This document shows positions 1 through 64,000 of a stretch of DNA of 64,000 bases, piece by piece. The notes under the pieces were generated by a model that did not search any database, was not told the origin of the DNA, and saw nothing but the letters and a program-made list of their open reading frames with translations. The DNA is from Desulfobaccales bacterium. GTDB taxonomy: Bacteria > Desulfobacterota > Desulfobaccia > Desulfobaccales > 0-14-0-80-60-11. Position numbers and translations under genes: made by a program. Position 1 is the stretch's first letter, and each line of letters starts with the position of its first letter. The stretch spans positions 1,892-65,891 of the forward strand of contig JBIOJX010000001.1 in the NCBI GenBank assembly GCA_044451265.1, written 5' to 3'.

Positions 1-923
1 CCTTTTTGCATCTCCAGCCGGAAAACTCCCTCGGGGGTGAGGATGGCGTCGACGCCCTGGGCCTCCAGGAATTGGGACACGGGCCGGCCGAGTAGCAACT
101 CGGTGGCCGCCGGGGTCAAGTCCCATTCATTGATGAGCATCTGGCGCAGGTAGTGATCGAAGTGCAGGGCCTCGAACAGGACCTCGCTGGCTGCCTCCTG
201 CCCGGCGCTCAACTCTTTCAGGGCCCGGGCCACCTTGCCGTAGTCGCAGCGCACCGAATGCTCGCTGATCAGGTCCCAAATCTCCGGGACCCCTTCGAAC
301 AGGTGCTTTCGGGTCAGCAACTGGGCCACGGCCGGGGGCCGGGGGGGCTCGTTCCAGCAAACCTGGCGCCGGCATTGTTCCGGGCGGTCTGCATAGATGC
401 GGCAAGAATTGTTGGCGGCCAGGAAGAACCAGCACTGGCGGCTGCCGGGGATCTCCCGGACCTTCAGGCGCTCCTCCGGCAAAGCTTCCACCTGGCCGTC
501 CCGGGTGGTCACCTGCTCGCCGGGCCGCAAGGTATAAACGTCGTTCCAGGTAAGGATTTCCTGCTGGAATAGCGGCAGGTCGTGGGTGAGCAGGGTAGGG
601 CTGCCCAACTGGCAGCACTCGCCGCAGCGGATGCAGCTTTCGCCCACGGCCTGACGTCTCTCCCCGGCCGCGGTCATCAGGCGGCGCCAGGCGGCGCCCC
701 GGGCCGGGAGGGGCAGGCTGTTCCAGTGGTCATAGACCTCTTTAAAGCCGGCGGCCGCTTCGATCTGGCGGCGCAGAATCTTGAAGCGACCGCTTTGGGC
801 GGAGATTTGCAGGACGGCGGACAGATATTCCTCCCAGACGGAGGCCATCACCTCCCGGGTGCCCTTGGCCAGGGCCTCGCCGGGGTCTTCGTGGACCTTT
901 CCCATAAACTTTCTTGGTGACAT
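1..923 (-). CDS. YkgJ/UPF0153-type CxxCxxCC Fe-S/Zn-binding protein, partial (3' end outside window)
   Basis: Absent from the ORF track because it runs off the window. Reverse translation from ATG at 923 gives MSPRKFMGKVHEDPGEALAKG... with a CIRCGECC motif and later NSCRIYADRPEQC. No stop down to nt 1. Confidence 0.6.
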   Translation of the reverse strand, partial: MSPRKFMGKVHEDPGEALAKGTREVMASVWEEYLSAVLQISAQSGRFKILRRQIEAAAGFKEVYDHWNSLPLPARGAAWRRLMTAAGERRQAVGESCIRCGECCQLGSPTLLTHDLPLFQQEILTWNDVYTLRPGEQVTTRDGQVEALPEERLKVREIPGSRQCWFFLAANNSCRIYADRPEQCRRQVCWNEPPRPPAVAQLLTRKHLFEGVPEIWDLISEHSVRCDYGKVARALKELSAGQEAASEVLFEALHFDHYLRQMLINEWDLTPAATELLLGRPVSQFLEAQGVDAILTPEGVFRLEMQK

Positions 924-1078
924 GCAGATTCCTTGGATAGCTTTTTATGATTGCCGGGATTTTATCATTTTCCGGCGAATAATGCACCGGCGTCCCGCCT
1001 GGTCTGGCGCAGGCTAAAGCCTGCGGCTACAGAAAAACCTTATCTGATCTAGGGCGGCCTGTGGCCGCCGTCAGCAGG

Positions 1079-2047
1079 CTAGTTCCCTGCCGCCTGCAGA
1101 AAATTAACCAGGCCCAGCACCAGTTCGGTCATCGCCTCCAGGTCGAGGTTCGCCATCACGTCCCCCGGACCGTGATAGTGGGGGTTGCGCATAAAGGCGG
1201 TGTCGGTGAGCATCACCGCGGGGTAGCCGGCGTCCCAAAAATTGGCGTGATCGCTGAGCCTAACTTCGGGCAAGAACAGTTGGCCCCCCGGGGGCACGGC
1301 CAGGGAGACGGTGGGCAGGCGGCCGCCGCCTTTTAAGGCGGACTCCAGGCGCCTAAGCAATCCCCGGGAGCGCTGGTCGCTCACCAGGCCGAGAAAGTTG
1401 CCGGTGGTGGGGTAGCCCAGGAGGCGCAAAGCCAGGGGCAGTTCCTGGCTGTTGGGCTCGGTCCGGTAATAACCAACCATCTCCAGGCAGAGCATGCCCA
1501 GGACCTTGGCCTGGTTTTTCCGGGCCTGCTTGGCATAGACCCGGGAGCCCATGTAGGGAGTGGAAAAGGCCGGAGGCTCTTCGCAGGTGAAGCCAATGAA
1601 GGTCCAGGGGCTGGGCGGCGAGAGGCTTTTGGCCAGGCGGGCCACCTCCAGAAGCACGGCCACGCCGCTGGCGTTGTCGTCGGCGCCGGGAGTGCCGGCC
1701 ACCGTGTCGAAGTGCGCCCCCAGAATATAGTAGCCGCCGGGCGCGGGCTCCCCGGCGATAACGTTGCTCACCTCCTGCCGCAGGTAAGTGTAGCTCTGGC
1801 GGCGGGGCTGATAGTCCAGCCGCCGGAAGTTCTCGAAGACATAATCTGCGGCGGCCTGGAGGTTTTGGGGACGATAGATGGAGCGCTCCCCCAGCGAGAC
1901 GCTGAGGTATTCCAGATGGGTGGTGAGATTGGCGCGGATTTCGGTGCGGTTCATGGTTTCGGCATTTCCCGGGTTCGGGGTCCAAGAGAGCAGGATAGCG
2001 CAGCAACAAAGCAGAAAGATTGACAACTTGGGGAAATTAACAGCCAC
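1079..2047 (-). CDS. M28-family aminopeptidase, secreted
   Basis: 322-aa ORF. N-terminal signal-like helix; GAHFDTV...GADDNASGVAVLLEVARL metal-ligand motifs typical of peptidase M28. Confidence 0.85.
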   Translation of the reverse strand: MAVNFPKLSIFLLCCCAILLSWTPNPGNAETMNRTEIRANLTTHLEYLSVSLGERSIYRPQNLQAAADYVFENFRRLDYQPRRQSYTYLRQEVSNVIAGEPAPGGYYILGAHFDTVAGTPGADDNASGVAVLLEVARLAKSLSPPSPWTFIGFTCEEPPAFSTPYMGSRVYAKQARKNQAKVLGMLCLEMVGYYRTEPNSQELPLALRLLGYPTTGNFLGLVSDQRSRGLLRRLESALKGGGRLPTVSLAVPPGGQLFLPEVRLSDHANFWDAGYPAVMLTDTAFMRNPHYHGPGDVMANLDLEAMTELVLGLVNFLQAAGN

Positions 2048-2155
2048 AATTGGCAGTCCCTCTTAAAACGGCCTGCTCTTCCAAGGGGAGAAGGAAAAAT
2101 ATTACAGGCTGGAAGCCTGCGCTACCAAGGGCGGTTCGAGAACCGCCCCTACAGT

Positions 2156-2500
2156 TCAATCTGCCGAATCCAGAAAATGCAGCGCCAGCCACACGGTTTG
2201 CCGCCTAGGGTCGGTCCACTCCACCCGGTGGCGGCAATGGGCCGGAATGAGGAGATAATCACCCGGACTCAGCACCCGAATTTCGGTTTCCCCGGCGAAT
2301 AACAAGCCGGCACTCCCCGACAGCAGGACCACCCATTCGTGGGTCTCCTGGTCATACCACTGGCCGATAGGGGTGGCCTGGCCGGCGGAGACGATGCGTT
2401 CCAACTGAAAGCCAGGGGTTTTCAGGAGGATCTCGCTGAGCTCTGCGGGGATGCTCTCGGGAATCCCGGCGAAGAGATGGTTTATCGGCGGCTGGGGCAA
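2156..2500 (-). CDS. cupin-domain protein
   Basis: C-terminal part of the 176-aa ORF has cupin beta-barrel motifs (HEWVVLLSG...GDYLLIPAHCRHRV). The long N-terminal extension overlaps the neighbouring gene. TTG at 2500 preceded by GAGAGAGG is the likely start (start uncertain). Confidence 0.65.
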   Translation of the reverse strand: MPQPPINHLFAGIPESIPAELSEILLKTPGFQLERIVSAGQATPIGQWYDQETHEWVVLLSGSAGLLFAGETEIRVLSPGDYLLIPAHCRHRVEWTDPRRQTVWLALHFLDSAD

Positions 2501-2600
2501 GTAACCTCTCTCTCTTATCGAAAAATGCGTCAGGTGGGGCGGGCCTCGTGGCGCGGGCGTCCCCGCCCGCCCGCCGCCCAGTGACGGCCGCCCTACCAGC

Positions 2601-3725
2601 TTAAGATTTAGCTTCTCCGTCTTGGCAGCGCCCCAGACTCCAGTGTTGGACCCGTCCTGCGGCGTCCAGTTGCAGTTGCAGGACAAAGGGGAAATCCCGG
2701 CCCGGGACGCTGAAGCGCAGGTCCAGCCATTCCAGCAATTCGCCGTCGCTCCGGGGCTCCAGGCGGCGCAGCAGGGGGAAGCGGGCGAACTCCAGGTATT
2801 GATCCAGGATTTTTTGGGCCTCCGGGGGTCCGATCAGGTTCGGCGCCGGTAAACCGGTCCAGACCTGGACCTGCATCTCCCGCGGGCGCTGGTAGCCGCC
2901 GTTCGGCACCCGGCACCCGGCATGCACCGGTAGGCGGGTCGCCGGCGGTGCGGTCGACCGGGATTCCAGCCAAGCCAGATAAGGCAATAGTACGAAGCTC
3001 TGCTGCACTTCTTCGCAATTGGCGGCGACCAGCTGCCAGCGGCGGCAGGAAAAGGGCTGGGGCAGGGCGGCCACGGTCGTGGCTCCGGAATCGGTAGGGA
3101 AGACCTGCCAGGGCAGGGTTACGGTCTGTCGGCGTATCAGACTACCAGGGGGCCGTCCCAGCAAGGGAGTCTCAGGAAACACCTGTCGGGCCAGGGTCAG
3201 GGCCTGTTGGTGATAAAAGCCGCAGAGAAGAACATAGGCCCCGACCGCGGCCAGAAAGTAAGATCCGGCGGTGCGGCCCCAGATGGCCGAAGCTAAGGCG
3301 GCTATGGCGCCGAACAGCAGCAGACCGGTGAGATAAGGGTCAATAATGAAGAGCCAGTCCAGGGTGAAGCGTTGCCGGGAGAAGGGGAACAGGATTTGGG
3401 TGCCGTAAGAGGTGGCCAAGTCCAGGAGCAGGTGGCTGGCCAGGACCGCCAGCCCCAGGAAAAGCATGGGGCGAAACCAGCGGGGACCGCCCAGGGCCCG
3501 CCCCAGCGCGGCCCCCAGCAGGGCGAACAGGAACAGGGCCGCCAGGGAATGGGTAAAGCCCCGATGGTGGCGGATAAAGGCCAGACGGTCGGCAAAGATC
3601 ATGAAATAGTCGATGTCCGGCAACAGGGCGAAGGCCGCCCCGGCCAGGGCGCTCCAGCCCCGGGAGGGGCCGGGCATCACCTGGGAGATCAGGACTCCCG
3701 CGGCCACGTGGGTTACTGGATCCAT
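2601..3725 (-). CDS. membrane-bound metal-dependent hydrolase, YdjM/DUF457-like
   Basis: Internal start MDPVTHVAAGVLISQ..., HRGFTHSL motif, several hydrophobic helices. The upstream 35 codons of the track ORF are probably not translated. Confidence 0.6.
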   Translation of the reverse strand: MDPVTHVAAGVLISQVMPGPSRGWSALAGAAFALLPDIDYFMIFADRLAFIRHHRGFTHSLAALFLFALLGAALGRALGGPRWFRPMLFLGLAVLASHLLLDLATSYGTQILFPFSRQRFTLDWLFIIDPYLTGLLLFGAIAALASAIWGRTAGSYFLAAVGAYVLLCGFYHQQALTLARQVFPETPLLGRPPGSLIRRQTVTLPWQVFPTDSGATTVAALPQPFSCRRWQLVAANCEEVQQSFVLLPYLAWLESRSTAPPATRLPVHAGCRVPNGGYQRPREMQVQVWTGLPAPNLIGPPEAQKILDQYLEFARFPLLRRLEPRSDGELLEWLDLRFSVPGRDFPFVLQLQLDAAGRVQHWSLGRCQDGEAKS

Positions 3726-5395
3726 GGCCACCTGCCGGTCTGGGTGCCGTAATGGGGGAAGTGGCGCAGCAGGTCCTCCTTCAGGTCCAGGGCGTGCGGA
3801 TAGCGTTCCTCCACGTTTTTCTTCAGGCACCTCAGGATAATCGCCTCCAGAGGGGCGGGAATCTCGGGGTTCAGCTCCCGGGGCGGTTCGGGCTCCTGCT
3901 CCAGGATCAGGTCGATGAGCAGCTTTTCCACCTCGCTGTAGAAAGGCAGTTCCCCGGTGTACAACAGATACATGAGCACCCCAATGGCCCAGATGTCGCT
4001 GCGCCGTTCACTCTTGCCCATGATCTGCTCCGGGGCCATGAAGGGGCGGGAGCCCACCATGGTGGCGCTGATGTCTTTGTCGCCCAGGATCTTGGCGGCG
4101 CCGAAATCGAGCAGCTTCAGGGTGCCGTCCGGCTGGATGATAATGTTGTTGGGCTTGATATCCCGGTGCATGACCCGGTGGCGGTGGGCGTGGGAGACCA
4201 CGTCGATGAGCTGTAAGATGATGCGTTCCACCAGGGGCCGGGGCAACTCCTGCTCCAGCATGTCCCCCAGGGTTTTGCCTTCGACGTACTCCTGGATCAG
4301 GATCAGTCGGCCCTCGTTTTCGACCTGATCCACCAGCTTCACCACCCCGGGGTGGGGAGCCAGCCGGGTGCAGATGGCCGCCTCCTTGCGGAATTTGACG
4401 TTGGCCGCCTTGAGAAAGGGGATCTTGGCGACAAAGCGGCGATTCGCCCCCACGGCTTCGGTATCCAGCACCAGCCAGACCTCGCCGAAACTCCCTTGCC
4501 CCAGCTTTTCGAGCTTTTCATAGCGGCCGCCGAGGAGCGGGGTCAACCGGAGCAGGGACAGGTAGTCCCGGGCGCTGGGAATCAGATGATCTACCAGCCC
4601 CTGGATGGCCTGGCGCAGGGGAGAGGGGGAGCCCACCGGCCGCACCTGGAAACTGCGCACCTCCGGGGATACGGGCAGGGTCAGATTGTTCAGCAGGACC
4701 GTCATGGGCTGGCCGGCTCGGTTGGTCAGGCGCACCTTGACATGGTCGGTGTCGGCCGCGCCGGACTGGACCTGGCGGAAGCGCTCCCGGTCCTCCGGGC
4801 CATAAAGCAGTTCCTCGACGGAGAGGGGGTCGGCCGCACCGGCGGTGGAGTAGCCCAAAAAGCGCCGCAGGGCGGGATTGAGCCGGCAGGAATCACCGCC
4901 TGGCGGGCAGAAGAACAGGGGATGGCTGGTTTCCCGGAAAAGGCGGGAAAATTCCTGGGGGGATTCCGCGAGGAGCCGCCGGTCGGCCTGGAGCCGCAAC
5001 ACCACCCGGATGCGGGCCAACACCTCGGCGGGCTTGAAGGGTGCCGCCAGGTATTCGTCGGCTCCGGCCTCCAACGCCCAGGCCGCGGTGGTTTCGGAGA
5101 AACGGGGCAGGGCCACGACCACGGGCACCTCCCGCAAGACCTCATCCTTCTTGAAGTCGTGGATCAGGCCATGTATCCGCGGCAGGTCGTCCAGGATAAT
5201 CACGAGATCAGGCGGGCGCTCCCGGGCCTGGGCCAGAAGTTCCTCGGCAAGACTGAGGCGCACCGGGTAACCGTTGCCGCTAAGGATGTCCGCCAACTTC
5301 TGGCGGGCCTTGTTGGCCGGCCCGGCGACAAGAACCGAAATCTCTGTGGCCACCCGGAACCTCTGCAGGCTGGATTTTTCATCAATTAGAGACAT
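3713..5395 (-). CDS. receiver-like domain / PAS-like linker / Ser-Thr protein kinase fusion
   Basis: GQGSFGEVWLV (Gly loop), VAKIP, HRDIKPNNIII, DFGAAK, APE motifs in the C-terminal half; N-terminal CheY-like fold (DLVIILDD...KP). The track start at 5422 is TTG without an SD; ATG at 5395 is preferred. Confidence 0.85.
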   Translation of the reverse strand: MSLIDEKSSLQRFRVATEISVLVAGPANKARQKLADILSGNGYPVRLSLAEELLAQARERPPDLVIILDDLPRIHGLIHDFKKDEVLREVPVVVALPRFSETTAAWALEAGADEYLAAPFKPAEVLARIRVVLRLQADRRLLAESPQEFSRLFRETSHPLFFCPPGGDSCRLNPALRRFLGYSTAGAADPLSVEELLYGPEDRERFRQVQSGAADTDHVKVRLTNRAGQPMTVLLNNLTLPVSPEVRSFQVRPVGSPSPLRQAIQGLVDHLIPSARDYLSLLRLTPLLGGRYEKLEKLGQGSFGEVWLVLDTEAVGANRRFVAKIPFLKAANVKFRKEAAICTRLAPHPGVVKLVDQVENEGRLILIQEYVEGKTLGDMLEQELPRPLVERIILQLIDVVSHAHRHRVMHRDIKPNNIIIQPDGTLKLLDFGAAKILGDKDISATMVGSRPFMAPEQIMGKSERRSDIWAIGVLMYLLYTGELPFYSEVEKLLIDLILEQEPEPPRELNPEIPAPLEAIILRCLKKNVEERYPHALDLKEDLLRHFPHYGTQTGRWPWIQ

Positions 5396-5564
5396 TTTCC
5401 CAATAACCGGGGGATTTGGCAAGGAGATAGGGTAAGAATTTTAAATATTTCGGGGGTGCAGGGTAGGCAGCAGCCGGGATAGGAACGCCATGGGTAAATC
5501 CAGACGATGTCCAGGCGTCATGCGGGCCGGAGAGTTTTTTCGCCCACAAATGGCGCTGAGGGTC

Positions 5565-5593
5565 TTGACAAAAACCCGAGAGCGGGATAAACA
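5565..5593 (+). promoter_or_regulatory. sigma-70-like promoter for tRNA-Phe
   Basis: TTGACA (5565-5570), 17-nt spacer, TAAACA (5588-5593), 11 nt upstream of the tRNA 5' end. Confidence 0.4.
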
Positions 5594-5604
5594 ACTTATC
5601 GGTC

Positions 5605-5680
5605 GGCGGGGTAGCTCAGTCGGTAGAGCAGGGGACTGAAAATCCCCGTGTCGGCAGTTCGATTCTGTCCCCCGCCACCA
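5605..5680 (+). tRNA. tRNA-Phe (anticodon GAA)
   Basis: Cloverleaf read by eye: acceptor GGCGGGG/CCCCGCC, D arm GCTC-AGTCGGTA-GAGC, anticodon stem-loop GGGGA-CTGAAAA-TCCCC, T arm GGCAG-TTCGATT-CTGTC, encoded CCA. Confidence 0.95.
5636..5680 (+). repeat. attL core: 45-nt 3' part of tRNA-Phe, repeated perfectly at 61701-61745
   Basis: ctgaaaatccccgtgtcggcagttcgattctgtcccccgccacca is identical at both positions, same orientation. Confidence 0.85.
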
Positions 5681-5699
5681 GTGATTTCAATGGGTTAGC

Positions 5700-6941
5700 C
5701 TAAATCGGCTGCCCTTTTTTTATGCCTTGGTCAACGTTTTGGTCAACACTTGCCAAAATAAGTTGACCAGCTAACCACTCGGTGTATCTATCCATGGCCC
5801 GGTGAAGGTCGTCCTCAGAGGGGGCCAGATAGTGAATGTCCATCCCCTGCAAGCTATGGCCCAAGATCAGGTCCCGATGCACCTTATCAACACCAGCATT
5901 CAACATATTGGTCTTGACCGTCCGCCGGAAGTCGTGGAAGGTGATCCCGTTTGGTTTATTGTGGCCCTGGGGGATTCCGGCCCTTGTGCAAGCTGTGATG
6001 AAAGATTTTTTGAATCCGCCATTTGTTCCTATGGGTTCACCCTTATAGGTGAACACAAAATCATGGTGGATAGTCCGGGTAAGTCCTGCCAGGACCTCTT
6101 TAACGTGGTGATTCATGGGAATAATCTTAGCGCGGCTCTCTTTGGTCACGTCAGCCGGAAGTCTGATAACCCCTTTTTCCCGGTCGATATGTGACCATCG
6201 CAACCCCAGGAGTTCGCCGGTCCTCATCCCGGTATTAAAAGCCGTGGTGATGATCCCCTTTAGGTGTGGGGCGGCCACGTCCACCAGCCGAAGATATTCA
6301 TCCACGGTCAGGGTCCGTTTTCTGGCATTGTCTCCCCGTCTCAATTTTCTCTTGACCCGCCGGAATGCCTTGACCGTCCTACCATCCACCAGGTCGTTAT
6401 CGAATGCCTTAGTTATCATGGTCTTGGTAATGCTGATCTCCATGTCGATGGTAGCCGCGGCCCGGCCTTCCTCTTCCCGCTTCTCCTGGTACTCTTCCAG
6501 GTCTTGCAGTTTAATGCTGCTTACAATCCGGCTACCGAAAACTTCATTGAAGTTTTTCGAAATCGCCTGAATCCGCCGATAGGAAGCAAGTTTCTTGACG
6601 GTTTTCTGTTCAAGATACCAATCTGAAAGTTTGGCAAAGGTCATTTTCTCGGCGGGTACTTTTGCCAGAATGCCAGGGTTTTCAAACTTTTGGGCTTTGC
6701 GCTTGCCCTCCGCTGCCCTGGCTTCTTCGATTCCGGCCGGCCGACCCGACCCATCAGGGAGATTCCCCACAAATTCCCGGCGCTGCTGGCCATTGGGCAG
6801 CCGGTAGTTTACCCAATAGCGCACCTTCTGCCTGCGCTTGGCCTTCACCAGGTCTTCACCACAGGCACAGAGGCGGTTCTTGACCGCCTGTTTCTTGTGG
6901 CAGAGCGGGCATTCAGCTAAAATTGCCATTAGTCCTTTCAC
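5700..6941 (-). CDS. int: tyrosine-type site-specific integrase
   Basis: 413 aa. N-terminal CPLCHKK..CACG zinc-finger-like region, SAM-like core-binding region, C-terminal catalytic region with R (MRTGELLGLRW), HDFRRT and LGHSLQGMDIHY (catalytic Tyr). Confidence 0.9.
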   Translation of the reverse strand: MKGLMAILAECPLCHKKQAVKNRLCACGEDLVKAKRRQKVRYWVNYRLPNGQQRREFVGNLPDGSGRPAGIEEARAAEGKRKAQKFENPGILAKVPAEKMTFAKLSDWYLEQKTVKKLASYRRIQAISKNFNEVFGSRIVSSIKLQDLEEYQEKREEEGRAAATIDMEISITKTMITKAFDNDLVDGRTVKAFRRVKRKLRRGDNARKRTLTVDEYLRLVDVAAPHLKGIITTAFNTGMRTGELLGLRWSHIDREKGVIRLPADVTKESRAKIIPMNHHVKEVLAGLTRTIHHDFVFTYKGEPIGTNGGFKKSFITACTRAGIPQGHNKPNGITFHDFRRTVKTNMLNAGVDKVHRDLILGHSLQGMDIHYLAPSEDDLHRAMDRYTEWLAGQLILASVDQNVDQGIKKGQPI

Positions 6942-7116
6942 CCCCTTTTAAAAAAGTTTCCAGGTCGCTTTCTCGGACCCGCCACAGGCGGCCTACCTTC
7001 ACGCCCTTTAGCTTCCCACTCCTAAGCCAATTACCCACAGTCAAGCGGCTTATATGTAGCCGCATGGCTACATCTTCCGGGGTCAAAAGGTTATCTTGGG
7101 CTTGGTTCTCGGACAT
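6913..7116 (-). CDS. xis: excisionase-family helix-turn-helix DNA-binding protein
   Basis: 67 aa: LLTPEDVAMRLHISRLTVGNWLRSGKLKGVKVGRLWRVRESDLETFL, typical HTH_17/excisionase pattern. Overlaps the integrase start. Confidence 0.8.
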   Translation of the reverse strand: MSENQAQDNLLTPEDVAMRLHISRLTVGNWLRSGKLKGVKVGRLWRVRESDLETFLKGGERTNGNFS

Positions 7117-7302
7117 AGGGGCAGGCTCCCTGCTCTTGTTTTGCTTATCCTAAGTCAACTAAAGTTAATTGTAAATACGTTTGATTAATTATTCGTATAA
7201 AAATAGGCAGGGTGAAAAACTTCCCGGCCCTCTGTTCTTGATGGTAAATTCGCTTTGTCGCCCTACCTAGGCCTATTCTCTATGCCCTTCCCCCTTATCG
7301 CC

Positions 7303-7776
7303 TCAAATTGGAGGCGTTTTCCTGTCTTCTACCCCGTCAATTTGAGATTTAAAACGGTTGGCCGAACCCCGTTTTACCAGTTCCGCCTTTTGCTCTGAGG
7401 TCAACAGCCGTTTTTTCTTCGCCCCACCCATTTCCGCCGCGGTCGGCAGGGCCTCTTGGGTGAAGTAGAGTTCGGCTTCGCCCTCAAAATGGAAATCGGC
7501 CTTGATGAATCCGGGGGCGTCCTTGATGGCCTCGTAAATATTCCGGGCCATTTTAACCCGGTCTATCCAGAGTTTGAAGGTCAGGGGTTGGATGGATTGC
7601 ACCCCGATAAAGCCGCCTTTCACCGGGATGCGTTCGTACCAAACGCGATTAGGCTCCCGTTCTTCCGCCAGTTCGTGATAATAGGAAGGATCTAAATCAA
7701 AGCGGTAGCGGCTGCCCATGATTTTAGCAAGATGGAATCGGCCTTTACGGGTCGTGGTTCTGGTATTTTCAGCCAT
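7303..7776 (-). CDS. hypothetical protein (island cargo)
   Basis: 157-aa ORF with ordinary amino-acid composition, no motif recognised. The start may be the internal ATG at 7719, because the divergent neighbour begins only 2 nt away. Confidence 0.45.
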   Translation of the reverse strand: MAENTRTTTRKGRFHLAKIMGSRYRFDLDPSYYHELAEEREPNRVWYERIPVKGGFIGVQSIQPLTFKLWIDRVKMARNIYEAIKDAPGFIKADFHFEGEAELYFTQEALPTAAEMGGAKKKRLLTSEQKAELVKRGSANRFKSQIDGVEDRKTPPI

Positions 7777-7778
7777 TT

Positions 7779-8300
7779 TTGGTAGGAGTATCTATTCTGA
7801 GAATTGCCGCCATAAATCCCCCAGGCCAAAGGATACGGTATCCACATGGCGGTTACCGCTCGTCGATACTGACCGAGGCGCAACGCCTCTCTATCCTGGA
7901 CAAAATTGCCAGCCTGGTCGACGAAAACCTATGTGGCCGCTCCGAGATGTGCATACAATTTGCAAATCTCCTTTCACGCGCACTCACCCATCTCGGATTT
8001 CCAGGACGCCCTGTTCTCGGGACGGCAATTTATTACGACAATAAAGGGAGCGAGATTTTTAGGTGGAAACATGCCTGGGTTCGGGTTGGAGAAGAGGTAA
8101 TCGATGGAAACGTCGATTGCCTGTCCGAGAATCCTATGGTTCCTTCCTCCGTCAACATTGCCCCATATTGGGGGCCTATAAAAAAAACCCCGGCTGACAG
8201 AAAACTCCGTGAGGATCGCGAAGCAAAATTAAATCCCGATAGTGATGTCGAAGATATCTGGTGGCCAGAGCTACTGACTTTGCTCGATGAGACACAATAA
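7779..8300 (+). CDS. transglutaminase-like (Cys-His-Asp) superfamily protein, hypothetical
   Basis: CGRSEMC ... KHAWVRV ... DGNVD spacing resembles a papain/transglutaminase-like core. TTG start uncertain; lower GC than surroundings. Confidence 0.45.
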   Translation: MVGVSILRIAAINPPGQRIRYPHGGYRSSILTEAQRLSILDKIASLVDENLCGRSEMCIQFANLLSRALTHLGFPGRPVLGTAIYYDNKGSEIFRWKHAWVRVGEEVIDGNVDCLSENPMVPSSVNIAPYWGPIKKTPADRKLREDREAKLNPDSDVEDIWWPELLTLLDETQ

Positions 8301-8310
8301 ACTGGACAAA

Positions 8311-8500
8311 ATGACAAATTCCCGGAAAAACCACACCGGCAGCGAGGTCGAAAAGCTCTTGGCCGCCGCCAAGGGCAGCCGGAACGAGGTCCACGACCGC
8401 TCCTCATGCTCCTGATGTTTCGGCACGGATTGCGCGTGTCGAAGTCGTGCGGCCTTGAAGGACAAGGACCCGCATTAGTCGCGGAAAGATTTTAGCCGCA
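8311..8500 (+). pseudogene. N-terminal fragment of a small tyrosine recombinase (FimB/XerD-like), frameshifted and truncated
   Basis: MTNSRKNHTGSEVEKLLAAAKGSRNEVHDR then, after a +1 shift, LLMLLMFRHGLRVSKS.. This matches the ..RDR.LLLL.YRHGLRVSE.. arm-region pattern of recombinases. No catalytic domain follows. Confidence 0.5.
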
Positions 8501-8973
8501 TCAAGTCGCCCAAGACATAGACTCCAAGACACACTATACAGGGGTTTTCTTATCCTGCAAAGTGGTTGGACTACGACCCGGCTGCCCGTCTCCCCCGTAA
8601 GCCGTGATCCCGGCTTTTTGCAGGCGACCGGCATCAGCCCTTCCTTGAGCCTCTTATCCTGTTGCCGCCCATGTGTATGCTCAGGCGACGTGACCTCTTC
8701 ACCAGGCCGAGGCCCAGGAGCAACCCACAACCTTCCTGGGAGCGCCGTAGACGGCCCTGGGTGAACGCTCAGGGCTGACTCCTCCTCCCCTTGGCGCTGG
8801 TGTGCTGGCCGATGAGCTGAGATATATTGACTATGTGCCCCTACGGGCTTGAAGGCAACGGAAGCCGAAAAATGATAGAGAAAGCGGCTGGGCCGGCCAA
8901 CAAAGTACACATATGGATTGGGTATCGAAGCATTTTAGCAGGACCCAAAGTATTGAAGATATAGCAGATATAT

Positions 8974-9450
8974 TCAGCCTCTATCGGGGGCTGTTCCCGG
9001 AGGAGCCGGGCTGACCACCAGCACCGGCAAATCCGCGGCCTCCAGGACGCGCTCCGTCACCGAACCCAACAGGGAGCGCCGGTGCCCTTTTCGCCCCATC
9101 TTACCCATAACGATCAGGTCCACCCTAAGCTGCTCAGCCTCCGACATAATGATTTCATCGGGCATGCCGGTGCGGAGATCTATAGTTACCATAACTCTCC
9201 GGTGCTGGGCCTCTCGAGATAAGGTGCTCAGCATTCTTTTGCCGCTTTCTTCCATATCCTGGAGCAGGCGGGGTTGTTCCTGGCCGGAAAGACGGGAAAG
9301 CTCAGCCAATGCCGAAGAATCAACGACATAAAGCAAGATAACTTCGGCTCCATAAGTAGCTCCCAAATCCAGGGCCAGCCGGTGGGCCTCCAAAGAGGCG
9401 GCGGAGCCGTCAATGGGAACCAGAATCTTGCGAAAGCCCGGCATGCTCAT
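8974..9450 (-). CDS. universal stress protein (UspA family)
   Basis: ILVPIDGS...VILLYVVD...GKMGRKGHRRSLLGSVTERVLEAADLPVLVV. Confidence 0.85.
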   Translation of the reverse strand: MSMPGFRKILVPIDGSAASLEAHRLALDLGATYGAEVILLYVVDSSALAELSRLSGQEQPRLLQDMEESGKRMLSTLSREAQHRRVMVTIDLRTGMPDEIIMSEAEQLRVDLIVMGKMGRKGHRRSLLGSVTERVLEAADLPVLVVSPAPPGTAPDRG

Positions 9451-10073
9451 ACCCTTTTGGTCTTGCGGGCCTTAACCCGCTTTAGCTGGAACAGAGCCTC
9501 ACGTTCCCTTTCCTCCAAGGCCCCTTCCAGGTAGTGGATGGTTTCCCTATAGCTCGGGATCATTACATAATTTAAGGCATTGCTGCGCCGCACCGTACGC
9601 TGCAATTCCCCGGCCAGACGCCAAAGCACCGCCTCTACTTCGGCCAAGGCGGTGATTTGGCCCAGGGCTTCCCGGATGGCCAACTGGCACTCGTCCAGAG
9701 AGGATACGGTGCCCCCGAAACTGAACTCAGGGCGGCGGGACCCGGGGTGGAATTCCACTACGGGCATGGGCATCCCCAAAAAGGCGCGGTCCTTTAAGAG
9801 GACCCGATCGTCTCCCTCGACCCCCAGCGCCGCACGAGCCACGGCAGCGCTTCCCAGGGTCAACAGCCCGGCGGTCAATGACTGATAGGCGTCCTCCAGG
9901 GCCCGTGCCATAGCCCGGCGCATCTTGACGGCCTGGGCTTGCAGCCGCAGCAATTCCTCCAGCAGCAGGTCTCTTTTCTCTTCCAAAAAGGTCAGGGCAT
10001 CGGCGGCCAGAACATATTCTTCCCGGAGTTTAAGAAGATTCCCCTTGGTCGCTGATACGGTCAGCCGCGCCAT
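9447..10073 (-). CDS. atpD: V/A-type ATP synthase subunit D
   Basis: MARLTVSATKGNLLKLREEYVLAADALTFLEEKRDLLLEEL is the typical subunit D N-terminus. Last gene of the ATPase operon. Confidence 0.9.
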   Translation of the reverse strand: MARLTVSATKGNLLKLREEYVLAADALTFLEEKRDLLLEELLRLQAQAVKMRRAMARALEDAYQSLTAGLLTLGSAAVARAALGVEGDDRVLLKDRAFLGMPMPVVEFHPGSRRPEFSFGGTVSSLDECQLAIREALGQITALAEVEAVLWRLAGELQRTVRRSNALNYVMIPSYRETIHYLEGALEEREREALFQLKRVKARKTKRV

Positions 10074-10119
10074 GTTCGCTCCTGCTTGGCAAGAAAAATG
10101 CGGAGGGGGGCTGGGGCCT

Positions 10120-11517
10120 TTAGCCTGCCTCCCAAAAAGTACTGATTTCTTCTGCGGTAACCCGCGTCAATTCGGAGCGGGACAATTCCCTCAGCACTTT
10201 CCAGGCCAGGTCGAGGGTGTAGGTGAGGTCCCGGTTCTCATCCTGTCCCTGGCGGATAAATTGTTCCTCAAAGGCCCGGCCGAACTTAAGGATCTGGCGA
10301 TCCGGCGGTGACAGGCTATCTTCTCCGATAATATTGGTCAAGGCCTGAATCCGTTGCACCCTGGCATAAGCCGCGTAGAGTTGGGAGGCCACATGGGCGT
10401 GGTCGGCTCGGGTGCGATTGGCGCCAATGCCGTCGCTCATCAGGCGGGACAGAGACGGCAGCACATTAATGGGCGGATAGATGCCTCGCTGGTGTAGGGC
10501 CCGGTCCAGGACGATCTGCCCTTCAGTGATATAGCCGGTGAGGTCCGGGATAGGATGGGTGATGTCGTCATTGGGCATGGTAAGGATGGGCAGTTGGGTT
10601 ATGGACCCCCCGCTGGTGACGATCTTCCCGGCTCGCTCATAGAGCGCGGCCAAATCACTGTATAAGTAGCCCGGATAACCCTTGCGACTGGGGACCTCAC
10701 CCTTGGACGAGGCCACTTCCCGCAGGGCCTCACAATAGTTGGTCATATCCGTGAGGACCACCAAGATGTGGCGGCCCTTCTCGAAGGCCAGATATTCAGC
10801 GACGGTTAGCGCCAGCCGTGGGGTAATCAGGCGTTCAATGGCCGGGTCGTCTGCCAGGTTGAGGAACATCACCACATTATTGAGCACTCCGCTGGCTTCA
10901 AAAGATTGGCGAAAGAGACCGGCGATGTCGTGTTGCACCCCCATGGCGGCAAAGACGATGGCAAAACGTTCTTCTTCGCCCGGCAGCCGGGCCTGACGGA
11001 CAATCTGGGCCGCCAGTTCGTGGTGGGGCAAACCGCTCATGGCGAAGATGGGTAGTTTTTGCCCGCGGACCAGGGTATTCATCCCATCAATGGCAGAAAT
11101 GCCGGTCTGGATGACTTCCTGGGGGTAGGCCCGGGCCGTGGGATTAATAGGTTGGCCATTGATATTCCGGGTAGTTTCGCCCACCGGCGGTGGGCCGCCA
11201 TCCCGAGGTTGCCCCAGGCCGTCAAAGATTCGGCCCAGCAGATCTTCCGATACCGGCAGCATCAGCGGCGAGCCGACAAAACGTACCTGAGTCTGGTTCA
11301 GGGACAGGCCCATGGTTTCGCCGAAGAGTTCGATCACCGCTTCCTGTCGACCAACTGCCAGCACCCGGCCCATTTTTCGGGAGCCATCCCCGAAGGTGAC
11401 TTCCACGCTTTCGCCGTAGCCCACCCCCTGGACCCCCTCCACTACCAGCAAGGGGCCGGCAATGCTCTTGAGGGAGAGGTATTCCCGGCCGGAAGGTCGG
11501 TGGTTAGGCGCTGCCAT
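10120..11517 (-). CDS. atpB: V/A-type ATP synthase subunit B
   Basis: Non-catalytic B-subunit motifs ([36 protein letters not shown]-like [21 protein letters not shown]). Likely start is the internal ATG ([13 protein letters not shown]..). Confidence 0.92.
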
Positions 11518-13276
11518 GGTTGACCAGGGCCTCCATTCGGGCTGATAGGGTATTAGCCAATTCCTCAAACCGGTCCAGTTGATCCTCGCCCCAGCGGGAT
11601 TTCATCTGCAGCAAATCGGTTAGCTCGGCAATGGCGCGAATCTGATAGAAGGGTATGCCCTGGGCCAGCACACCGCGAGCCTGGCGGTAGGCCCCCAAGA
11701 TCAGGTGCAGCATCTTCATCTGTTTTTGTGGCGAGCAGAACATGTCCTGGGGATCAAAGGCGCTTTGCTGTAGGAAACCTTCTTTGAGCCAGCGGGCCGC
11801 CTCCAGGGTCAGCCGCTTGGAGTCCGGGAGGGCTTCCTCGCCCAGGAGCTTAACGATGCGCTGCAATTGATAATCCTCCTGGAGTAAGGCCAGGGTTTCC
11901 TCTCGCATTTCCTTCCAGGCCGGGTCGATGTTCTTGGTCCACCAAGCCGCGATGGCGTCGGCGTATTCGCTGTAGCTGTCTGTGGTATTGATGGCGGGAA
12001 AATAACGGGCCGCGGCCAGTTCTTTATCCAGGCCCCAAAAACACCGCACAAAGCGTTTGGTATGGGTGGTTACGGGTTCGGAAAAATCCCCGCCCGGGGG
12101 AGAGACCGCACCGATGATGGACACCGAAGCCCGCGCCCCATTCAAGGTGACGACGCTGCCGGCCCGTTCATAGAACTCCGCCAGCCGGGTGGCCAGATAG
12201 GCCGGGAAGCCTTCTTCGGCCGGCATTTCTTCCAGACGGCCGGAAATCTCCCGGAGGGCCTCGGCCCAGCGAGAGGTGGAGTCGGCCATTAAGGCCACCT
12301 GATAACCCATATCCCGGAAGGCTTCGGCCAGGGTGATGCCGGTGTAAATGGAGGCTTCCCGGGCCGCCACAGGCATATTTGAGGTGTTGGCAATCATCAG
12401 GGTCCGCTCTATCAGGGCATGGCCGCTGCGGGGATCCTGCAGCCGCGGGAGCTCGGCCAAAATACCGGTTATCTCATTGCCCCGCTCGCCGCAACCCACA
12501 TAAACGATCAGGTCGGCGGCGCACCACTTGGACAACTGCTGCTGGGTGATGGTCTTGCCGGTGCCGAACCCCCCGGGGATGGCCGCGGTTCCCCCCTTAG
12601 CCAGGGGAAAGAGGGTGTCCACCACCCGTTGCCCGGTGATTAGCGGTTCCGTGGGCAACAGCCGCTGCCGATAAGGCCTGACCCGGCGCACCGGCCAGCG
12701 ATGCCAGAGGTAGAGGCTAACCTCTTTGCCTTTAGGAGTGCGCACCCGGGCGATGGTCTCAGTCAGGGTATAATCCCCGGGTGGCGCCAGGTAAGTGAGC
12801 GTCCCTTGGAGCAGGGGCGGGGCCAAAACCCGATGTTCCAGGGCCGGGGTTTCCGGCACAGTGCCCAGAACTTCGCCGCCTTGTAAGGTAATCCCCACCT
12901 GCAGGCTGGGTGTGAAGGACCAGACTCGTTCCCGGTCCAGGGGAGTGACCGCCAGGCCTCGGGAAATAAAGGAACCTTGGACTTGCTGCAGAACGTTCAA
13001 GGGTCGCTGGATGCCATCAAAGATCTGGCCTATCAGGCCCGGCCCGATCTCCACGGAGAGGGGCGCTCCCTGGCCTACCACCGGGTCCCCGGGGCGAATG
13101 GACTCGGTATCCTCATAAACCTGGATCGTGGCGGCATCCCCGGCCAGTTCAATAACCTCCCCAATGAGGCGTTCCTCTCCCACCTCCACCACCTCATACA
13201 TGGAGAGATCTCCCCCGCCGGAGGCTTTGACTACCGGCCCGCTGACCCAACTGACTTCACTTTGTTTGTCCGGCAT
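11504..13276 (-). CDS. atpA: V/A-type ATP synthase catalytic subunit A
   Basis: Walker [10 protein letters not shown]; GERGNE and [22 protein letters not shown] motifs; 590 aa. Confidence 0.95.
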
Positions 13277-13334
13277 ATTTTATTTCGGGAGCATGGGGAC
13301 CAAAACGACGGTTAGGGCTCTCCCTTCTCACAAC

Positions 13335-13952
13335 TCATTGGCTTTCCCATAACTTCCGGGCTATTTCCGTACGCAGCCTTTCCATCTGTCGGTTAATAAT
13401 TCCCTGGAAGGTCTGGTCCAGACGCATCCGACCATCCTCCCGAACCGCGATGAAGCCGCCGGGAGGTACCTCGTCATCCAATTCCAACTCAAGATGGGCC
13501 CCCGTCTTTTGGCCCACTTCCGTAAGGAGCTCAGCGGTCAGCCACTTGGCATCTTCGGGGTTGGCCAAGATGCGCAAGCCTGCCCCGGTAAGCTCGTGCA
13601 GGGCCTTGAGCAGCAGGCGCCGAAGCCAGTCTGGGTAATCGGCCTGGTGTCGGAAGGCCTGCAGGCGTTCCATCCCGAGTTTAAAGATCTCGCCCAGCAA
13701 AGTCTCTTTGGCTTCGGCTATCCGGCGCTTACTTTCCAAAGCCGCGCGGTCTACCAGGTTGCGGGCGGTGAGCAAGGCCTGGGCCCGCATTTCTTCGCTG
13801 GCTCGGCGTACCGCCTCCCGGCCCCGCGCCTCTTCGGCAGCCACCAGTTGGTCGGCTTTTCCCCGGGCCTGGCTGACGATCTTTTCAGCCTCTTGTTTCC
13901 CCTGCGTCAGGATTTCCTGGCAGAGAAGTTCCACTTGATCATAGAGGGGCAT
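13335..13952 (-). CDS. atpE: V/A-type ATP synthase subunit E
   Basis: 205 aa. N-terminal charged coiled coil (QEAEKIVSQARGKADQLV...) and C-terminal GGFIAVREDGRMRLDQTFQGII pattern. Confidence 0.8.
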   Translation of the reverse strand: MPLYDQVELLCQEILTQGKQEAEKIVSQARGKADQLVAAEEARGREAVRRASEEMRAQALLTARNLVDRAALESKRRIAEAKETLLGEIFKLGMERLQAFRHQADYPDWLRRLLLKALHELTGAGLRILANPEDAKWLTAELLTEVGQKTGAHLELELDDEVPPGGFIAVREDGRMRLDQTFQGIINRQMERLRTEIARKLWESQ

Positions 13953-13958
13953 GGCTTC

Positions 13959-14273
13959 TCACCTGGGTAGGCCCATCAAAGAGCGCAGCCGGTCCAGCAA
14001 CGATTCTTTCTGGGCCATCGGCCCGGCCAGGTCGGGGATTTCCAAAATCAAAGGTCTTAGCCGGTCTCGCCGGGCTCCATCTACTGCCTCCCGGACCTGG
14101 TCGGCCAGTCGTTCGGTAATCAGGACCAGTCCCACCTCAGGGTCTTCCCAAGACTTGACTAACAATTCCTGGACCTTGCCGGGGGTATGCGCCACTTCTC
14201 CCCTTATTCCGGCCAGGGAAAAGGCGTTAATGGTGTGTTCATCGGCAATAACAAAAAACTTCAGATTGTCCAT
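13959..14273 (-). CDS. atpF: V/A-type ATP synthase subunit F
   Basis: 104 aa: KFFVIADEHTINAFSLAGIRG...LVLITERLADQV. Confidence 0.85.
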   Translation of the reverse strand: MDNLKFFVIADEHTINAFSLAGIRGEVAHTPGKVQELLVKSWEDPEVGLVLITERLADQVREAVDGARRDRLRPLILEIPDLAGPMAQKESLLDRLRSLMGLPR

Positions 14274-14294
14274 GACATTATGGTTCTGGGCCGG

Positions 14295-16585
<2,291 letters not shown>

Positions 16586-16593
<8 letters not shown>

Positions 16594-17653
16594 AACGGCC
16601 TCCCGCGGCCCTTCCCCGGATCAGGGGGCTTAGCCGATCGGATGGGATTCTGAGGATAATACCGGTGAACAGGGTGATCAGGTTACGGATCTCCAATTCT
16701 TTTAATAGTAAATAAGTTATGGGCAAGCCGATCTGGAAGGGCGGCAGGGTAAAGACCTTCTCCAAGGTCTTCACCCAGTAACGGGTCAAACGTTCTTCCA
16801 CCGCGGCCAGGTCAGAGGCCCCTTCCAGCACCTCTCCATAAGGTCGCCGGGGTAAACGGGTGATCACGGCAGCCAGATTCGGGGCAAAGGCCAGGTCATG
16901 CCGTCGGCGTGGCTCCCCCAGGCTCCCGGCCTCCAGGAGGTACTGGTAGGTTTCCTCTCCGGGGAAGCCGTAGATCTCCCGAAAGCGTCCCGCCCAGATG
17001 ATGTTGTTGATATCCGCCAGGGTTCCAAGAAGTTGGCCTGATAGACGCCGGTCCCGTCCAGACAGGCTGTTCCGTCCTCGCAGGATGTAGTCGAATACCC
17101 AGAGATCTAATGACATTTCCAGGGGGAAGAGACTGTGCTCCCGCAAGTACCGGGGCAACCCCCGCACCAGGGGCGGCCCCCAAGGGGTGTTAGCCAGATA
17201 ATTCACCAGGGCGCTGATATCTCTCTGATTCAGCAACTCCCGGAAGTTCAACGGGGATAACCTATCCAACGGTATGAGCAGGCGAACCGCCTGGTCGGGG
17301 GCCAGCCCCCGGTGGAGTGTCCGCAGCACCACCTTGAGATTTTCCGCCACCAGCCTCTGCGCCAATATCCCGATAAAGAGCCGCTCCCGTTTCTTCAATC
17401 CCCGGCCCACCTTCTGGAAGGCCTGAGCCAACTCGCCATAGAGACGCTGGCTGAACTCACTTTCTGCCTCTGGGCTATGCCAGTCCCACCCACTTAAGGC
17501 CACTCCATATGCCGTGGTGGAGAGATATCCCAGAAAGTCATCGAGATGACGAGACCGCAGGAGAAAATGATAATCTTCCGCGGTTAGTAGAAAGCTTTTG
17601 AGAGCCATGATCTTGGCTCCCCCATAGGCATAGCGCCAGACCCTGAAGATCAT
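16586..17653 (-). CDS. atpC: V/A-type ATP synthase subunit C (d/AC39 family)
   Basis: 355-aa all-helical protein in the expected operon position. ATGA overlap with the upstream gene. Confidence 0.8.
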
Positions 17654-17964
17654 TCCGCTAACACCAGGGATAGGAGAAAAGCTGCGACCTCTTCCCCATG
17701 GGTATCTCGTTTCTCACGCAGTCCCGCAATATACCGTTCGGTGCTCTCTGCCACCTCAGCGGCCCTTGTCTTGGCCTGGCGCAGAATCTCTTCCTGGACG
17801 GTTTCTTGGAGTTGGGCGAGCTCACCTTGAAGTTTTGCCTGGATCGCCTCAATCCGGATTTGAGCGTAGTCCAGCAGCGTCCGCGCCTCTTTTTGGGCCT
17901 GGGCCACCAGAGCTCGAGCCTCACGGTCGGCGAGGATGATTTTTTCTAAATCAGGTACCATCAA
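17650..17964 (-). CDS. V/A-type ATP synthase peripheral-stalk subunit (G/H-like coiled coil)
   Basis: 104 aa, highly charged heptad-like sequence (EARALVAQAQKEARTLLDYAQIRIEAIQAKLQ). First gene of the operon. Confidence 0.55.
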   Translation of the reverse strand: MMVPDLEKIILADREARALVAQAQKEARTLLDYAQIRIEAIQAKLQGELAQLQETVQEEILRQAKTRAAEVAESTERYIAGLREKRDTHGEEVAAFLLSLVLAE

Positions 17965-18291
17965 TTCCTACCAGAGGCTGAAAATAGTGGTTTTTAGTGA
18001 ACATATAGAAGACCCTGCGTCTGCGGCTCAGGCTGACGGGGGAGGCAATTTTAAATAAAAAACTCTGACATATCCAATTAGTAATGGCGCTATCGGTATA
18101 AATCAATGGGCGGAAGCCTGCTGGGCTTTTAGCTGCTAGCCTCCCGCTTCATCGGGCTGGGACCCAGTTTGTGTGCCCTCTCTGACATGCATTTCCTGAC
18201 AGATGGCCGTGAACCGGGGCCCTTCGGAGAACGAGAGATTGAACATTTCCAGCCTTTCCAGCTCCCCCTTGTGTAATCTACGTTCAAGGTA

Positions 18292-19503
18292 TTACAGACC
18301 CTTGCCCGTCTCCTGGACGGCCCGTTCCATTTCCTTTTCCAGGGCGGCCGGTAGTCCCTCAATCTTAACTTTGAGGAAGCCTCGAACAATGGTGGAGACG
18401 GCCTCGTCTTCATCTAGTCCCCGGGCCATGAGGTATTCCACTTCCTCTGCGGCGATTTTGCCCACCGCGGCTTCATGAGACATATCCACCCCGGCCACCC
18501 GGCCTTCCAGTTCGGGGATGGCGTAGATGATCCCGGTAGGGGAGAGGATAAGCCCGCGACATTCCAGGTGGGCCTTGATCTCGGGAGCCTGGCCGACCAG
18601 GTGGCCGCGACTAATGCACTTGCCGCCGATGGTGAGGCTGCGGGCGATGACCTCGGCCCGGGTTTGGGGGGCCTGCAGGATCACCCGGCCACCGATATCC
18701 AGCTCGGAACCTGGATGAGCGATAAGAATGGAGTTGAGGCGAGCCACAGCTCCCGGACCCGCCAGGGTCACGGTGGGATAGGTTTGCACCGTTTTAACCG
18801 GCTTGAGGAGGATATAGTTGGAGATGTAGCAGCCGCCCTCTTCCACCCAGACCCCGGTGCGGGGGCGCACATGGACGTCTTCCGCCCAATTGTGGATCAT
18901 GGTGAAGGTGAGCTGCCCCCCGGCCCGCACATAAAACTCCGAGACCCCCACATGGAGGCCGGAGTGCACCGAGGGATGAGTGGTGCAGCCAGTGATGATA
19001 TGGAGCTGGGCCCCGGGCTCGACGATTACCAGATTATGGATGTATTGGGCGAAGAGGTCGGTGCGCAGATAGAGGCAGGACTCCACCGGCTGCGCCAGGC
19101 GCACCCCGGGCAGGGCTCGGGTGAAGTAGCCGTTGTCCAGCTCCAATTCTGCCCGGGCCGTATATTTATCGGCATCCACCTCTACCAAACGCCAGAGGTA
19201 ATCGGACACCCAATCGTAACGGTGCACGGCCTCGGTGATGGGCAACACTTCCACCCCCGGCTGGTTTACCCGGCAGTGCACTACCTTGGCATCGGCCTGC
19301 AAAAAAGTACCGGCATGTTCCTCGTCGGTCAATTCAATACCGGCTTTGAGCAGATGCTGCCGCTCTTCGGAAGTGAATTGACGGTACTCGGGATCGTAAG
19401 CCCAGTCGCCCCCCTGGCGGGAGAAGTCCTCCAGATTGAGATCTGGCCCCAGGGCGGCTTTCTTATCCCGACTCTTGGCGGCGCGGGTTTTTACCTCAGA
19501 CAT
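18292..19503 (-). CDS. sufB: Fe-S cluster assembly scaffold SufB/SufD-family protein
   Basis: C-terminal beta-helix repeats and ..HEAAVGKIAAEEVEYLMARGLDEDEAVSTIVRGF.. signature. Likely start MSEVKTRAAK, overlapping the sufC stop. Confidence 0.85.
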   Translation of the reverse strand: MSEVKTRAAKSRDKKAALGPDLNLEDFSRQGGDWAYDPEYRQFTSEERQHLLKAGIELTDEEHAGTFLQADAKVVHCRVNQPGVEVLPITEAVHRYDWVSDYLWRLVEVDADKYTARAELELDNGYFTRALPGVRLAQPVESCLYLRTDLFAQYIHNLVIVEPGAQLHIITGCTTHPSVHSGLHVGVSEFYVRAGGQLTFTMIHNWAEDVHVRPRTGVWVEEGGCYISNYILLKPVKTVQTYPTVTLAGPGAVARLNSILIAHPGSELDIGGRVILQAPQTRAEVIARSLTIGGKCISRGHLVGQAPEIKAHLECRGLILSPTGIIYAIPELEGRVAGVDMSHEAAVGKIAAEEVEYLMARGLDEDEAVSTIVRGFLKVKIEGLPAALEKEMERAVQETGKGL

Positions 19504-20213
19504 CGGGCGCACTCCTCGTAGCCGTACTGCTTGAGATGCTGGAGAATTTCCCGGGGGTTTCCCTGACACGGTATTTTCCCGTCCAACAAGATATAGCCGC
19601 TGTCAGCATTAACATAATCCAGGATAAAGCCGGTATGGGTGATGATCAGTCCGGATTTTTCCCGGTGCCCCCGGCGCCGGTCTTTCTGCAGCAGTCGACC
19701 GATGATTTCCCCCACCACTTCGAGGTTCTCCAGGTCCACCCCCGATTCAGGCTCATCCAGAAGCACCAGCAACGGGTCCTGCACCAGCAATTGCAGGAGT
19801 TCCGAGCGTTTCAGCTCGCCTCCGGAAAAGCCGTAGTTAACCTCCCGATCCAGAAAAGGAGTGAAGTTGTACTGCTCCACCAGGGGCAGGTAGGGTTTCA
19901 TACCGGCGCAGGCGTAAAGGACATCTCCGGTTTTCACCCCGCGAATCGAGGGCGGCCGCTGAAAGGCCAGCCCCAAGCCCAGGCGGGCCCGCTCATAAAT
20001 AGGCGAGTGCGTGATGTCCCGGCCTTGGAAGGAGATCTTCCCCTGCTTTACCTGGTAACGCTGAAAACCCATGATGGTCATGAGCAGGGTAGATTTTCCA
20101 GAGCCGTTCTTGCCGAAGAGGACATGCGTCTCTCCCAGTGGGATGTGCAGATTGATCCCTCTGAGAATTTCCTTGCCGTCAATGCTCACCCACAAATCTT
20201 CGATCTTGAGCAT
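19491..20213 (-). CDS. sufC: Fe-S cluster assembly ATPase SufC
   Basis: Walker A GKNGSGKSTLL, signature FSGGELKRSELLQL, Walker B LVLLDEPESGVD. Confidence 0.92.
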   Translation of the reverse strand: MLKIEDLWVSIDGKEILRGINLHIPLGETHVLFGKNGSGKSTLLMTIMGFQRYQVKQGKISFQGRDITHSPIYERARLGLGLAFQRPPSIRGVKTGDVLYACAGMKPYLPLVEQYNFTPFLDREVNYGFSGGELKRSELLQLLVQDPLLVLLDEPESGVDLENLEVVGEIIGRLLQKDRRRGHREKSGLIITHTGFILDYVNADSGYILLDGKIPCQGNPREILQHLKQYGYEECARCLR

Positions 20214-20268
20214 AAGTCACCATAAATTGTAACGCTAAACCTATCTTCCGCCATGCATACTTATAGAC

Positions 20269-20718
20269 CTACCACGCCTCTGGAAAGGCTACCGTGTCAT
20301 AAAGATTTTCCAGTTTTTCCTTGTGGCTTGACTCCGCCCGGGCCAGGTAGTCCAGGCGACGCCGGATTTCGCCCTCCGGTTGAAGTTCGACCAGGGATTG
20401 GTAAAACCGGCAGAGCCCGTCAGATCGCTTGATAGCCAGCGCCAGGGCATCCTTGGGAGACAAATCTTCGGTAATTTTGGGAACCTGCAAGTGCTCCGCC
20501 AGGTGGACGTCGTGCACCGGTGGGACTACCGGGCAGCCATCCGGGGTCAGGCACTGATGCAGCCGGGCCTTGTTCTCTTCCGCCTCCTTGGCCAGATACT
20601 TGAACATCTCCCGAGTGTCAGCATGGGACACCCGGTGGGCCAGGCGGTGATAGAAATCCCGGGCCAGTTCGTGTTGGTCCATGGCTTCCTGAATGAGGTC
20701 GACAAGCTCTTTTCTCAT
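20269..20718 (-). CDS. ferritin-like / rubrerythrin-family di-iron domain protein
   Basis: Two E..H-type helices (AKEAEENK.., ARAESSHKEKL). ATG at 20718 preceded by AGGAGG. Confidence 0.7.
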   Translation of the reverse strand: MRKELVDLIQEAMDQHELARDFYHRLAHRVSHADTREMFKYLAKEAEENKARLHQCLTPDGCPVVPPVHDVHLAEHLQVPKITEDLSPKDALALAIKRSDGLCRFYQSLVELQPEGEIRRRLDYLARAESSHKEKLENLYDTVAFPEAW

Positions 20719-20778
20719 GGGATTGTTCCTCCTGTCGCAGGGGTTATCCATGAATCGGCCCTGCGTCCTGATCGTGGT

Positions 20779-21492
20779 TCATTGGCCTCCCGCCGAAGGC
20801 AGGGAAAGCTCCCCAAAAACCCGCATGATTAACCGGGGACGCTTGGGGGAGGTGGTAGAAAGTTCAATCACTCCCGCATAATTTCCGGTTTCCTGCCGTT
20901 TGTTACGGACTTCCACCACGTAAATCCGGCCCGGCTCTTCCGCTTTCACGGTCACGTCGATGTACTGGGGGATGTTGGTTTTAAATTCGGTAATCTCAAA
21001 GTTCCCGGGAAGGTGGGAGGTGAAGCGCACCTGACTGCGCAGTTCATCTTCCGGCTTGCCCCGGAAACGAATGATGTGGCTCGGCTGAATTTCAATAAAA
21101 GGCTTGCCGTAACCTTGCAGGGTCAGGACCACCTGAGGATGTTCCGGGTCGTTAAAAAACACCTTGGTTTTTTTGGTGAATTGCCGGAGCACCGAGTAAG
21201 GAGCGATGGTCAGGGTGATGCGGCCTTGTCCGCCGGGAGGGATGCGCCGGTCGGAGTCGGCCGCGGTGCAGGCGCAATCGGAGTCTATGTCCTTGATTTC
21301 CAAAAGGGCGTCGCCGATATTCCTGATGTCGAAGGTATGGGTCAACTTCCGGTCTTCAAAAACTTCGCCGAAATCAAATGTGGTCTCGGGAACCTGGGCC
21401 TTCGGGCCAATACTGGCCGTTCCTGCGGCGGGCGAGCCGAGCAGCAATAATATCAAGATCAAAATCCGGTAGGCCGATTTAGTGATAACCAT
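20779..21492 (-). CDS. secreted DUF1573-domain protein
   Basis: Signal peptide, then FDFGEVFEDRKLTHTFDIRNIGDALLEIKDIDSDCACT, the DUF1573 hallmark. Confidence 0.8.
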   Translation of the reverse strand: MVITKSAYRILILILLLLGSPAAGTASIGPKAQVPETTFDFGEVFEDRKLTHTFDIRNIGDALLEIKDIDSDCACTAADSDRRIPPGGQGRITLTIAPYSVLRQFTKKTKVFFNDPEHPQVVLTLQGYGKPFIEIQPSHIIRFRGKPEDELRSQVRFTSHLPGNFEITEFKTNIPQYIDVTVKAEEPGRIYVVEVRNKRQETGNYAGVIELSTTSPKRPRLIMRVFGELSLPSAGGQ

Positions 21493-21506
21493 AGTTCTCC
21501 TTGCTC

Positions 21507-22061
21507 CTAGTCCGCGTCCAGGGCCCGCCAGCCGAAGCTTTCCAGATAGGCCTGAAGCTTTTCCCGTTTCTCCCGGTATTTTTCTTCCCAGATAGGCGGG
21601 CAGTCATTGGGGCTGATCTCGCCTTCCCGCAGGGCCGCGGCATAGGCCATGCAGGTGCTATAGCCGCAGGCCTTGCAGTTGGTCATGGGCAGCAGCCTCA
21701 AGATGTCCATGACCCTAAGCCCGGCCTGCCCGGTGAAGCGGGGGGTGATCTCCTCCCGGCGCTCATACACCTGGTTGATTTGCCCCTTGATCCACTCCAG
21801 CATGGCGTGGGATTCCTCTATATCCCGTGCTCCTTTGACGGCAATCTCGTGCGGCTGCAAGGTGAACCCTTTGCCGGCGGAGAGCTTGAGTAGCAACACG
21901 TGATTATCCCCGTCATAATCCCAGCCGCCCAGTTCGGCGTTCAGGTAGGGGAAGACCGGGGAAATGTCCGTGTCAAAGGTTGCGAGGCCGTGCAGGATTT
22001 CCTTGCTAGAGTCGCATTTGGGCCGGAAGATCTCGAAGTTTTTGATTTGTTCCAGTAACAT
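21507..22061 (-). CDS. uncharacterised protein with C-terminal RnfB-type 4Fe-4S-binding domain (paralog 1)
   Basis: LPMTNCKACGYSTCMAYAAALREGEISPNDCPP matches the LPxTNCGxCGxxxC...C motif of the RnfB/AcsC N-terminal Fe-S domain. 184 aa. Confidence 0.75.
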   Translation of the reverse strand: MLLEQIKNFEIFRPKCDSSKEILHGLATFDTDISPVFPYLNAELGGWDYDGDNHVLLLKLSAGKGFTLQPHEIAVKGARDIEESHAMLEWIKGQINQVYERREEITPRFTGQAGLRVMDILRLLPMTNCKACGYSTCMAYAAALREGEISPNDCPPIWEEKYREKREKLQAYLESFGWRALDAD

Positions 22062-22099
22062 CTCGCCTCCGGGGTTATGGCCCCTGATTCAAGTGGATG

Positions 22100-22654
22100 T
22101 CAAAATTCATCCAAGGCCCGCCAGCCGTAGCCCTGCAGATAGACCTCGAGCTTTTCCCGCCTTTCCCGGTATTTTTCTTCCCACAAAGGTTTGCAGGCCT
22201 GCAGGGAAATCTCGCCTTCCCGGAGGGCCGCGGCGTAGGCCATGCAAGTGGCATAGCCGCACAGTTTGCAGTTGGTCAGGGGCAATAGCTTCAAGATCTC
22301 CATGATCTTGAGGCCGGCCTGGCTCACGTAGCGAGGAGTGATGGTTTGCCGGCGCTCATAGATATCGTTGATCTGCGCCTGAATCCAGGTGAGCAGGGCC
22401 CGAGCCTCTTCCATGTCCCGGGCCCCGCGAATGGCGATTTTTTGAGGGTGCAGGGTGATCCATTTGCCGTCCGACAGCTTGAGCAGGAGCACCTGATTGG
22501 CTTGATCATAGTCCCAGCCGCCCAATTCGGCATTCACATAGGGGAAGGACGGGGAGATGTCCGCCTCGAATGTGGCGATGGCGTGCAGGACCTCTTTAGA
22601 GGAGTCCATCTTGGGACGGAAGATTTCAAAGTTTTCAATCTTCTCCAACAACAT
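22100..22654 (-). CDS. uncharacterised protein with C-terminal RnfB-type 4Fe-4S-binding domain (paralog 2)
   Basis: Same length (184 aa) and collinear with paralog 1, roughly two-thirds to three-quarters identical by eye. LPLTNCKLCGYATCMAYAAALREGEISLQAC. Confidence 0.75.
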   Translation of the reverse strand: MLLEKIENFEIFRPKMDSSKEVLHAIATFEADISPSFPYVNAELGGWDYDQANQVLLLKLSDGKWITLHPQKIAIRGARDMEEARALLTWIQAQINDIYERRQTITPRYVSQAGLKIMEILKLLPLTNCKLCGYATCMAYAAALREGEISLQACKPLWEEKYRERREKLEVYLQGYGWRALDEF

Positions 22655-22675
22655 GGTTCACCTTCCCCAGGGCTA

Positions 22676-23017
22676 TCAGGAACTTTTGGCGACGAATCCT
22701 CTTAATTTCTCCCAAGCACTTTTCCCATATTGCCACAAACAAGCGAAGACGCCGCCCACCAAAGCCGCTGAGCCGCCGCCCACCGGGCAGCCAGGAGTGC
22801 CTCAGAAGACACACACCGAGGAACTGGCATAGATCCCAAAGAAGACCAGCCACCAGCTACAGAATCTCAGCAAATGACCAATGACCGGGGAGTTATAGAA
22901 TCTCCCCTGCTCCAACTTAGCCGGTGGCGATATCTTGTCATCCAAAGGCTCCGTTGATTCTTGACAGCGGCAATTGGGGTCCTGGCAGACATGGGTTAAC
23001 TCACTATGAACCTGCAT
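22676..23017 (-). CDS. small Cys-rich membrane protein; possible selenoprotein with in-frame UGA (CVF-U) read-through, otherwise 71 aa ending at 22802
   Basis: Strong SD (TAGGAGAAGGC-ATG) 8 nt after the arsC stop. HVCQDPNCRCQ N-terminus plus a hydrophobic helix. The UGA at 22804-22802 is followed in frame by 41 sense codons encoding a second Gly-rich helix, ending 21 nt before the next gene. Hairpin GCUGCC-CGGUG-GGCGGC starts 10 nt after the UGA. Confidence 0.3.
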
Positions 23018-23025
23018 GCCTTCTC

Positions 23026-23442
23026 CTACGGCAGTTTTCCCTGTAGAAGCGGAATAAGCTGTTGTCGCATCTCATCGCGCACCTGCCGGAAGGTAGCCAT
23101 GATCTCTTCTTCGGTGCCGGTGGCCTGGGCCGGATCCGGAAAGCCGACGTGCATGACCTCGGTGTCTCCGGGGAAGAAGGGGCATTGCTGCTGGGCCTGG
23201 TCGCAGACGGTGATCACCAGGTCGAACTGTTCCCCGGCCAGGTCGTCCACCGACTTGGAGCGGTGATGACTAATATCGATTCCCAGCTCACTCATGACCT
23301 GGATGGCCCGGGGGTTGACCCGGCTGGGCCGCACCCCGGCGGAAAAGGCCTTCGCCTTGTCGGCCAGATCGTGGTTGACGAGACCTTCGGCCATCTGGCT
23401 GCGGCAGGCGTTTTCGGTACAGAGAAAGAGCACTTTAAACAT
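23026..23442 (-). CDS. arsC: arsenate reductase, thioredoxin-coupled LMW-PTPase type
   Basis: P-loop LFLCTENACRSQMAEG plus downstream Cys pair VITVCDQAQQQCPFFPG. Confidence 0.88.
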   Translation of the reverse strand: MFKVLFLCTENACRSQMAEGLVNHDLADKAKAFSAGVRPSRVNPRAIQVMSELGIDISHHRSKSVDDLAGEQFDLVITVCDQAQQQCPFFPGDTEVMHVGFPDPAQATGTEEEIMATFRQVRDEMRQQLIPLLQGKLP

Positions 23443-23487
23443 TTCTCTTCGTCCTATGGGCTGGTTAATTCAGCCTAAGCGGGGAGC

Positions 23488-23928
23488 TTAATCCAGTTCC
23501 TGTAGCCAGGCCTGGATACGGTGATCGACCTGGTCCCTGATGGCCCGGAACTTTGCCAGCTTTTCCGCCTCCGTCCTCGAAAGGGCCGCCGGGTCCTCAA
23601 AAGGCCAGAACAGCCGCGTTATGACGCCTGGGAAAACCCTCGGACAGGTTTTTTCGGCCTGGTCACAGACGATGATCAAAAACCGGATAGTCACCTTGCC
23701 CAAGAAATCTCCCACTCCCTTAGCATGTTGCCCGCTGAGGTCGAAACCGGCTTCCTCCATTACTTTAATGGTATAGGGGTTAATTGCCTTGGGTTCATAG
23801 CCGGCGCTGTACACCTCAAAGCGCTCTCCGGCATATTGTTTCAGAAAAGCCTCGGCCATTTGGCTGCGAGCCGTATTGCCGGTGCAAAGGAAAAGAACCA
23901 CCGGTTTAATGGCTTCCCCTTTATCCAT
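23488..23928 (-). CDS. second LMW-PTPase-type arsenate reductase / phosphatase paralog
   Basis: LFLCTGNTARSQMAEAF, IIVCDQAEKTCPRVFPG. Confidence 0.8.
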   Translation of the reverse strand: MDKGEAIKPVVLFLCTGNTARSQMAEAFLKQYAGERFEVYSAGYEPKAINPYTIKVMEEAGFDLSGQHAKGVGDFLGKVTIRFLIIVCDQAEKTCPRVFPGVITRLFWPFEDPAALSRTEAEKLAKFRAIRDQVDHRIQAWLQELD

Positions 23929-23967
23929 CGTCTTATATCTCCTTCATTAATCTGAATTTATGAAACC

Positions 23968-24201
23968 TCAGGCAATTATCTTTTTAATCTCCTCCACGCT
24001 GGGTACCTGGCCCACCACCTTAACCTCGCCGTCCACCACCAAGGCTGGAGTGGTGAAGATGCCGAAGGCCATAATCTTGCTCAGTTCGCTCACTTTCTCT
24101 ACTTCAAAGTCCCCACCGAGAGCTTTGGCCGCTTCTGTCGTCCGCTTGGCCAGTTCTACACATTTGGGGCAACCCGGACCCAAGACCTGTACTTTCTTCA
24201 T
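23968..24201 (-). CDS. small thioredoxin-fold protein (Thioredoxin_3 / redox-active disulfide protein 2 type)
   Basis: 77 aa: VQVLGPGCPKC...FGIFTTPALVVDGEVKVVGQVPSVEEIKKII. Confidence 0.85.
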   Translation of the reverse strand: MKKVQVLGPGCPKCVELAKRTTEAAKALGGDFEVEKVSELSKIMAFGIFTTPALVVDGEVKVVGQVPSVEEIKKIIA

Positions 24202-24231
24202 GGTTTAATTTCACCTCAGCTTATTTGATTT

Positions 24232-24627
24232 TTAGCCGCCGAACTGGCTAAGCTTCTCCGTGATATCCTTTTCCGCCAATTCCCCCAAGGCCATCCAAAG
24301 TACGTTGCCCTGGGCGTCGAGAAACAGCAGAGCCGGCGCCTGGGTAATGCGATATTTTTTGACGTATTCCTTGGCCTCCTTAGCCGTGGAATAATCGAAG
24401 CGCTTCAGGAGCCGCTTTCTTTCGCCGGTAAAGACATTGCCCACGATAATGTCCCCAGCTTGACATCGTTCCAAGGTGCAGCTACAGGCCTTGGTCAAGG
24501 TAATATATACCACCTGGTCAAGCTTCGGCTGCCAGCCGTAAGAAGCGCTGGGCCCGAAAATCCCCAAGAGCAATACTATAGTTAGAACGATCTTTTTAGT
24601 CTGCAAACTGCCCATGAGCCTCTCCAA
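24232..24627 (-). CDS. secreted thioredoxin-like-fold protein with CxC motif (paralog A)
   Basis: Signal peptide; VVYITLTKACSCTLERC; C-terminal ..APALLFLDAQGNVLWMALGELAEKDITEKLSQFGG. Confidence 0.6.
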   Translation of the reverse strand: MERLMGSLQTKKIVLTIVLLLGIFGPSASYGWQPKLDQVVYITLTKACSCTLERCQAGDIIVGNVFTGERKRLLKRFDYSTAKEAKEYVKKYRITQAPALLFLDAQGNVLWMALGELAEKDITEKLSQFGG

Positions 24628-24648
24628 TTGTCACTCCTGGAAATGGGT

Positions 24649-25029
24649 TCAACCACCGAATTGGGAGAGCTTGGCTGCTACGTCCTCCTTCGCCACCTCG
24701 CCCACGGCCATCCAGAGCATGTGTTTCTGACCGTCCAGTAAAATTAAGGCCGGTAACCTAATGAGGTGGTACTCGCCGATGTACGGCACCGCGGCTTGGC
24801 GATCGGTGTCATAATCAATGCGCGTCAACAATGCCTGGCGCGGCCCGGTAAAGGTTTTGTTCACCAAGGCATCCGCGTCTTGCACAACCTTGGCGGTGCA
24901 GCCGCAAGCTTTGCTCCTGGTTATATAAACGACTTGGGCCACCTTGGTTGTTTCGGCATGGGTCAGGACAGCCGCACCCAAGATCGCCAGAACTAAGATA
25001 CCAATAACACCATATTTCCCTTTCGCCAT
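24649..25029 (-). CDS. secreted thioredoxin-like-fold protein with CxC motif (paralog B)
   Basis: Signal peptide; VVYITRSKACGCTAKV; C-terminal ..LPALILLDGQKHMLWMAVGEVAKEDVAAKLSQFGG. Collinear with paralog A. Confidence 0.6.
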   Translation of the reverse strand: MAKGKYGVIGILVLAILGAAVLTHAETTKVAQVVYITRSKACGCTAKVVQDADALVNKTFTGPRQALLTRIDYDTDRQAAVPYIGEYHLIRLPALILLDGQKHMLWMAVGEVAKEDVAAKLSQFGG

Positions 25030-25111
25030 TTCTCCTCCCTCGCTGAGTTATTGGGTATTCATCGTAATCAAATTCTTTTAATTTAGTTAAGCGGCTGACC
25101 TTGATCTGCCC

Positions 25112-25282
25112 TTAACGGCTTACGCCCTTCAGACCATCTGAAGGATTATTACTGAAGAAATTAATGGAAGGCGAACAGCACTTATTATTTTGTCCAGCCG
25201 GCTTACCCAGGCTCAGAATTACCTGCAACATCAATGCAATCAAAGCCAAGAGCACAAAGACCAATATCCTGGATTTCTTCAT
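25112..25282 (-). CDS. possible small exported peptide with vicinal Cys pair (56 aa)
   Basis: Below the ORF-track cutoff. MKKSRILVFVLLALIALMLQVILSLGKPAGQNNKCCSPSINFF...; sits in the gap between two operon genes. No family recognised. Confidence 0.3.
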   Translation of the reverse strand: MKKSRILVFVLLALIALMLQVILSLGKPAGQNNKCCSPSINFFSNNPSDGLKGVSR

Positions 25283-25298
25283 ATAAAGTTCGCCTTGA

Positions 25299-25799
25299 TC
25301 ACCCCAGCGATGCTACAGTTTCCTGTAACCATTTTTTCAGCGCTTCCCGGTCGGGTACCTGGCCCACAGCCTTAACCTCATCATTGATCAGCAAAGCCGG
25401 AGTGCCAAAGACCCCTAACGCGGTAATTTCTTTCATATCCCGGACGTGCTCCACTTCCCCCGGAAGGCCCAACTCATCCAAGACCGCCATAACGGTCTGC
25501 TCCAACCGGTCGCAAGAAGGACAGCCGGGGCCCAGGATCTTGATGCTCAGCCCACCTCTTTCCTCTTCCACCTTCTCGCCCAGGGCCTTTTTAAATTCCC
25601 GCAAGAAGGCCCGTTTATAATCTTCCTGGGCGGAGGCGGGAATGTAGTTTCTGGGCTTAACCGCGGCAAACAAAGCCTGGGCGATCTCTTCCTCAGGACG
25701 CTCCCGCCAGGATTTGGCCTCTTCGATGGCGGCTTTCAGGCCGGTGATGCCGACCCGGAACCGACCGAGGGAGATCTGGGTGATATCCTCGTCGGGCAT
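25299..25799 (-). CDS. two-domain protein: unknown N-terminal domain + C-terminal Thioredoxin_3 domain (CPSC)
   Basis: ..IKILGPGCPSCDRLEQTV...FGTPALLINDEVKAVGQVPDREALKKWL. Start MPDEDITQ (ATG 25799) overlaps the 3' tail of the upstream gene. Confidence 0.7.
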   Translation of the reverse strand: MPDEDITQISLGRFRVGITGLKAAIEEAKSWRERPEEEIAQALFAAVKPRNYIPASAQEDYKRAFLREFKKALGEKVEEERGGLSIKILGPGCPSCDRLEQTVMAVLDELGLPGEVEHVRDMKEITALGVFGTPALLINDEVKAVGQVPDREALKKWLQETVASLG

Positions 25800-26581
25800 G
25801 ACTCCTTTTCGACCTCCTGATTTGCCATGTCTTGGGCCAAGGCCCATTCTCCGGGCGTTAGGTCTCCCTGGTCAAACCTTACCTCAAGCGTCCGAGCGAG
25901 GCCCTCTCGAATGGCCGCCTTGACCTCTGCAACCTCGGGTAGCCGCCCCAGGACCTCCTGGAGCGATGTGATCTGGCCTTCCAACTTAGTCTGCCGCGCT
26001 TCCGGCGAATCGGCGATACCCGGCCATAAACTGACTAATGTATCAATCTGTGGCGCTAAAATAATAGAGCCGTGCTGTAGCATGGAGGAGGCATGCCAGG
26101 TCTGGGCGCTTCCCACGAATTTTCTCTCCTGATACACAATGGAACCCAGGGTGCCCCGCAGGAAACAGATATCCATTTGAGGCGGTTTGATGACGCCGCG
26201 GCCCATGACTGCCTCAATCCCCAGCAGACGGAAACCTTGCAGCAGGCCGTCGCAGATCAGGCGGTAGGCCGCGGTGACCGCAGACGGTATGCCATCGTCG
26301 GTACCAGCGATGAAGGCGTAAGTGAGATCCCCCAGGTGCAGCACCGCCCGACCGCCGCTGGGCCGCCTGACGACCTCGATACCTAGGCGACGGCAAGCCG
26401 CCATATCCAAATTGTGGTTCTTCTGGCAATACCCCAGGGATACGGCGGGTGGGGTCCATTGGTAAAAACGCAAAGTAGGCGGCGACTTGCCGTTGGCGTG
26501 CAGCCCCAGGATAGCCTGATCGATGGCCATGTTGAGAGCGCCGGGCAGGGCCCCGGTATCTAAAAAACGCCAGGCGTTCAT
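25736..26581 (-). CDS. lipoate/octanoate-protein ligase family protein (LplA/LipM-like catalytic domain only)
   Basis: MNAWRFLDTG..NMAIDQAIL...LRFYQWTPPAVSLGY.Q......GIEVVRRPSGGRAVLH...RKFVGSAQ (catalytic Lys region). Confidence 0.85.
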   Translation of the reverse strand: MNAWRFLDTGALPGALNMAIDQAILGLHANGKSPPTLRFYQWTPPAVSLGYCQKNHNLDMAACRRLGIEVVRRPSGGRAVLHLGDLTYAFIAGTDDGIPSAVTAAYRLICDGLLQGFRLLGIEAVMGRGVIKPPQMDICFLRGTLGSIVYQERKFVGSAQTWHASSMLQHGSIILAPQIDTLVSLWPGIADSPEARQTKLEGQITSLQEVLGRLPEVAEVKAAIREGLARTLEVRFDQGDLTPGEWALAQDMANQEVEKESCPTRISPRSPSVGSGSASPA

Positions 26582-27453
26582 CGGATTTCCTTAAAAAATA
26601 CCGGCGCCTTATAGGAACTGCGCACCAAAGGCCCGGCGGCCACGCTTTTAAAGCCGAGCTTCAGAGCTTGCCGCTGCCAGGAAGCAAACTCCTCCGGCCT
26701 CACATAGCGGGCCACCGGGACATGGTGGAGGGAGGGGGTTAGATATTGACCGAGGGTAAGCATGTCACAATTGACCTGTCGTAAATCCTGGAGTACCTGG
26801 TTGATCTCCCGAGAATCTTCTCCCAGACCCAGCATCAGGCCGGATTTGGAGACGATTTTAGGGGCAAGCTTCTTGGCCTGCTCCAGCACCTTCAGGGAAC
26901 GCCCGTAATTTGCGCCCCGCCGCACTTGGGGGTAGAGCCGGGGCACGGTTTCCAGGTTGTGGGCCAGGATATCGGGTTGGGAAGCCAGCACCACCGCCAG
27001 GGTCTCCCTGGACCCGGCAAAATCCGGCACCAGGAGTTCTACCCGGACCCCGGGGCAGTGCTGCCGCAAGGCTGCCACTACCCGGGCATAATGGGCTGCA
27101 CCGCCGTCATGAAGATCATCCCGGGTCACCGAGGTAATGACCACGTGGCGCAGCCCCAACTCGGCCACCGCCTGGGCCAGGCGCCGGGGTTCGTCCGCCT
27201 CCGGTTCAGAGGGCCTCCCCTTCTTCACCGCGCAAAAGGCGCAACCCCGGGTGCAAACCTCCCCCAGGATCAGGAAGGTGGCGGTATGGTGAGAGAAGCA
27301 CTCGCCCTGGTTGGGGCAGTGGGCGCTGTCGCACACCGTGGGCAAATTGAGGCGGTCCAACAGGTCGCGGGTTTGCGAGACCATTTCTGCGCCTTGGCCT
27401 CGCTTGGCGCGGCGCACCTCGGTAATCAGCCACTCGGGAGCCGGCATAGACAT
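26578..27453 (-). CDS. lipA: lipoyl synthase
   Basis: Auxiliary-cluster motif CDSAHCPNQGEC (Cx4Cx5C) and radical-SAM motif CTRGCAFC (Cx3Cx2C). 291 aa. Confidence 0.93.
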   Translation of the reverse strand: MSMPAPEWLITEVRRAKRGQGAEMVSQTRDLLDRLNLPTVCDSAHCPNQGECFSHHTATFLILGEVCTRGCAFCAVKKGRPSEPEADEPRRLAQAVAELGLRHVVITSVTRDDLHDGGAAHYARVVAALRQHCPGVRVELLVPDFAGSRETLAVVLASQPDILAHNLETVPRLYPQVRRGANYGRSLKVLEQAKKLAPKIVSKSGLMLGLGEDSREINQVLQDLRQVNCDMLTLGQYLTPSLHHVPVARYVRPEEFASWQRQALKLGFKSVAAGPLVRSSYKAPVFFKEIR

Positions 27454-28841
27454 CAGGCGCCTCCCGGGGGCATATGAATGGCCTGGCCGTGGAGGGCCTG
27501 GGCCACTTCCAGTACTGCTTCGGATAAGCTGGGGTGGGCGTGGATGGTCTCCATAAGCACCCGGCTGGGGAGTCCGCCCCGCATGGCCACCGCGACTTCA
27601 TGAATCATATCCGCGGCATGGGGACCGATGATGTGGGCTCCTAAAATTTGGTCGGTCTGGGCGTGGGTGATGATCTTCACCAGTCCTTCCAACTCTCCCA
27701 GGCATTGTCCCATTCCCAAAGATTTGAAGGGAAAGCGAGCCACTTTGACAGGGTATTTGGCTTCGGCTTCCTCTTCCGAAACCCCCACCGCGGCGTATTC
27801 CGGGAGCGTAAAGGTGCAGCGGGGGACAACGTTATAGTCCATCCTGCTTCCCAGACCCAGGGCGTGCTCTGCGGCGCAGATGCCTTCGGCAAAGGCCACA
27901 TGAGCCAGCAGCCACCCTCCGATGACGTCGCCGGCGGCATAAATACCGGGGACGTTGGTCATCATGTGTCCGTCCGCCAGGACGCGTCCTTTTTCCATCT
28001 GGACGCCCAATTCTTCCAGGCCCAAACCCTCGGTATTGAAACGCCGCCCGGTGGCCAGGAGGATGGTGTCAGGGGCAAGGTCGGACCGGTCGTCCAGGCT
28101 ACAGGTAAAATTCTCCGCCTCTTCCTCCACAGAGCACACCTGGATACCACACTTGACCGTGATCTTGCGCCGCTTCAGCACCCCCGCCAGATACTCCGCC
28201 ATCTCGGCGTCGTCGTAAGGCAGCAGGCGGTCCATCACCTCCACCAGGGTCACCTGGGAACCCAGTTCCCGGAAAATGGCGGCCATTTCCACCCCGACCG
28301 CGCCGCCGCCCACTACCAGCAGATGTTGGGGAAGGTAGTCGAGAGTGAGAATCTCGTCGGCCAGGAAGACCCGGGGGCTCTGTGGAAACCCAGGCAGGCG
28401 GGCTGGCCGAGAACCGGTGGCAATTACCACTTTGGCGGTTTCCACCAAGTTAAGCTTTCCATCCTTCTCCACTTCGATCTTATCAGCGGCAATGAGCCGG
28501 CCCCGGCCTTCCACCAAGGCGATGCGATTCGCCTGAAAGAGGCCGGCAATGCTGCGGCGCAGCCCCGTAACCACCCGCTCTTTCCGGGCGATAATGGCCT
28601 TGATGTCGGGGTTCGCTTCCACTGGCTGAAAGCCATACTCCCGGGCCCGGCGCATAGACCTGGCCACCTCGGCGGAAGCCCGTACCGTCTTGGTGGGGAT
28701 GCAGCCCCGGTTGAGGCAGACACCGCCCAGGAAGCCTTCCTCCACCACCGCCACCTTCGCGCCCAATTGAGCCGCTCGGATCGCTCCCTGGTAACCCGCC
28801 GGGCCGCCACCCAGAAAAGCGATGTCAAAATGTTCCGGCAT
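27453..28841 (-). CDS. lpdA: dihydrolipoyl dehydrogenase (E3-type flavoprotein disulfide reductase)
   Basis: FAD fold GGGPAGY, redox disulfide GGVCLNRGCIPTK, NAD fold VVGGGAVGVE, C-terminal HAHPSLSE. Confidence 0.93.
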   Translation of the reverse strand: MPEHFDIAFLGGGPAGYQGAIRAAQLGAKVAVVEEGFLGGVCLNRGCIPTKTVRASAEVARSMRRAREYGFQPVEANPDIKAIIARKERVVTGLRRSIAGLFQANRIALVEGRGRLIAADKIEVEKDGKLNLVETAKVVIATGSRPARLPGFPQSPRVFLADEILTLDYLPQHLLVVGGGAVGVEMAAIFRELGSQVTLVEVMDRLLPYDDAEMAEYLAGVLKRRKITVKCGIQVCSVEEEAENFTCSLDDRSDLAPDTILLATGRRFNTEGLGLEELGVQMEKGRVLADGHMMTNVPGIYAAGDVIGGWLLAHVAFAEGICAAEHALGLGSRMDYNVVPRCTFTLPEYAAVGVSEEEAEAKYPVKVARFPFKSLGMGQCLGELEGLVKIITHAQTDQILGAHIIGPHAADMIHEVAVAMRGGLPSRVLMETIHAHPSLSEAVLEVAQALHGQAIHMPPGGA

Positions 28842-28851
28842 GAGATTACCT

Positions 28852-29274
28852 TTACTGGATCACGATGTCCGGTTTAATAACCAGTTCGGACTTGAAGGAC
28901 TGGTTGATGGTGGAGTACTTCATGGCCATGTCGAGGGCCCGCTGCACCATCTCTTTGGATTTGCCCTTGACTACGATCCTGGGATAAAAGGTCACCCGCT
29001 TGAACCAGGAGGTGCGGTCCAGGTGTTCTTCCACCTCACCTTCGACGTCGATTTGCAGAGATACCAGGTCCATCTTAAAGCGTTCCGCGGCCCAGACCAC
29101 CATCATGAAGTAGCAGGTATTGGCCGAGGCCACAAAGGCGTCTTCCGGAGTAAGGACACCTGCCTTTCCAAACAGGTCCGGTGGCGCCGAGAATTCCATT
29201 TCCACGCCATTTTGCATCCAGGTATACCCCAGATGCTCGCCCCGCCACTCCACTTTATTCTTATAAATTGCCAT
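28852..29274 (-). CDS. OsmC/Ohr-family thiol peroxidase-like protein
   Basis: ..LTPEDAFVASANTCYFMMVVWAAE.. and the overall OsmC pattern. Likely start MAIYKNKVEW. Confidence 0.8.
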   Translation of the reverse strand: MAIYKNKVEWRGEHLGYTWMQNGVEMEFSAPPDLFGKAGVLTPEDAFVASANTCYFMMVVWAAERFKMDLVSLQIDVEGEVEEHLDRTSWFKRVTFYPRIVVKGKSKEMVQRALDMAMKYSTINQSFKSELVIKPDIVIQ

Positions 29275-29287
29275 AGGTGCTCCTTGG

Positions 29288-29698
29288 TTATTCTTCTTCC
29301 AAAACCTCATCTACCGCCTTGGCGATTTCCGCCGCCACCGCCTTGACCGCGGCTTCTTCCTCCGGCCCGAAGTGACGCAGTTTGGTTGGGGGCTTTAAGC
29401 CGTGCTTCTGGAGAATCTCGGGGATGGAGAGCGACTTGGCAGGCTTGCCCGACAGCATCTCCGTGGCCTTAGCGGCGCAAAGCTTGTCGCAGCCGTCCAC
29501 CGTGATGGTGGGGTAGTCGGATGCAAAGGTGCGCTCTTCTTCCCCTCCTGCGATAAAAAGGGGCAGGCAGATGGTAACGGTCTCTCCGGGGCGTTCATCC
29601 AGCACTTTGCGGCAGGCCAGGCGGCACAGGGTGCCCTCGGGAATTTCTTCGCCGCTACAGGAGACCACACCCACTTTCATGACCTGGATGTCCATCAC
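29288..29698 (-). CDS. DGC-domain (putative Zn/thiol-binding) protein
   Basis: VGVVSCSGEE...TICLPLF...PTITVDGCDKLCAAK matches the CSG...C...DGCxxxC layout of PF08859-type proteins. Confidence 0.8.
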   Translation of the reverse strand: MMDIQVMKVGVVSCSGEEIPEGTLCRLACRKVLDERPGETVTICLPLFIAGGEEERTFASDYPTITVDGCDKLCAAKATEMLSGKPAKSLSIPEILQKHGLKPPTKLRHFGPEEEAAVKAVAAEIAKAVDEVLEEE

Positions 29699-30108
29699 TT
29701 CCCCTCCCCGGCGGCCAGCTCGTCCACCACTTTCGCCACTTCTTCCGCGGCCACCGCCGCCAGCTTCCGGCCGGTCTCATTCACTTCAGAGATGCCCTCG
29801 GGCTTGAGGTCTTTGTGCTCTTTGTAGAACTTGATGGCCTCGAAAGCCTGGTCCACCGCTTTGCCCAGGGCCTCGACGCTTTTTTTGGCGCAGTCCTTGG
29901 GGCAGCCGTCGATGGTGATCACCGGGTTCCCGGTGACCAGGGCCACCGCCTCGGGGTCCTTAATTACCAGGAGTGGCAGGCAGGTGGTCACCACCATGTC
30001 GGGCCGCACCCGCTCCAGCAGTTCATACATGGTCTCCCGGGCCAGGGCGCCATAGACCTTGCCGATGCCGCTGCAGGGGAGCACCACCACCTTCTTATGC
30101 TTACCCAT
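29695..30108 (-). CDS. DGC-domain (putative Zn/thiol-binding) protein
   Basis: VVVLPCSGIGK...TTCLPLL...PVITIDGCPKDCAKK. ATGA overlap with the downstream DGC paralog. Confidence 0.8.
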   Translation of the reverse strand: MGKHKKVVVLPCSGIGKVYGALARETMYELLERVRPDMVVTTCLPLLVIKDPEAVALVTGNPVITIDGCPKDCAKKSVEALGKAVDQAFEAIKFYKEHKDLKPEGISEVNETGRKLAAVAAEEVAKVVDELAAGEGK

Positions 30109-30556
30109 AAAGCTTCTTTGCCTCCCGGGCGATCTTGTCCTTCATTGCCTCGGAATATTCCTTGGCGTCCATGAGTTGGGCTTTGTCGCCTTCGGGGTCG
30201 CTGAGTGCGATGCGATAGATCCAGCCGGCGCCGTAAGGGTCGTGGTTGATCAGGTACGGGTTGGCATCCATTTCTGGATTGACCTCTGCTATTTTGCCGG
30301 AAACCGGTGAGATGATCGCGAAGGTAGCCTTGATGGTCTCGATCTTGCCGATCTCCTGGCCCCGCTTGACCTCGGCGCCCGGATCCACGGTCTCCAGGAA
30401 AGCCACGTCGCCCTTGGCCTTCTGTTGGAAATCGGTGAGTCCCACGGTGGCCACGTTCCCCTGGATATCCGCCCAGAATTCTTCCTGGCTATACAGATAG
30501 CCCTCTTTCACTTTGAAGATGAATTTCTCGTACCGATGTTCCAGAAATTCCGCCAT
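30101..30556 (-). CDS. GcvH-like lipoyl-carrier protein
   Basis: ..ATVGLTDFQQKAKGDVAFLE...GKIETIKATFAIISPVSGKIAEVN...DPYGAGWIYRI. The Lys of ETIKA aligns with the lipoyl-lysine of ESVKA in GcvH. Confidence 0.88.
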   Translation of the reverse strand: MAEFLEHRYEKFIFKVKEGYLYSQEEFWADIQGNVATVGLTDFQQKAKGDVAFLETVDPGAEVKRGQEIGKIETIKATFAIISPVSGKIAEVNPEMDANPYLINHDPYGAGWIYRIALSDPEGDKAQLMDAKEYSEAMKDKIAREAKKLYG

Positions 30557-30572
30557 AACCGGCTCCTTTCCT

Positions 30573-30911
30573 TTAGCTGAGAACAGTTTCCACTTCTTTG
30601 AGGATCTTTTTCACCTGGATGGACCCGGCGAACTTGGGTTCCCCGTCGATCACCACCAGAGGAGGAGGATACTTCTTGGTGGCTAGTAGCTGCCCAAGTT
30701 CGCTTTCTTTCTCTGCCGGATGTTCCCTAAGGTCCACATACTCCACCCCAGTCTTACCGGGATAGTTTTCTTCCAAGACGGCCTTGAGTTCGGCCACCTT
30801 TTGCTGCAACATGGCGGCATATTCCGGGGAAAGGCTGGGGTTGCTGCAGGCGCAACCACCACCGACACCCGGCAGGTCGAGGACCTTTACTTCGACAAAG
30901 TCTTTTGCCAT
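30573..30911 (-). CDS. thioredoxin-fold protein with GGGCACS motif (YuzD/ArsD-like)
   Basis: 112 aa. N-terminal CxC in a Gly-rich loop; C-terminal ..YPPPLVVIDGEPKFAGSIQVKKI resembles the ArsD/YuzD C-terminal strand. Family assignment by eye only. Confidence 0.55.
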   Translation of the reverse strand: MAKDFVEVKVLDLPGVGGGCACSNPSLSPEYAAMLQQKVAELKAVLEENYPGKTGVEYVDLREHPAEKESELGQLLATKKYPPPLVVIDGEPKFAGSIQVKKILKEVETVLS

Positions 30912-30945
30912 AGGATTTTCTCCTTAGAGCATCGCATATAATCAA

Positions 30946-30961
30946 AACCGGATAAGCGATT
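30946..30961. promoter_or_regulatory. operator-like 16-mer (weak copy) AACCGGATAAGCGATT upstream of the yuzD/gcvH-like block
   Basis: Member of the AnnCGGnT-AnnCGGAT family seen at six promoters; second half-site degenerate. Confidence 0.25.
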
Positions 30962-31043
30962 ATATTTCAATAAATTATTCGCTGTCCCGCTAGGCCCATA
31001 ACATCCCGGTTAAAAGGGCTTAGATTAATAACTCTCCCGGCCG

Positions 31044-31802
31044 TCATGAACTCTTGAGGGCACGCACTTTTACGCTGAGGATCTTCCCGCGCAAACGCTC
31101 ATCCATTCCCGGCGCCTCATAGTAAGATTCATCAACTACTGCTACTTCCGTAAAGCCGGCGCGCCGGATGGTTTCCAGATAAGCCTCCTTTGCCATGGCT
31201 CCCGCCAGGCAGTCGGCCCAGGCTGCGGCGCTGGCCCGCACGTCCGGGGGCAGTTCGCCGCCCGTCACCAGATCCGCGATCAGTATGCGCCCGCCCGGCT
31301 TCAAAACCCGATGCACCTCTTTAAAACTCGCCAGTTTGTCCGGGGTCAGGTTGATCACGCAATTGCTGATGACCACATCCACGGTCGCCGAATCCACCGG
31401 GAGATGCTCAATATCGCCCTGACGGAACTCCACGTTGCCGAAGCCATGCTCCTGGGCCAGTTGCCGCCCGCGGGCCACCATGTCCTCGGTCATGTCCACG
31501 CCGATGACCCGCCCTTGCTCCCCGACTTTTTTGGCCGCTAGGAAGACGTCGATGCCGGCGCCGGAGCCCAGGTCCAAGACGGTTTCAGCCTCTTTGAGGT
31601 CCGCCAGTGCCGTAGGGTTCCCGCATCCCACGCCCAAAACGGCCAATTCTGGGACCAATTGCAGATCCTCCGCGGTATAGCCCACGGCCAGGCACTGGTC
31701 GGTGGTCGTCGGCCCGCAGGTGGGGCAACAGAAAGTCTGCTCCCCCCGGGCGATCTTGCCGTAACGGTCCTTAATAACATCCTTCAGTTTCTGATTAGCC
31801 AC
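31044..31802 (-). CDS. arsM: arsenite S-adenosylmethionine methyltransferase
   Basis: ..IKDRYGKIA...CC.TCG...VLDLGSGAGIDVFLAAKKVG..GRVIGVDMT..M...VISNCVINL..DK. GTG at 31802 preceded by AAGGAG. Confidence 0.9.
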   Translation of the reverse strand: MANQKLKDVIKDRYGKIARGEQTFCCPTCGPTTTDQCLAVGYTAEDLQLVPELAVLGVGCGNPTALADLKEAETVLDLGSGAGIDVFLAAKKVGEQGRVIGVDMTEDMVARGRQLAQEHGFGNVEFRQGDIEHLPVDSATVDVVISNCVINLTPDKLASFKEVHRVLKPGGRILIADLVTGGELPPDVRASAAAWADCLAGAMAKEAYLETIRRAGFTEVAVVDESYYEAPGMDERLRGKILSVKVRALKSS

Positions 31803-31824
31803 TCTTGCTCCTTGAATGCCGCCC

Positions 31825-32955
31825 TCACAAAATGGCATTGAAGATATAGCCGACGATGGTAATCCCCACGGCCACCACACCGATGAAGACCGCGATGAGC
31901 TTGGGCTTCAATACCTTCCGGAGGATGACTACTTCCGGGAAGGAAATGGCGATGACCGACATCATGAACGCCAGCGTCGTGCCCAGGGCCGCGCCTTTCT
32001 CCATCAGAGCCTGAACGATAGGAATAACGCCAGCTGCGTTGGAGTACCAAGGAACCCCGAAAAGAACCATTGCCGGCACCGACCACCAGGCCTTACCCAT
32101 ATATTTTGCCATCATGCCGGCGGGAATATAGCCGTGAATCGCCGCTCCGGCCCCGATCCCCAAGATGATATAGGGCCAGACCCGGCCCACGATTTCTCTT
32201 ACCTGGTGAAAGCCGTAATCGATGCGGCCCAGCCAGGTTAAGGTTTGCAGGTGGGCCGGAGCCTGCCCCATGCGGATCTCATAGACCCAGTCCTCCACCT
32301 GGCGCTCCATTCCCAGGCGCCCAATGATTATGCCGGTGGAGATGGCAATGATCAGTCCGGTGGTCATATAGAGCAGGGCGATACGCCAGCCGAACATGGC
32401 CCAAAGCAGTGCCAGGGCGATCTCATTCACCATGGGAGCCGTGATTAGAAAGGAAAAGGTGACGCCGATGGGAATGCCCGCTTCCATAAAGCCGATAAAC
32501 AGGGGCACCGCCGAACAAGAACAGAACGGCGTCACCACCCCCAGCGCCCCCGCCAGCCCATGGCCGAGGAACTCCCGTTTGCCAGCCAGGATGGTCCGGG
32601 TGCGCTCGGGGGTGAAAAAGGAGCGTATAACGCCTACGGCCCAGACGATCAGGAGCAGCAGCATGAAGACCTTGGGAATGTCCAGGAAGAAAAAGGCGAC
32701 GGATTCACCCAGGTGGGAGCCCTGGGCGATCCGGAAGGCGTCGTAGGCAATCCAACGGGAGAAGGGGTCCAGCCGGCTATAAATCGGATACCAGGCAATT
32801 AGCGCCAGGGCCAGTAAAAGCATCTTGAGGGTTTGACTGGCCGACACCGCCGCGATTGCGGCTTTCAATTTGGAAATGGGTTGTTCGGTCGTTTCAGCGG
32901 CGATTTCCATCGCCACCGCCTGCTCTTGAGGATTTTGGTTATCCATGGTTGACAT
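31825..32955 (-). CDS. arsP: ArsP-type permease (PF03773-like; organoarsenical efflux candidate)
   Basis: Multi-helix membrane protein with the TPFCSCSAVPLF vicinal-Cys motif characteristic of this permease family. Confidence 0.75.
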   Translation of the reverse strand: MSTMDNQNPQEQAVAMEIAAETTEQPISKLKAAIAAVSASQTLKMLLLALALIAWYPIYSRLDPFSRWIAYDAFRIAQGSHLGESVAFFFLDIPKVFMLLLLIVWAVGVIRSFFTPERTRTILAGKREFLGHGLAGALGVVTPFCSCSAVPLFIGFMEAGIPIGVTFSFLITAPMVNEIALALLWAMFGWRIALLYMTTGLIIAISTGIIIGRLGMERQVEDWVYEIRMGQAPAHLQTLTWLGRIDYGFHQVREIVGRVWPYIILGIGAGAAIHGYIPAGMMAKYMGKAWWSVPAMVLFGVPWYSNAAGVIPIVQALMEKGAALGTTLAFMMSVIAISFPEVVILRKVLKPKLIAVFIGVVAVGITIVGYIFNAIL

Positions 32956-32994
32956 CCCTTAAAGGAAAACAATTTTCCTAATCAAACTAATTAA

Positions 32995-33690
32995 TTACCA
33001 GGAGCGAACTCCCTGGAAAAAAAAATAACATCCGGCAAAGAAGATCAGGCCGCCGGCCGCCTTCTGGAGCATGGTACCCACCCTGGCGCTTTTAGATTGC
33101 AGGTAACTCTCGATCACTCCGGTAAAGGTGCCGGCCAGCAAGATCAGCGTCCCCTGTCCCAGAGCATAAGCGAACAGCAAAGTGCTTCCATAGGCCACCT
33201 CGCCCTTTACCGCGGCCATGGTCAGGATTACCGCCAACACCGGGGAGGCGCAGGGAGAGAGCACCAAGCCGAACAGCGCCCCTAAAATCAAGGCGCCGAT
33301 CAAGCCGGTGCGTTGGGGCAAAAATCGTTGCGCGTTGCCGCCCAGCTTCAGGTTTATGACTCCGGCCAATTGCAACCCCATGACGATGAGGATGACGCCT
33401 ACCACAAAATACCAGTAGGTCCCCACATCGCCGAACATGGTGCCCATTAGAGCCGCCATCGCCCCCAGGATGGACATGACCACGGCCAGCCCCACCACGA
33501 AGGTGAGGGAGTAGAAAAAGGCCTGTTTTTTATTGCCGCCGGCATAGCCGCCGACGAAGCCGATGACCAGGGGGATGCTGGCCAGGATACAGGGACTGGC
33601 GGTGGCGATCACCCCACCCAAATAACTGGCGCCGTAGGCCAGGACGGGACGGGTCTGCATGACCTGGCCCAAAGTTTCACTCCATGCCAT
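32995..33690 (-). CDS. ccdA: cytochrome c biogenesis/thiol-disulfide electron transporter CcdA (DsbD membrane core)
   Basis: Two conserved membrane Cys: ..TASPCILASIPLV.. and ..VLSPCASPVLAVIL.. Confidence 0.88.
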   Translation of the reverse strand: MAWSETLGQVMQTRPVLAYGASYLGGVIATASPCILASIPLVIGFVGGYAGGNKKQAFFYSLTFVVGLAVVMSILGAMAALMGTMFGDVGTYWYFVVGVILIVMGLQLAGVINLKLGGNAQRFLPQRTGLIGALILGALFGLVLSPCASPVLAVILTMAAVKGEVAYGSTLLFAYALGQGTLILLAGTFTGVIESYLQSKSARVGTMLQKAAGGLIFFAGCYFFFQGVRSW

Positions 33691-33705
33691 GAATGGTCTC
33701 CTAAG

Positions 33706-34092
33706 TTAGCGGATGAACTTCAATTCCTGCAGCTTCTTGAGGACCTCTTCTTTGGATAAGGCGCCCAAATGGCGATCCACTTCTTTGCCTTCGGGATTCA
33801 GGAACACCTGGGTGGGGATGGCTACGATCTTGTATTCCCCGAACATGGGCTTTTCCTCATCCACATAGATCATGCGAAATTCCACCTGATCGCCATGGCT
33901 GGTTTTCAAGGCCGCCATGACCTCTTTCATCTCTTTACAGGGGATGCAATACTTGGAGCCGAATTCGAAAAGCGCCGGCTTGCCTTTAGCCGCAGCCGAA
34001 CCCTGCGCCTGGGTCGGCATGGCCTGCCAGACCAGCAGAAAACCGACCACCAGGCAAAACAAACCGACCAAAGTTCCACGTAACAATTTCAT
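33706..34092 (-). CDS. exported thioredoxin (TlpA/ResA-like)
   Basis: Signal/anchor helix; ALFEFGSKYCIPCKEM (CxxC); thioredoxin-fold C-terminus. Confidence 0.85.
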   Translation of the reverse strand: MKLLRGTLVGLFCLVVGFLLVWQAMPTQAQGSAAAKGKPALFEFGSKYCIPCKEMKEVMAALKTSHGDQVEFRMIYVDEEKPMFGEYKIVAIPTQVFLNPEGKEVDRHLGALSKEEVLKKLQELKFIR

Positions 34093-34141
34093 TAGTACCC
34101 TTCCTTAGTGCAGTGATTGAAGTCAGACTCGCTGACTTAAT

Positions 34142-34157
34142 AACCGGGTATCCGGAT
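34142..34157. promoter_or_regulatory. operator-like 16-mer AACCGGGTATCCGGAT upstream of the trx-ccdA-arsP-arsM block
   Basis: Lies in the 161-nt gap upstream of the trx start (34092). Same AnnCGGnT-AnnCGGAT pattern as the arsR/acr3 promoters. Confidence 0.4.
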
Positions 34158-34253
34158 TTATAAATATTAAACCATGGCAGGAGATAAATCCGGCGCGCCT
34201 CGAATAACTTTTTTCGCCCGGACCCAAATATCTTCCCATTAGTTCCCCCAGAA

Positions 34254-35129
34254 TTACCGAGACGCCGGCGGGATCAACAGCACCGGGCACATCGCCAACC
34301 GGGAAACATTATGGGCCACGCTGCCCAGGAAAACCTCTTTGATAAAACCTTTCCCCTGAGTGCCCATGACGACGAGAGCGATGTCCTGGGTTTCCAACAC
34401 CCGCAGAATTGCCGGGAGCGGATGGCCCGGATCAAAGACCGAGTGCACCAGAGGAATATCAGCGCCGTTAAGACGCACCGTCCAGGCATTTAGGGAATCC
34501 CTGGCTTTGGCTTCCGCCATCTCCTGGTAGCCCGGCGGGTAGGCCTCTCCTCCCGGCACGTCCAGAGCGTGGAGCAGGGTAACCTCTCTCAGGCCTTTGG
34601 CCGCCAGGCGCTCCACATAATCCAAGGCCCGGAACGATATTACCGAAAAGTCCGTAGGCAAGAGCACATGACGGAGCATCTGGGTGCAGGAGATTTCACA
34701 CGAGCCCGGCTTACCAGGCATTTTTAATCGCACATTGAGCAGCAATACGGGGTATTCGGCATGATGCAACACCGCACAGGTAAAGCACCCCAGCACCCCT
34801 TCCCGCCAGAGCGATTGGCCGTGGGAGCCCAGCACGATCAGATCGGCGCCATAGCGACAGGCGATATCGTTCAAAGAATCGGCCGGCAGGCCCACCGGGG
34901 TCTCCACCGTCACTTGCAGCCCCTGGGCTTCCAGTTGCTGCTGCTGCTCCTCCAGTCTGGGCCGGGCCGCAGCCTGGAGGCTGCCTTCCATCCCCGCCAT
35001 GAACTTAATGCTAATCACATAGGTCAAGATTATCTGTTTACACCCCAGGGCTTTAAATTCTCCGGCGCAGGCCACAACTTCATCCCAGGCGGGAGACAGG
35101 TCGGTGGCCAGGACAATGCGCTCGAACAT
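34254..35129 (-). CDS. tandem-domain universal stress protein
   Basis: Two Usp repeats, each ending in G(S/T)(H/Q)G....GSVA..V / VLLI motifs. Confidence 0.85.
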   Translation of the reverse strand: MFERIVLATDLSPAWDEVVACAGEFKALGCKQIILTYVISIKFMAGMEGSLQAAARPRLEEQQQQLEAQGLQVTVETPVGLPADSLNDIACRYGADLIVLGSHGQSLWREGVLGCFTCAVLHHAEYPVLLLNVRLKMPGKPGSCEISCTQMLRHVLLPTDFSVISFRALDYVERLAAKGLREVTLLHALDVPGGEAYPPGYQEMAEAKARDSLNAWTVRLNGADIPLVHSVFDPGHPLPAILRVLETQDIALVVMGTQGKGFIKEVFLGSVAHNVSRLAMCPVLLIPPASR

Positions 35130-35172
35130 CCCTCAACTCCTTCTTGGTGAAGGTTTATCCGTCTCCTTGAGG

Positions 35173-36051
35173 TCAGCGCTGCGCCGGCGGGATCAACAGC
35201 ACCGGGCACGTCGCCAGCCGGGAGACATTATGGGCCAAGCTGCCCAGAAAAAGTTCTTGGATAAAACCTTTCCCCTGGGTGCCCATGACGATTAACGAGA
35301 TATCTTGAGATTCCAGGACCTGTAGGATGGCCGGAAGGGGATGTCCCGGGTCGAAGCGGTCATGAACTGCGGGAACGCCGCCTTTCAGCAGCCGTTGCTT
35401 CCATTGCTCCAGCAAGTCCCGGGTCGCCCCTTCGGCGATCTCCTGGTAGCCCGGCGGATAGGCCGCCTCCCCTCCAGGCACATCCAGGGCACTGAGCAGA
35501 GTTACCTGGCCTATTCCCTTGGCCGCCAAACTCTCGACAAATTCACCGGCCCGCACCCCGATTGCCGAAAAATCAGTGGGAAAGAGGACGTGGCGCAACA
35601 ATGAGCCGCAATGCAGACGGCAGGGGTCCGCTTCCTGGTCCTTTCTAACCCGCACATTAATGAGCAAGGTGGGATACCTGCTATGGTGGAGCACCGCGCA
35701 GCTGAAGCACCCCAGCACCGCCTCCCTCCAGAGAGCGGTGCCGTGGGAGCCCAACACGATCAGATCAGCGCCATAGCGACAGGCGATATCGTTCAAAGAA
35801 TAGGCCGGCAAGCCGATGGGCATCTCCACTTCTGCTTGCAATCCCTGAGCTTCCAGTTGCTGTCGCTGCGCTTCCAGCTTGGGTCGGACATCGGCCCGCA
35901 GCCTTTCTTCCAGCCCCACCAGGAATTTGGTGACGATGACGTTGGTCAAGATCACCCGGGAACACCCAAGGGCCTTAAATTCTCCGGCGCAGGCTACCAC
36001 TTCATCCAAGGCGGGTGACAGGTCGGTGGCCAGCACGATGGTCTTAAACAT
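35173..36051 (-). CDS. tandem-domain universal stress protein (paralog)
   Basis: Collinear with 34254-35129 at high identity, including at nucleotide level near the 3' ends. Confidence 0.85.
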   Translation of the reverse strand: MFKTIVLATDLSPALDEVVACAGEFKALGCSRVILTNVIVTKFLVGLEERLRADVRPKLEAQRQQLEAQGLQAEVEMPIGLPAYSLNDIACRYGADLIVLGSHGTALWREAVLGCFSCAVLHHSRYPTLLINVRVRKDQEADPCRLHCGSLLRHVLFPTDFSAIGVRAGEFVESLAAKGIGQVTLLSALDVPGGEAAYPPGYQEIAEGATRDLLEQWKQRLLKGGVPAVHDRFDPGHPLPAILQVLESQDISLIVMGTQGKGFIQELFLGSLAHNVSRLATCPVLLIPPAQR

Positions 36052-36094
36052 GAGGATACCTCTTGAATTTCATAAAATTCTTGCTCCCCTCGGA

Positions 36095-37267
36095 TTAATC
36101 AGCCTGACTGGGTGGATTTGCATGGGCGCAAGTGGGACAGACATATAAGTCTTGATCCCCGCGCCGCCCCTTCAGAAGAGTGGCTTGAGTCGCCTCGATG
36201 CCGCAATCTGCACAGCATAAGGGAGTAAAATATTTTTTCCTGAACCATAGAGCCACGCCCACCAGGCTGATCAGCACCGGCACCTCCACCAGGGGGCCGA
36301 TGACTGCGGCGAAGGCCTCGCCCGACTGGAGCCCGAAGACTGCCACGGCCACTGCGATGGCCAGTTCGAAATTATTGCTGGCGGCAGTAAACGACAGGGT
36401 GGCGGAAATGCGATAGCCCGCCCCGGCCTTGGCCGACATATAAAACGTCACAAAAAACATGATGAAGAAATAGATGGTCAGGGGAATGGCGATGCGCACC
36501 ACATCCAGAGGGAGTTGCACGATATACTCGCCCTTGAGAGAGAACATCACCGCAATGGTGAATAGCAAGGCAATGAGGGTGATGGGGCTGATCTTGGGCA
36601 TGAATTTTTCTTCATACCACTTAATCCCCTTACGTTTGACCAGGAAGAAGCGGGTGAACATGCCGCCGAAGAAGGGGATGCCCAGGTAAATCATCACGCT
36701 TTCCGCCACCTGGAGGATGGTGACCTTGACTTCCAGACCCGAGGCGACCCCCAGCCAGGCGGGTAGCACCGTGACAAAAAGATAGGCGTAGATGGAGAAG
36801 AACAGCATCTGGAAGATGGAGTTGAAGGCCACCAGCCCGGCGCAGTATTCCGTATCGCCCTGGGCCAGGTCGTTCCAGACGATGACCATGGCGATGCAGC
36901 GGGCCAGGCCGATGATGATCAGCCCCACCATGTAGTGCGGGTAGCCCTGGAGAAAGGTGATAGCCAGCAGGAACATGAGGATGGGGCCGATCACCCAATT
37001 CTGCATCAAGGATAGGAACAAGACCTTGAAGTTTTTAAAAACCTGGGGCAGTTCCTCGTAGCGCACCTTGGCCAGCGGCGGGTACATCATCAGAATCAAG
37101 CCAATGGCGATGGGAATATTGGTGGTGCCCACCTGAAAGTAGGTCAACGCCTTGGTAAAACTGGGGACCAAATACCCCAGGGCAACTCCGGTAGCCATGG
37201 TCAGGAAAATCCAGAGGGTCAAGAAGCGCTCAACGAAACCCAGGCGTTTGGCAACAGTGGCGGCCAT
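36095..37267 (-). CDS. acr3: arsenite efflux transporter, ACR3 family, with extra C-terminal Cys-rich tail
   Basis: ..[14 protein letters not shown].., ..[12 protein letters not shown].., ..[13 protein letters not shown].. ACR3 hallmarks. Last 43 aa: [10 protein letters not shown]21-CPTCAH. Confidence 0.92.
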
Positions 37268-37289
37268 ATCGAGCTCCTATCTCTTTGAT

Positions 37290-37305
37290 ATCCGTATAAC
37301 CGTTT
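37290..37305. promoter_or_regulatory. operator-like 16-mer ATCCGTATAACCGTTT (reverse complement AAACGGTTATACGGAT) upstream of acr3
   Basis: 22 nt upstream of the acr3 ATG. A TTGACT -35-like hexamer lies further upstream on the coding strand. Confidence 0.4.
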
Positions 37306-37339
37306 TATTAAGTATCATCTAGTCAAAAAAATTTAGTTT

Positions 37340-37735
37340 TCAGGCAGTTTCGGGGGGCACCTCTTGATGACCGGTGGTCGGCACCTTCGCACACTTGGAA
37401 TGCCTTTTGGCCTCCAGGCAATGTTCCAGTTGCCCCCTTAATTCCTGGGCTTCGGGTTGAGGCGCCAACATTTCCGAAAGGAGCTTGAGCAGCTTCTCCC
37501 CCGGGCTACCGGGGAGTACGGTTAGGCGGTAGTTCATCCACAGTCCGTCCCGCCGGTCCGTGACCCAACCCAGGTGATAGAGATAGCGCAGGTGCCTGGA
37601 GGCCTTGGATTGGGTGATGCCCAAGACGTTGATAACATCGCAAACACAAAGTTCTTCAGCCGCTGACAAGAGCCAGAGGATTTTCAGCCGGGTCTCGTCC
37701 GCCAGGGATTTGAAGAATCTTGCCTCTCTTTTCAT
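37340..37735 (-). CDS. arsR: ArsR-family metalloregulator
   Basis: LADETRLKILWLLSAAEELCVCDVINVLGITQSKASRHLRYL, with the ELCVCD As(III)-binding motif. Confidence 0.88.
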   Translation of the reverse strand: MKREARFFKSLADETRLKILWLLSAAEELCVCDVINVLGITQSKASRHLRYLYHLGWVTDRRDGLWMNYRLTVLPGSPGEKLLKLLSEMLAPQPEAQELRGQLEHCLEAKRHSKCAKVPTTGHQEVPPETA

Positions 37736-37748
37736 ACTATTTCTTTAT

Positions 37749-37764
37749 ATCCGGTTAACCGAAT
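37749..37764. promoter_or_regulatory. operator-like 16-mer ATCCGGTTAACCGAAT (near-palindrome) upstream of arsR (37340-37735)
   Basis: On the coding strand: TTGACT-attcggttaaccgga-TATAAA, so the motif fills the -35/-10 spacer. Confidence 0.45.
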
Positions 37765-37813
37765 AGTCAACATAAAAAATTCTATCAATCCGATTAGGTA
37801 TAAGCAATCGACT

Positions 37814-38188
37814 TCAGGAGCACTGACAGGCCGCGGCGCTCGCCTCCTTGCTTTGGCCTTTGGCTGCCAGCCACTGTTCCAAACGATCCCGCAGAGTCTC
37901 GGCTTCCGGATGGGAACTAAAAATGTCTGCCAGCAATTTTAGCTGTTTGTCCTCCGGGCTGCCGGGGGTGACACTCAGCCGATAATTCATCCACGCTCCT
38001 TCCCGACGGTCGGTGACCCAACCCAGGTGATAAAGATAACGGAGATGACGGGAAGCCTTGGACTGGGTGATCCCCAGGACTCCCATGATGTCGCAGACAC
38101 AGAGCTCTTCTTTCAACATCAGGAGCCAGAAGATCTTCAGCCGAGTTTCATCGGCCAGGGATTTAAAGAGGGCGGCTTCGTTTTTCAT
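37814..38188 (-). CDS. arsR: ArsR-family metalloregulator (paralog)
   Basis: LADETRLKIFWLLMLKEELCVCDIMGVLGITQSKASRHLRYL. Confidence 0.88.
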   Translation of the reverse strand: MKNEAALFKSLADETRLKIFWLLMLKEELCVCDIMGVLGITQSKASRHLRYLYHLGWVTDRREGAWMNYRLSVTPGSPEDKQLKLLADIFSSHPEAETLRDRLEQWLAAKGQSKEASAAACQCS

Positions 38189-38199
38189 AAATTTTTTAT

Positions 38200-38215
38200 A
38201 ACCGGATAACCGGAT
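38200..38215. promoter_or_regulatory. operator-like 16-mer AACCGGATAACCGGAT upstream of arsR (37814-38188)
   Basis: On the coding strand: TTGACA-acatccggttatccggt-TATAAA, so the motif fills the 17-nt -35/-10 spacer. Confidence 0.45.
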
Positions 38216-38378
38216 GTTGTCAACTGATTATTATATTGGTCTCTTGGGGGCAAGATTTGCTGCCGGCTTGTCTGCTGCCGCCGGTGGTTGGGCGTATTAC
38301 AGATTGAAATAGCCCCTGAAATGAACCTGGCCATTTACAGGGGCTGTCCCTCAACCGCTCAGCACTTGTGGCGTAAGG

Positions 38379-38861
38379 CTATACGGCTGTAATTGTTATC
38401 GGAGTGGCTGCCGCGATCGTATCCGAGATAGGGCATCTTAAGCGCAACTCTGCAAAGAAGCATTTTCGCTCCATCTCCGACATTGCAGAGTCAAGTGTCA
38501 CGCTGACATTAATGCCAGTGACGCCTGGTCTGCTGTCTCGGCTTTTGCCGTATAAGATATTCAAATCCAATGAACCTTCGACTGTTATATCCATGCCGTT
38601 CAAATCGAGTTTCTTCTGGTTGGCAATGATTCTGGCCGTAGTGGCAATGCAACCTGCCAATGAAGCAAACAGATACTCCATCGGGCTGGCTCCGGCGTCG
38701 GTGCCGCCGGCAAACAACGGCTGATCAACATAAAGAGTCCGCTCCCCCGCTTCTACGGCAACCTTATATTTATCATCCGTCCTCGCCTCAATGCGGAAAG
38801 TTTTTATTTTGGCCTTCGTTTCCGCGTTACTGCCTGTTGCGCAACAACCGGTGTTACTCAT
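38379..38861 (-). CDS. OsmC-family protein with N-terminal MSNTGCC tag
   Basis: ..AGGTDAGASPMEYLFASLAGCIATT.. and ..LRCPISDTI.. OsmC pattern. Start taken as ATGAGT after the GGAGG SD; the long upstream extension in the track is rejected. Confidence 0.75.
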   Translation of the reverse strand: MSNTGCCATGSNAETKAKIKTFRIEARTDDKYKVAVEAGERTLYVDQPLFAGGTDAGASPMEYLFASLAGCIATTARIIANQKKLDLNGMDITVEGSLDLNILYGKSRDSRPGVTGINVSVTLDSAMSEMERKCFFAELRLRCPISDTIAAATPITITAV

Positions 38862-38913
38862 AAGTACCTCCATCCAGGGTAGGTCTCCCTGGAATTGTCT
38901 CAGTCGGTAAGGA

Positions 38914-39417
38914 TTACAAGGTAGCCGCCACCTTCTGGGCGACGGTATGGGCAAGGGCCTGGATCTCCTCGGGCGGCATCTCCTCAATCCCGAACAGATT
39001 CCGGTCAAAGTCGTAGAGGAGGTCGGCAATGATGACTTCCGGTGCGAGGCCCTCGATCACCCCATTCATCATGCGTGACGAACAGTTGACGAAACACCCT
39101 TCCAAGGCGATCAGACGCGTGGCCTTGCGGACGAGGTTCCGTTGTCCCGTATCCTTGGTGAATGCTCCGCCGAGGCAAATCCTGACGGTCTTCTCGGGAG
39201 CCAGCGTGTGGCAAAGAATGTTAGCCGCCTGGCGGGCCACCTCGCCCCGCAGGCAGGCGCCCTCACAGCACATAACGACCACCGGCTTGGATTTTTGGCG
39301 TTCTGCATAGTCCTCGCAGAGATTGCAGCTGTTTTTTGCCTTCTCCAGGCGCACCAATTCATAATCGCCGGTTGTTCCCGCTTCGCTGCCTGTTCCGCAA
39401 CAACCTGTGTTACTCAT
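38914..39417 (-). CDS. DGC-like (EGC variant) Cys-rich protein with N-terminal MSNTGCC tag
   Basis: VVVMCCEGACLRGE...VRICLGGAF...RLIALEGCFVNCSSR follows the DGC-domain layout. Start taken as ATGAGT after the GGAGG SD. Confidence 0.65.
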   Translation of the reverse strand: MSNTGCCGTGSEAGTTGDYELVRLEKAKNSCNLCEDYAERQKSKPVVVMCCEGACLRGEVARQAANILCHTLAPEKTVRICLGGAFTKDTGQRNLVRKATRLIALEGCFVNCSSRMMNGVIEGLAPEVIIADLLYDFDRNLFGIEEMPPEEIQALAHTVAQKVAATL

Positions 39418-39495
39418 AAGTTCCTCCATCTGTGGTAGTCCTCGACATTTAATTAGATTATGCGATAGCTGATCGAAGCGCTTCGGTCTTGCATG

Positions 39496-39526
39496 TTAAG
39501 ACGGATTAGCATCAGGAAAAGTTACA
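39496..39526 (-). promoter_or_regulatory. ECF-type promoter P2: TGTAACTTT-N14-CGTCTTAA upstream of the DGC-like/OsmC-like pair
   Basis: Coding-strand sequence tgtaacttttcctgatgctaatccgtcttaac. The -35 and -10 blocks and the spacing are identical to P1 at 40446-40476. Confidence 0.55.
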
Positions 39527-39608
39527 GAACCTTGCCAGACGGGAGATAGGGCAGAGAGAGGGGAACAAGAGTATCAGGACCGGAGACTCCCCCGTTCCGG
39601 TGATAGGT

Positions 39609-40136
39609 TCACCGGCCGAGGCATTGGTGTGCTCCGTTTTGTGAATACCGCTTTTCTTCAAGGATGGCCTTGAGTTGTTTCCGGGCCCGGTGCAGCCGGA
39701 CTTTGACATTTTCCAGCGAAATACCCAGGAGATCTGCGGCCTCTTGATGACTCTCCTCTTTGATGTCACAGAGAAATACCACCTGGCGCATAGGTTCCGG
39801 CAAGAGCTTGATCAACTCCTGCACCCACAGGCTCGTTTGGTACTGTTCAATCTCCTTTTCCAAGGAGGATTCGCCCGGCAATTCTCCGGCCGGATTGTCT
39901 TCGAAGGGAATTAACTTCCGGCTGGGGCTGCGAAAATAATCCTGGCGGAGATTGGTGGCGATACGGAAAATCCAACCGGACAGTTTGGCCTGGTCCCTAA
40001 CTTTGGGAAGATTTTGCAAAACCCGGAGAAAAGTCTCCTGCACTAGGTCGTCGGCAACCCAGCGGTTCTTCACCGAGGCCAGGATGAACCTTCTGACACG
40101 GTCGTAGTGCTGCTCGTAGACCTCGTAAAAATCCAC
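39609..40136 (-). CDS. ECF-family RNA polymerase sigma factor
   Basis: Region 2 (..DLVQETFLRVLQNL..) and region 4 (..EESHQEAADLLGISLENVKVRLHRARKQL). GTG start 3 nt after the upstream stop. Confidence 0.9.
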   Translation of the reverse strand: MDFYEVYEQHYDRVRRFILASVKNRWVADDLVQETFLRVLQNLPKVRDQAKLSGWIFRIATNLRQDYFRSPSRKLIPFEDNPAGELPGESSLEKEIEQYQTSLWVQELIKLLPEPMRQVVFLCDIKEESHQEAADLLGISLENVKVRLHRARKQLKAILEEKRYSQNGAHQCLGR

Positions 40137-40139
40137 TCA

Positions 40140-40415
40140 CTAATCTCCCTCAGGCTTCTCCCAACACGGCCGCCCCGCCTCTTCCAGGGCGGCAAAGACA
40201 TCTTCTTCCTTCACCCCGATGGCTTTTCTAACGTGATTTCCCATCAACATGCTGAGGCTATTTTTGATTTTATTGGCTATCTCCATAGCCTGGAGCACCT
40301 CGTCCGGGTCCAGCCCCAGTTTTTCTGCTTGCTGGTAATAATAGTTGAAACAGGGCATGCAATTGGCGGCCATGGAGGCCCCCAAGCTCACCAGCAGTTC
40401 GGTTTTCTTGTCCAT
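40140..40415 (-). CDS. AhpD-like / carboxymuconolactone decarboxylase-family protein with CxxC
   Basis: 91 aa: ..ELLVSLGASMAANCMPCFNYYY.. (CMD-domain CxxC helix). Confidence 0.85.
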   Translation of the reverse strand: MDKKTELLVSLGASMAANCMPCFNYYYQQAEKLGLDPDEVLQAMEIANKIKNSLSMLMGNHVRKAIGVKEEDVFAALEEAGRPCWEKPEGD

Positions 40416-40445
40416 GGATTCTCTCCTTCTGGTGATAGATCAAGT

Positions 40446-40476
40446 TTAAGACGATCAAGACCATGAGAAAGTTACA
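40446..40476 (-). promoter_or_regulatory. ECF-type promoter P1: TGTAACTTT-N14-CGTCTTAA upstream of the ahpD-like/ECF sigma operon
   Basis: Coding-strand sequence tgtaactttctcatggtcttgatcgtcttaaac, about 30 nt upstream of the ahpD-like ATG. AAC...CGT with 17-nt separation fits ECF promoters. Confidence 0.55.
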
Positions 40477-40707
40477 ATAAATCTTGCTGAGAATTCCTGC
40501 AACAGGAGAAAGATAGATTAACCGAGCCTACCGGATCGGCTTAGTCTGGTAGTCTAAGGTAAAATCCTCGATTTTCTTCTAAGCTGTATTTTCACTCCTC
40601 CATTCCTGTTATGCGCAGCCAAATGGGAAAGAATTTTTTTAACCTATGTCAAAAAAAAATCTACCCCCGCGCCGGATTTGGATGATATAAGGGTTTTCTA
40701 TGATAAC

Positions 40708-40723
40708 AACCGGATACCCGGAT
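40708..40723. promoter_or_regulatory. operator-like 16-mer AACCGGATACCCGGAT upstream of the Spy/CpxP-like gene
   Basis: Starts 2 nt after a TATGAT -10-like hexamer and ends 26 nt before the ATG at 40750. Confidence 0.4.
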
Positions 40724-40749
40724 ATTCAATTTATGAACAAGGAGGCCAC

Positions 40750-41193
40750 ATGAATAAAAAATCACTGATGAAAACCTGGGTAATCATTTCCCTGCTCGCG
40801 GCTCTGGGCTTGAGTTTAGGGGCCGTGGATATCGCCTGGGCGCAGGACGGTAGGGGAGGGATGAATGCCAACCTGACCCCGGAGCAGAGCGCCCAGCTCT
40901 TTGATCTCAGGCAGCAGTTCAGGCATGACACCGCAGGACTGCGCAAGCAGATGTTGGTCAAGAGAACCGAGTTGGCGGCGTTATGGCAAAGCCCCGCACC
41001 CGACCAAAACCAGATTCAGGCCAAGCAGCAAGAAATCAATGCGTTGAGAGATCAACTCCAGGCGAAACGCACGGCTTTTCGGCTCCAGAACCAGCAAATC
41101 TGTCCGCAAGCCGGCATGGGCATGGGACGTGGCGGTGGCAGAGGCATGGCCATGGGTCAGGGTTGCGGCCAGGGCCGCGGCTGCAACTGGTAA
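40750..41193 (+). CDS. periplasmic Spy/CpxP/ZraP-family protein
   Basis: Signal peptide, LTPEQ motif, helical Q-rich repeats, Gly/Met-rich C-terminal tail with Cys. ATG at 40750 preceded by AAGGAGG. Confidence 0.75.
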   Translation: MNKKSLMKTWVIISLLAALGLSLGAVDIAWAQDGRGGMNANLTPEQSAQLFDLRQQFRHDTAGLRKQMLVKRTELAALWQSPAPDQNQIQAKQQEINALRDQLQAKRTAFRLQNQQICPQAGMGMGRGGGRGMAMGQGCGQGRGCNW

Positions 41194-41242
41194 GGTTAAA
41201 CAGGGGAAAGGTGGCCGCCCCCTTCTCCTTTCCCCTGCCCCA

Positions 41243-41273
41243 CCTTCTCCCAACCGGCTGGGTTGGGAGAAGG
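41243..41273 (+). terminator. 13-bp perfect stem-loop after the Spy-like gene (no canonical U tract)
   Basis: ccttctcccaacc-ggctg-ggttgggagaagg; preceded by a second hairpin, GGGGAAAGG...CCTTTCCCC. Confidence 0.4.
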
Positions 41274-41392
41274 TTAAAGGGGTGACTTTAGCCGCCGGTT
41301 AACTGATCAAAGATTATGCCGCAGCCTCGGCCACCACGATCAAATAGTTATGGAACTTTTATTACGAGAGAGGCGTGAAAGGGATAAAGGAG

Positions 41393-42088
41393 ATGAAAAG
41401 GATAAAATTTGTGGGAACCTTGCTGGTGTTAACGGCCATGGTCATGTTGCCAATCTCCTTGGCGCCAAGCTGGGCCTTGGGCAAGACGGGTAGCCGGCAA
41501 CGTGCCTGTAACTTGGTAACTTCAGACAACCCCTCATTGGCCAAAAACGAATCAGAGGTGAGGATATTAAGCATCCTTGATGACATAGGGGAGGGGCCCT
41601 GCACGGAGGAACTGCACGGAAGATTGCTATGGATCCTGGCCGAGTCCACCAAGGCCATGAATGTCGTGGAGATCGGCACCGGGAACGGCTACTCGGCTCT
41701 CTGGCTGTGCCTGGGCCTTAAGAACACGGGAGGCAAGCTGGTTACGCATGAAATAGACCACAAACAGGTTTTGTTGGCCAGAGCGAACTTCAAACGGGCC
41801 GGGGTAGAGAACCTGGTTACGGTGGTTGAGGGCGATGCCCACGATACGGTCGGCCAACTGAAGGAGCCCATCGATATACTCTTTATGGATGCGGAGGGGG
41901 GTAACCTGGATTATCTCAACCAGCTTCTGCCCATGGTTCGCCCCGGTGGATTAATCCTGGCAGATAACGTGAGCAAGCCCAACCCCGACCCCCAGTTCAT
42001 CAAGGCCATCACCAACAACCCGAACCTGGAGACGATCTTTTTGAACATGCAGTCCACTGGCCTCAGTGTGACGATCAAAAAACCCTGA
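41393..42088 (+). CDS. class I SAM-dependent O-methyltransferase (family 3) with N-terminal signal-like helix
   Basis: VVEIGTGNGYSALWL (motif I), ..ILFMDAEGG.., ..RPGGLILADN. ATG at 41393 preceded by AAAGGAG. Confidence 0.85.
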   Translation: MKRIKFVGTLLVLTAMVMLPISLAPSWALGKTGSRQRACNLVTSDNPSLAKNESEVRILSILDDIGEGPCTEELHGRLLWILAESTKAMNVVEIGTGNGYSALWLCLGLKNTGGKLVTHEIDHKQVLLARANFKRAGVENLVTVVEGDAHDTVGQLKEPIDILFMDAEGGNLDYLNQLLPMVRPGGLILADNVSKPNPDPQFIKAITNNPNLETIFLNMQSTGLSVTIKKP

Positions 42089-42112
42089 AGCCCCATCCAT
42101 ACGAAGGAGATT

Positions 42113-43441
42113 GTGGTGGAGGGAGTTCCAAAGAAAGAACTTTCACTGTTTGACTCAACCTGCATTATTGTGGGGATCATTATCGGCGCCGGCATTTATG
42201 AAACTGCCCCGATAGTGGCCAAATGCTTGGGAAGTGGGCCTGGCCTGATGCTTGTCTGGCTGACAGGAGGGCTCCTGGCGTTGACGGGCGCCCTGTGCTA
42301 TGCGGAGCTGGCCACCGCCTATCCCCGGGAAGGCGGCGACTACGTTTACCTGACCCGCGCCTATGGCCGCTGGCCGGGCTATATGTTCGGTTGGTCCCAG
42401 TTGGCCATTGTCAGGCCTGGGGATATCGCCCTGATGGCCTTCATCTTTGCCCGATATGCCCAGACACTGTATGCCCCATTTGAACATAGTGGCCTGTTCT
42501 ATGCCGCATCGGCCATCGTGGTGCTGACCATCATCAACATCCTGGGCGTCAAGGCGGGGAAATGGACGCAAAACCTGCTCACCATCACCAAGATCCTGGG
42601 ACTGGTGGGCATCAGTGTAGTCGGCCTAACGGCCCCTCTTGCGGCGCCCCTGCCCCCCGCATCTGGGAGCTTTACTTGGGAAGGGCTGCAACTGGCCTTT
42701 ATCTTGGTGTTTTTCACCTTTGGTGGCTGGAACGAAATGGCTTATGTGGCCGCCGAGGTCAAGCGGCCACACCCAAATATCGTCCGTGCCTTGGTGGCGG
42801 GGACCATAGCGGTAACCGTCCTCTATCTACTGATCAATGGCGCTTTCCTCTCCGCTCTGGGGCTATCGGGCTTGTCTTCCTCCCCAGCTGTGGCCGTTGA
42901 GATGATGGGGAAGGTTTTTCCGCAGGCTGCCGGCCGGGTCATCGCTATCCTCATTTGCATATCGGCCCTGGGGGCGGTTAATGGCCTGGTCTTTACCGGG
43001 GCGCGTATTTCCTATGCCCTGGGTGTCGACCATAAATCCTTCCGTCCTTTGGGCAGATGGAGCCCGAGTCTCGGCACACCGGTGTGGGCCCTGGTAGTTC
43101 AAGGGGTCTTGAGCCTGGCCATCGTCCTGACAGCCGGCTCTTTTTTAGATACCATCCTTTACACCGCTCCCGTGGTTTGGTTATTCTTTCTCGCTACCGG
43201 ATTGTCGGTTTTCGTTCTCCGGCACAAGGAACCAGGCATACTGCGCCCTTATAAGGTACTGGCCTATCCCCTGGTCCCCCTGCTCTTTTCTGGCTGCTGC
43301 CTTTTTATGCTATTCAGTTCCTCTTCATACGCCCTACTCAAGAAACCCATAGGTCTGCTTTTCCTGTCGGCAGTAATCCTGTTGGGGGTGATAGTTTACT
43401 GGTTCAGCGCTGGGTGGGAACATAGGAGATCAGAGAGTTAG
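42113..43441 (+). CDS. APC-superfamily amino acid/polyamine permease
   Basis: 442 aa, about 12 hydrophobic helices; N-terminal ..IVGIIIGAGIYETAP.. motif and ..FTFGGWNEMAYVAAEVK.. Confidence 0.88.
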   Translation: MVEGVPKKELSLFDSTCIIVGIIIGAGIYETAPIVAKCLGSGPGLMLVWLTGGLLALTGALCYAELATAYPREGGDYVYLTRAYGRWPGYMFGWSQLAIVRPGDIALMAFIFARYAQTLYAPFEHSGLFYAASAIVVLTIINILGVKAGKWTQNLLTITKILGLVGISVVGLTAPLAAPLPPASGSFTWEGLQLAFILVFFTFGGWNEMAYVAAEVKRPHPNIVRALVAGTIAVTVLYLLINGAFLSALGLSGLSSSPAVAVEMMGKVFPQAAGRVIAILICISALGAVNGLVFTGARISYALGVDHKSFRPLGRWSPSLGTPVWALVVQGVLSLAIVLTAGSFLDTILYTAPVVWLFFLATGLSVFVLRHKEPGILRPYKVLAYPLVPLLFSGCCLFMLFSSSSYALLKKPIGLLFLSAVILLGVIVYWFSAGWEHRRSES

Positions 43442-43598
43442 CCATTCACTTGAGATTTCCCGCGGCTCGACGCGGTTGAGGCAAGGTGCCAGGAAATGGA
43501 GCAAGAAAATGTAGCATCCAAAAAAGTTGACTTAACAACCGCCGATTTCTTTTTTTTACGCTGTTGTATATGCATGAAACCGATTATCCGCTTTTGAG

Positions 43599-43727
43599 AT
43601 GGAAATGCTGAAGAAGATCGCCAAAGAAAGCCAGTCGGCCGTAATCGTGGTCACCCACGATGTGCGGATGATTGAAGGGTTTGACTGTGTTTATCAACTG
43701 AAGGACGGCCGACTGAACCAGGGGTAG
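43599..43727 (+). pseudogene. C-terminal fragment of an ABC-transporter ATPase (LolD/MacB-like)
   Basis: ..[41 protein letters not shown] is the H-loop/C-terminal end only. A stop lies 24 nt upstream; no Walker motifs present. Confidence 0.6.
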
Positions 43728-43783
43728 GTAGATGGTTTTGCCATTAGCAGAGCGAAGAGTGAATGAAGATAAAAGGATAGGAT

Positions 43784-44296
43784 ATGGCGATAAAGCGCGT
43801 GACTGGGCGTCATGACTTCTTCCTGGCGGCCGGCCTCCTCGGTCTTGCCATGATTCTTGGGGTCATGTTCCATTGGCCCCTGGTGCGGGCTTCCTTGAGA
43901 GGAAACCTGACAACGCTGCTTGACCAGAAGCGCCAGGAACGACGAGAGGTGCAATTCCAAGGAGTAAAAACTTTGGATTTGGCGCAAGCCTACCAAATCT
44001 GGCAGCAAAAGCGAGTTCTCTTCGTGGACGCCCGCAAGGCCGAAGAATATCAGGAGTTACACGTTCAGGGGGCGATGAATGTCCCTCCGGAAACCTGGGG
44101 GGAGCTTGCATCTTCTGAATTGATGAAGAAGGATAGAATGGGGGAACTGGTGGTCTATTGCAGCCAGGAAAGCTGCGACGACGCCCTCAAATTGGCCAAA
44201 AAGCTGCGGGAGGCCGGTTTTACCCGGGTGCTGGCCTTTACTGGGGGCTTCCGGGCCTGGGACGAAGCCGGCTACCCGGCGGATACCAGTCGATAG
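43784..44296 (+). CDS. membrane-anchored rhodanese-domain sulfurtransferase
   Basis: N-terminal helix; ..VLFVDARKAEEYQELHVQGAMNVP...VVYCSQESCDDA (active-site Cys loop) ...GGFRAWDEAGYP. Confidence 0.85.
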   Translation: MAIKRVTGRHDFFLAAGLLGLAMILGVMFHWPLVRASLRGNLTTLLDQKRQERREVQFQGVKTLDLAQAYQIWQQKRVLFVDARKAEEYQELHVQGAMNVPPETWGELASSELMKKDRMGELVVYCSQESCDDALKLAKKLREAGFTRVLAFTGGFRAWDEAGYPADTSR

Positions 44297-44297
44297 C

Positions 44298-44801
44298 ATG
44301 ATAAAGGGGAGGGGGAATTTGTCAGCCTCGATTAAGCGGTTTGTATTTTCGATCTTAGGTTTGGGACTAGGTGGGGTTTTCGTCTATGCAGGCATCCAGA
44401 AGCACCTGGCCCCTTATGAGTTCGCCGAAGCCATCCTGGCCTACCAATTGCTGCCATTTGGACTGGTGGGTCTGGTGGCCGTAACCCTGCCCTGGTTGGA
44501 GATGGTTTCCGGGTTCTCCCTGGCCATGGGATACCTCATGCGAGGCCGGCGATTTTCCAACCCGATCCAAATGGGAGGCCTTCTCCGGCGCAGCGCCCTC
44601 CTGCTGATCTTGGGCCAGTCGCTCCTGTTTGTCGCCGTGCTACTTATCGCCATGGCCCGGGGGCTGAAAATCGACTGTGGCTGTGGTCTTTTTATGGATC
44701 GGCAAGTGGGATTTGGAGCCATCCTGGAAGACGCCTTGCTTTTGGGGGTGCTGGGGTGGCTTTACTGGCGGGAACGCCGGGCCGGGGTCCGAGAGCTTTA
44801 A
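44298..44801 (+). CDS. MauE/DoxX-family membrane protein
   Basis: Four hydrophobic helices; ..VYAGIQKHLAPYEFAEAILAYQLLP.. and a ..DCGCG.. motif. Commonly paired with rhodanese genes. Confidence 0.7.
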   Translation: MIKGRGNLSASIKRFVFSILGLGLGGVFVYAGIQKHLAPYEFAEAILAYQLLPFGLVGLVAVTLPWLEMVSGFSLAMGYLMRGRRFSNPIQMGGLLRRSALLLILGQSLLFVAVLLIAMARGLKIDCGCGLFMDRQVGFGAILEDALLLGVLGWLYWRERRAGVREL

Positions 44802-44822
44802 AGCAAAAGAACCGCGGCTGAG

Positions 44823-44999
44823 CTATCCCAGGTGGGATTTCAAGCCCCGGTTTTTCTGTTCCTTCAGGCGTTTGACGAATTTTTTGAGGAGGCGTAAGGC
44901 TTCACCAGCGTCGCCGTCCAGCACGGTGCTCTCCATCTGTTGAAACTCATCCGGGGTCATGGTCAAAACGATAGGGGTCGCCTTGCCCTCTGTTATCAT
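44823..44999 (-). CDS. small hypothetical protein (58 aa)
   Basis: Below the track cutoff. MITEGKATPIVLTMTPDEFQQMESTVLDGDAGEALRLLKKFVKRLKEQKNRGLKSHLG; no family recognised. Confidence 0.3.
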   Translation of the reverse strand: MITEGKATPIVLTMTPDEFQQMESTVLDGDAGEALRLLKKFVKRLKEQKNRGLKSHLG

Positions 45000-45133
45000 C
45001 GTAAATCCTCCGAAGGAATAATTTGCCGCACCGTTTACGGTAGAATACCGAAGGCGGCAATGAATCTCATCACCGCCCCAGCGGATTGAGTTTAACCAAG
45101 GATTTTGGCAAGCTTCATTTCCATGCTGCGCGG

Positions 45134-45598
45134 TTATTTATCGAACGGATTGACCAGGTGGACCGGTACCTGGGCATTGCGAATGACTTTTTCAACTACA
45201 CTACCGAAGACCGGGCTTTTCTGGTCAATTTCATCATGCCCACGGCCATGGGTGGTAATGACCACCAGGTCGGCCTTTTCTGCCTGAACCGCCTTGAGAA
45301 TTTCGCTGGCTGCGTCGCCCCGGACCAGCCGGATCTCCATATTCGGGCAGGCTTTCAGTTCGGTCTCGCAGATTTGTTGCATCTTACTCTTCGCCTGTTT
45401 CAGTTCCCATTCCTGAAAATGCTGGAGATGATGTTCGCCCGGTTCATGGGCATAGCCGCCAAACATGGAGGCCAAGTCCGTAGCCACATACAGCATAATG
45501 ATCTTCGCCTGATATTTTTCCGCCAGGGAAACAACGTGCTTGACGGATTTTAACGAGTTCCTAGATAAATCGGTGGGCCAAAGAATTGTCCGGATCAT
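45134..45598 (-). CDS. universal stress protein (UspA family)
   Basis: ILWPTDLS....AKIIMLYV...VVITTHGRG....FGSVVEKVIRNAQVPVHLV. Confidence 0.85.
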   Translation of the reverse strand: MIRTILWPTDLSRNSLKSVKHVVSLAEKYQAKIIMLYVATDLASMFGGYAHEPGEHHLQHFQEWELKQAKSKMQQICETELKACPNMEIRLVRGDAASEILKAVQAEKADLVVITTHGRGHDEIDQKSPVFGSVVEKVIRNAQVPVHLVNPFDK

Positions 45599-45670
45599 GG
45601 AGACCCTCCTGAATTAGTGAATCGACCCTTTTCAGCAGCGAGCCGGTCAGTGATAAAGTCCGGCCTCTTC

Positions 45671-45847
45671 TTAGCCGGCAATTTTCTGGGAGCAAACCGG
45701 AGAGCCAGAAACCTGGTGCTCCACCTGTGAATCCGCTGGAACCTGTAAATGGGAGCTGCTTGACCGCAGCTTTTGGGCTCCGCCTCAGCAACCGTAAATG
45801 AAGAAAAGTCCGCCGATGCAGATGCATAAGACCAATTTTTTTCTCAT
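45671..45847 (-). CDS. micro-ORF with signal peptide ending ..IYGC-UGA; possible Sec read-through peptide (GCUG) of 58 aa, or a 20-aa leader/decayed gene
   Basis: AAAGGAGAG SD 4 nt before the ATG. MRKKLVLCICIGGLFFIYGC then UGA (45787-45785), then an open frame to TAA at 45671. 6-bp hairpin AGCUGC-GGUCAA-GCAGCU begins 13 nt after the UGA. Confidence 0.2.
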
Positions 45848-45983
45848 TTTTCTCTCCTTTTATAATATGAGATCGCGGGCTGCCGTCAGTGCTCACCGAC
45901 ATCAGACCCCGGCTTCAAAGGCAATATTGCTCCCTGCTGCGGCTTTCGTAAGGAAATGATAATAGGAAATTCCTATGGCACCG

Positions 45984-46415
45984 TCAACTTTGCCGGCAGC
46001 CGCAAGTCACCCCGGTCGCCGCCGGCCGGGCTGGTTCGCCAGCACCACCCTGCAACCGGCGGACTGCCTCTTTGACCTGGTCAATTTCTTCTCGCTTGAG
46101 ATTCAAGTCTTTGTTTTTGTCAATGCCCAAACCGGTAATCACCAGGTAGCCCCGCAGCGGCACCTCTGCCTGCTCAAGCACGCCTTTGGCGCAGCCAACC
46201 TCGCAGCCGTCAATGACCACCAGATTGTCGATATCCCTGGCTGACTGAACAAAACCGCTTAAGTGTGCTCCAACCCCGGCAAGGCAAGAGAGTTTACCGA
46301 AACCCTCTTGGGTCAATTCAATGGCGGCCTGGTTAGACAACTGCCCCACGTTGGAGCCTCCCGAGCAGGCCAGTATCATGGTGTTAACTGTGGGCTGACA
46401 GCAATCTGCGGCCAT
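45984..46415 (-). CDS. DGC-domain protein with N-terminal vicinal Cys (MAADCC)
   Basis: MILACSGGSNVGQLSNQAA...LSCLAGVGAH...LVVIDGCEVGCAKG is the canonical DGC layout. Start after the GGGAGG SD. Confidence 0.8.
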   Translation of the reverse strand: MAADCCQPTVNTMILACSGGSNVGQLSNQAAIELTQEGFGKLSCLAGVGAHLSGFVQSARDIDNLVVIDGCEVGCAKGVLEQAEVPLRGYLVITGLGIDKNKDLNLKREEIDQVKEAVRRLQGGAGEPARPAATGVTCGCRQS

Positions 46416-46504
46416 GGCGTTGCCTCCCAATTAAATATAATTTTGTACTTGATTAAGAACGTCAAATTTCTATATAGTAATATATAATTTTTAGGAGAGA
46501 GCAA

Positions 46505-46918
46505 GTGAAAATTTTGCTGAAGTCGTTAAAAGCCCTGGCGGACGGCAATCGTCTACGTATCATCAGGCTCCTGATGGATCGGCCGCGCTGCGTCTGTGAA
46601 CTGCAAGCGGCCTTGCGCATTGCCCAGCCCACCGTCTCCAAGCACTTGAGCATCTTGGAAGAGGCAGGTTGGGTGGATAAACAGCGCCAGGGGAAGAATT
46701 TTATCTTCTACCAGCTCATTGAAGGGTTAGCACCTGAAGATCACCATGCCGCGCTACTGTCCCTGTTAAGCCATTGGCTGCTTGAAGACCCCGAGCTGAT
46801 AACCCTCAGCCTCCTGGCGCATGATCTTAATCCCGAAGAGATTTTAAAGAGGGCGGGAAGCCCCCGACCCGGCCTCTGCCGGGAATGCGGCGCCGAAATT
46901 GCCCCTACCGAACGTTAA
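46505..46918 (+). CDS. ArsR/SmtB-family transcriptional regulator (third copy, divergent from the DGC gene)
   Basis: LKALADGNRLRIIRLLMDRPRCVCELQAALRIAQPTVSKHLSILEEAGWV. GTG start. Confidence 0.85.
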   Translation: MKILLKSLKALADGNRLRIIRLLMDRPRCVCELQAALRIAQPTVSKHLSILEEAGWVDKQRQGKNFIFYQLIEGLAPEDHHAALLSLLSHWLLEDPELITLSLLAHDLNPEEILKRAGSPRPGLCRECGAEIAPTER

Positions 46919-46953
46919 TTCAAATAAAAATTTCAATAAGGAGACTCGCTGTC

Positions 46954-47478
46954 ATGTCCATGTCCCGCGGCACCTTCGGAATCTTCTTGCTGTTTTTGGC
47001 TCTAACCCTGGCCAATGCCGGCTGGGCCCAAACCACCAAACCCGCTTCACCCGACCATGTCATCCTTTATAAGCGGGCAGTCTCGCTCTTGGACCAGGCC
47101 CAACAGCAATTGAATGCCGGCAACCTCTCTGCGGCCAAGTCCCAGTCGAAAGAGGCCAATTCTCTTTTCACTCTCCTTAAGAAACAATACGACTCACTGC
47201 TGGCGGAGCATGAGCTTACTCCCCAAGAGGAGCAGCAACTGGCCATCAACCAAAAACTGTCCAGCGACGCCCACGCCCAGGCGGATCGCTTGATGGCAAC
47301 CGCCGCTGCCCAGGATAAGAAGGCCCGGGAGCTTGAGACGCAAGGACGTGAGGCGGATTCCAAAGCCTCGTATCGGCAGTCCAGGGACGAATATAACCGG
47401 GCGCAAAATCTCTACATCAAGTCCTCGATTTACGCCCTGCGCAATCAGCAGAGGGTCTTTCTCTTCCTGGCTCCTTAA
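46954..47478 (+). CDS. secreted alpha-helical/coiled-coil protein, hypothetical
   Basis: Signal peptide MSMSRGTFGIFLLFLALTLANAGWA, then Q/A/E/K-rich helices. Confidence 0.5.
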   Translation: MSMSRGTFGIFLLFLALTLANAGWAQTTKPASPDHVILYKRAVSLLDQAQQQLNAGNLSAAKSQSKEANSLFTLLKKQYDSLLAEHELTPQEEQQLAINQKLSSDAHAQADRLMATAAAQDKKARELETQGREADSKASYRQSRDEYNRAQNLYIKSSIYALRNQQRVFLFLAP

Positions 47479-47504
47479 ATCGGGGTATTCAACCGAAAGG
47501 CACC

Positions 47505-48629
47505 ATGATCAGGTCCCTTAACAGTTTTTTCCGGAGATTCTGGGTCTCAAAACCTCCTGCGTTCCAGTACCTCCAGGTGGAAGTGACCACCCGTTGCGAT
47601 CTCTCCGGCTGCTTGATGTGCCCCCGGAGCGCCTGGCCGGAGCGCTGGTTACACCAGGATCTCTCCTGGCAAAATTTTGAACGGCTCATCCCGGCTCTCA
47701 AATTTTTCAAACATGTTCATTTAAGCGGCTGGGGTGAGCCCCTGTTACACCCGCGGCTATGGGATATGGCCCAAGCAGCCCGCTCCCAGGGCTGCACCGT
47801 CAGCCTGACTACCAACGGCATGAATTTAACCGAAGCCATGCAGGTGCAGGTCTTGGAGCATCTGGACATGGTTGCGGTGTCACTGGATGGGGCAACGGCT
47901 GAAACTTTTGAGCGGCTGCGGCCTGGGGCCGATTTTCAGCGAGTCACCCAACAGGTTGCGGCGCTTTGCTCTCGCAAGCGGTCTCTGGGAAGACCGCGGC
48001 CGGAGGTGGTCTTACTGTTTATGAAGATGCGGCCTAATCTTACCGAATTACCTGCTTTCATCGAATTGGCTGCATCGTTTGGAGTTGATCGGGTCAATGC
48101 CACTAACCTGGATTTTATCCCAAATCCGGCAATGGAAGGCTTATCCCTCATAGCACCCAGTCCTCCAAGCCGGAAAATTGCAGAAGTGCTTGAACGGGCT
48201 GGTCAGAAGGCCAGGGAATTAAACTTGCCATTTCGCGATCTTAGCCTAATCTCGGCTGACGATCTTATGGTCTGCGCCGCCAATCCTCTTGAGAATGTCT
48301 TTGTCACCGCTTCCGGCGACCTCGCACCTTGCGTTTACCTGGGTCTGCCCTTATCTGGAGATTTCTCCAGGCAGTTCTTTCAAAAATCTGTCACCGCGCA
48401 AAATTACCTTTATGGCAGTATCCATCTCCAGGAATTTCTGGAAATCTTTCAACAACGGGCTTATCAGGAGTTCATTGGCTGTTTTCGCCGTCGGGTGCAA
48501 GAAAGTTCGAACCTGATTAATGATTTGGTGCCGAACTGCCAGACTTCAATTACGCAAAATCGGCTTACCTCGGAGCGATTTCCTTGGCCGCCTGCTTGCC
48601 AGGGATGTTACAAAAAACTCGGTTTTTAA
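47505..48629 (+). CDS. radical SAM protein with SPASM/twitch-like C-terminal domain
   Basis: ..LQVEVTTRCDLSGCLMCP.. cluster motif, GWGEPLLHP, SLDGATAETFERLR; C-terminal Cys-rich region ..CAANPLENVFVTASGDLAPCVYLG. Confidence 0.85.
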   Translation: MIRSLNSFFRRFWVSKPPAFQYLQVEVTTRCDLSGCLMCPRSAWPERWLHQDLSWQNFERLIPALKFFKHVHLSGWGEPLLHPRLWDMAQAARSQGCTVSLTTNGMNLTEAMQVQVLEHLDMVAVSLDGATAETFERLRPGADFQRVTQQVAALCSRKRSLGRPRPEVVLLFMKMRPNLTELPAFIELAASFGVDRVNATNLDFIPNPAMEGLSLIAPSPPSRKIAEVLERAGQKARELNLPFRDLSLISADDLMVCAANPLENVFVTASGDLAPCVYLGLPLSGDFSRQFFQKSVTAQNYLYGSIHLQEFLEIFQQRAYQEFIGCFRRRVQESSNLINDLVPNCQTSITQNRLTSERFPWPPACQGCYKKLGF

Positions 48630-48808
48630 GCATTGAACCCTATACAGACGATTTAGCCATCACCTTTGCGACTTCGCAATTAACCTGTCATCACTCCTCA
48701 TATTTCCCCCGAATCTAATCAGTTGCATTTATGGATAAATTTAGGGAAAATAATCATTAGGATGCACTTGGAACCATTACATTTTTTCTGTTAAAGGCCG
48801 TTCTGCAA

Positions 48809-49768
48809 ATGCGTATTCTCCTGAAACACGCTTGCCTGGTCCATGTGGTTCTGGCATTGGGCCTGGTCTTAATGATCAGCAGTTGCAGCGACGACCGCGA
48901 TAAAACGGTAGTGGACTTCTCCAGGACCGTGCCAGTGGCCCGGCCAGGAGAGCGGGCCTCCCCGACTCCGCCTTTGCGGGTTGCCGTGGCCGCCATGATT
49001 TCTCCAAAGGAGACCTTCGACCTCTACCGGCAACTTCTGGCCTACCTGGGGAGCAAGCTCGGTAAAGACCTGGAATTCGTACAACGTAAAACTTATGCGG
49101 AAATCGATGAACTTCTCAAAAAAGGCGAAATTGATCTGGCCTTCATCTGCTCGGGCCCTTATGTAGCCGGCAGGGGAAATTTTGGCTTCGAGTCCTTGGC
49201 CGTGCCAGAAATCCACGGCAGCCATTTCTACCACTCCTACCTGATTGTCAATAAAGAAAGCCCCATCCATCGCCTGGAAGAACTTAAAGGGCATACCTTT
49301 GCTTTTACTGACCCCGATTCCAATACCGGCCGGCTGGTCCCCACTTCCTGGCTGGCGGAAGTACATGAGAAGCCGGAAACCTTTTTCAACCGCATTGTCT
49401 ATACTTATAGCCATGATAATTCCATCATGGCGGTTGCCAGAAATCTGGTGGACGGCGCGACGGTGGACGGACTGATTTGGGACTTTTACCAACTGAAGAA
49501 TCCAACTTTTACTTCCCAAACCCGAATTATCAAGAAATCTGAACCATTCGGTAACCCGCCCCTGGTAGCTTCCAAGAACCTCTCAGTCGATTCCAAAGAG
49601 CGGATTCGGCAGATCTTATTCTCCATGCACCAGGACCCGGAAGGCAAAAAGATCCTAGCGGAATTGATGATTGACCGGTTTATCGCTCCTCAGGATGAAT
49701 GGTACGACAACCTGAGGCAGATGTACCAACGGGTAGCGGGAGGAAAAGATAAATCCCATGCGCCTTAG
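48809..49768 (+). CDS. PhnD-like periplasmic substrate-binding protein
   Basis: Signal/lipobox-like MISSCSD; ..[64 protein letters not shown].. Confidence 0.8.
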
Positions 49769-51950
49769 GAGCCTTCAGAGTAAGTTACTCCTTGCGGTCA
49801 GTGCCCTGGTTATCGCCAGTGGGCTGGTTATAACACTATTGCTCACCCGCCAATACAGTTCTGCCCTGCGCAAGGCCATGGTCAGCCAGGTGGAAAACGC
49901 TGCCCAAACCATTGCCCTGGATGCCGCAGACAAGATTCTCGTCAACGACCTGGTCTCCTTGCAAAGAATGCTGGACCAGCAGATTCAGAGCAACACCGCA
50001 CTTGGCTATATCTTGATTTTGAGAGATAGCCAGGTTCTTGCCCATACCTTTGAACGTGGCGTTCCCGCAGAATTGCTGGGCGCTAACCATACCGTTGCTG
50101 GAGAACGGCCCCACCTGCGGGAAATCGTTTCCCAAAAAGGGGAATACTTCCTCGATGCCGCCTGGCCTATCTTTGGAGGCAAGGCCGGAGTCTTGCGGCT
50201 GGGTTTTTCTGAAAGTCAATACCGCCGCCAGGTGGCCCAATTGTGGTTGGAGATCGGTTTGTTTACCCTGGGAATACTATTGATCGCCTGGATTGGGAGT
50301 CTGTTTTTCGTGCGGCGCATAACCCGACCCCTGGCTGCCCTGGTCCAGGCGACGCAAGAGATTGACCGGGGTGAATCGAATGTACAGGTTGACGTGCAGG
50401 GGCAGGATGAAATCGCAGCACTGGCGGAATCCTTCAACCACATGGTCAGCCGCCAGCAGGAATACACCCATCGTCTCGAAGAGCAGGCCATGGAGCTGGA
50501 GCGCTCCCATGGGCAGACTGTCACGGCCTGTAAAATTGTCCAAGAGGTCAGCGCCCTGCGTACCCTGGATGAGATGGGCGCCATTTTGTTGAAAAGACTG
50601 AAGGACTCCATGCTCTGCCAGCATCTGGTGTTGGCTCTCCTCAGCTCCGCTAAGGATACGCTTTATGTCCTGTCAGGCCAGAAGGCTAGGATATTTCATG
50701 ATCCGCAAATCATCCAGGCGGTCAAAGACAACTTGGAAGGGCTTAAAAATGTGACGTTCTCCCGCCGCAAACTCTTCAAAGCGCCTTTACTCCCCGAAGA
50801 CTTTACCCTGGCGGAGCGTCAGGCCATTATCCCGCTAAGCAGTGAGCAACTTTGCGGCGCCGCAATCGTAGCCTGCCCGGGAGGATGCGCCTGCAATCAA
50901 GAGGAGATCGAGCGGGTCCGCCTCATCTTGAACCAGACTGCTGGTGCTTTGGGCCGGGCCGTTTTCCACGAAGACGAGGTCATTGGGCTCAAAAAGCGGC
51001 TGGACGCGGCTACTGGATTTGGGGATTTGATCGGCAAAGACCCCAAGATGCAGCTGGTCTATAAGCTCATCGAAGACGTGGCGCCCTCGGATGCCACAGT
51101 ACTGATCCAGGGCGAAAGCGGGACTGGCAAGGAACTGGTGGCCCGGGCCATTCATCAGCATAGCCCCAGGAAAGACGGACCTTTCGTGGTAATTAATTGC
51201 TCGGCGTATCCCGCCACGCTGTTGGAGAGCGAACTTTTCGGCCATGAGAAAGGCTCCTTCACCGGGGCCTTGCGCCAAAAGGCGGGGCGGTTTGAGCAGG
51301 CCAATGGCGGCACGGTTTTTCTTGACGAGGTAGGGGACATTCCGCTCCCCGCCCAGGTCAAATTGCTGCGGGTCCTGCAAACCCGGAAATTTGAGCGAGT
51401 GGGAGGAGAGCAGACGCTCACGGTAGATGTGCGGGTCTTGGCGGCCAGCCATAAAGACCTGGTCCAAGAGGTCAAGAACGGCAACTTTCGGGAGGATCTC
51501 TTCTATCGACTCGATGTAATCCCCATCCACCTGCCGCCATTGCGGGAGCGCAAAAACGATATTCCTTTGCTGGTTGAGCATTTCCTGAAGCTTTTTTCTG
51601 CAGAAAGAAGAAAAGACATCCAAGGGCTCAGTTCTGAAGCCTTGCGAATACTTTTGAATTACTCCTGGCCGGGCAATGTCCGTGAACTGGAAAATACTAT
51701 CGAGCATGCCGTCGTCTTGGCTAAGGCTGGACAGGTGGACGCCTGGGATTTGCCTGCCGCCATTCAGGCTAGTTCGCCGGGAGCTTCGCCCACTCTGGCA
51801 CAGAGAGAGGGAAAAACCCTTCTGGAAATCCTGGAAGAATGCGGCTGGAATAAAAAATTGGCAGCCCAGCGCTTAGGGATTAGCCGCAGCACCCTCTATC
51901 TCATGCTGAAAAGGCACAAGATTTCCGGCTCCAAACCCACCACTCATTAA
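49758..51950 (+). CDS. membrane-anchored sigma-54-dependent transcriptional activator (2 TM + periplasmic domain + HAMP + GAF-like + AAA+ + Fis-type HTH)
   Basis: Hydrophobic helices near residues 10-30 and 165-190; HAMP ([10 protein letters not shown]...AESFNHMV); [14 protein letters not shown] Walker A; GSFTGA (GAFTGA variant); C-terminal [21 protein letters not shown]. 11-nt overlap with the PhnD-like gene. Confidence 0.9.
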
Positions 51951-51977
51951 GTCCACATCTCTTTCTCAACAGCCATT

Positions 51978-52079
51978 TGTGTCCGAAGGACCGTTTTCGC
52001 GTCCGATTTTAGGACATAGCTAATTAGCTGCAATAATTACTTATTTATAAAAGTGTCTAAGAGTGTCGTGTCCGATAGG
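51978..52079 (+). promoter_or_regulatory. candidate upstream activator sites: three GTCCGA-containing inverted repeats
   Basis: tGTGTCCgaaGGACc (51978-51991), gcGTCCgattttaGGACa (51999-52015), gtGTCCgataGGCC (52068-52079). They lie 110-215 nt upstream of the sigma-54 promoter, with an AT-rich stretch between. Confidence 0.3.
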
Positions 52080-52191
52080 CCTTGTCGGCCGATTGAGATC
52101 ATCCAGTTCGCACAACTTCCTCAAGGAAGTTTCATTATAATTTCAATCACATAAGGTTTGCGTAAGGAATTTCTGCAAAGCCCAGAAGGCT

Positions 52192-52207
52192 TGGCCTGAA
52201 ATATGCT
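52192..52207 (+). promoter_or_regulatory. sigma-54 (-24/-12) promoter TGGCCTGAAATATGCT
   Basis: The GG and GC dinucleotides are spaced exactly as in TGGCAC-N5-TTGCW. Located 34-49 nt upstream of the receiver gene that heads the molybdoenzyme operon. Confidence 0.55.
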
Positions 52208-52255
52208 CTTTAGATCAGGCAAAACTCCAATTAAGGGTCTTTGGGTAATTCAGTC

Positions 52256-52648
52256 ATGGGAATGCTCAGGGTTGCGGTAGTTGATGCTGATGTACAGTAT
52301 TGCCGGGAACTCTGCGCCTTGTTGGAGGAGGCCAATGTCCCGGTAGCCCCGCTCTATTCCCTGGAAGATTTGGCCGCGCACTTAAGGAGAGAGCCGGTTG
52401 CGGTGTTGATCATTGATCTGGATACCTTGCCAATCGACAATAACGTTTTTCGGAACCTTAAAAAACAATACGCCAACATGCATATCCTGTGTCTCTCCAG
52501 CCGCAATTATCACCCGGGCCTGGAAGAGGCTATGGGAGCGCATATTTGCGCCAGCCTGGCTAAGCCCTTAGACTCCGAGGAACTTTTTTACTGGCTTAAG
52601 GCCATTGCCGAAATTAACCCAGTGGAGCAAACCGAAAAACCCGGATGA
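52256..52648 (+). CDS. single-domain response-regulator receiver protein
   Basis: VAVVDAD...VLIIDLD...LCLSS...AKP pattern of CheY-like receivers. The track start (TTG 52241) is possible; ATG at 52256 is preferred. Confidence 0.7.
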
Positions 52649-52695
52649 AGGGTTGGTCCTTTAGTGCGGGGAATATGAATGAAGGAGATATCAGC

Positions 52696-53586
52696 ATGGA
52701 CAGACGTTCTTTTGTGAAGATAGGCGGTCTCCTAGGCGGCGCCCTTGGGGCGGCCGATCTTTTATTTATTGGAGACGCGCTTGCCAACCCTGCGGCTGAC
52801 CGAAGCGCCAGCCTGCCTGTGCTTGATCGGGTAAAAGCCGAGCCGGGCGAAGACGTGCTGATTCGCATGCAGCGTGAACTGGTCCGAGCGATGAACAAAC
52901 CCCTCGAGCAGCGGCGCTGGGGGATGGTCATCGACACGCGCAAGTGCGTTGGGTGTCATTCCTGTAATGTGGGCTGCATCATGGAAAACAAGCTCCCTCC
53001 CGGGGTGGTTTATCGCCCGGTGATCGACCAGGAAGTCGGCAGCTATCCCAATGTCGGCCGCAGGTTTCTGCCGCGGCCCTGCATGCATTGCGATAATCCT
53101 CCCTGCGTTCCGGTCTGCCCGGTCAAAGCCACCTGGAAGCGCCCCGACGGCGCGGTGGTGATTGATTATAATGTCTGTATCGGCTGCCGTTACTGCCTCA
53201 CCGCCTGCCCGTACCAGGCGCGGACGTTCGACTTCGGAGAGAACTGGGACAGTAAGGCCGCTTCCGGAAACGATGGGGGCCTGGCGCTGGAGACTTGCCG
53301 AAAATATGGGCAAGAGCCTTCTTTTGAGTATGGCTCCACCTGGCACCGCGGCGAAGGCGTCATCCCGAAAAGTCCGGTCGGTAATGCCCGGAAGTGCACC
53401 TTCTGTGTGCACCGGCTGGAGCATCGCCAATTGCCCATGTGCGTCACAACCTGCATCGGGAGGGCGACTTTTTTCGGCGACCTCAATGACCCGACGACTC
53501 TCGTATCCCAGCAAGCCGTACAAAACAACGCCGTGAGCTTAAAGCCGGAGCTTGGTACTACACCTAAGGTTCGTTACCTGCTTTAA
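52696..53586 (+). CDS. 4x[4Fe-4S] ferredoxin-type electron-transfer subunit (TtrB/PsrB/DmsB-like) with its own twin-arginine signal
   Basis: [20 protein letters not shown]; [45 protein letters not shown]...CVTTC. ATG at 52696 preceded by GAAGGAG. Confidence 0.9.
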
Positions 53587-53602
53587 CGCCAAGGAGGTCA
53601 CA

Positions 53603-54829
53603 ATGGCTGTCTCTTCCGTCTCTTCAATTGACATTGCCAGTCCTGCCAACCGGGCGCGCCTGTTATGGACCCTGTGGATTCTGGCGGCTATCATCGGCGG
53701 GATTGGTTTTATTGAGCGTTTGGTCCACGGCGAACAGGCCGCGGACTTTTCCAGTTATATCCCCTGGGGTCTGTGGGTTGCCGCTTATATCTATTTCAGT
53801 GGCTTGTCGGCCGGAGCGTTCCTGCTTGCCGCCGCTGCCTACGTTTTTAGAATACGGGTGCTCGAACCGATTGTCCGCCCGGCACTTCTCCTTGCTGCGG
53901 TGACGCTTCCCATGGGCCTGCTGCTCATCGGCTTTGACCTGGGCCATTTGGAAAGAGCTCTCCTGGTCTTCATCCGCCCCCAATTTCATTCGATGATGGC
54001 CTGGATGGTCTGGCTTTATACCGCCTACCTGATCCTGGTGATCGCGATGCTGTGGTTGAGCCTCAGGAGCATTCAGCCCGGCAGGAATCCTGAAGCGGTG
54101 GCCAATGACCGGGCCAGGGTGCGCCAGTTAGCAATTATTGGTATTCCCCTGGCTATCGCGTTTGCCGGAGGCGTCGGCGCCCTGTTTGCGACCCTCAACG
54201 CCCGGGAGTTTTGGAATTCCTCGTTATTTCCGGTCTTTTTCCTGGTCGGGGCCCTGACGTCCGGGACGGCCTTGGTGACTGCGGTGGTTGCCTGGCTCTG
54301 GCCTTCCCGGGATGCCGCCTGGAAAGACCTCGTGACTTTACTGGGTCGTATCGTTTTGGTGTTCATCCTCATCGATGTTGTCCTGGAATGGGCGGAGTTT
54401 TCGACCCCGTCATGGTATCAGATCGGCTCGTTTTTTGAGATCACCAGGTATGTCCTGTTTGGACCATACTGGTATGTGTTCTGGCTGGTGCACCTGCTGC
54501 TGGGCGTCCTCGTGCCGATTCTGCTCCTGGCAAAAGCCCGCAGCCCGGTGGTCACGGGAGTCGCTGCCGCCCTGGTGACGATCACCTTCTTCGCGGTACG
54601 GCTGAATCTGGTGATCCCCGGTCTGATCACTCCGGAACTTCGAGGCCTGGAGCAGGCATATCGCGATCCCATCGGCAACCGGCTCACCTTCGCCTACTTC
54701 CCGTCCTGGTCTGAGTGGGAATTGCTCCTGGGCGTGATTGCTGTCGGCGTTGCCCTTTGGTACGTGGTGGTACGACGATTCCCGCAAGTTTTCCTTAGTC
54801 CTGCGCAATCCAGTGAGGTGAGCCAATGA
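53603..54829 (+). CDS. NrfD/PsrC/TtrC-family integral membrane quinol-interacting subunit
   Basis: About 8-10 helices; ..YIPWGLWVAAYIYFSGLSAGAFLL.. typical NrfD N-terminal motif. ATG at 53603 preceded by AAGGAGG. Confidence 0.88.
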   Translation: MAVSSVSSIDIASPANRARLLWTLWILAAIIGGIGFIERLVHGEQAADFSSYIPWGLWVAAYIYFSGLSAGAFLLAAAAYVFRIRVLEPIVRPALLLAAVTLPMGLLLIGFDLGHLERALLVFIRPQFHSMMAWMVWLYTAYLILVIAMLWLSLRSIQPGRNPEAVANDRARVRQLAIIGIPLAIAFAGGVGALFATLNAREFWNSSLFPVFFLVGALTSGTALVTAVVAWLWPSRDAAWKDLVTLLGRIVLVFILIDVVLEWAEFSTPSWYQIGSFFEITRYVLFGPYWYVFWLVHLLLGVLVPILLLAKARSPVVTGVAAALVTITFFAVRLNLVIPGLITPELRGLEQAYRDPIGNRLTFAYFPSWSEWELLLGVIAVGVALWYVVVRRFPQVFLSPAQSSEVSQ

Positions 54830-57800
54830 GCGAGAAACATGAAACGGAAAAAGTGAGCCGGCGGTATTTTCTAACCGCCTGCAGCGCCCTGGCCGGTGGC
54901 GTGGCCCTCAGCGCCTGGGGTTGCAGCTCTGAGCAAAAGGGCTTGGACGGCACCAAGCCTGGGCCCTATCCCATGGCCGACGCCGAGAACATCATCCACT
55001 CCACCTGCCTGCAATGCAATACGCAGTGCACCCTCAAGGTCAAGATCCAGGACGGCCTGGTTACCAAAATAGACGGAAATCCTTATAGCCCCATTGCGTT
55101 GTTTCCGCATTTGCCTTATGAAACCCCGCCCAAAGAAGCCGTGGCGGTTGATGGGGCGATTTGCCCGAAAGGTCAAGGCGGCGTGCAGACCCTCTATGAC
55201 CCCTATCGCGTGCGACGGGTCCTCAAACGCGCCGGGGCTCGCGGTTCGAACAAATGGCGCGCCATTCCCTTCGAACAGGCCATCCAGGAGATCAGCGAGG
55301 GCGGCCAACTATTTGCCGACCTTGGTGAGAAACGCGTGGTGCCGGGGTTCAAGGAGGTCATCAGGCTTAAGGACGCCAAGCTGGCCAAAGAACTGGCAGC
55401 CGATGTGGAGGCCATCCGTAGCGGTGCAATGACCGTAGAGGCTTTCAAAGCCAAGCATTCCGCACACCTGGATATGCTGATCGATCCGGATCATCCCGAC
55501 CTGGGGCCCAAGAACAATCAATTTGTCTTGCAGGGCGGACGTATCTCCCCGGATCGTGAAGTGATCACCAAACGTTTCGTTTTCGGGACCCTGGGATCGG
55601 CCAACTGGTTCGGGCACACGACCATTTGCGAACAGGCTCATCATGTGGCCTTCATGTACTCCCTGGCCCAATGGCACGAAAAAGACGGCAAGTTCTCCTG
55701 GGCCAAGGGCCCCAATCATATGAAGCCCGATTATACCCAGGCAGAGTTCGTGATCTTCTGGGGCACCGGCTTCAACGAAGCGAATTTCGGGCCTACCCCG
55801 ATGAGCCCCCGGGTGGCGCAGGCCATCGTGGACGGAAAGCTCAAGATCGCCGTGATCGACCCGCGGCTGTCGAAGAGTGCGGCCAAAGGCTGGTGGATTC
55901 CCGTCAATCCAACCGGCAACTTGGCGCTGGCCCTGGCCATGACCCGATGGATCATCGACAACAAAGGCTATGACGAAAAGTTCCTGCGGAATGCGAACAA
56001 GGCCGCGGCCAACGCCGCCGGCGAGAAGAGCTGGACCAATGCTACCTGGCTGGTGAACCCCAAAACCGGCAAATTTCTCCGTGCCGCCGAGGCGGGCGTG
56101 GGAACCCCGAACCAGTTCGTGGCGCTGGTGGGGGGCACACCGGTAGCCGTAGATCCTTCTGACACCAAGACCCCGGTGGTCGGCGATCTGGATGTGGCGG
56201 CAACTATTAACGGAATTCCGGTCTCTTCAAGCTTTAGACTGCTCAAGGAGGCGGCAGCCGTCAAAAGTCTGGCTGAATACGCCGAAATTGCCGGATTGGA
56301 CGCATCTCAGATTGAAGCCTTGGCAAGGGAGTTCACCGGTCACGGGAAAAAGGCTGCCATCGACTTTTACCGCGGTCCCATCAAAACGACTTATGGCTAT
56401 TATACCGCGCAAGCGATTATCATCCTGAACTTCCTCATCGGCAATGTGGACCATGTGGGCGGATTCATGAAAGGGGGTGGCGCCTGGGACGGCACCGGCG
56501 GGAAGCCGGGACAGCCTTTCCCGGTGGCCAAGCTGCATCCGAATGCACTGACGAACTTCGGCATCAAGCTGACGCGGGAAAGCTCGGGCCCGTACGAAAC
56601 CTGCACCCTCTTCAAGCGGGACGGCTATCCGGCGAAGCGGCCCTGGTTTCCCTTTACCGATGATGTGTACCAGGAGATTATCCCTACCGCGACCGCCGGC
56701 TACCCGTATCCGATTAAGATTCTCTGGATTCATTATGGCACCCCGGTGATGGCCTCGCCCGCCGGGCACCTCCAGATCAAGATGCTCCAGGATACCGAAA
56801 AGATTCCGCTCCTCATCGCCACGGATATCGTGATCGGCGAGACGAGCATGTACGCCGACTACATCTTTCCGGACCTGTCGTATCTGGAGCGCTGGTCCAA
56901 CCCGCTGGGCACCAGCCCGGTGGTCCTGACGCAGATCAGCAAATTCAGGCAACCGGTGGCGGCGCCGATCCCCGAGATCGTCACCATTGACGGCGAGGAG
57001 ATGCCGATCAGCCTTGATGCCACCCTGATAGCCCTGGCCAAAAAGTTGGGAGTATCCGGATTTGGCAAAGACGCCTTCGGACCCGGTCAAAACCTGAACC
57101 GGCCTGAGGATTTTTATCTCAAGATGGTCGCCAATCTTGCTGCCGGCGATAAGCCCGGAAATGCGGTGCCTGCAGCCGACGCGGCCGAGATGGAGTTATT
57201 GCGCCAAGCCAGGCGGCATCTGCCTAAGGCCGTTTTTGACGAGGAGAAGTGGCGGGCCGCGGTGGGCGACCATTGGCCGCAGGTGGCCTATCTGCTCAAC
57301 CGCGGCGGGCGGTTCGAGGCTAAATCGGGCGCTTACGAAGGAGGCTTTGCCAAGCACCCCTGGGCGAATCAACTGAACATCTATGTCGAGCCGGTCGGAA
57401 CAGGCATACACGCCGTGCAGGGCCAGCGGTTTTCGGGCGTGCCGGTTTATCAAGAGCTTGAATCCATCGACGGGAAGCCGGTATCGTCCCCAGATGAGTT
57501 CAACTTGGCGCTGATCACTTATAAGGAAATTCATGGCTGTGAGTCCCGCACGATCGGCAACTACGCCGCGCAGATGGCGATTATGCCGGAGAATTTCGTC
57601 AACTTGAATGCACTCGACGCCAAGCGCCTGGGCTTGGTTGACGGCGACACCGTGAGGGTCGAGACCGGGGGGTTCAAAGGGAGCTTCGAAGTGGGGCCGG
57701 GCCAGGCGCCAAGCAAAGTGGAAGGCAAGGTCCGCGTTACCCAAGGGCTGCGGCCGGGGGTGGTCAGCGTCTCTTTCCATTATGGCCACTGGGCTTACGG

Positions 57801-57978
57801 GTCTCGTGATATCGAAATAGATGGCCAGCGGATCCCTGGAGAGCCGGCGCGCGGTAAGGGGCTGGCGACCAATGCGGCGATGGCCGTCGATGGTTACCTT
57901 AAGGATGTCTGCCTGACGGACCCGATTGCCGGAGACAGCGCGTTCACTGGCAGGATAAAACTGGTCAAGATTGCCTAG
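54826..57978 (+). CDS. molybdopterin (bis-MGD) oxidoreductase catalytic subunit, 1050 aa, Tat signal with lipobox
   Basis: SRRYFLTACSALAGGVALSAWGCSS; N-terminal Fe-S motif HSTCLQCNTQCTLKV...CPKG; large MopB-type body; C-terminal ..GDTVRVET..G.....V.VT.G.RPGVVSVS.HYGHW beta-barrel domain. Confidence 0.92.
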   Translation: MSEKHETEKVSRRYFLTACSALAGGVALSAWGCSSEQKGLDGTKPGPYPMADAENIIHSTCLQCNTQCTLKVKIQDGLVTKIDGNPYSPIALFPHLPYETPPKEAVAVDGAICPKGQGGVQTLYDPYRVRRVLKRAGARGSNKWRAIPFEQAIQEISEGGQLFADLGEKRVVPGFKEVIRLKDAKLAKELAADVEAIRSGAMTVEAFKAKHSAHLDMLIDPDHPDLGPKNNQFVLQGGRISPDREVITKRFVFGTLGSANWFGHTTICEQAHHVAFMYSLAQWHEKDGKFSWAKGPNHMKPDYTQAEFVIFWGTGFNEANFGPTPMSPRVAQAIVDGKLKIAVIDPRLSKSAAKGWWIPVNPTGNLALALAMTRWIIDNKGYDEKFLRNANKAAANAAGEKSWTNATWLVNPKTGKFLRAAEAGVGTPNQFVALVGGTPVAVDPSDTKTPVVGDLDVAATINGIPVSSSFRLLKEAAAVKSLAEYAEIAGLDASQIEALAREFTGHGKKAAIDFYRGPIKTTYGYYTAQAIIILNFLIGNVDHVGGFMKGGGAWDGTGGKPGQPFPVAKLHPNALTNFGIKLTRESSGPYETCTLFKRDGYPAKRPWFPFTDDVYQEIIPTATAGYPYPIKILWIHYGTPVMASPAGHLQIKMLQDTEKIPLLIATDIVIGETSMYADYIFPDLSYLERWSNPLGTSPVVLTQISKFRQPVAAPIPEIVTIDGEEMPISLDATLIALAKKLGVSGFGKDAFGPGQNLNRPEDFYLKMVANLAAGDKPGNAVPAADAAEMELLRQARRHLPKAVFDEEKWRAAVGDHWPQVAYLLNRGGRFEAKSGAYEGGFAKHPWANQLNIYVEPVGTGIHAVQGQRFSGVPVYQELESIDGKPVSSPDEFNLALITYKEIHGCESRTIGNYAAQMAIMPENFVNLNALDAKRLGLVDGDTVRVETGGFKGSFEVGPGQAPSKVEGKVRVTQGLRPGVVSVSFHYGHWAYGSRDIEIDGQRIPGEPARGKGLATNAAMAVDGYLKDVCLTDPIAGDSAFTGRIKLVKIA

Positions 57979-58067
57979 GCGCTCGCCTTGGGGTGGTAGC
58001 CCTTCACCAGGATGAACTGGACCGCATCATAATCGGTGGCGCCATAGCCTTACAGGAGCCTAATGAG

Positions 58068-58784
58068 ATGGAGCAAGCCGTAAATACCAAGACCTCGGTG
58101 CAAACCTTTGAGGAGTTGCTGGCCGGTTCGGTAGCGGCTCATGGCCACCTGTGCCCAGGTCAGATCGTGGGAGTACGGATGGGCCTCCTGGGCCTGCGCC
58201 TCCTGGGTTTCGAGGCCCCGCCGACGTATCCCCAACTGAAGCAGCTCGTCGTCTTTATCGAGATGGACCGCTGCACCGGCGACGCGGTGGCTTTTGTCAC
58301 CAATGTTAAGCTGGGGCGGCGGTCCCTGAAGTTCATGGACTACGGCATCATGGCGGCCACCTTCGTAAATCTGGAAAGTGGCCGGGCCTTCCGGGTCATC
58401 TCTACTGAGGAATCCCGGGACCTGGCCCTGATGTACGCCCCCCTGGAGACCGACAAGCGCGCGGCCCAATTGACCGCGTACCGGATTATGCCGGATAGCG
58501 TGCTCTTCCGGGTGCAGCAGGTGCAAGTCGACCTGACCCCCTTTGACCTGCCGGGCCCGACCCGCCGCAAAGTTACCTGCGTGCACTGCGGCCAGGTGGT
58601 CCGGGATAACCGGGAGGTGGTCAAAGATGGCCTGTCTTACTGTCGGCCATGCGCCGGCGGGGGATATTTTACGGCGGCCCGAGAGATTGCCTGGGAAGAA
58701 ATGAACTGGGCGCCGATATCACCGGGTCTGAAAAAACCTGGTTTACCGATCCCAAATGAGTCGGCCGCAGGGAGCCGCCAGTAG
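58068..58784 (+). CDS. FmdE-family protein with C-terminal zinc ribbon
   Basis: ..AAHGHLCPGQIVGVRMG.. FmdE signature; ..CVHCGQVV...SYCRPCAG. Internal ATG at 58068 preferred over GTG at 57993. Confidence 0.8.
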   Translation: MEQAVNTKTSVQTFEELLAGSVAAHGHLCPGQIVGVRMGLLGLRLLGFEAPPTYPQLKQLVVFIEMDRCTGDAVAFVTNVKLGRRSLKFMDYGIMAATFVNLESGRAFRVISTEESRDLALMYAPLETDKRAAQLTAYRIMPDSVLFRVQQVQVDLTPFDLPGPTRRKVTCVHCGQVVRDNREVVKDGLSYCRPCAGGGYFTAAREIAWEEMNWAPISPGLKKPGLPIPNESAAGSRQ

Positions 58785-58800
58785 TCATGAGGTCATTGAG

Positions 58801-59832
58801 ATGATTAAAACCATAAAGCTGGAAGAAGCCATCGGGACCGAACTGGCACATGATATCACCGAGATTCGACCGGGAGAATTCAAGGGTCCCGCCTTCCGCA
58901 AGGGTCACACTGTCTGCCAGGACGATATCTGCCGCATGCAGCGCCTGGGGAAAAACCACCTCTACGTTATCGATCTCGAGGCCGATGAAATCCATGAGAA
59001 CGAAGCTGCGGCCATCCTGGCCGGGGCCCTGGCCGGCGAGGGAGTGACCTGGGAAAATAATCCCAGGGAAGGAAAAATCAATCTCTATGCCGATCGGGAT
59101 GGTCTGCTCCAGGTGGGCGTCCAGGCCCTGGCTGCGTTTAATCTGGTGGATGAGGTGATGTGCGCCACCCTACATAATCATACCATGGTGAAGAAAGGGG
59201 AACTCATTGGCGCCACCCGAGCCATCCCACTGATCATGAAACGAGCCGCCATCGAACGTGCCGCGAGCATTGCCCGTCAAAATGACGCGGTGCTGGCAGT
59301 GCGCCCCCTGACGCAGGCTAAAGCCGGCCTGGTCATCACCGGCAACGAAGTCTATCATGGCCTGATCCAGGACCGGTTCGCTCCCATCCTCTCAGCCAAG
59401 TTGGAGCGTCTGGGGTCCGAGGTGGCTGCTCTTACCTTCGCCCCGGATGATGCCGGGATGATCACCGCCGCCATTCGCGACCATCTAAGCCGGGGCTGCA
59501 ACCTGCTCCTGCTCAGCGGCGGCATGAGCGTGGACCCGGATGACGTCACCCGCCACGCCATCCGCCAGGCCGGGGCCACCGAAATGCATTACGGGTCAGC
59601 GGTCCTGCCCGGGGCAATGTTCCTGGTGGCTTATCTGGGAGAGACGCCCTTGCTGGGGGTGCCCGCCTGTGCCCTGCACCACCCGGTTACCGCCCTGGAC
59701 CTGGTTTTGCCGCGCATCCTGGCGGGGGAACGCCTCGGCAAGCTGGAACTGGCCCTCCTGGGGCATGGCGGCCTGTGCCGGGACTGCCCCCAGTGCAGCT
59801 ACCCCCATTGCCCCTTCGGCAAAGGCATGTGA
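58801..59832 (+). CDS. molybdopterin-binding (MoeA/MoaB-like domain) protein
   Basis: ..VITGNEVYHGLIQDRFAPILSAKLERLGSEV....LLLLSGGMSVDPDDVT.. MoCF-biosynthesis-domain pattern. Start MIKTIKL. Confidence 0.7.
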   Translation: MIKTIKLEEAIGTELAHDITEIRPGEFKGPAFRKGHTVCQDDICRMQRLGKNHLYVIDLEADEIHENEAAAILAGALAGEGVTWENNPREGKINLYADRDGLLQVGVQALAAFNLVDEVMCATLHNHTMVKKGELIGATRAIPLIMKRAAIERAASIARQNDAVLAVRPLTQAKAGLVITGNEVYHGLIQDRFAPILSAKLERLGSEVAALTFAPDDAGMITAAIRDHLSRGCNLLLLSGGMSVDPDDVTRHAIRQAGATEMHYGSAVLPGAMFLVAYLGETPLLGVPACALHHPVTALDLVLPRILAGERLGKLELALLGHGGLCRDCPQCSYPHCPFGKGM

Positions 59833-59835
59833 GTC

Positions 59836-60813
59836 ATGGAAGAAGCCGCTGCACGGCAAATCAATTATCTGCGGATTTCCATTACGGACCGCTGCAATCT
59901 CCGTTGCGGCTATTGTACCTATTGGCAGGAATTTGAACGGTTGCCGCCCGGGGAGATCCTCAGCTATGAGGAGTTGTTGCGGCTTGCCGCGGTGGCGGCG
60001 AAGATTGGCATTCGGAAAATCAGGGTCACCGGCGGCGAGCCCCTGGTGCGCCGGGGAGTGGTGGACTTTCTCCATAACCTGCACCGGACGCCCGGGATTG
60101 AGGAAGTATGCCTGACCACCAATGGCGTGCTGCTGGCGGACTTGGCTCCGGCCTTATATGAGACAGGACTCCGCCACCTTAACCTCAGCCTGGACACCCT
60201 GCGCCGTGAGCGCTATCGAGAAATCACCGGCCGGGATAATTTGGGGGAGGTCCTGGCCGGACTGGAGCGGGCCGTCACCCTGGGCTTCGGCCCTTTAAAA
60301 ATCAATTGTGTGGTGTTGGCCGGCATCAATGACGATGAGCTGATGGATCTGGCCCTCCTGGCCAGGGATCACCCCTATCAGGTGCGGTTCATCGAGCTGA
60401 TGCCCACGGTTTCGCCCCGGCAGTGGCAGCAGAACTTTCTTCCCATGGCGGAGGTCCGCCGTCGTCTGGCCGCTCTGGGTCCCATGGCCGCGACGGACCG
60501 CCGGACTACAGACGGTCCGGCCCAGATCTTTCAGCTACCCGGCTTTCAAGGAGAACTGGGGTTTATCACCCCCATCAGTTCCCATCACTGCCGCACCTGC
60601 AATCGCCTGCGTCTGACCGCAGGCGGCGCCTTGCGGCCCTGTCTTTTTGGCGACGCCGAAATTGATGTAAAGACCCCCTTGAGGCAAGGGGCCTCCGAGG
60701 GTTGGCTGGCTTCGCTTTTCGCCGAAGCCATCACCCAAAAATCCGCCAGATTCTCCTTGCCACCCGCTCCTTTCCCCCTTTACAGCTCCTCCATGGTCAG
60801 CATCGGCGGCTGA
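59836..60813 (+). CDS. moaA: GTP 3',8-cyclase (molybdenum cofactor biosynthesis protein A)
   Basis: INYLRISITDRCNLRCGYCTY, VTGGEPLVR, TTNG..L, C-terminal CxxCNRLRLTAGGALRPCLF. Confidence 0.92.
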   Translation: MEEAAARQINYLRISITDRCNLRCGYCTYWQEFERLPPGEILSYEELLRLAAVAAKIGIRKIRVTGGEPLVRRGVVDFLHNLHRTPGIEEVCLTTNGVLLADLAPALYETGLRHLNLSLDTLRRERYREITGRDNLGEVLAGLERAVTLGFGPLKINCVVLAGINDDELMDLALLARDHPYQVRFIELMPTVSPRQWQQNFLPMAEVRRRLAALGPMAATDRRTTDGPAQIFQLPGFQGELGFITPISSHHCRTCNRLRLTAGGALRPCLFGDAEIDVKTPLRQGASEGWLASLFAEAITQKSARFSLPPAPFPLYSSSMVSIGG

Positions 60814-61280
60814 TCTATTAGAAAGTTGGCCTTAGCCCTTACAGTATCTTCTTAGATTCGCACTGCTGAACTGGTTGATAGCTTGTCACTATACGCCCTT
60901 CCGCTAATCTTTCCATATGATTCGTATATCGGAAGGCCTTTGCAAATGAAGTTTGGATTGGGATTTCCGCCGAAAAATTAAAAAATCTCCGAGGCCATCA
61001 TATTTACCCGGGGATAGTCATAGTGCGAAGATTTCCGGTTTCCGACCCAGACTAAGGCCAGAGCGCGAGATCGGGTAGTGATGACGCCAAAACGGCGGGC
61101 GTGAAGAAATCGGCACGGGGTGCCTTCTCTTAGCCGACGTTGCCTACCTGGAGCGCCGGCAATCTGAAATGCGCCCCCAGACCTCCCTCCAGAAAGATAA
61201 ATCTATGGCGCACAGGACCACTCACAGCCCCGCCACGGCCTGGGAAAGGAGACAGCCGAGGAAGAGGTCATGGGCGCCTT

Positions 61281-61409
61281 GAAATGCTTAAATCGGCCCA
61301 GGAAGGCCCGCCGCCCAAACATATTTTGCTTATAAAATTTTTAGCTTGGGTCCCATCCCCGGGGGGGGTACTTCGATTTTTCCGTGATCGGATTTTGGAA
61401 AAAAATCTC
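61281..61409 (+). pseudogene. decayed fragment resembling the N-terminal (DUF772-like) region of an IS5-family transposase
   Basis: ..EGPPPKHILLIKFLAWVPSPGGVLRFFRDRILEK.. vaguely matches GRP..P..L....LL......S...L.....DR. Surrounded by homopolymer runs and no intact ORF. Confidence 0.3.
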
Positions 61410-61700
61410 CGTACCACCCATATATTAAACAAGGGGGGGACCACCCTTCATCTCCGGCTTTTGATTCCGGGGCCGAAAAATATGTAGGGAAGGACAGGTG
61501 AGATGGGATGCAAATTGGCAGGGCCAATAGTTGCTCATTGGCTCCGCTTGGTCAACATTTGGTCAACAATTTGCTGAAAATAACCCCCCTTTCCCTTGGG
61601 TTTCCCTGCCTGCCCCGATTGAGGGTATATGGGGATAACTATCTAATTTACTTCTGTGTTGGGCTATCCCCATATATCCCAATTTTTCCACAGATAAGAG

Positions 61701-61745
61701 CTGAAAATCCCCGTGTCGGCAGTTCGATTCTGTCCCCCGCCACCA
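61701..61745 (+). repeat. attR core: perfect 45-nt copy of the tRNA-Phe 3' part
   Basis: Identical to 5636-5680. No 5' half of a tRNA precedes it. Followed by about 60 nt resembling the integrase 3' end. Confidence 0.85.
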
Positions 61746-61936
61746 ATGATTTCAGGGGTTAGCCTCAAAGGCTGCCCTTTTTTTATGCCGCTGTTAACGT
61801 TTTGACCCATCCAGGCTATCCTGGGCCTCTGGTGCTGCCGGAAAATCCAAGGTATCGATTCTTTGTATTCCTGCCTAAGAGAAAATCCTAGAGGGAAAGG
61901 TAAGGAATAATCCCAGCAAAATCTCCAGCTGTGCCG

Positions 61937-62248
61937 TTACCTGGTCTGCGGTTCCCAACAGGAGGAGGCCTCATTAAACACCATGCCCTGGCCATTCAGG
62001 TCGCACCTCCACCGATTGCCGTCTTTGCGCACGTTTCTGGCTTCAGCCGGCGCAATCGGGGACAATTCATTCGGCGTTCCGATCTGGCTGCGCATATAGT
62101 CGGTCATGGGGGGTTGTTCTATCGCAATCACGGGCGATGGTGTTTTAGATGAGGCTGGCTGCAGCGCAGGCGAGGCGCATCCACCCGCCCAGATGATCAA
62201 CATGGAAGCTGCTACAGCCATTCCGGAAAGATAAATCTTTTTCTGCAT
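61937..62248 (-). CDS. small lipoprotein, hypothetical
   Basis: MQKKIYLSGMAVAASMLIIWAGGC lipobox. Confidence 0.6.
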   Translation of the reverse strand: MQKKIYLSGMAVAASMLIIWAGGCASPALQPASSKTPSPVIAIEQPPMTDYMRSQIGTPNELSPIAPAEARNVRKDGNRWRCDLNGQGMVFNEASSCWEPQTR

Positions 62249-62360
62249 CTCCTTAACCTCCCGGCTCTGTTATTAGTCACAAAATCCTTGACAAAATAAT
62301 CCTAATAGCAAATAAGTTAGATACTTATTTCAACCATGTCAAATAGAAAGGAAAATTCCC

Positions 62361-62795
62361 ATGGCCACAGAAACTTTGAAATTAACCGCGCAGATTATCT
62401 TGTCCCATGCCTCCAGGTCTGAATTGTCTTCCCAGGAATTAGTGGAGGAGATTAAAGACGTCTATAACACTTTGGCTGCTTTGGAAGGCGGTGAAGTAAT
62501 TCCAGAGACCATGGCTCCGGAAAAGACTGAAGCAGTGCAGAAACCGTCGATACCTCTGAAAGATATCGTCAAGGAAAAATATGTAGTCTGTCTGGAGTGC
62601 GGGAAAAAGATGCGGACCTTAAAAGCCCATATTCGCAAAGCTCATAATTTGCAACCGAAAGAATATGCGCAGCGCTTTGGTTTGGACCTAAAAAAGTATC
62701 CTCTCGTGTGCAAAGAATATTCTTTGCAGCGGAGCAAGATGGCAAAAGATCGAGGATTTGGAGTGAAGGGAACTCACCATAAAGCGACGGCTTAA
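62361..62795 (+). CDS. MucR/Ros-family zinc-finger transcriptional regulator
   Basis: ..YVVCLECGKKMRTLKAHIRKAHNLQPKEYAQRFGLDLKKYPLVCKEYSLQRSKMAK. Confidence 0.85.
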   Translation: MATETLKLTAQIILSHASRSELSSQELVEEIKDVYNTLAALEGGEVIPETMAPEKTEAVQKPSIPLKDIVKEKYVVCLECGKKMRTLKAHIRKAHNLQPKEYAQRFGLDLKKYPLVCKEYSLQRSKMAKDRGFGVKGTHHKATA

Positions 62796-62914
62796 ACAAC
62801 CTGAGAATTATGATGGGGACTTGACCCGCGGTAAAACCACAGATCCTGGCGCTGGCTATTGCCGGATTGCCAAAACTCCGGCTCGGGTAGCTGCCAGCGC
62901 CGAGCGGCGCTGAG

Positions 62915-63220
62915 CTATTCGGGAATAATTCTCCCCAACTCCCATTCAGCTGCTAATTCCAAGCCCACCAGGAAGCTTCCCGGTTTGGGATCGTGGGGCG
63001 AAATCCAGATTACGTGCCCCTTGCGACAAATCGCGGTTACCTTGTCAGGCAGGGAAAAAATGAATTCTATCTGATCCCCGGGGGTATACTGGAAAGGAGT
63101 CTCGATTTTGGCCCCGGTTTCGCTAAAGTTTAACAGATAGATATCAGCCTGGGGTTGACGATCAATCTCCTTGATTTCCAAGAAGATAGATATCCGCTGG
63201 GAACTGCGTTTTTCTCCCAT
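62915..63220 (-). CDS. PilZ-domain protein
   Basis: RSSQR (RxxxR) and NFSETGAKIE (D/NxSxxG) motifs; 101 aa. Confidence 0.75.
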   Translation of the reverse strand: MGEKRSSQRISIFLEIKEIDRQPQADIYLLNFSETGAKIETPFQYTPGDQIEFIFSLPDKVTAICRKGHVIWISPHDPKPGSFLVGLELAAEWELGRIIPE

Positions 63221-63672
63221 ATCTCGTCCTCACCTCGCCACGCTTTGGCTTTCTGCCGATAGTCAGTGCAAGAATTATGCTACCCGTGCCATAAAATATC
63301 AATGAGTGAATTTATTAACTAATTTAAAGTCTATTTATTAATTAAGGTGATTTTAACACCCCCAATCTTCCATTAATTGGTTAACAATCTTGACGTACCG
63401 TTTAATTTCTTTATCCCTGAGGGCTGATCCAATCAACAAATTTTCCCGACCCGGCCACTGGACCAGAGAGATCAAGGGCCGCCTGGTTCTGAACATCCCC
63501 GCTTAGGCAGTTTGCTCCTGTCCCGGCCAGATAGAAGGTGATAAATCCCGTGGCCCCTAGGTCAGGGGTTCTTTTTAGCCTTTTTAGGACTGCCGATCCT
63601 GTCCGCGTTAGTTTAGCAGTTATTTCAAACCATTGCCCTACCTAGGCACTCGGGTGGCCAGGCGCTCCCAAT

Positions 63673-63699
63673 TTAAGTAAAACCGCTTTGTGCCGATGA
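63673..63699 (+). promoter_or_regulatory. possible sigma-28 (FliA) promoter TTAA-N15-GCCGATGA
   Basis: Matches the -10 GCCGATAA well; the -35 is weaker. About 145 nt upstream of flgM. Confidence 0.3.
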
Positions 63700-63842
63700 A
63701 TGTATATGAAGGAGAAAATTTTCCGCATCTGCAGGGCGAGGGTAATTTTGGGGTGCGGGTCGCACTGATTTATGGAGGTTAATTCGGGGCCTCGCCGGCC
63801 GGGTGAGTACCGGGCAGGCTACTTGGCCGATCTGAGTCGCAT

Positions 63843-64000
63843 ATGGGAGTACCGAGGAAGAAGGCTACCAATCAAAGCGGGAAGGAGGCGGAGTTGCAGC
63901 AATTAGCCTGGCGTTCTCTTAACGAGGTCCCGGAGGTGCGACCGGAGAAGGTGGCGGCCTTGCGGCAGGCTATCCAGCAAGGCAGCTACCGGATCGATCC
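63843..64000 (+). CDS. flgM: anti-sigma-28 factor FlgM, partial (3' end outside window)
   Basis: Absent from the ORF track because it runs off the window. MGVPRKKATNQSGKEAELQQLAWRSLNEVPEVRPEKVAALRQAIQQGSYRID.., matching the FlgM C-terminal E.V..L..AI..G.Y.vD pattern. Confidence 0.65.
   Translation, partial: MGVPRKKATNQSGKEAELQQLAWRSLNEVPEVRPEKVAALRQAIQQGSYRID

Follow-up and report, generated by a model that had tools for sequence, protein, structure and literature searches.

Genomic islands inserted at tRNA genes by tyrosine integrases, a class that includes the P4-like elements, carry an integrase that adjoins an intact tRNA gene and are bounded by a repeat of its 3′ part; relatives lack the block at that site, its composition is distinct and its cargo adaptive, and hotspot tRNA genes accumulate tandem arrays and scars. 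Lambda Int uses the arm sites P1, P2 and P′1–3, plus Xis. It is the paradigm for arm-type sites in both arms around a core (bioRxiv 10.1101/2023.11.06.565760). In the myxophage Mx8, attP lies inside int, the crossover falls within int and integration alters the C-terminus of the protein (PMC6070905). ICEs and integrative mobilizable elements combine site-specific tRNA integration, an integrase and an excisionase with a large cargo.

In the window (the whole 64,000-nt stretch of DNA that was analysed), positions 5681–61745 very probably constitute an integrative genomic island of 56,065 bp that follows the tRNA-Phe(GAA) 3′ end in an uncultured Desulfobaccales, and this confidence applies to the explanation as a whole, with its mechanism and history (Table 1). 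It resembles the tRNA-site islands in each of the respects given above and is of the ordinary integrase-driven kind, neither conjugative nor phage-like. Unlike other such islands, it carries an integrase of a family known only from uncultured Desulfobacterota, with no relative found in IMG/VR, and an unusually ‘housekeeping-like’ cargo: a complete V/A-ATPase, Suf, and a respiratory-type molybdoenzyme with cofactor genes. As in lambda-type heterobivalent systems, repeated arm-type motifs lie on either side of the core and a probable small HTH directionality factor is encoded. Unlike lambda, the island has one direct tandem pair of putative sites per arm and one inverted 8/9 copy in P′, the last ∼ 20 integrase codons span its P′ pair and the tRNA terminator, and the N-terminal domain of the integrase contains four invariant cysteines. 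As in Mx8, which likewise targets a tRNA in a ‘deltaproteobacterial’ host, DNA of the attachment site extends into the 3′ coding end of the integrase (PMC6070905). However, the core lies 20 nt beyond the integrase stop codon and only arm sites and terminator overlap the coding tail; integration therefore leaves the integrase unchanged. The likeness to ICEs extends to tRNA integration, integrase, excisionase and large cargo, but relaxase, coupling protein, type IV secretion and replication genes are absent among the ORFs of at least 90 aa that were scanned.

Table 1. Features of the island and its borders (positions in the window).
Feature	Position	Strand	Evidence
tRNA-Phe(GAA), intact	5605..5680	+	ARAGORN; Rfam RF00005, 70 bits
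attL (left direct repeat), 3′ 45 nt of tRNA-Phe	5636-5680	+	repeat family D5
Terminator-like hairpin and T-run 3′ of tRNA	5696..5721	+	terminator scan, sequence, translation
Tyrosine integrase, 409-413 aa, apparently intact	5700..6929/6941	-	PF00589; phrog_1
P′ arm: TTGGTCAAC twice, 5727-5735 and 5739-5747, period 12	5727..5770	+	pattern search
Excisionase-type HTH protein	6913..7116	-	PF12728; TIGR01764 48 bits, cutoff 28.8; phrog_66
ORF157, conserved backbone gene, travels with integrase and excisionase in related islands	7303..7776	-	
Module 1: Usp and V/A-type ATPase operon (D, B, A, E, F, c, I, C, G-like)	8974..17964	-	Pfam
Module 2: SufBD-like and SufC-like genes	18292..20213	-	Pfam; NCBIfam match below cutoff
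Module 3: arsenic/thiol array	20269..40136	-	Pfam
Module 4: Metal_resist, O-methyltransferase, amino-acid permease, rhodanese, MauE, DGC, ArsR, radical SAM/SPASM	40678..48629	.	Pfam
Module 5: phosphonate-binding-type protein to MoaA	48809..60813	+	Pfam
Right end of island, non-coding, lower GC (P-arm region)	60814..61700	.	no Pfam match in six frames
P arm: putative pair, TTGGTCAAC twice, 61548-61556 and 61559-61567, period 11	61548..61567	+	
attR, perfect copy of tRNA-Phe 3′ 45 nt, anticodon loop to CCA	61701..61745	+	
Scar of older related element B: tRNA trailer/terminator and decayed integrase 3′ end (..GQNVNSGIKKGQPL, minus strand)	61746..61808	+	
Remnant B genes: small lipoprotein-like ORF, Ros/MucR regulator, PilZ protein	61937..63220	.	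Pfam
Second tRNA-Phe 3′ half, decayed; alignment covers 63489-63524	63489..63533	+	alignment

The initial annotation had described 45-nt tRNA-Phe repeats in the same orientation, and this is confirmed: the last 45 nt of the tRNA recur at attR without mismatch (45/45), and apart from the 63489–63524 site the next best match to the 45-mer in the window is 25/45, i.e. chance level (maximum 29 in 200 shuffles). It had also seen imperfect similarity outside both repeats, which amounts to 43 of 59 aligned positions (89% identity between 5707–5741 and 61770–61804). The left extension is indeed the integrase 3′ end (...VDQNVDQGIKKGQPI*); the right one translates as listed for the scar and has no gene body. 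On its minus strand the hairpin/T-run encodes the last integrase codons (IKKGQPI*), and L001, L002 and L007 share this conserved module. GC content is 0.562 in the island versus 0.635 in the left flank; the controls for composition lack independence, since their reference flanks are homologues of the window's left flank. GC3 is 0.74–0.83 in four of five left-flank ORFs and mostly 0.6–0.75 in the island. The non-coding right end has several homopolymer runs and is unique to the window, with no nucleotide homology in L171 or L172.

An integrase and an excisionase adjoining the intact tRNA had been called from the sequence, and the profile matches bear this out (PF00589, PF12728 and TIGR01764 above its cutoff). 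The integrase gene ends 20 nt from the tRNA's 3′ terminus. More than 1000 homologues are 67–89% identical and of similar length; no integrase in the searched phage and plasmid collections exceeds about 30% identity to the family. The AF2 model (mean pLDDT 78) has two heterobivalent integrases, Tn1549 Int and full-length lambda Int, as its top fold matches, which makes these the closest predicted catalytic folds, and the resemblance of its N-terminal domain to arm-binding domains is at most suggestive (TM about 0.3–0.4 overall). The excisionase-type gene overlaps the integrase start and its product is probably the recombination directionality factor. ORF157 has no match in Pfam, PHROG or NCBIfam; copies that are 46–76% identical adjoin excisionase and integrase in L093, L094, L100, L107, L109 and L161.

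The 56-kb block is missing from the same site in relatives. In L002, a close relative whose flanks are 91–94% identical at the nucleotide level, tRNA-Phe is joined straight to sequence 92.6% identical to window 61701–61806, the genes of window 61899–63353 are reached after just 8.2 kb, and none of the cargo genes is present. Since the block is absent from L002 at tRNA-Phe, this is effectively an empty site; it is not strictly empty, given that 8.2 kb separate the tRNA from the right-flank genes in common, and of this stretch about 8 kb (L002_rc about 12026–20168) are missing from the window. L001 and L003 are likewise without the block at tRNA-Phe. A further proposed check, for the same type of integrase at tRNA-Phe with different cargo, was positive in several genomes: integrases 79–91% identical lie 20 nt from tRNA-Phe beside other cargo in L081, L082–85, L093–95, L098 and L099. 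In L093 the integrase is 88–91% identical versus only 69% for the flanking kinase.

The cargo calls of the initial annotation (V/A-ATPase, SufBD/SufC, arsenic/thiol array and molybdoenzyme) were right, as was the designation as an island rather than an ICE: no conjugation, replication or phage genes were found when every ORF of at least 90 aa was scanned, and the unassigned ORFs are each too small for a relaxase, coupling protein or VirB4. The V/A-ATPase block is 92% identical at the nucleotide level in L173 and L174, versus 74–77% for the core flank of L173; module 2 is absent from L173, which is otherwise colinear. Module 3 comprises rubrerythrin, DUF1573, two FeS-domain proteins, two ArsC-type LMWPc proteins, thioredoxins, LplA-like and radical SAM proteins, a dihydrolipoamide dehydrogenase-like protein, OsmC, DGC domains, GcvH, ArsM, ArsP, DsbD, two Usp proteins, ACR3, two ArsR proteins and an ECF sigma factor, with the ACR3 equivalog and ArsM subfamily above their NCBIfam cutoffs. 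The segment with module 4 (40.2–48.8 kb) is missing from the colinear L172. Module 5 starts with a periplasmic phosphonate-binding-type protein, a sigma-54 activator and a receiver protein, followed by a TtrB/C/A-like molybdoenzyme (470 bits against NCBIfam TtrA, far below the cutoff of 1750), FmdE, a MoCF-biosynthesis protein and MoaA; it is 95.6% and 86.6% identical to L171 at the nucleotide level and homology stops at 60645. The V-ATPase, ars and ttr-like modules occur separately, elsewhere and beside other recombination modules (L055, L171, L172 and L173), thus the cargo is an assembled mosaic. The claim that it moves or moved as one block holds in that it is bounded as one excisable unit; against it stands the mosaic, and no second copy of the whole 56 kb was found. 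We therefore infer unit movement only from the boundaries.

Perfect copies of TTGGTCAAC number only four in the 64-kb window (pattern search), two per arm, and perfect tandem 9-mer pairs are rare (0.5% of 80-nt windows). The P′ pair begins 47 nt past the core, within the integrase tail codons VDQNVDQ, and the inverted 8/9 copy lies at 5762–5770; the P pair lies 134–153 nt left of the attR core. Two further complete elements are laid out alike with repeat sequences of their own: a 3.8-kb element at tRNA-Phe (L003, integrase 33% identical) has a pair of TGGGAGCAC both at +47 and at −152, and in a 10.7-kb element in nfi (L086, 76% identical) the tail AAATGTTAGTCATGG recurs about 140 nt inside the far end. 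The pairs of the two arms thus covary. Five metagenomic arrays and L171 combine a tRNA fragment with a tandem pair 94–145 nt away, and arm half-sites occur in L105, L109, L119, L122, L168 and L171. Among the integrase tails, 41 of 84 contain a perfect 9/9 period-12 DNA repeat, and both units covary with identical codons (GTTGACCAA, GTTGCCCAA, GTTACCCAA). The initial annotation had read 61495–61590 as a third, decayed copy of the integrase end, next to an IS5-like fragment. The similarity of 61540–61585 to 5727–5762 is real and the P pair is its heart, but the region is better read as a P-arm pair, most likely the far-arm integrase-binding pair of the present island. The IS5-like fragment was not supported: 60801–61700 gave no transposase signal in a six-frame Pfam scan at E ≤ 1 or in tblastn with a real IS5-type fragment.

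We propose that a lambda-type (heterobivalent) tyrosine integrase recombined the attP of the island and the final 45 nt of the tRNA gene; the island would provide the new 3′ half now at attL, and the old half would have been displaced to attR. Integrase, excisionase-type HTH protein and conserved ORF157 would form the recombination module at the left end. The integrase would bind the paired 9-mers in both arms, the P′ pair being written into the last codons of its own gene and the P pair lying about 140 nt inside the far end, and together with the excisionase would excise the island as a 56-kb circle. On arrival the island would have found tRNA-Phe already bearing a related, decaying element B, whose survivors would be the MucR and PilZ genes, together with its integrase scar and, further out, a decayed tRNA fragment. 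The cargo of the island is a mosaic of modules that travel independently of one another (V/A-ATPase, Suf, arsenic/thiol, and a Ttr-like molybdoenzyme accompanied by cofactor genes of its own). We infer both excision at the present day and a route of transfer between cells.

It is quite unlikely that 61495–61590 represents the integrase 3′ end and flank of another earlier insertion. Serial insertion does occur at tRNA-Phe, the similarity to 5727–5762 runs a few bases past both 9-mers (AATTTGCTGAAAATAAC versus ACTTGCCAAAATAAG), and weak similarity crosses the terminator-like stretch. However, both 9-mers are perfect in imperfect surroundings, whereas the genuine scar at 61746–61808 has decayed 9-mers; no tRNA fragment precedes 61495–61590, the distance to the core is that of the tandem pairs in L003, L086 and six other fragments, and in the complete elements (L003 and L086) the pair matches the element's own integrase tail. 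We also consider it unlikely that the excisionase or a host bending protein, instead of the integrase, binds the pairs, or that the peptide they encode is what preserves them. Integrase binding is predicted from the sequence, lambda Xis sites are likewise tandem direct repeats, and even members with as little as 40% identity retain the VDQNVDQ repeat in the tail peptide. Lambda Xis sites are known only from the P arm, whereas here the motif is in both arms, which speaks against the excisionase. One motif in both arms is the pattern of the lambda Int arm sites (bioRxiv 10.1101/2023.11.06.565760). Since the far-arm copy is non-coding, a peptide constraint cannot explain it; moreover, both repeat units have identical codons, and residues 396–409, just downstream of the repeat codons 388–394, are modelled with pLDDT below 50.

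It is possible though doubtful that the 56 kb was assembled at the site through several insertions and rearrangements without ever moving as a whole, with the repeats and integrase marking just the last or outermost event and the block possibly fixed by now. The GC content of the modules ranges from 0.50 to 0.62, in L173 the V-ATPase/ars block is positioned elsewhere and lacks Suf, in L055 ars genes immediately adjoin tRNA-Phe, oppositely oriented and without an integrase, the ttr-like module adjoins a different arm pair in L171 and, in L172, a tRNA-Glu plus an integrase remnant, and L172 lacks the module 4 segment. Yet a mosaic could have been assembled in earlier hosts, the island contains no tRNA fragments (its best internal match, 25/45, is noise), and no second integrase or transposase was found within it. 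Neither the arm pairs nor the core copies contain a mismatch, and the integrase is intact like the excisionase, thus the block is bounded as one excisable unit. As tRNA genes are sometimes duplicated, the 3′ half at 61701–61745 might be a relic of a duplicated tRNA-Phe gene unconnected with the integrase. This is extremely unlikely and already contradicted: the copy begins exactly at the anticodon loop with no 5′-half similarity upstream, an unrelated 3.8-kb integrase element in L003 has these 45 nt at its borders, family integrases abut the same kind of tRNA-Phe fragment in L092, L105 and L119, and in L002 the tRNA abuts what in the window lies right of 61745.

Serial use of this tRNA by related elements, as first suggested from the sequence, is borne out by the B scar, by a second tRNA fragment and by the occupant of the tRNA-Phe site, which differs in every relative. 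The scar and its L002 counterpart at tRNA-Phe have common decay mutations (GTCAAC to GTTAAC, TTGGTCAAC to TTGACnnAn); the L002 integrase pseudogene retains residues 300–394, and the scar right of attR is orthologous to it. The remnant B genes are 92% identical at the nucleotide level in L002 and there stand 8.2 kb away from tRNA-Phe, and the GC content of the whole remnant (61746–63488) is 0.476. The second, decayed tRNA fragment, 1.8 kb right of attR and absent from the initial list, matches 31/45 positions ungapped versus a null maximum of 29; the local alignment is 29/36 identical (score 37 versus a null maximum of 24–25). Its start corresponds to the tRNA position at which attR begins, and GTGAT, a hairpin and a T-run come after it. 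From 63377 there is a possible arm-site relic (TTGGTTAACAAT).

The 56-kb element (island A, 5681-61745, 56,065 bp) is a well-delimited genomic island of a known, ordinary kind; it occupies a hotspot tRNA-Phe in which related elements that inserted earlier have left relics. The principal proposal of the initial annotation, an integrase-bearing island at tRNA-Phe, stands on the direct repeats, the integrase and an empty site in a related genome (locus L002). The sole tRNA in the window is tRNA-Phe(GAA) at 5605-5680 (ARAGORN and Rfam; Rfam returned nothing else for the window). Its 3' part, from the anticodon loop to CCA (5636-5680), recurs at 61701-61745 in the same orientation, 45/45 as first described, and the element is bounded by this repeat, a hallmark of islands. 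The next-best match to the 45-mer on either strand is 25/45 (a site at 63489-63524 excepted); shuffled sequences gave a mean maximum of 25.6 and a highest value of 29. The reported similarity beyond both repeats is also present (~60 nt, 43/59 aligned positions): the left extension comprises a terminator-like hairpin, a T-run and the final integrase codons, the right one translates to ..GQNVNSGIKKGQPL without a gene body. The predicted excision junction (attP) would join 61700, through the 45-nt core (CTGAAAATCC...CCACCA), to 5681. The non-coding right end of the island (60814-61700) contains several homopolymer runs (G7-8, A7, C7), which may reflect errors of long-read assembly or else arm DNA that is truly of low complexity.

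GC content falls from 0.635 in the left flank to 0.562 across the heterogeneous island (modules, 0.50-0.62), and the 1.7-kb remnant of an older element (element B) to the right of attR has 0.476. Four of five left-flank ORFs have a GC3 of 0.74-0.83 (0.42 in the doubtful ORF 127-618), and island genes mostly 0.6-0.75. Tetranucleotide comparison points in the same direction but weakly, the sole host reference being short and homologous to the left flank.

The neighbours of the intact tRNA were correctly named as a tyrosine integrase (PF00589, phrog_1) and an HTH excisionase-family protein. The integrase is full length, judged against 120 homologues, and the tyrosine-recombinase motif residues are readable (R in MRTGE, K in TKESRAK, HDFRR, GHS and HY). 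In its AF2 model (mean pLDDT 78) a confidently predicted N-terminal domain precedes the usual two-domain recombinase body, and residues 396-409 come out as disordered. The N-domain (residues 1-83) is a beta-sheet-plus-helix with pLDDT ~87 for residues 1-40 and 67-81 for residues 41-83. Cysteines 7, 10, 21 and 23 (CxxC...CxC, window 6860-6911) are invariant in 53 family members, which suggests a zinc ribbon in this putatively arm-binding domain. Two heterobivalent integrases, Tn1549 Int and full-length lambda Int, match its fold best, with overall TM scores held to just 0.33-0.40 by differences in domain orientation; by sequence, solved structures match it weakly. The excisionase-family protein is a predicted recombination directionality factor, in keeping with a heterobivalent system. 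Sequenced phage and plasmid collections hold no close relatives of the integrase (identity ~30% at most) and IMG/VR holds none, and exact-sequence look-ups of the integrase and of the kinase adjoining tRNA-Phe returned no record. For ORF157 no family was detected in PHROGs or NCBIfam.

Features of the island and putative arm sites of two comparison elements (window coordinates unless a locus is named; core, 45-nt tRNA-Phe repeat)
Feature	Position	Strand	Remarks
Near-arm (P') pair	5727-5747		TTGGTCAAC twice, tandem; within integrase codons VDQNVDQ; start +47 nt from core
Tyrosine integrase	5700-6929/6941	minus	PF00589, phrog_1; ORF end 20 nt from tRNA
Excisionase-family HTH protein	6913-7116		Overlaps integrase start; PF12728 (HTH_17); TIGR01764 above cutoff
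ORF157	7303-7776		Accompanies integrase and excisionase in many related loci
Usp and V/A-ATPase operon	8974-17964
SufBD/SufC-like genes	18292-20213
Arsenic/thiol array	20269-40136		ACR3 (equivalog), ArsM (subfamily), ArsP, two ArsC-type phosphatases, two ArsR; thioredoxins, DsbD, lipoyl- and GcvH-related
Metal and sulfur genes	40678-48629
Phosphonate-binding-type protein, sigma-54 activator, receiver protein	within 48809-60813		Before molybdoenzyme genes
TtrB/C/A-like molybdoenzyme, FmdE, MoCF-biosynthesis protein, MoaA	within 48809-60813
Far-arm (P) pair	61548-61567		TTGGTCAAC twice, tandem; -153 to -134 relative to attR core
L003 arm pairs	near arm from +47; far arm from -152		TGGGAGCAC twice in each arm; integrase 33% identical, tRNA-Phe
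L086 near arm	integrase tail		AAATGTTAGTCATGG; integrase 76% identical, nfi
L086 far arm	repeat units begin 131 and 142 nt inside far end		Same 15-mer, AAATGTTAGTCATGG

A pattern search finds four perfect copies of TTGGTCAAC in the 64 kb, arranged as two tandem pairs, one at either end of the island (Table). The far-end pair falls in sequence (~61495-61590) that had been taken for a third, decayed copy of the integrase 3' end, and it does share the 9-mers of the integrase tail. Their condition makes that reading unlikely: they are perfect here, unlike in the genuine scar at 61746-61808, where they have decayed, and two complete elements (L003 and L086) have the same layout, with P and P' pairs that match within each element and differ between elements. 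Since the far-arm copy is non-coding, peptide constraint does not explain it. The matched pairs, the layout in complete elements and the covariation therefore lead us to read the far-end sequence as the predicted P-arm pair of the present element, matching the P' pair, with binding inferred from this arrangement. Perfect tandem 9-mer pairs of period 10-13 occur at six places in the window and in 0.5% of 80-nt windows of all fetched DNA. Predicted arm-type sites are present on both attP arms, distinct from the core, as a heterobivalent recombinase would have them; lambda Int likewise has arm sites on both arms (bioRxiv 10.1101/2023.11.06.565760). Attachment-site DNA overlaps the int coding sequence, recalling Mx8, whose attP is contained in its int gene (PMC6070905). 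In the present element the overlap involves the arm pair and terminator alone: unlike in Mx8 the core, ending at 5680, is outside the ORF, whose stop codon is at 5700-5702. An Mx8-type crossover within the int ORF, altering the protein, was rejected, the core being beyond the stop codon.

The integrase tails of the family always carry a two-fold repeat, which varies (VDQNVDQ, VAQNVAQ, VTQTVTQ, VSETVSE, LAKPLAKP, LGQQLGQQ), and a perfect 9/9 period-12 DNA repeat, its two units built of identical codons, is present in 41 of 84 tails. Beyond the P' pair the T-run and hairpin encode IKKGQPI and the stop; thus the last ~20 integrase codons are apparently written by attP and terminator DNA. On balance we favour the view that these codons are attP read-through (tandem arm sites, then the tRNA/integrase terminator) and were not shaped by protein function. 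Half-sites, in which a tRNA fragment is accompanied by a tandem pair 94-145 nt away, occur in L105, L109, L119, L122, L168 and L171. In each element of this large uncultured-Desulfobacterota family the pair may recur ~140 nt in from the far end, and both arms may change in step as the family diversifies (TTGGTCAAC, TGGGAGCAC, GTTAGTCAT; among half-sites, for example, GGTGAGTAGGT, ATATTCACC and GTGGTATCCGCG). The hundreds of family members (targets tRNA-Phe, -Arg, -Leu, -Pro and nfi) would then amount to a natural collection in which integrase and arm-site specificities are matched, usable to read or re-engineer arm recognition, with the peptide repeat (VDQNVDQ, VAQNVAQ, LAKPLAKP etc.) as a simple marker of arm specificity. 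This covariation of integrase tail and arm pair is the most interesting by-product of the analysis. For this family, matched arm pairs also offer a practical rule for locating both island ends, even from a tRNA fragment alone. A tandem array with a different arm-site type comes after the ttr-like module in L171 (8463-8925). It has two successive units (tandem pair, ~100 nt, tRNA-like fragment), the first with GGTGAGTAGGT twice and a decayed tRNA-Phe fragment, the second with GGGGAGTAcGT/GGGGAGTAGGT and, where the contig stops, one more tRNA-like 3' end.

Serial use of this tRNA by related elements, proposed at the outset, is borne out by the integrase scar, a second decayed tRNA half and metagenomic arrays. 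Relative to intact integrase tails, the scar at 61746-61808 and the tRNA flank of L002 share the same decay (GTCAAC to GTTAAC, TTGGTCAAC to TTGACnnAn), and a pseudogene in L002 retains integrase residues 300-394. The attR flank is therefore read as the tRNA-proximal end of the older element B, which appears to have been inherited by both the window and L002 lineages. A decayed tRNA-Phe 3' half, absent from the initial annotation, is found at 63489-63524 (29/36 identical, local score 37; the null sets, 2000 real segments and 1000 shuffles, reached 24-25 at most). Its orientation and tRNA start position are exactly those of attR, and the sequence beyond it resembles the tRNA trailer, with GTGAT, then a hairpin and a T-run. 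With this second relic the order from tRNA-Phe onwards becomes the 56-kb island A, the perfect fragment, remnant B, the decayed fragment and the flgM-like gene. For this integrase family an array of the same kind is seen in metagenomic contigs L092, L105 and L119, in which the integrase abuts a tRNA-Phe fragment and not a whole tRNA-Phe gene. The FlgM-like (anti-sigma-28) ORF (63780-64000) runs off the window end. Its use to define the right chromosomal flank was dropped: in L006 and L007 similar genes lie on the opposite side of the kinase, with no nucleotide similarity, and the neighbourhood has therefore been rearranged between lineages.

Occupancy of the site was scanned by way of the tRNA-adjacent kinase in 80 loci, all from MAGs (Desulfobaccales, Syntrophobacterales and similar); the kinase-tRNA-Phe pairing is kept in ~40. 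The empty site that the initial annotation had proposed to look for is found in L002, whose flanks are 91-94% identical to the window at the nucleotide level. Here tRNA-Phe is joined directly to sequence 92.6% identical to window 61701-61806, the genes of 61899-63353 (lipoprotein-like, MucR, PilZ; 92% nucleotide identity) are reached after just 8.2 kb, and none of the 56-kb cargo is present. By this comparison L002 would represent the empty-site configuration for the present island; the fetched locus ends 136 nt before the equivalent of 63489. L001 and L003 (kinases 97% and 95% identical) likewise have no cargo at the tRNA-Phe site: beside the tRNA, L001 (5987-9745) has 3.7 kb of 38% GC with unknown ORFs, and L003 a 3.8-kb element with an unrelated integrase. 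In L002 a 276-aa ORF (8853-9683) sits inside the integrase pseudogene. These tRNA-proximal stretches in L001 and L002 add to the small insertions that the hotspot has received. Of the ~40 tRNA-Phe loci, at least nine have an integrase or integrase remnant directly downstream.

A search for the same integrase with other cargo, also suggested earlier, gave copies 79-91% identical and 20 nt from tRNA-Phe, each with different cargo (L081, L082-85, L093-95, L098, L099). In L093 the integrase (88-91%) and excisionase (97%) are far closer to those of the window than is the adjacent kinase (just 69%), and the recombination module therefore moves between lineages. The cargo of L081 (1-11320; integrase 85% identical, with DUF499, DUF1156, SNF2 helicase and Fic genes) looks like defence cargo. 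L007 (reverse-complemented, 11949-13928) has an 85%-identical integrase at tRNA-Phe, split by a ~1.1-kb insertion. Among 27 loci fetched by integrase, the L086/L113 element alone showed a second core copy upstream of the integrase within the fetched flank; the length of most islands thus keeps one of their ends out of view. This exception (L086-L091 and L113, ~432-11280) is a 10.7-kb phage-like element driven by a 76%-identical integrase; it lies within nfi, the gene for endonuclease V, with a 21-bp repeat, and is present in many peat and wetland metagenomes. It encodes a DnaB-like helicase, an ERCC4 nuclease, a GpA-type terminase ATPase and two HTH_17 proteins.

Pfam, PHROG and NCBIfam scans of the ORFs found no relaxase, coupling protein or type IV secretion genes; the largest unassigned ORF has 197 aa. 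In a PHROG scan of ten ORFs (integrase, excisionase and eight without a Pfam match) just the integrase and excisionase matched, and Pfam found no capsid, terminase, tail or replication genes in the remaining ORFs. As relaxase, secretion, replication, capsid and transposase genes were not found, the original classification as an island, not an ICE, holds. The IS5-like fragment placed near 61.1-61.5 kb finds no support, no DDE transposase remnant being found: a six-frame Pfam scan of 60801-61700 gave no match at E<=1, and tblastn with the DDE_Tnp_1_4 fragment of L172 gave nothing there below E ~97.

The cargo was thought to move, or to have moved, as one block. For the present this seems right: the perfect cores and arm pairs, the intact integrase and excisionase and the lack of internal att relics argue for one excisable unit today, and the island is probably still excisable. 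It needs qualifying as to origin, the block having been assembled from modules that are seen separately elsewhere. L173 (JGI Ga0366818_10046, 1-20506) has the Usp/V-ATPase block at 92% and ars genes at 80-88% nucleotide identity, without Suf and at another position, its core flank (the kinase-YdjM-M28 segment) being just 74-77% identical. In L055 ars genes lie directly beside tRNA-Phe in the opposite orientation, and the 9.7 kb fetched contain no integrase, integrase scar or second tRNA fragment. L172 has an ars-ttr block without the 40.2-48.8 kb segment, ending in an IS5-type fragment fused to an integrase remnant and tRNA-Glu, and the ttr-like module of L171 is 95.6% identical to the window at the nucleotide level. 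Homology of L171 and L172 to the window ends at 60645, and the last 1 kb of the island appears specific to the present element. No second copy of the whole 56-kb unit was found. We infer that the cargo is a mosaic of modules with separate histories. The L173 block lies beyond nitroreductase and CxxCxxCC genes, across the kinase-YdjM-M28 segment. Position 60645 is inside MoaA, ~56 codons before the stop, and the MoaA C-terminus is unlike that of its closest relatives.

To our knowledge, Desulfobaccales are known almost only from metagenomes. One excisable tRNA-Phe unit can package a complete V/A-type ATPase, Fe-S assembly genes, an array for arsenic detoxification and methylation and a Ttr-like respiratory molybdoenzyme with cofactor genes, and cargo modules are exchanged between lineages at identities above that of the core genome. 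Inference of arsenic and sulfur metabolism from MAGs has to reckon with such units, and so does MAG binning, because islands such as this one can be misassigned.

The molybdoenzyme genes run in the order FeS subunit, NrfD membrane subunit and 1050-aa catalytic subunit (TtrBCA-like), preceded by the periplasmic phosphonate-binding-type protein and the sigma-54 activator, in an arsenic gene context. With the NCBIfam TtrA model the enzyme scores 470 bits, where the cutoff is 1750, and its substrate may be other than tetrathionate. Thermus, Firmicutes and Chloroflexi have homologues at 65-70% identity. The arsenic array contains tandem paralogue pairs (repeat families D1-D4 and D6) of FeS-domain, double-Usp, ArsR and OsmC/DGC genes, at 21507-22654, 34254-36051, 37340-38188 and 38379-39443, which are 70-83% identical at the nucleotide level.

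Follow-up and report, generated by a model that had tools for sequence, protein, structure and literature searches.

A Conserved Paired-CCGG Box as the Predicted Shared Operator of Two ArsR Paralogues in a Desulfobaccales Arsenic/Thiol Island

A 16-nt box, whose best form is AWCCGGWT-AWCCGGWT (also written AWCCGGWTAWCCGGWT), is found at seven promoters of an arsenic/thiol island in a Desulfobaccales bacterium. Judged from comparative sequence evidence, it is very probably the operator of the R773-type, CVC-motif repressors ArsRa and ArsRb, which would govern an autoregulated, multi-operon regulon released by As(III). The whole stretch of DNA analyzed, 64 kb long, is referred to here as the window. 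The preliminary description of this DNA had noted a recurrent 16-mer at six promoters and proposed it as the common site of the two ELCVCD ArsR paralogs. The recurrence is real and now extends to seven sites, and the proposal of a common site is supported by comparative genomics, namely by box position, occurrence in a wider clade, the targets and the DNA-reading residues.

Distribution of the Box and Its Target Genes

The box consensus is A-W-n-C-G-k-T-T-A-W-C-C-G-G-T-T, idealized as AWCCGGWT twice. With at most two mismatches to AWCCGGWTAWCCGGWT, seven copies were detected in the window against 0.24 expected, and the maximum in 100 Markov resamplings was one. Five exact copies of ANNCGGNTANNCGGAT (34142+, 37290-, 37749-, 38200+, and 40708+), all located where they had first been placed, compare with 0.02 expected, and five or more were obtained in 0 of 100 shuffles. 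All seven boxes lie in promoter regions and are confined to 30.9-43.6 kb (Table 1). Two points speak against the ArsR-operator reading: the boxes at 30946 (the copy described earlier as weaker) and 43578 are weak, and the exact 16-mer is without specificity in sequence space at large, where, of the 121 matches found by metagenome scanning, just 2 adjoin an ArsRb gene. Two weak look-alikes had also been listed. The one at 43577-43592 turned out to be a genuine site (box 7), whereas that at 41288-41302 remains a look-alike, with at least five mismatches (counted by eye) and missing from the scan at up to four mismatches; chance is its likeliest origin.

The genes assigned earlier to these promoters were upheld by Pfam matches, including Acr3 (SBF), Trx-DsbD_TM-ArsP-methyltransferase, Metal_resist (Spy/CpxP-like) and DUF1462-GcvH-DGC-DGC. 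The lipoyl/thiol operon encodes, in order, DUF1462, GcvH-like, DGC, DGC, OsmC, dihydrolipoamide-dehydrogenase-like, radical SAM, lipoate-protein ligase and Thioredoxin_3 proteins.

Table 1. Candidate ArsR boxes and associated genes in the window
Feature	Position	Strand	Description
Box 1	38200..38215	-	0 mismatches; ATCCGGTTATCCGGTT in gene direction; arsRb promoter spacer
Box 2	37749..37764	-	1 mismatch; near-palindrome ATTCGGTTAACCGGAT; arsRa promoter, between TTGACT and TATAAA
Box 3	37290..37305	-	2 mismatches; AAACGGTTATACGGAT; upstream of acr3
Box 4	34142..34157	-	1 mismatch; 49 nt upstream of trx start (34092)
Box 5	30946..30961	-	2 mismatches; AATCGCTTATCCGGTT in gene direction
Box 6	40708..40723	+	1 mismatch; 26 nt upstream of Spy-like start (40750)
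Box 7	43578..43593	+	2 mismatches; AACCGATTATCCGCTT
arsRb	37814..38188	-	ArsR/SmtB repressor; ELCVCD (Cys30/Cys32); C-terminal ...AACQCS tail
arsRa	37340..37735	-	Paralogue, 71% identical to ArsRb; C-x8-C in C-terminal region
acr3-usp-usp operon	34254..37267	-	Arsenite efflux permease and two tandem-Usp proteins
trx-ccdA(DsbD_TM)-arsP-arsM operon	31044..34092	-	Exported thioredoxin, membrane thiol-electron transporter, ArsP permease, SAM methyltransferase
Nine-gene lipoyl/thiol operon	25299..30911	-	Gene order conserved in 11 related loci
Spy/CpxP-like Metal_resist gene, then O-methyltransferase, amino-acid permease	40750..43441	+	Same strand; putative co-transcription
Rhodanese-MauE pair	43784..44801	+	Downstream of box 7

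Promoter Architecture

In the arsRb promoter, TTGACA (38223-38218) is separated from TATAAA (38200-38195) by a 17-nt spacer composed of 2 nt and box positions 1-15, so that the final T of the box is also the first T of the -10 hexamer. The ATG (38188) lies 6 nt past the -10, and the mRNA is therefore probably leaderless, as is probably that of arsRa. In the arsRa promoter the box directly follows TTGACT, the spacer to TATAAA is 15 nt here and 16 nt in most relatives, and the ATG (37735) is 13 nt 3' of box 2. The box had been said to fill both arsR spacers exactly, which holds to within 0-2 nt but not literally, arsRb having 2 nt more.

The end of box 3 is 22 nt from the acr3 start (37267), with the ribosome-binding site TAGGAG immediately downstream of the box. 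Upstream of box 4 are a -10-like TAATAT and a GCGCCGGATTT element (34196-34186), and the same element occurs near box 6 (40669-40679). Read on the opposite strand, box 6 also occupies the whole spacer of a promoter-like site, TTGAAT-18-TATCAT, which faces a CMD/ECF-sigma operon. Box 5 lies 34 nt before the DUF1462 start (30911), and TATAAT (30964-30959) overlaps its 5' end. At each of three genes (trx, the Spy-like gene and acr3) the promoter can be read in two different ways. The site orthologous to box 7 is kept in 7 relatives, about 26 nt before a gene for a secreted protein (~150 aa, no Pfam family). This target gene is missing here, and what follows box 7 is the remnant of an ABC-ATPase gene (43599-43727) and, beyond it, the rhodanese-MauE pair; by this comparison box 7 is a genuine, conserved site that has lost its ancestral target gene in this genome, and its regulation of the rhodanese-MauE pair is uncertain.

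The constant location of the box in core-promoter DNA, abutting a -10-like hexamer, would also suit a short dispersed repeat, or a promoter element recognized by RNA polymerase or an alternative sigma factor, with no repressor site involved. Such an origin is highly improbable. The position of the box relative to the promoter elements varies by class (in the spacer, downstream of TWATAT, or as at acr3), and the box thus behaves as an independent module; moreover, similarity between copies ends at 16 bp, and scanning the window for the box revealed none at its remaining promoters.

Conservation in Related Loci

The box was followed through 79 related loci (1.18 Mb), mostly from Desulfobaccales MAGs of uncultured bacteria. 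In these loci, all gathered via ArsR itself and so a sample of ArsR-bearing loci, 198 sites with at most two mismatches were found against 1.8 expected, and none of the 198 falls within a tblastn-labelled gene. Of these sites, 171 fall no more than 350 nt upstream of a gene homologous to one of the island, and in most cases the distance is characteristic of the promoter class. The position before arsR orthologues is nearly fixed in about 70 loci. From box end to start codon, the distance is 11-15 nt and mostly 12 nt for arsRb (66 sites), about 14 nt for arsRa, 22 nt for acr3 (kept in most of 53 acr3-associated sites), about 50 nt for trx-ccdA-arsP-arsM, 19-28 nt for the Spy-like gene, and 41-45 nt for the DUF1462-GcvH lipoyl operon. 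In every promoter class, the alignments have their conservation maxima at the box and the promoter hexamers. An unbiased matrix of 68 unique arsRb-type promoters, anchored on TTGAC alone, recovered the box positions in order as A 94%, C 85%, G 94%, T 87%, T 90%, A 97%, C 96%, G 97%, G 87%, T 88%, and T 96%.

With up to two mismatches allowed, the box precedes operon-first genes, namely ArsRb (69%), ArsRa (69%), Acr3 (45%), Trx (35%), DUF1462 (33%), and 11/11 Spy-like orthologues; where this threshold missed a site, degenerate sites keep the same position. It was found in 0% of cases before the internal genes CcdA, ArsM, ArsP, GcvH, DGC, and UspA1 of these loci, and likewise in 0% before the ECF sigma factor gene and ArsRc. 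The lipoyl block, earlier assigned to the regulon, does carry a box, but at the same position in only 9/13 orthologous operons, so its link is weaker.

It could be argued that a different transcription factor, encoded outside the island or responding to thiol or sulfide stress, binds the box, and that the association with arsR reflects island-wide co-regulation, since the regulon is rich in thiol/redox genes (Trx, CcdA, rhodanese, OsmC, Lpd, GcvH) and the box is unlike known ArsR operators. We regard this as improbable, because in almost every orthologue a distance of 11-15 nt separates the box from the arsR start downstream of it. It also precedes ArsR homologues of 48-54% identity from other phyla with differing gene neighborhoods (Acidobacteriota and Anaeromyxobacteraceae), as TTGACAAT-ATTCGTTAAACCGGAT-ATACAA, and such fixed placement is what autoregulation classically looks like. 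No other regulator gene shows a consistent link; the ECF sigma gene is present in 5-6 of the 79 loci and is always box-free. Some relatives carry the box unit as 3-4 tandem 8-mers, which a simple model of one dimer on one palindrome does not predict and which counts against the ArsR-operator reading.

The ArsR Paralogues and Their Signals

ArsRa and ArsRb both match HTH_5 (Pfam) and contain ELCVCD. Their residues 37-63, including the recognition helix, are identical, so one operator could serve both, and the helix TQSKASRHL is found in every box-carrying ArsR gene. The third repressor, ArsRc, has a different recognition helix, and genes of this type have no box, the best match having 8 mismatches; the two ATATAATTTT repeats described near it were found at 46435 and 46482 (0.08 expected). 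The nearest solved structure is CadC (1u2w, E=1.8e-14), and over the DNA-binding domain ArsRb shares 53% identity with E. coli ArsR, the CVC motifs being in register.

As a refinement of the ArsR-operator explanation, the paralogues may share the operator but respond to separate signals, giving a two-input regulon. For example, one might sense inorganic As(III) and the other methylarsenite or Sb(III), or the pair might divide metalloid and thiol oxidation between them. Despite the identical recognition helices, each paralogue has its own conserved arrangement of C-terminal cysteines (...AACxCS in 48/73 ArsRb orthologues; C-x8-C with at least two tail cysteines in 21/25 ArsRa), and ArsM and ArsP, handlers of methylated arsenicals, belong to the regulon. 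Known ArsR proteins include methylarsenite-selective variants that rely on pairs of C-terminal cysteines. This refinement is only tentative, however, as both paralogues keep the canonical CVC site, and in many relatives only short pieces of arsRa are left although its promoter and box are retained, which makes arsRa dispensable.

Relation to Characterized ArsR Systems

The ArsR-Pars systems of the E. coli chromosome, R773 and R64 belong to the same family as the island ArsRs and rely on As(III)/Sb(III)-responsive autorepressors with a Cys32/Cys34 site. An autoregulated arsR heading an arsenic efflux locus, and repression through promoter occupancy, would be common to both. Direct comparison was made with the E. 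coli K-12 and R64 promoters (R64 ArsR is identical to the R773 query sequence). The operator of the E. coli type (TTAA(G)TCATAT..GTTTTTG) is situated upstream of the -35, which it overlaps, and lacks a CCGG pair, whereas the island operator consists of two AWCCGGWT units in the spacer or over the -10 and start site. One box type is predicted to control seven promoters here against one in E. coli/R773, and the island arsR mRNAs, unlike those of E. coli/R773, are probably leaderless. The SmtB/CzrA/CadC 12-2-12 sites resemble the box in serving a winged-helix dimer through a sequence of approximate 2-fold symmetry overlapping the core promoter, but their half-site cores are TGAA/TTCA about 10 bp apart, versus CCGG with centers 8 bp apart here. 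CCGG being self-complementary, the box also reads as a tandem direct repeat. Classical SmtB/ArsR consensus patterns occurred at chance level in the window and were absent from its promoters, in agreement with the earlier remark that the motif differs from classical ArsR operators. Its specificity is therefore untransferable from a characterized relative.

ArsR-family regulons were reportedly inferred in silico by phylogenetic footprinting in sulfate-reducer relatives (Kazakov and coworkers, 2013, for Desulfovibrionales; RegPrecise), the same type of inference of regulator site and regulon as used here. Six 12-mer variants of the box had no match in the relevant papers of the searchable literature, a body of text separate from the RegPrecise catalogue.

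Pseudomonas putida KT2440 likewise has two co-resident ArsR paralogues. Its ArsR1 and ArsR2 form a "bifan" in which the operators overlap the -10 and each paralogue represses the other's promoter; each paralogue stands at the head of its own arsRBC operon, and the operators, which are of the SmtB/ArsR-consensus type, are not identical (PMC7994332). In the island, by contrast, each arsR gene forms a unit by itself, the two units lie next to each other, and the box they share reaches accessory operons. Given the identical recognition helices and near-identical boxes, cross-regulation between ArsRa and ArsRb is expected.

Proposed Model of Regulation

From the motif, its enrichment, promoter placement and conservation, and the identity of the targets, we infer ArsR binding, repression and the inducer as follows. 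In the absence of metalloid, an ArsR dimer would occupy the box, whose CCGG cores, located 2.5-5.5 bp from the central T|A dyad on each side, can each face one recognition helix. Bound protein would exclude RNA polymerase at three kinds of placement: within the -35/-10 spacer, where the final T doubles as the opening T of the -10 (arsRb, arsRa, and the lipoyl operon of relatives); directly 3' of a -10-like TWATAT, spanning the point where transcription is likely to start (trx, Spy-like, and the 43578 relic); and, for acr3, immediately ahead of the ribosome-binding site. As(III) or Sb(III) on Cys30/Cys32 of ELCVCD would release the repressor and jointly derepress the seven promoters, namely those of both autoregulated arsR genes, acr3-usp-usp, trx-ccdA-arsP-arsM, the lipoyl/DGC/OsmC/Lpd operon, the Spy-like gene, and the relic promoter; differences of 0-2 box mismatches may grade repression. 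The switch would be of an ordinary type with standard logic, combined with a previously undescribed operator sequence and a broad set of predicted target genes.

A candidate operator in the arsenic island

The arsenic island carries a 16-bp operator-like motif, here called the box, which was written in a preliminary description of the window as AnnCGGnT-AnnCGGAT. Because each 8-mer reads as a near-palindrome around CCGG in the window sequence, AWCCGGWT-AWCCGGWT is a better description. All five strong copies reported previously were recovered at the positions given, as exact matches to ANNCGGNTANNCGGAT (34142, 38200 and 40708 on the plus strand, 37290 and 37749 on the minus strand), against 0.02 expected, and none of 100 shuffles gave five. 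With up to two mismatches to the refined consensus, seven sites were found (30946, 34142, 37290, 37749, 38200, 40708, and 43578), all confined to 30.9-43.6 kb of the 64-kb window, against 0.24 expected and a maximum of one per resampling in 100 first-order Markov resamplings. These include the copy at 30946, reported before as a weaker one, and a sequence at 43577-43592 that had been regarded as a mere look-alike and is the seventh site. A second look-alike, at 41288-41302, was rejected, as it has at least five mismatches, is missing from the window scan at up to four mismatches and has no counterpart in relatives at up to two. Allowing three mismatches adds a single window site, 28859, after which no operon starts. 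The box is roughly two-fold symmetric, as would suit a dimer: in AWCCGGWT|AWCCGGWT all positions but the four W are self-complementary (12 of 16), and the copy at 37749 is a palindrome with one mismatch. No RNA element was found at the boxes in an Rfam scan of the window, the only match being one tRNA.

The gene calls of the preliminary description were confirmed by Pfam, and the features are collected in the table below. Directly downstream of boxes lie genes for arsenite efflux or arsenic transformation, namely Acr3 (SBF), ArsP_1, and an ArsM-like methyltransferase, as in an ars regulon. The nine-gene operon, here called the lipoyl operon, encodes DUF1462, a GcvH-like protein, two DGC-domain proteins, OsmC, a dihydrolipoamide-dehydrogenase-like flavoprotein, a radical-SAM protein, a lipoate-protein ligase, and Thioredoxin_3. 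It runs further than previously described, since 25299-29310 holds the genes from OsmC to Thioredoxin_3, and its genes make up a self-contained lipoyl-protein redox system adjoining arsM. Elsewhere in the window, a tRNA gene (5605-5677) is followed at once by a tyrosine-recombinase (phage integrase family) gene (5700-6941), where G+C falls from about 0.63 to 0.51; an integrated element lying upstream of the arsenic island may have its edge here.

Features of the arsenic island and of related loci, with the distance from box end to start codon in the 79 related loci
Feature	Position	Strand	Box end to start	Remark
arsRb	37814-38188	-	11-15 nt, mostly 12 (66 sites)	Pfam
arsRa	37340-37735	-	14 nt	Pfam
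acr3-usp-usp	34254-37267	-	22 nt in most (53 sites; Acr3)	Pfam
trx-ccdA-arsP-arsM	31044-34092	-	about 50 nt (16 sites; Trx)	Pfam
Nine-gene operon, tightly packed	25299-30911	-	41-45 nt (4 sites; DUF1462)	Pfam
Metal_resist (Spy/CpxP-like) gene	40750-41193	+	19-28 nt (17 sites)	Pfam
O-methyltransferase, amino-acid permease		+		Pfam
rhodanese-MauE	43784-44801	+		Pfam
GCGCCGGWTTT element	40669-40679	+		also in many related loci
GCGCCGGWTTT element	34196-34186	-		also in many related loci
GCGCCGGWTTT element, degenerate copy	about 43538-43549			also in many related loci
ArsRb C-terminus ...AACxCS	37814-37840			48/73 orthologues
ArsRa C-terminal region C-x8-C	about 37370-37420			
arsRa remnants (L009, L011, L016, L023, L025-L027, L029, L036, L045, L048)	about 10400-10600, locus coordinates			

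Conservation in related loci

Homologues of ArsRb that are 80-93% identical are abundant in metagenomes and common in sediment and groundwater; those with names belong to Desulfobaccales, Syntrophobacterales or Deltaproteobacteria, and an exact-sequence look-up gave no database record of the exact protein. The comparison set consisted of 79 loci (1.18 Mb, genome scan) that were gathered through ArsR itself, mostly Desulfobaccales-like MAGs with a few Acidobacteriota and Anaeromyxobacteraceae. At up to two mismatches these related islands contain 198 boxes against 1.8 expected; 171 are situated within 350 nt upstream of an island-gene homologue, and 0/198 fall within tblastn-labelled genes. The boxes precede the first genes of operons, and none was found in the related loci at the internal genes (CcdA, ArsM, ArsP, UspA1, GcvH, DGC) or at the ECF sigma factor gene, the CMD gene, the radical-SAM gene at 47505, and the third arsR gene, ArsRc (46505). 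The distance from box end to start codon differs by gene class and is near-constant within a class, and the conservation maxima of class-wise alignments are the box and the promoter hexamers.

To avoid ascertainment bias, 68 unique arsRb-type promoters were anchored on TTGAC only, and the 16 positions that follow read, in percent, A94 W n C85 G94 k T87 T90 A97 W C75 C96 G97 G87 T88 T96. Loci that score zero at up to two mismatches still have a degenerate box at the same place. Acidobacteriota homologues (48-54% identical) have the arrangement TTGACAAT-ATTCGTTAAACCGGAT-ATACAA and the Anaeromyxobacteraceae homologue has a tandem box of 3-4 units, both with a normal Shine-Dalgarno leader. The lipoyl operon is kept together, in the same gene order, in 11 related loci, and its box occupies the same position in 9/13, typically as TTGATAT-box-ATAAT. 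In seven relatives, the site orthologous to 43578 precedes, by about 26 nt, a gene whose product is a secreted protein of about 150 aa without a Pfam family. This gene is absent from the window after the 43578 box, and in its place stands a gene remnant, a 42-codon ORF (43599-43727) that matches residues 185-224 of MJ0796/LolD-type ABC ATPases, which points to local deletion or rearrangement.

Promoter architecture

In the direction of the gene, the arsRb promoter reads TTGACA-AC-ATCCGGTTATCCGGT-TATAAA-AAATTT-ATG. The box takes up the 17-nt spacer, its final T doubling as the initial T of the -10 hexamer. As the ATG lies 6 nt after the -10 and a ribosome-binding site is absent, a leaderless mRNA is predicted. 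The arsRa promoter is arranged in the same way, with a spacer of 15 nt in the window and 16 nt in most relatives, so the earlier statement that the motif exactly fills the spacer holds, to within 0-2 nt, for both arsR promoters. These promoters were assigned by eye and by conservation; they are not among the matches of an automated promoter scan, which demands T at -10 position 6 and missed them because their -10 is TATAAA.

The acr3 box stops 22 nt short of the ATG, immediately upstream of TAGGAG. In the trx, Spy-like, and 43578 promoters, a -10-like TWATAT precedes the box by 6 nt, and if TWATAT is the -10, the box would cover the transcription start. An alternative -10 (TATTAA or TATTCA) starts at the final T of the box at trx and the Spy-like gene, which gives two candidate promoter readings with different transcription starts. 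The trx, Spy-like, and secreted-protein promoters also have in common a conserved GCGCCGGWTTT element, placed 28 nt upstream of the box and followed after 16 nt by TWATAT; 30/71 occurrences of its 10-nt core GCGCCGGWTT lie 26-29 nt from a box, measured from the core. It could be the site of another factor, an unusual -35 region or an auxiliary ArsR half-site, the last being conceivable because it contains CCGGWT. On the minus strand (40700-40729), the box of the Spy-like gene also fills the spacer of a promoter-like TTGAAT-18-TATCAT that faces the CMD/ECF-sigma/DGC/OsmC operon, 285 nt off, and divergent co-repression from this box is possible.

The ArsR paralogues

The two adjacent paralogues, ArsRa and ArsRb, are winged helix-turn-helix proteins (HTH_5, E=1.5e-12 and 9e-12, respectively) with CadC, SmtB, HlyU, and ArsR as PDB relatives. 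Both contain ELCVCD, which is conserved in orthologues and aligned with the ELCVCD of E. coli ArsR; ArsRb and E. coli ArsR share 53% identity across the DNA-binding domain. This Cys-Val-Cys metalloid site, placed where the DNA-binding helix begins, corresponds to Cys32/Cys34 of R773 ArsR. ArsRa and ArsRb share 71% identity and do not differ at all over residues 37-63, a stretch that contains the recognition helix. The position of the box in the -35/-10 spacer of both genes, conserved across the arsRb-type promoters, points to autoregulation.

Every box-carrying arsR gene encodes the recognition helix TQSKASRHL. ArsRc shares only 38% identity and differs in its recognition helix, and ArsRc-type genes are without a box, the best match having 8 mismatches. 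The earlier proposal of a common repressor site for both ELCVCD paralogues is thus supported by strong comparative evidence, with ArsR binding and the response to As(III) predicted from sequence throughout. The ECF sigma factor was also considered as reader of the box and was rejected, since spacing and sequence do not fit and its gene is rarely linked and never box-carrying. In a metagenome scan with ATCCGGWTAWCCGGTT, 121 exact sites on 120 contigs were among the matches listed, 2/121 adjoining an ArsRb gene; about 10^3 chance matches are expected from a rough estimate of database size, so the matches listed are dominated by chance, and open-frame coverage did not separate coding from intergenic matches in this G+C-rich DNA.

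Two copies of ATATAATTTT (46435 and 46482) lie in the divergent region (46435-46491) between the DGC-domain gene (45984-46430) and ArsRc. These repeats, reported before, are real (47 bp apart; 2 vs 0.08 expected) and are probably a separate operator for ArsRc.

The C-terminal cysteine motifs of ArsRa and ArsRb are paralogue-specific and conserved among the orthologues in the related loci. They may provide extra metalloid ligands or the basis of differing effector specificity, and their conservation hints at different or additional sensing. Many relatives have only a 5' stub of arsRa, about 10-45 codons long, which retains its own promoter and box ahead of acr3; acr3 is consequently preceded by two tandem boxes, and arsRa looks recurrently dispensable.

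Comparison with known ArsR operators

The E. coli K-12 ars promoter (...ATTCGTTAAGTCATATATGTTTTTGACTTATCCG...) and the R64 ars promoter (...ATTAATCATATGCGTTTTTGGTTATATGTTGTTTGACTT...; R64 ArsR is identical to the R773 query sequence) have in common TTAA(G)TCATAT..GTTTTTG, upstream of and overlapping the -35, and unlike the box they have no CCGG-core pair. The box does not conform to the published ArsR/SmtB operator consensus (E. coli; SmtB/CzrA/CadC 12-2-12), and matches to TCAT-N7-TTTG and TGAA-N6-TTCA in the window are at chance level and only in coding DNA. In agreement with the earlier view that the motif differs from classical ArsR operators, the box is therefore a different operator sequence, though the protein is in the family. 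No motif matching the box was found in ArsR operator papers. Six 12-mer variants of the box gave no relevant paper in the searchable literature, only unrelated eukaryotic or viral primers, though the motif may already have been described in silico.

The stretch ATTCGTTAAGTCATAT, the left half of the ArsR-protected region of the E. coli chromosome (L080:254-269, K-12 Pars), begins with the same nine bases as the Acidobacteriota box ATTCGTTAAACCGGAT (L074, L076, and L077). The likeness may be coincidence, because the stretch is missing from the R64/R773-type promoter.

Proposed mechanism and significance

A standard ArsR switch is the most economical interpretation. An ArsR dimer would bind the 16-bp pseudo-palindrome, in which the CCGG cores flank the T|A centre at 2.5-5.5 bp, and would obstruct RNA polymerase, whether at the spacer, at the -10 or at the start site, until released by As(III) at the CVC site. 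Since CCGG is self-complementary, the box can also be read as a tandem direct repeat, and some relatives have three or four tandem units (L010:9578, L022:863, L028:8476, L005:2351, and L078:84-115). In the four Desulfobaccales-type loci among these, such operators precede a gene for a 71-72-aa lipoprotein, of which the window has none; in L022 and L028, a GAPDH-like gene sits between it and arsRb. Under the ArsR switch, the identical DNA-reading residues of ArsRa and ArsRb lead us to expect cross-regulation. It was demonstrated experimentally for another pair of ArsR paralogues, P. putida ArsR1/ArsR2 (PMC7994332), whereas here it is expected from sequence.

As the mechanism would be the standard one, understanding of the family is unchanged. 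The operator sequence and the regulon it marks appear to be new, with a known kind of regulator and an ordinary mechanism. Of moderate interest are the accessory genes tied to arsenic: the lipoyl operon as a self-contained redox module (GcvH-like carrier, ligase, radical-SAM enzyme, dihydrolipoamide dehydrogenase, OsmC peroxidase, DGC, and thioredoxin-like proteins), an exported Trx-CcdA reductant pathway, the Spy/CpxP-like envelope protein, and, in relatives, the uncharacterised secreted protein of about 150 aa and a 71-aa lipoprotein. We suggest tentatively, and consider it rather unlikely, that these modules are an undescribed arsenic defence, perhaps protecting or replacing arsenite-sensitive dithiols, under two ArsR paralogues that share one operator and, by way of their differing C-terminal cysteine motifs, sense different ligands. 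With its perfect 16-bp operator, the compact TTGACA-box-TATAAA promoter could serve as a small arsenic-biosensor part. For an abundant, uncultured clade of ArsR regulators, the box provides a candidate operator and regulon, and it gives an arsenic context to genes without another functional lead, namely those of DGC-domain proteins, DUF1462, the dedicated lipoyl-protein system, the Spy-like protein, and Pfam-less secreted proteins.

Follow-up and report, generated by a model that had tools for sequence, protein, structure and literature searches.

How could a periplasmic binding protein and a sigma-54 activator with putative membrane helices, encoded by overlapping genes ahead of a molybdoenzyme operon, pass a signal to transcription? 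This question is raised by positions 48,809-52,207 of a stretch of 64,000 nt from a sulfate-reducer-type Desulfobaccales bacterium (GCA_044451265.1 JBIOJX010000001.1:1892-65891), which was analyzed as a whole and is called the window in the following. Enhancer-binding proteins (EBPs) are regarded as soluble and as being controlled via phosphorylation, small ligands or partner proteins. The first-pass annotation of this DNA had instead proposed a one-component transmembrane route. Its checkable parts, i.e., gene pairing, binding-protein clade, promoter, palindrome and kinase counterparts, hold in sequence analysis and genome comparison. We consider it probable, at roughly 0.65, that the locus encodes a binding-protein-dependent, membrane-integrated sigma-54 activator, the one-polypeptide counterpart of a three-component system of the AioX-AioS-AioR type.

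Table 1. Features of the locus and of the adjoining operon, in window positions. SBP, solute-binding protein; TM, transmembrane helix; AF2, AlphaFold2.
Feature	Position	Strand	Basis or remark
Periplasmic binding protein (SBP), 319 aa, AioX/ArrX/ArxX sensor clade of PF12974	48809..49768	+	Pfam Phosphonate-bd E=1.4e-68
[quoted passage not shown]
EBP TM1, residues ~10-30	49785..49847	+	Hydropathy up to 2.68; helix in AF2 model
EBP periplasmic single-Cache-like domain, residues ~31-161	49848..50240	+	sCache_3_2 in relatives; AF2 topology
EBP TM2, residues ~162-186	50241..50315	+	Hydropathy up to 2.29; HAMP directly after
EBP HAMP, residues 183-232	50304..50453	+	PF00672 E=1.5e-15
EBP cytoplasmic GAF-like alpha/beta domain with conserved cysteines	50505..51002	+	Alignments; GAF_2; AF2 secondary structure
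EBP AAA+ sigma-54 interaction domain, residues 424-591	51027..51530	+	PF00158 (Sigma54_activat) E=3.2e-73
EBP Fis-type HTH (HTH_8), residues 679-719	51792..51914	+	PF02954 E=6e-11
Candidate enhancer site 1, 19-bp palindrome GCGTCCGATTTTAGGACAT	51999..52017	.	Family consensus GTGTC-N9-GACAC; 193 bp upstream of -24
Candidate enhancer site 2, GTGTC-rich element GTGTCTAAGAGTGTCGTGTCCGA...	52053..52089	.	~64 bp downstream of site 1, AT-rich spacer between
Predicted sigma-54 -24/-12 promoter TGGCCTGAAATATGCT	52192..52207	+	Conserved intergenic position; correct GG/GC spacing
Receiver-only protein, 135 aa, first gene of putative regulated operon	52241..52648	+	Response_reg E=2e-7
Ttr-like complex iron-sulfur molybdoenzyme: TtrB-like 52645-53586, NrfD/TtrC-like 53552-54829, TtrA-like 54826-57978	52645..57978	+	NCBIfam TtrB/DsrO; Pfam NrfD
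FmdE-domain, MoCF_biosynth-domain (molybdenum-cofactor biosynthesis) and MoaA-like radical SAM proteins	57993..60813	+	Pfam

Architecture of the predicted activator and its binding protein

Two hydrophobic helices followed by HAMP, AAA+ and Fis-type HTH domains had been described for the EBP, and both hydropathy and Pfam matches agree with this layout. Kyte-Doolittle means over 19 residues exceed 2 at residues ~10-30 and ~162-186, segments that would insert the protein into the membrane. Conservation in 88 homologues extends to M1 and the N-terminal residues; in the gene call deposited at NCBI (P0001, 703 aa) the start lies 27 codons later, so that TM1 is lost. The segment of about 135 residues between the helices, previously just termed extracytoplasmic, can be refined to a divergent single-Cache domain. 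Significant sCache_3_2 matches were obtained for 53 of 62 distant relatives and, within the family, for 3 of 13 members (best E=3e-9), with the window EBP itself staying below significance. The AF2 model, which is of moderate quality (pLDDT 68) and poor in its AAA+ part, shows a long helix plus five strands for this domain. With its significant HAMP match and the consistent AF2 topology, the EBP has the TM-Cache-TM-HAMP layout of a receptor. Many residues of the periplasmic domain are invariant, e.g., H96, W136-P137 and G141-K142-A143-G144.

The cytoplasmic region after HAMP had been called GAF-like. We keep this term with caution, GAF_2 being matched in 2 of 13 members (E=0.005) and the model being of the alpha/beta type. 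The domain contains an invariant cysteine, C258; C287 and C373 are kept in at least 90%, as are C377 and C379 among the 13 members. Walker motifs (GESGTGKE and FLDEVG) are visible in the EBP sequence, its AAA+ domain is 53-56% identical to ZraR (1ojl) in a Foldseek alignment, and the EBP is 41% identical to AioR over 300 aa. At residues 499-504 (51252-51269) it carries a GSFTGA loop in place of the family consensus GAFTGA, a variant that is also listed for the response-regulator EBP DVU3220, with assigned target operons (PMC4641369). In the Pfam search no Response_reg match was obtained for the EBP, as expected from the earlier statement that it has no receiver domain, and no HisKA or HATPase_c match either.

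The SBP N-terminus shows a hydrophobic run and then a cysteine, a lipoprotein-type signal (LMISS, then C26). Of its former label, PhnD-like, the assignment to the Pfam Phosphonate-bd family stands, and the protein also passes the cut-off of the phosphate/phosphite/phosphonate SBP subfamily NCBIfam TIGR01098 (140 bits, cut-off 112). A transport-type PhnD, however, is not what the comparisons indicate: the PhnD equivalog was missed (144 against a cut-off of 261), and the best solved relatives are by far ArrX (6x6b, E=1.6e-58) and AioX (E=1e-43), whereas transport PhnD/PtxB reach only ~1e-15 to 1e-19. Identity is about 35% to AioX and 40% to ArrX. Compared with the AioX pocket residues (PMC5908839), Y96, C114, Y141, S171, N172, T173, H202 and D220 are kept. 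Judged by these similarities, the SBP is a member of the AioX/ArrX signalling clade rather than a transport PhnD. Its ligand may be a sulfur or an arsenic oxyanion and need not be the former. The pocket is the same at loci with Ttr-like, ArrA-like or PhsA-like enzymes, which would be odd if the SBP set substrate specificity.

A conserved cassette with a sigma-54-type promoter

Our search found 244 EBP homologues, nearly all of the 120 listed being ~730 aa long. A relative was present in at least 159 species-level genomes, and 80 of these, all Desulfobacterota, were kept for comparison. A survey of EBPs adjoining PhnD-like genes had been suggested by the first-pass annotation, and across the 80 genomes the SBP-EBP pairing is indeed conserved. 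The order SBP, 730-aa EBP, receiver-only gene and molybdoenzyme operon is found in nearly all of them and persists while the flanks of the cassette vary. In the window both reading frames were recovered with the 11-nt overlap noted before (EBP ATG at 49758, SBP stop at 49766-49768). In 49 of 67 loci the overlap of the two frames measures 11-44 nt, and the pair is, as gene arrangement suggests, mostly translationally coupled.

A receiver gene and a molybdoenzyme operon had been placed 3' of the promoter, and both are there (Table 1). The TtrA-like subunit stays below the equivalog level, with 470 bits for NCBIfam NF011567 against a curated cut-off of 1750 (E=1e-140), although this is still its best match. 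Twin-arginine motifs are visible at the N-termini of the B-like (DRRSFVK) and A-like (SRRYFL) proteins. The cofactor and maturation genes are syntenic in many of the related loci with contigs long enough to reach them, among these L001 and L002. In other genomes ArrA-like enzymes follow the SBP-EBP module, and PhsA-like enzymes do so at some loci. The receiver-only gene lies downstream of the EBP gene in nearly all loci, with D59, D61, S86, H91, P92, K108 and P109 conserved and the acidic-pocket residue D15 in only 33 of 68. The receiver thus keeps the phospho-acceptor Asp, the Ser and the Lys, an equipment that would suit an unlinked kinase. An rpoN gene was not identified within the 64-kb window.

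Taken from the window alone, neither DNA element exceeds chance. The promoter match is one of 22 sites of equal score in 64 kb, with ~20 expected, and 15 palindromes with up to two mismatches occur in the same 64 kb. The evidence for both comes from their conservation in related loci. A TGGCAY-N5-TTGCY-type element occupies the equivalent intergenic position in most of ~70 related loci scanned; the exact GG/GC spacing described earlier for the window site is confirmed. With up to two mismatches allowed, GTGTC-N9-GACAC occurs in 57 of the 67 related intergenic regions, at 69 sites in total where 5.5 are expected; none of 200 shuffles gave more than 13. The distance of these sites upstream of -24 ranges from 83 to 276 bp, with most at 140-270. 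A second GTGTC-type site recurs at matching spacing in related loci and is palindromic in several of them (L022, L027, L028). The first-pass annotation had described three inverted repeats sharing GTCCGA (51978-52079). The cluster itself is confirmed, as 3 of the 18 GTCCGA copies in 64 kb (51981, 52001 and 52070) fall within 95 bp; the conserved element, however, is the palindrome plus the second GTGTC-rich site and not a set of three repeats. The predicted protein thus displays hallmarks of the EBP class, with a Fis-type HTH, a putative cognate upstream site and a promoter of the -24 GG/-12 GC class.

Kinase counterparts and known systems

A phmmer search with 59 histidine-kinase C-termini found no kinase core in window ORFs of at least 50 aa, in line with the earlier reading. 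Its sole match was the EBP, a self-match arising from three EBP C-termini among the queries. The fully listed called genes of L001 and L002 likewise contain no kinase core. Histidine kinases, on the other hand, make up 48 of 62 distant relatives of the EBP sensor module. An alignment of EBP residues 5-257 with the corresponding module of P0180 gives 31% identity over 254 aa (E=7e-28). This kinase has the domains sCache-HAMP-GAF-HisKA_3-HATPase and is encoded in a ttrBCA-like locus (L083) of the order SBP, HK, NarL-type RR, Fer4, NrfD and molybdopterin. An EBP-type sensor module is also fused to a GGDEF-EAL protein. In four out of four kinase or GGDEF-EAL relatives tested (P0180, P0183, P0187, P0197), the gene of an SBP homologue lies just upstream. 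The SBP plus sCache-HAMP kinases of Desulfobacterota and other bacteria thus share with our locus a homologous sensor, the same SBP family upstream and, as for P0180, a Ttr-like operon downstream. They differ in their HisKA_3-HATPase output and separate NarL-type regulator, as opposed to the built-in AAA+-HTH of the EBP.

On sequence grounds, the closest precedent is AioXSR/ArrXSR rather than PhnD. AioX-AioS-AioR acts at the RpoN promoter of a molybdoenzyme operon (PMC5908839), and AioS carries an sCache-like sensor domain (PMC8050422). The AioXSR, ArxXSR and ArrXSR systems have a binding protein of the same PF12974 subclade with conserved pocket residues. As in our locus, binding-protein and sensor genes overlap, the sensor combines two TM helices, an sCache-like periplasmic domain and HAMP, and a sigma-54 AAA+ activator forms the output, with its RpoN promoter (in our locus, predicted) directly ahead of a DMSO-reductase-family molybdoenzyme operon. 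In contrast, our locus has neither the membrane histidine kinase (S) nor the receiver-AAA+-HTH regulator (R). Instead, the sensor module is fused directly to GAF-like-AAA+-HTH, the receiver is the separate first gene of the target operon, and the enzyme is Ttr-like rather than Aio, Arx or Arr. Similarity of the EBP N-terminus to AioS was not significant (E=0.06-0.2).

The locus also appears, from its gene content, to be a counterpart of TtrSR, such that one protein would replace the usual kinase-plus-regulator pair over a respiratory molybdenum enzyme. In TtrS-TtrR of Salmonella and Shewanella the ttrBCA-type operon is under the control of a periplasmic ligand-binding unit of the PhnD-like kind (PMC5408782), a combination predicted here as well, with the gene order B-C-A common to both. 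In TtrS, however, the PhnD-like domain is fused to the kinase (HisKA-HATPase), whereas our SBP is encoded by a separate gene, and TtrR is a LuxR/NarL-type regulator at a sigma-70-type promoter, whereas our locus has an AAA+ transducer and a sigma-54-type promoter and no GerE-type regulator.

Sensing outside and DNA binding inside are united in one membrane protein also in ToxR, CadC and VtrA, whose target promoters adjoin the regulator gene. ToxS is a periplasmic partner protein in this group. VtrC plays such a part for VtrA (PMC9214523). The resemblance of the EBP to the ToxR/CadC type, which has its cytoplasmic DNA-binding domain at the N-terminus and its periplasmic sensor at the C-terminus, is functional only: ToxR, CadC and VtrA cross the membrane with a single TM helix, carry a winged-helix domain at the N-terminus and work with sigma-70 polymerase without ATP, whereas the EBP has the reversed order, with two TM helices and HAMP ahead of a Fis-type HTH and an AAA+ motor that needs to oligomerise. 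OrpR of Desulfovibrio vulgaris is an Fe-S-cluster-sensing sigma-54 activator with three conserved cysteines for redox sensing in a sensory alpha/beta domain (PMC8359166). Like OrpR, our protein is a Desulfobacterota EBP with three conserved cysteines (C258, C287, C373), here in the GAF-like domain; OrpR, however, is soluble and has its cysteines in a PAS domain. The cysteine-bearing cytoplasmic domain, together with the receiver-only protein, suggests further inputs that were not part of the earlier reading.

Proposed signalling route and its alternatives

We propose that the lipoprotein-type SBP would capture an oxyanion in the periplasm and, when loaded, dock onto the single-Cache domain of the EBP. 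TM2 and HAMP would carry the signal across the membrane as in sensor kinases; instead of driving a kinase, it would release, or permit the assembly of, the EBP's own AAA+ domain. Held by its Fis-type HTH on two GTGTC-N9-GACAC-type sites ~130-195 bp upstream, the EBP would remodel sigma-54 RNA polymerase at the -24/-12 promoter at 52192, and the receiver-only gene, the periplasm-facing Ttr-like molybdoenzyme and the cofactor genes would be switched on. Since the EBP gene is always followed closely by the target promoter, co-translational membrane insertion might keep the DNA site near the EBP, in analogy to CadC and ToxR. Geometry is a problem for this proposal: 12 TM helices would anchor the hexameric AAA+ ring that a HAMP dimer has to control.

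It is common for single-Cache domains to bind a small ligand directly. This, the many invariant residues of the EBP periplasmic domain and the lack of co-variation of the SBP pocket with enzyme type would fit direct binding of the signal molecule by the Cache domain, with the SBP as an accessory scavenger, buffer, chaperone or transport component. We regard this as unlikely, since the nearest relatives of the SBP are known solely as signalling partners of a sensor with an sCache-like domain (PMC5908839), the SBP gene is coupled to that of the sensor in nearly all loci that include SBP-EBP flanking sequence and in all four kinase or GGDEF relatives, and no phosphonate-type ABC permease or ATPase gene adjoins the SBP gene in the window, L001 or L002. 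Still far less probable is that the SBP serves an ABC transporter encoded elsewhere and stands beside the EBP by accident. PF12974 is named for ABC phosphonate transport and the TIGR01098 cut-off was passed, but adjacency with overlapping frames is kept across 80 genomes with changing flanks, and ArrX and AioX are much closer relatives than any transporter protein.

More weight, though less than for direct Cache binding, goes to a cryptic phosphorelay from an unlinked kinase via the receiver-only protein to the EBP or the enzyme, in which the membrane and periplasmic part of the EBP would be mainly an anchor or secondary input. We think this rather improbable. The near-universal receiver gene with its D59, S86 and K108-P109 would suit it, as would a receiver domain fused to a Ser/Thr kinase elsewhere in the window (3713-5422); against it speak the missing kinase core in the window, L001 and L002, the degenerate acidic pocket, and the position of the receiver gene downstream of the sigma-54 promoter, which makes it an output of the EBP rather than an upstream input. 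Membrane-tethered transcription factors freed by proteolysis are well known, and release of a soluble GAF-AAA+-HTH part would remove the geometric problem of the anchored ring; transcription would then not be activated at the membrane. This, too, we judge improbable, and somewhat more so than the relay: no conserved protease gene was found in the cassette across related loci, a HAMP domain joined straight to TM2 points to a conformational signal like that of the homologous kinases, and a tethered regulator would be in keeping with a target promoter that invariably lies in cis.

We may, more tentatively, extend the binding-protein-dependent activator to an undescribed class of receptor, a possibility that we rate clearly below the basic proposal: an AAA+ sigma-54 motor that stays embedded in the membrane permanently, with ring assembly gated by HAMP dimers, and that acts only in cis at a promoter which co-translational insertion of its gene products would hold at the membrane. 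It would integrate three inputs, a periplasmic oxyanion via the AioX-like lipoprotein, the cytoplasmic redox or metal state via the three GAF-like cysteines, and feedback from the self-induced receiver-only protein.

If the proposed activator works as outlined, a conserved family from at least 159 species-level genomes of Desulfobacterota would have a kinase-type transmembrane sensor connected without intermediates to an AAA+ motor, and HAMP output would be portable to a hexameric ATPase. This raises the structural question of how dimeric HAMP signals control ring assembly at the membrane. In a 2021 review, the receptors named as SBP-stimulated are limited to chemoreceptors, kinases, cyclic-di-GMP enzymes and Ser/Thr kinases (PMC8050422), and transcription activators would join this list. 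The two genes could serve as a compact biosensor (SBP plus EBP) for the sensed oxyanion, in parallel to the engineered TtrSR and ThsSR sensors. In ecological terms, the module would serve as a marker, in uncultured relatives of sulfate reducers, of inducible respiratory enzymes of the Ttr-like, ArrA-like and PhsA-like types.

Anatomy of the activator and its sensor module

Comparative genomics supported a predicted membrane-integrated sigma-54 activator that is partnered by a periplasmic-type binding protein. With the first 417 residues of the activator as query, 244 homologues were retrieved; of the 120 matches listed, nearly all are ~730 aa long. When each species was represented by a single genome, 159 genomes had a relative, and all 80 of those retained belong to the Desulfobacterota (Desulfobaccales, Syntrophobacterales, Desulfomonilaceae, Desulfobacterales, Desulfohalobiaceae and others). 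Wherever the contig allows, the binding protein gene precedes the activator gene, and in nearly all loci a receiver-only gene and then a complex iron–sulfur molybdoenzyme operon follow. The outer flanks of this cassette vary. The binding protein stop codon and the activator start overlap by 11 nt in the window and by 11–44 nt in 49 of 67 loci. Mirror-tree distances of the binding protein correlated about equally with those of the Cache, HAMP, GAF-like and AAA+ parts of the activator (r = 0.81–0.85) and so did not single out any of them.

The deposited activator protein (P0001) is 100% identical to ours over the part it covers. Its gene call of 703 aa uses an internal TTG start 27 codons downstream, which leaves out 49758–49838 and thereby loses the first hydrophobic stretch, TM1. 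M1 and the residues that follow it are kept in 88 homologues, and because of this conservation we regard the 730-aa form as correct. The activator has two strong hydrophobic stretches (residues ~10–30 and ~162–186) and lacks a receiver domain. The predicted periplasmic segment between them is a probable divergent single-Cache domain: significant sCache_3_2 matches came from three of the 13 close relatives (E = 3e-9) and from 53 of 62 distant ones, and an AlphaFold model (pLDDT 68) had the long helix and, after it, the five strands that are typical of such domains.

Between HAMP and AAA+, region 250–415 appears as an alpha/beta, GAF-like domain (GAF_2 match in 2/13). It contains an invariant C258, while C287 and C373 are found in at least 90% of sequences; closer relatives also keep a C-x-C at 377/379, part of an A-C-P-x-G-C-x-C stretch (cysteine region, 50529–50894). 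These cysteines are candidate ligands of a metal or an Fe-S cluster, or candidate sites of reaction with sulfur or arsenic compounds. They could provide an added redox or metal input. The Fe-S-sensing activator OrpR of Desulfovibrio is a precedent for cysteine-based input (PMC8359166). In Foldseek searches of the PDB, the full-length AF2 model, in which the AAA+ part is poor, matched only AAA+ structures (ZraR, NtrC1, FleQ), and nothing was returned for the sensor domains.

A TM1-Cache-TM2 profile matched 2022 clusters among 1.8 billion representative proteins. Among 62 full-length distant relatives, 48 carried a kinase ATPase domain and only three a sigma-54 domain; in a few, the output was of the GGDEF or chemoreceptor kind. 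One of the kinases (P0180; sCache-HAMP-GAF-HisKA_3-HATPase) aligned with activator residues 5–257 at 31% identity (E = 7e-28). It is encoded in the order PF12974 binding protein, kinase, NarL-type regulator, Fer4, NrfD and a 1060-aa molybdopterin subunit. Three further relatives, two kinases and a GGDEF-EAL protein, each have a homologue of the binding protein gene directly upstream. From this it follows that an AioX-like binding protein with a Cache-HAMP transducer constitutes a portable two-gene sensor, the output of which in the activator family is, as judged from domain content, a built-in sigma-54 activator and not a kinase.

Database annotation of these activators already reads "HAMP domain-containing" and "sigma-54 interacting". 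We found no described membrane-integrated or HAMP-containing enhancer-binding protein in the literature, a weak negative given that most subscription journals were outside the search. Signalling that depends on binding proteins was reviewed in 2021, and the targets named there are chemoreceptors, kinases, cyclic-di-GMP enzymes and Ser/Thr kinases; transcription activators are not among them (PMC8050422).

Features of the sensor cassette, its control region and the arsenic-handling genes upstream (window positions unless residues are stated)
Feature	Position	Strand	Remarks
Arsenite methyltransferase (ArsM)	31044–31880	-	309 bits vs cut-off 263
ArsP-type permease	31825–32955	-	
ACR3 arsenite efflux transporter	36095–37267	-	449 bits vs cut-off 283
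DGC-domain protein	45984–46430		
ArsR/SmtB regulator	46505–46918		adjoins DGC-domain protein gene
Binding protein	48809–49768	+	319 aa; Phosphonate-bd family PF12974, E = 1.4e-68
Activator	49758–51950	+	730 aa; ATG at 49758
HAMP	activator residues 183–232		
Sigma-54 interaction AAA+ domain	activator residues 424–591		GSFTGA at 499–504
AAA lid	activator		
Fis-type HTH	activator residues 679–719		
Enhancer core	51999–52017, together with 52053–52089		GCGTCCGATTTTAGGACAT at 51999–52017
-24/-12 element	52192–52207		
Receiver-only protein	52241–52648		first gene of operon
TtrB-like 4Fe-4S protein	52645–53586		
NrfD/TtrC-like membrane protein	53552–54829		
Molybdopterin subunit	54826–57978		1050 aa
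FmdE-domain, MoCF_biosynth-domain and MoaA-like genes	57993–60813		

Enhancer, promoter and predicted target operon

Taken alone, the promoter and palindrome of the window are not above chance. The -24/-12 match is one of 22 equally good ones in 64 kb, with about 20 expected, and the palindrome is one of 15 in the window with at most two mismatches. In single-window statistics only GTCCGA stands out, with three of its 18 copies clustered within 95 bp. As the window sites alone are weak, we gave weight to the comparison with related loci. There, most of the ~70 loci scanned have a TGGCAY-N5-TTGCY-type element between the activator gene and the operon. Upstream of this -24/-12-type element, a palindrome of 19 bp, GTGTC-N9-GACAC, is present in 57 of 67 loci when up to two mismatches are allowed (69 sites vs 5.5 expected and a maximum of 13 in any of 200 shuffles). 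It lies 83–276 bp from the -24 element, mostly 140–270, and a second GTGTC-type site often follows ~64 bp downstream after an AT-rich spacer. The three inverted repeats sharing GTCCGA that the first-pass annotation described hence cover some of a real, conserved two-site enhancer, the core of which is formed in the window by the two sites listed in the table.

No IHF consensus was found between enhancer and promoter in the window, even with one mismatch. In many related loci (e.g., L002, L008, L043, L048), AACTATTTGAT-like sequences occur between the two enhancer sites. AACTATTTGAT fits the IHF consensus (TATCAAATAGTTA on the other strand), and AAATAGTT is enriched (16 loci vs 1.8 expected). 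This IHF-like sequence sits between two activator sites, not between enhancer and promoter; between the enhancer sites of the window it had no match, even with one mismatch.

The molybdoenzyme encoded downstream faces the periplasm, judging by the twin-arginine motifs seen in its B-like and A-like subunits. In the receiver-only protein, D59, D61, S86, H91 and P92 are nearly invariant (64–67 of 68 sequences, from the window and 67 related loci), P109 is found in 63 and K108 in 55; the H91-P92 pair is unusual. The acidic pocket is degenerate, with D15 in 33/68. No kinase partner was found near its gene, and when 59 histidine-kinase C-termini were used as phmmer queries against the window ORFs of 50 aa or longer, none of these ORFs showed a kinase core. 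We may speculate that the receiver-only protein, as first gene product of the induced operon, is a feedback element.

Elsewhere in the window, a 569-aa protein (3713–5422, minus strand) has a receiver domain at its N-terminus and also a Ser/Thr protein kinase domain of the eukaryotic type. A tRNA-Phe gene (5605–5680, plus strand) adjoins a phage-type integrase gene (5700–6941, minus strand), and this pair could mark the edge of an integrated element. V/A-type ATPase genes for A and B subunits, subunit I and the C/AC39 subunit lie at 10120–17653 (minus strand).

Binding protein and candidate ligands

The best solved relative of the binding protein is the arsenate sensor ArrX (E = 1.6e-58, 40% identity), followed by the arsenite sensor AioX (E = 1e-43); PhnD, PtxB and HtxB scored more weakly (1e-19 to 1e-13). 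A transport PhnD can be ruled out, since ArrX and AioX score far better and the PhnD equivalog cut-off was missed. The N-terminus is a hydrophobic run up to LMISS-C26 and resembles a lipoprotein signal. We claim this signal only for the window protein and a dozen N-termini read by eye; lipobox regular expressions, patterns too crude for the purpose, matched 32/67 and then 31/57 homologues. A radical SAM/SPASM gene (47505–48629) lies directly upstream, a position kept only in L011 among the related loci.

In AioX, phosphate or arsenite is bound by Y88, C106, Y131, S161, N162, S163, H192 and D210 (PMC5908839), for which alignment gave Y96, C114, Y141, S171, N172, T173, H202 and D220 as counterparts. 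Comparison of Ttr-like, ArrA-like and PhsA-like loci yielded three weakly discriminating columns and none at these eight pocket positions. The sequence of the binding protein hence cannot reveal the ligand, because such columns are few, weak and outside the pocket.

The enzyme type points to tetrathionate-like sulfur oxyanions. TtrA is the top NCBIfam match for the molybdopterin subunit (470 bits vs a cut-off of 1750), and a PhnD-like domain is used by TtrS, the protein in control of ttrBCA (PMC5408782). In some related loci (L012, L023) a type III sulfide:quinone reductase gene is inserted after the receiver gene. A few kb upstream of the window cassette, genes for a rhodanese-domain protein and a MauE/DoxX-like membrane protein (43784–44801) may represent a sulfur-transfer context. 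The nearest characterised relatives of the binding protein sense arsenic oxyanions, and arsenic-handling genes lie 2–18 kb upstream of the cassette; given the ArrX/AioX-like nature of the binding protein, these genes may be relevant to the ligand. In the two loci scored, L039 and L078, the module is followed by ArrA-like enzymes (about 1300 bits vs the ArrA model), with six to ten further loci sharing their A–B gene order, and a PhsA-like enzyme follows in L014. Binding proteins ahead of these different members of the DMSO-reductase family stay at least 52% identical to that of the window, and no pocket change tracks enzyme type. If the binding protein sets substrate specificity, this unchanged pocket is unexplained.

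Comparison with AioXSR and proposed mechanism

In AioXSR, the binding protein activates the kinase AioS, described as having an sCache-like sensor domain. AioS in turn transfers phosphate to AioR, a sigma-54 activator that works at an RpoN promoter ahead of molybdoenzyme genes (PMC5908839; PMC8050422). Like the window genes, aioX and aioS of strain NT-26 overlap, and the window activator shares 41% identity with AioR in its AAA+-HTH part. Alignment with AioS of NT-26 was collinear and not significant (E = 0.06–0.2). In contrast to AioXSR, the window system does without a kinase core, joins sensor module and AAA+-HTH in one polypeptide and has its receiver as a separate small protein. On these comparisons it is best read as a putative collapsed AioXSR scheme.

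From this anatomy, the loaded binding protein would dock on the Cache domain of the activator, and the change would be passed on via TM2 and HAMP. The AAA+ domain might then be freed to oligomerise on the two enhancer sites and would remodel sigma-54 polymerase at 52192. In every case the activator gene is directly followed by the target promoter, and the products of the induced operon are membrane or Tat-exported proteins. Both features would fit a regulator that is unable to diffuse through the cytoplasm, for which CadC/ToxR-type regulators, acting near their own genes, offer a parallel. Some genomes harbour two paralogous copies of the whole module (L003 and L007 in one MAG, VGSW01; L028 and L041 in JTS-AC162; L067 and L071 in MFD03804.bin.1.209). 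In such genomes, the activators and their enhancer sites would need mutual insulation.
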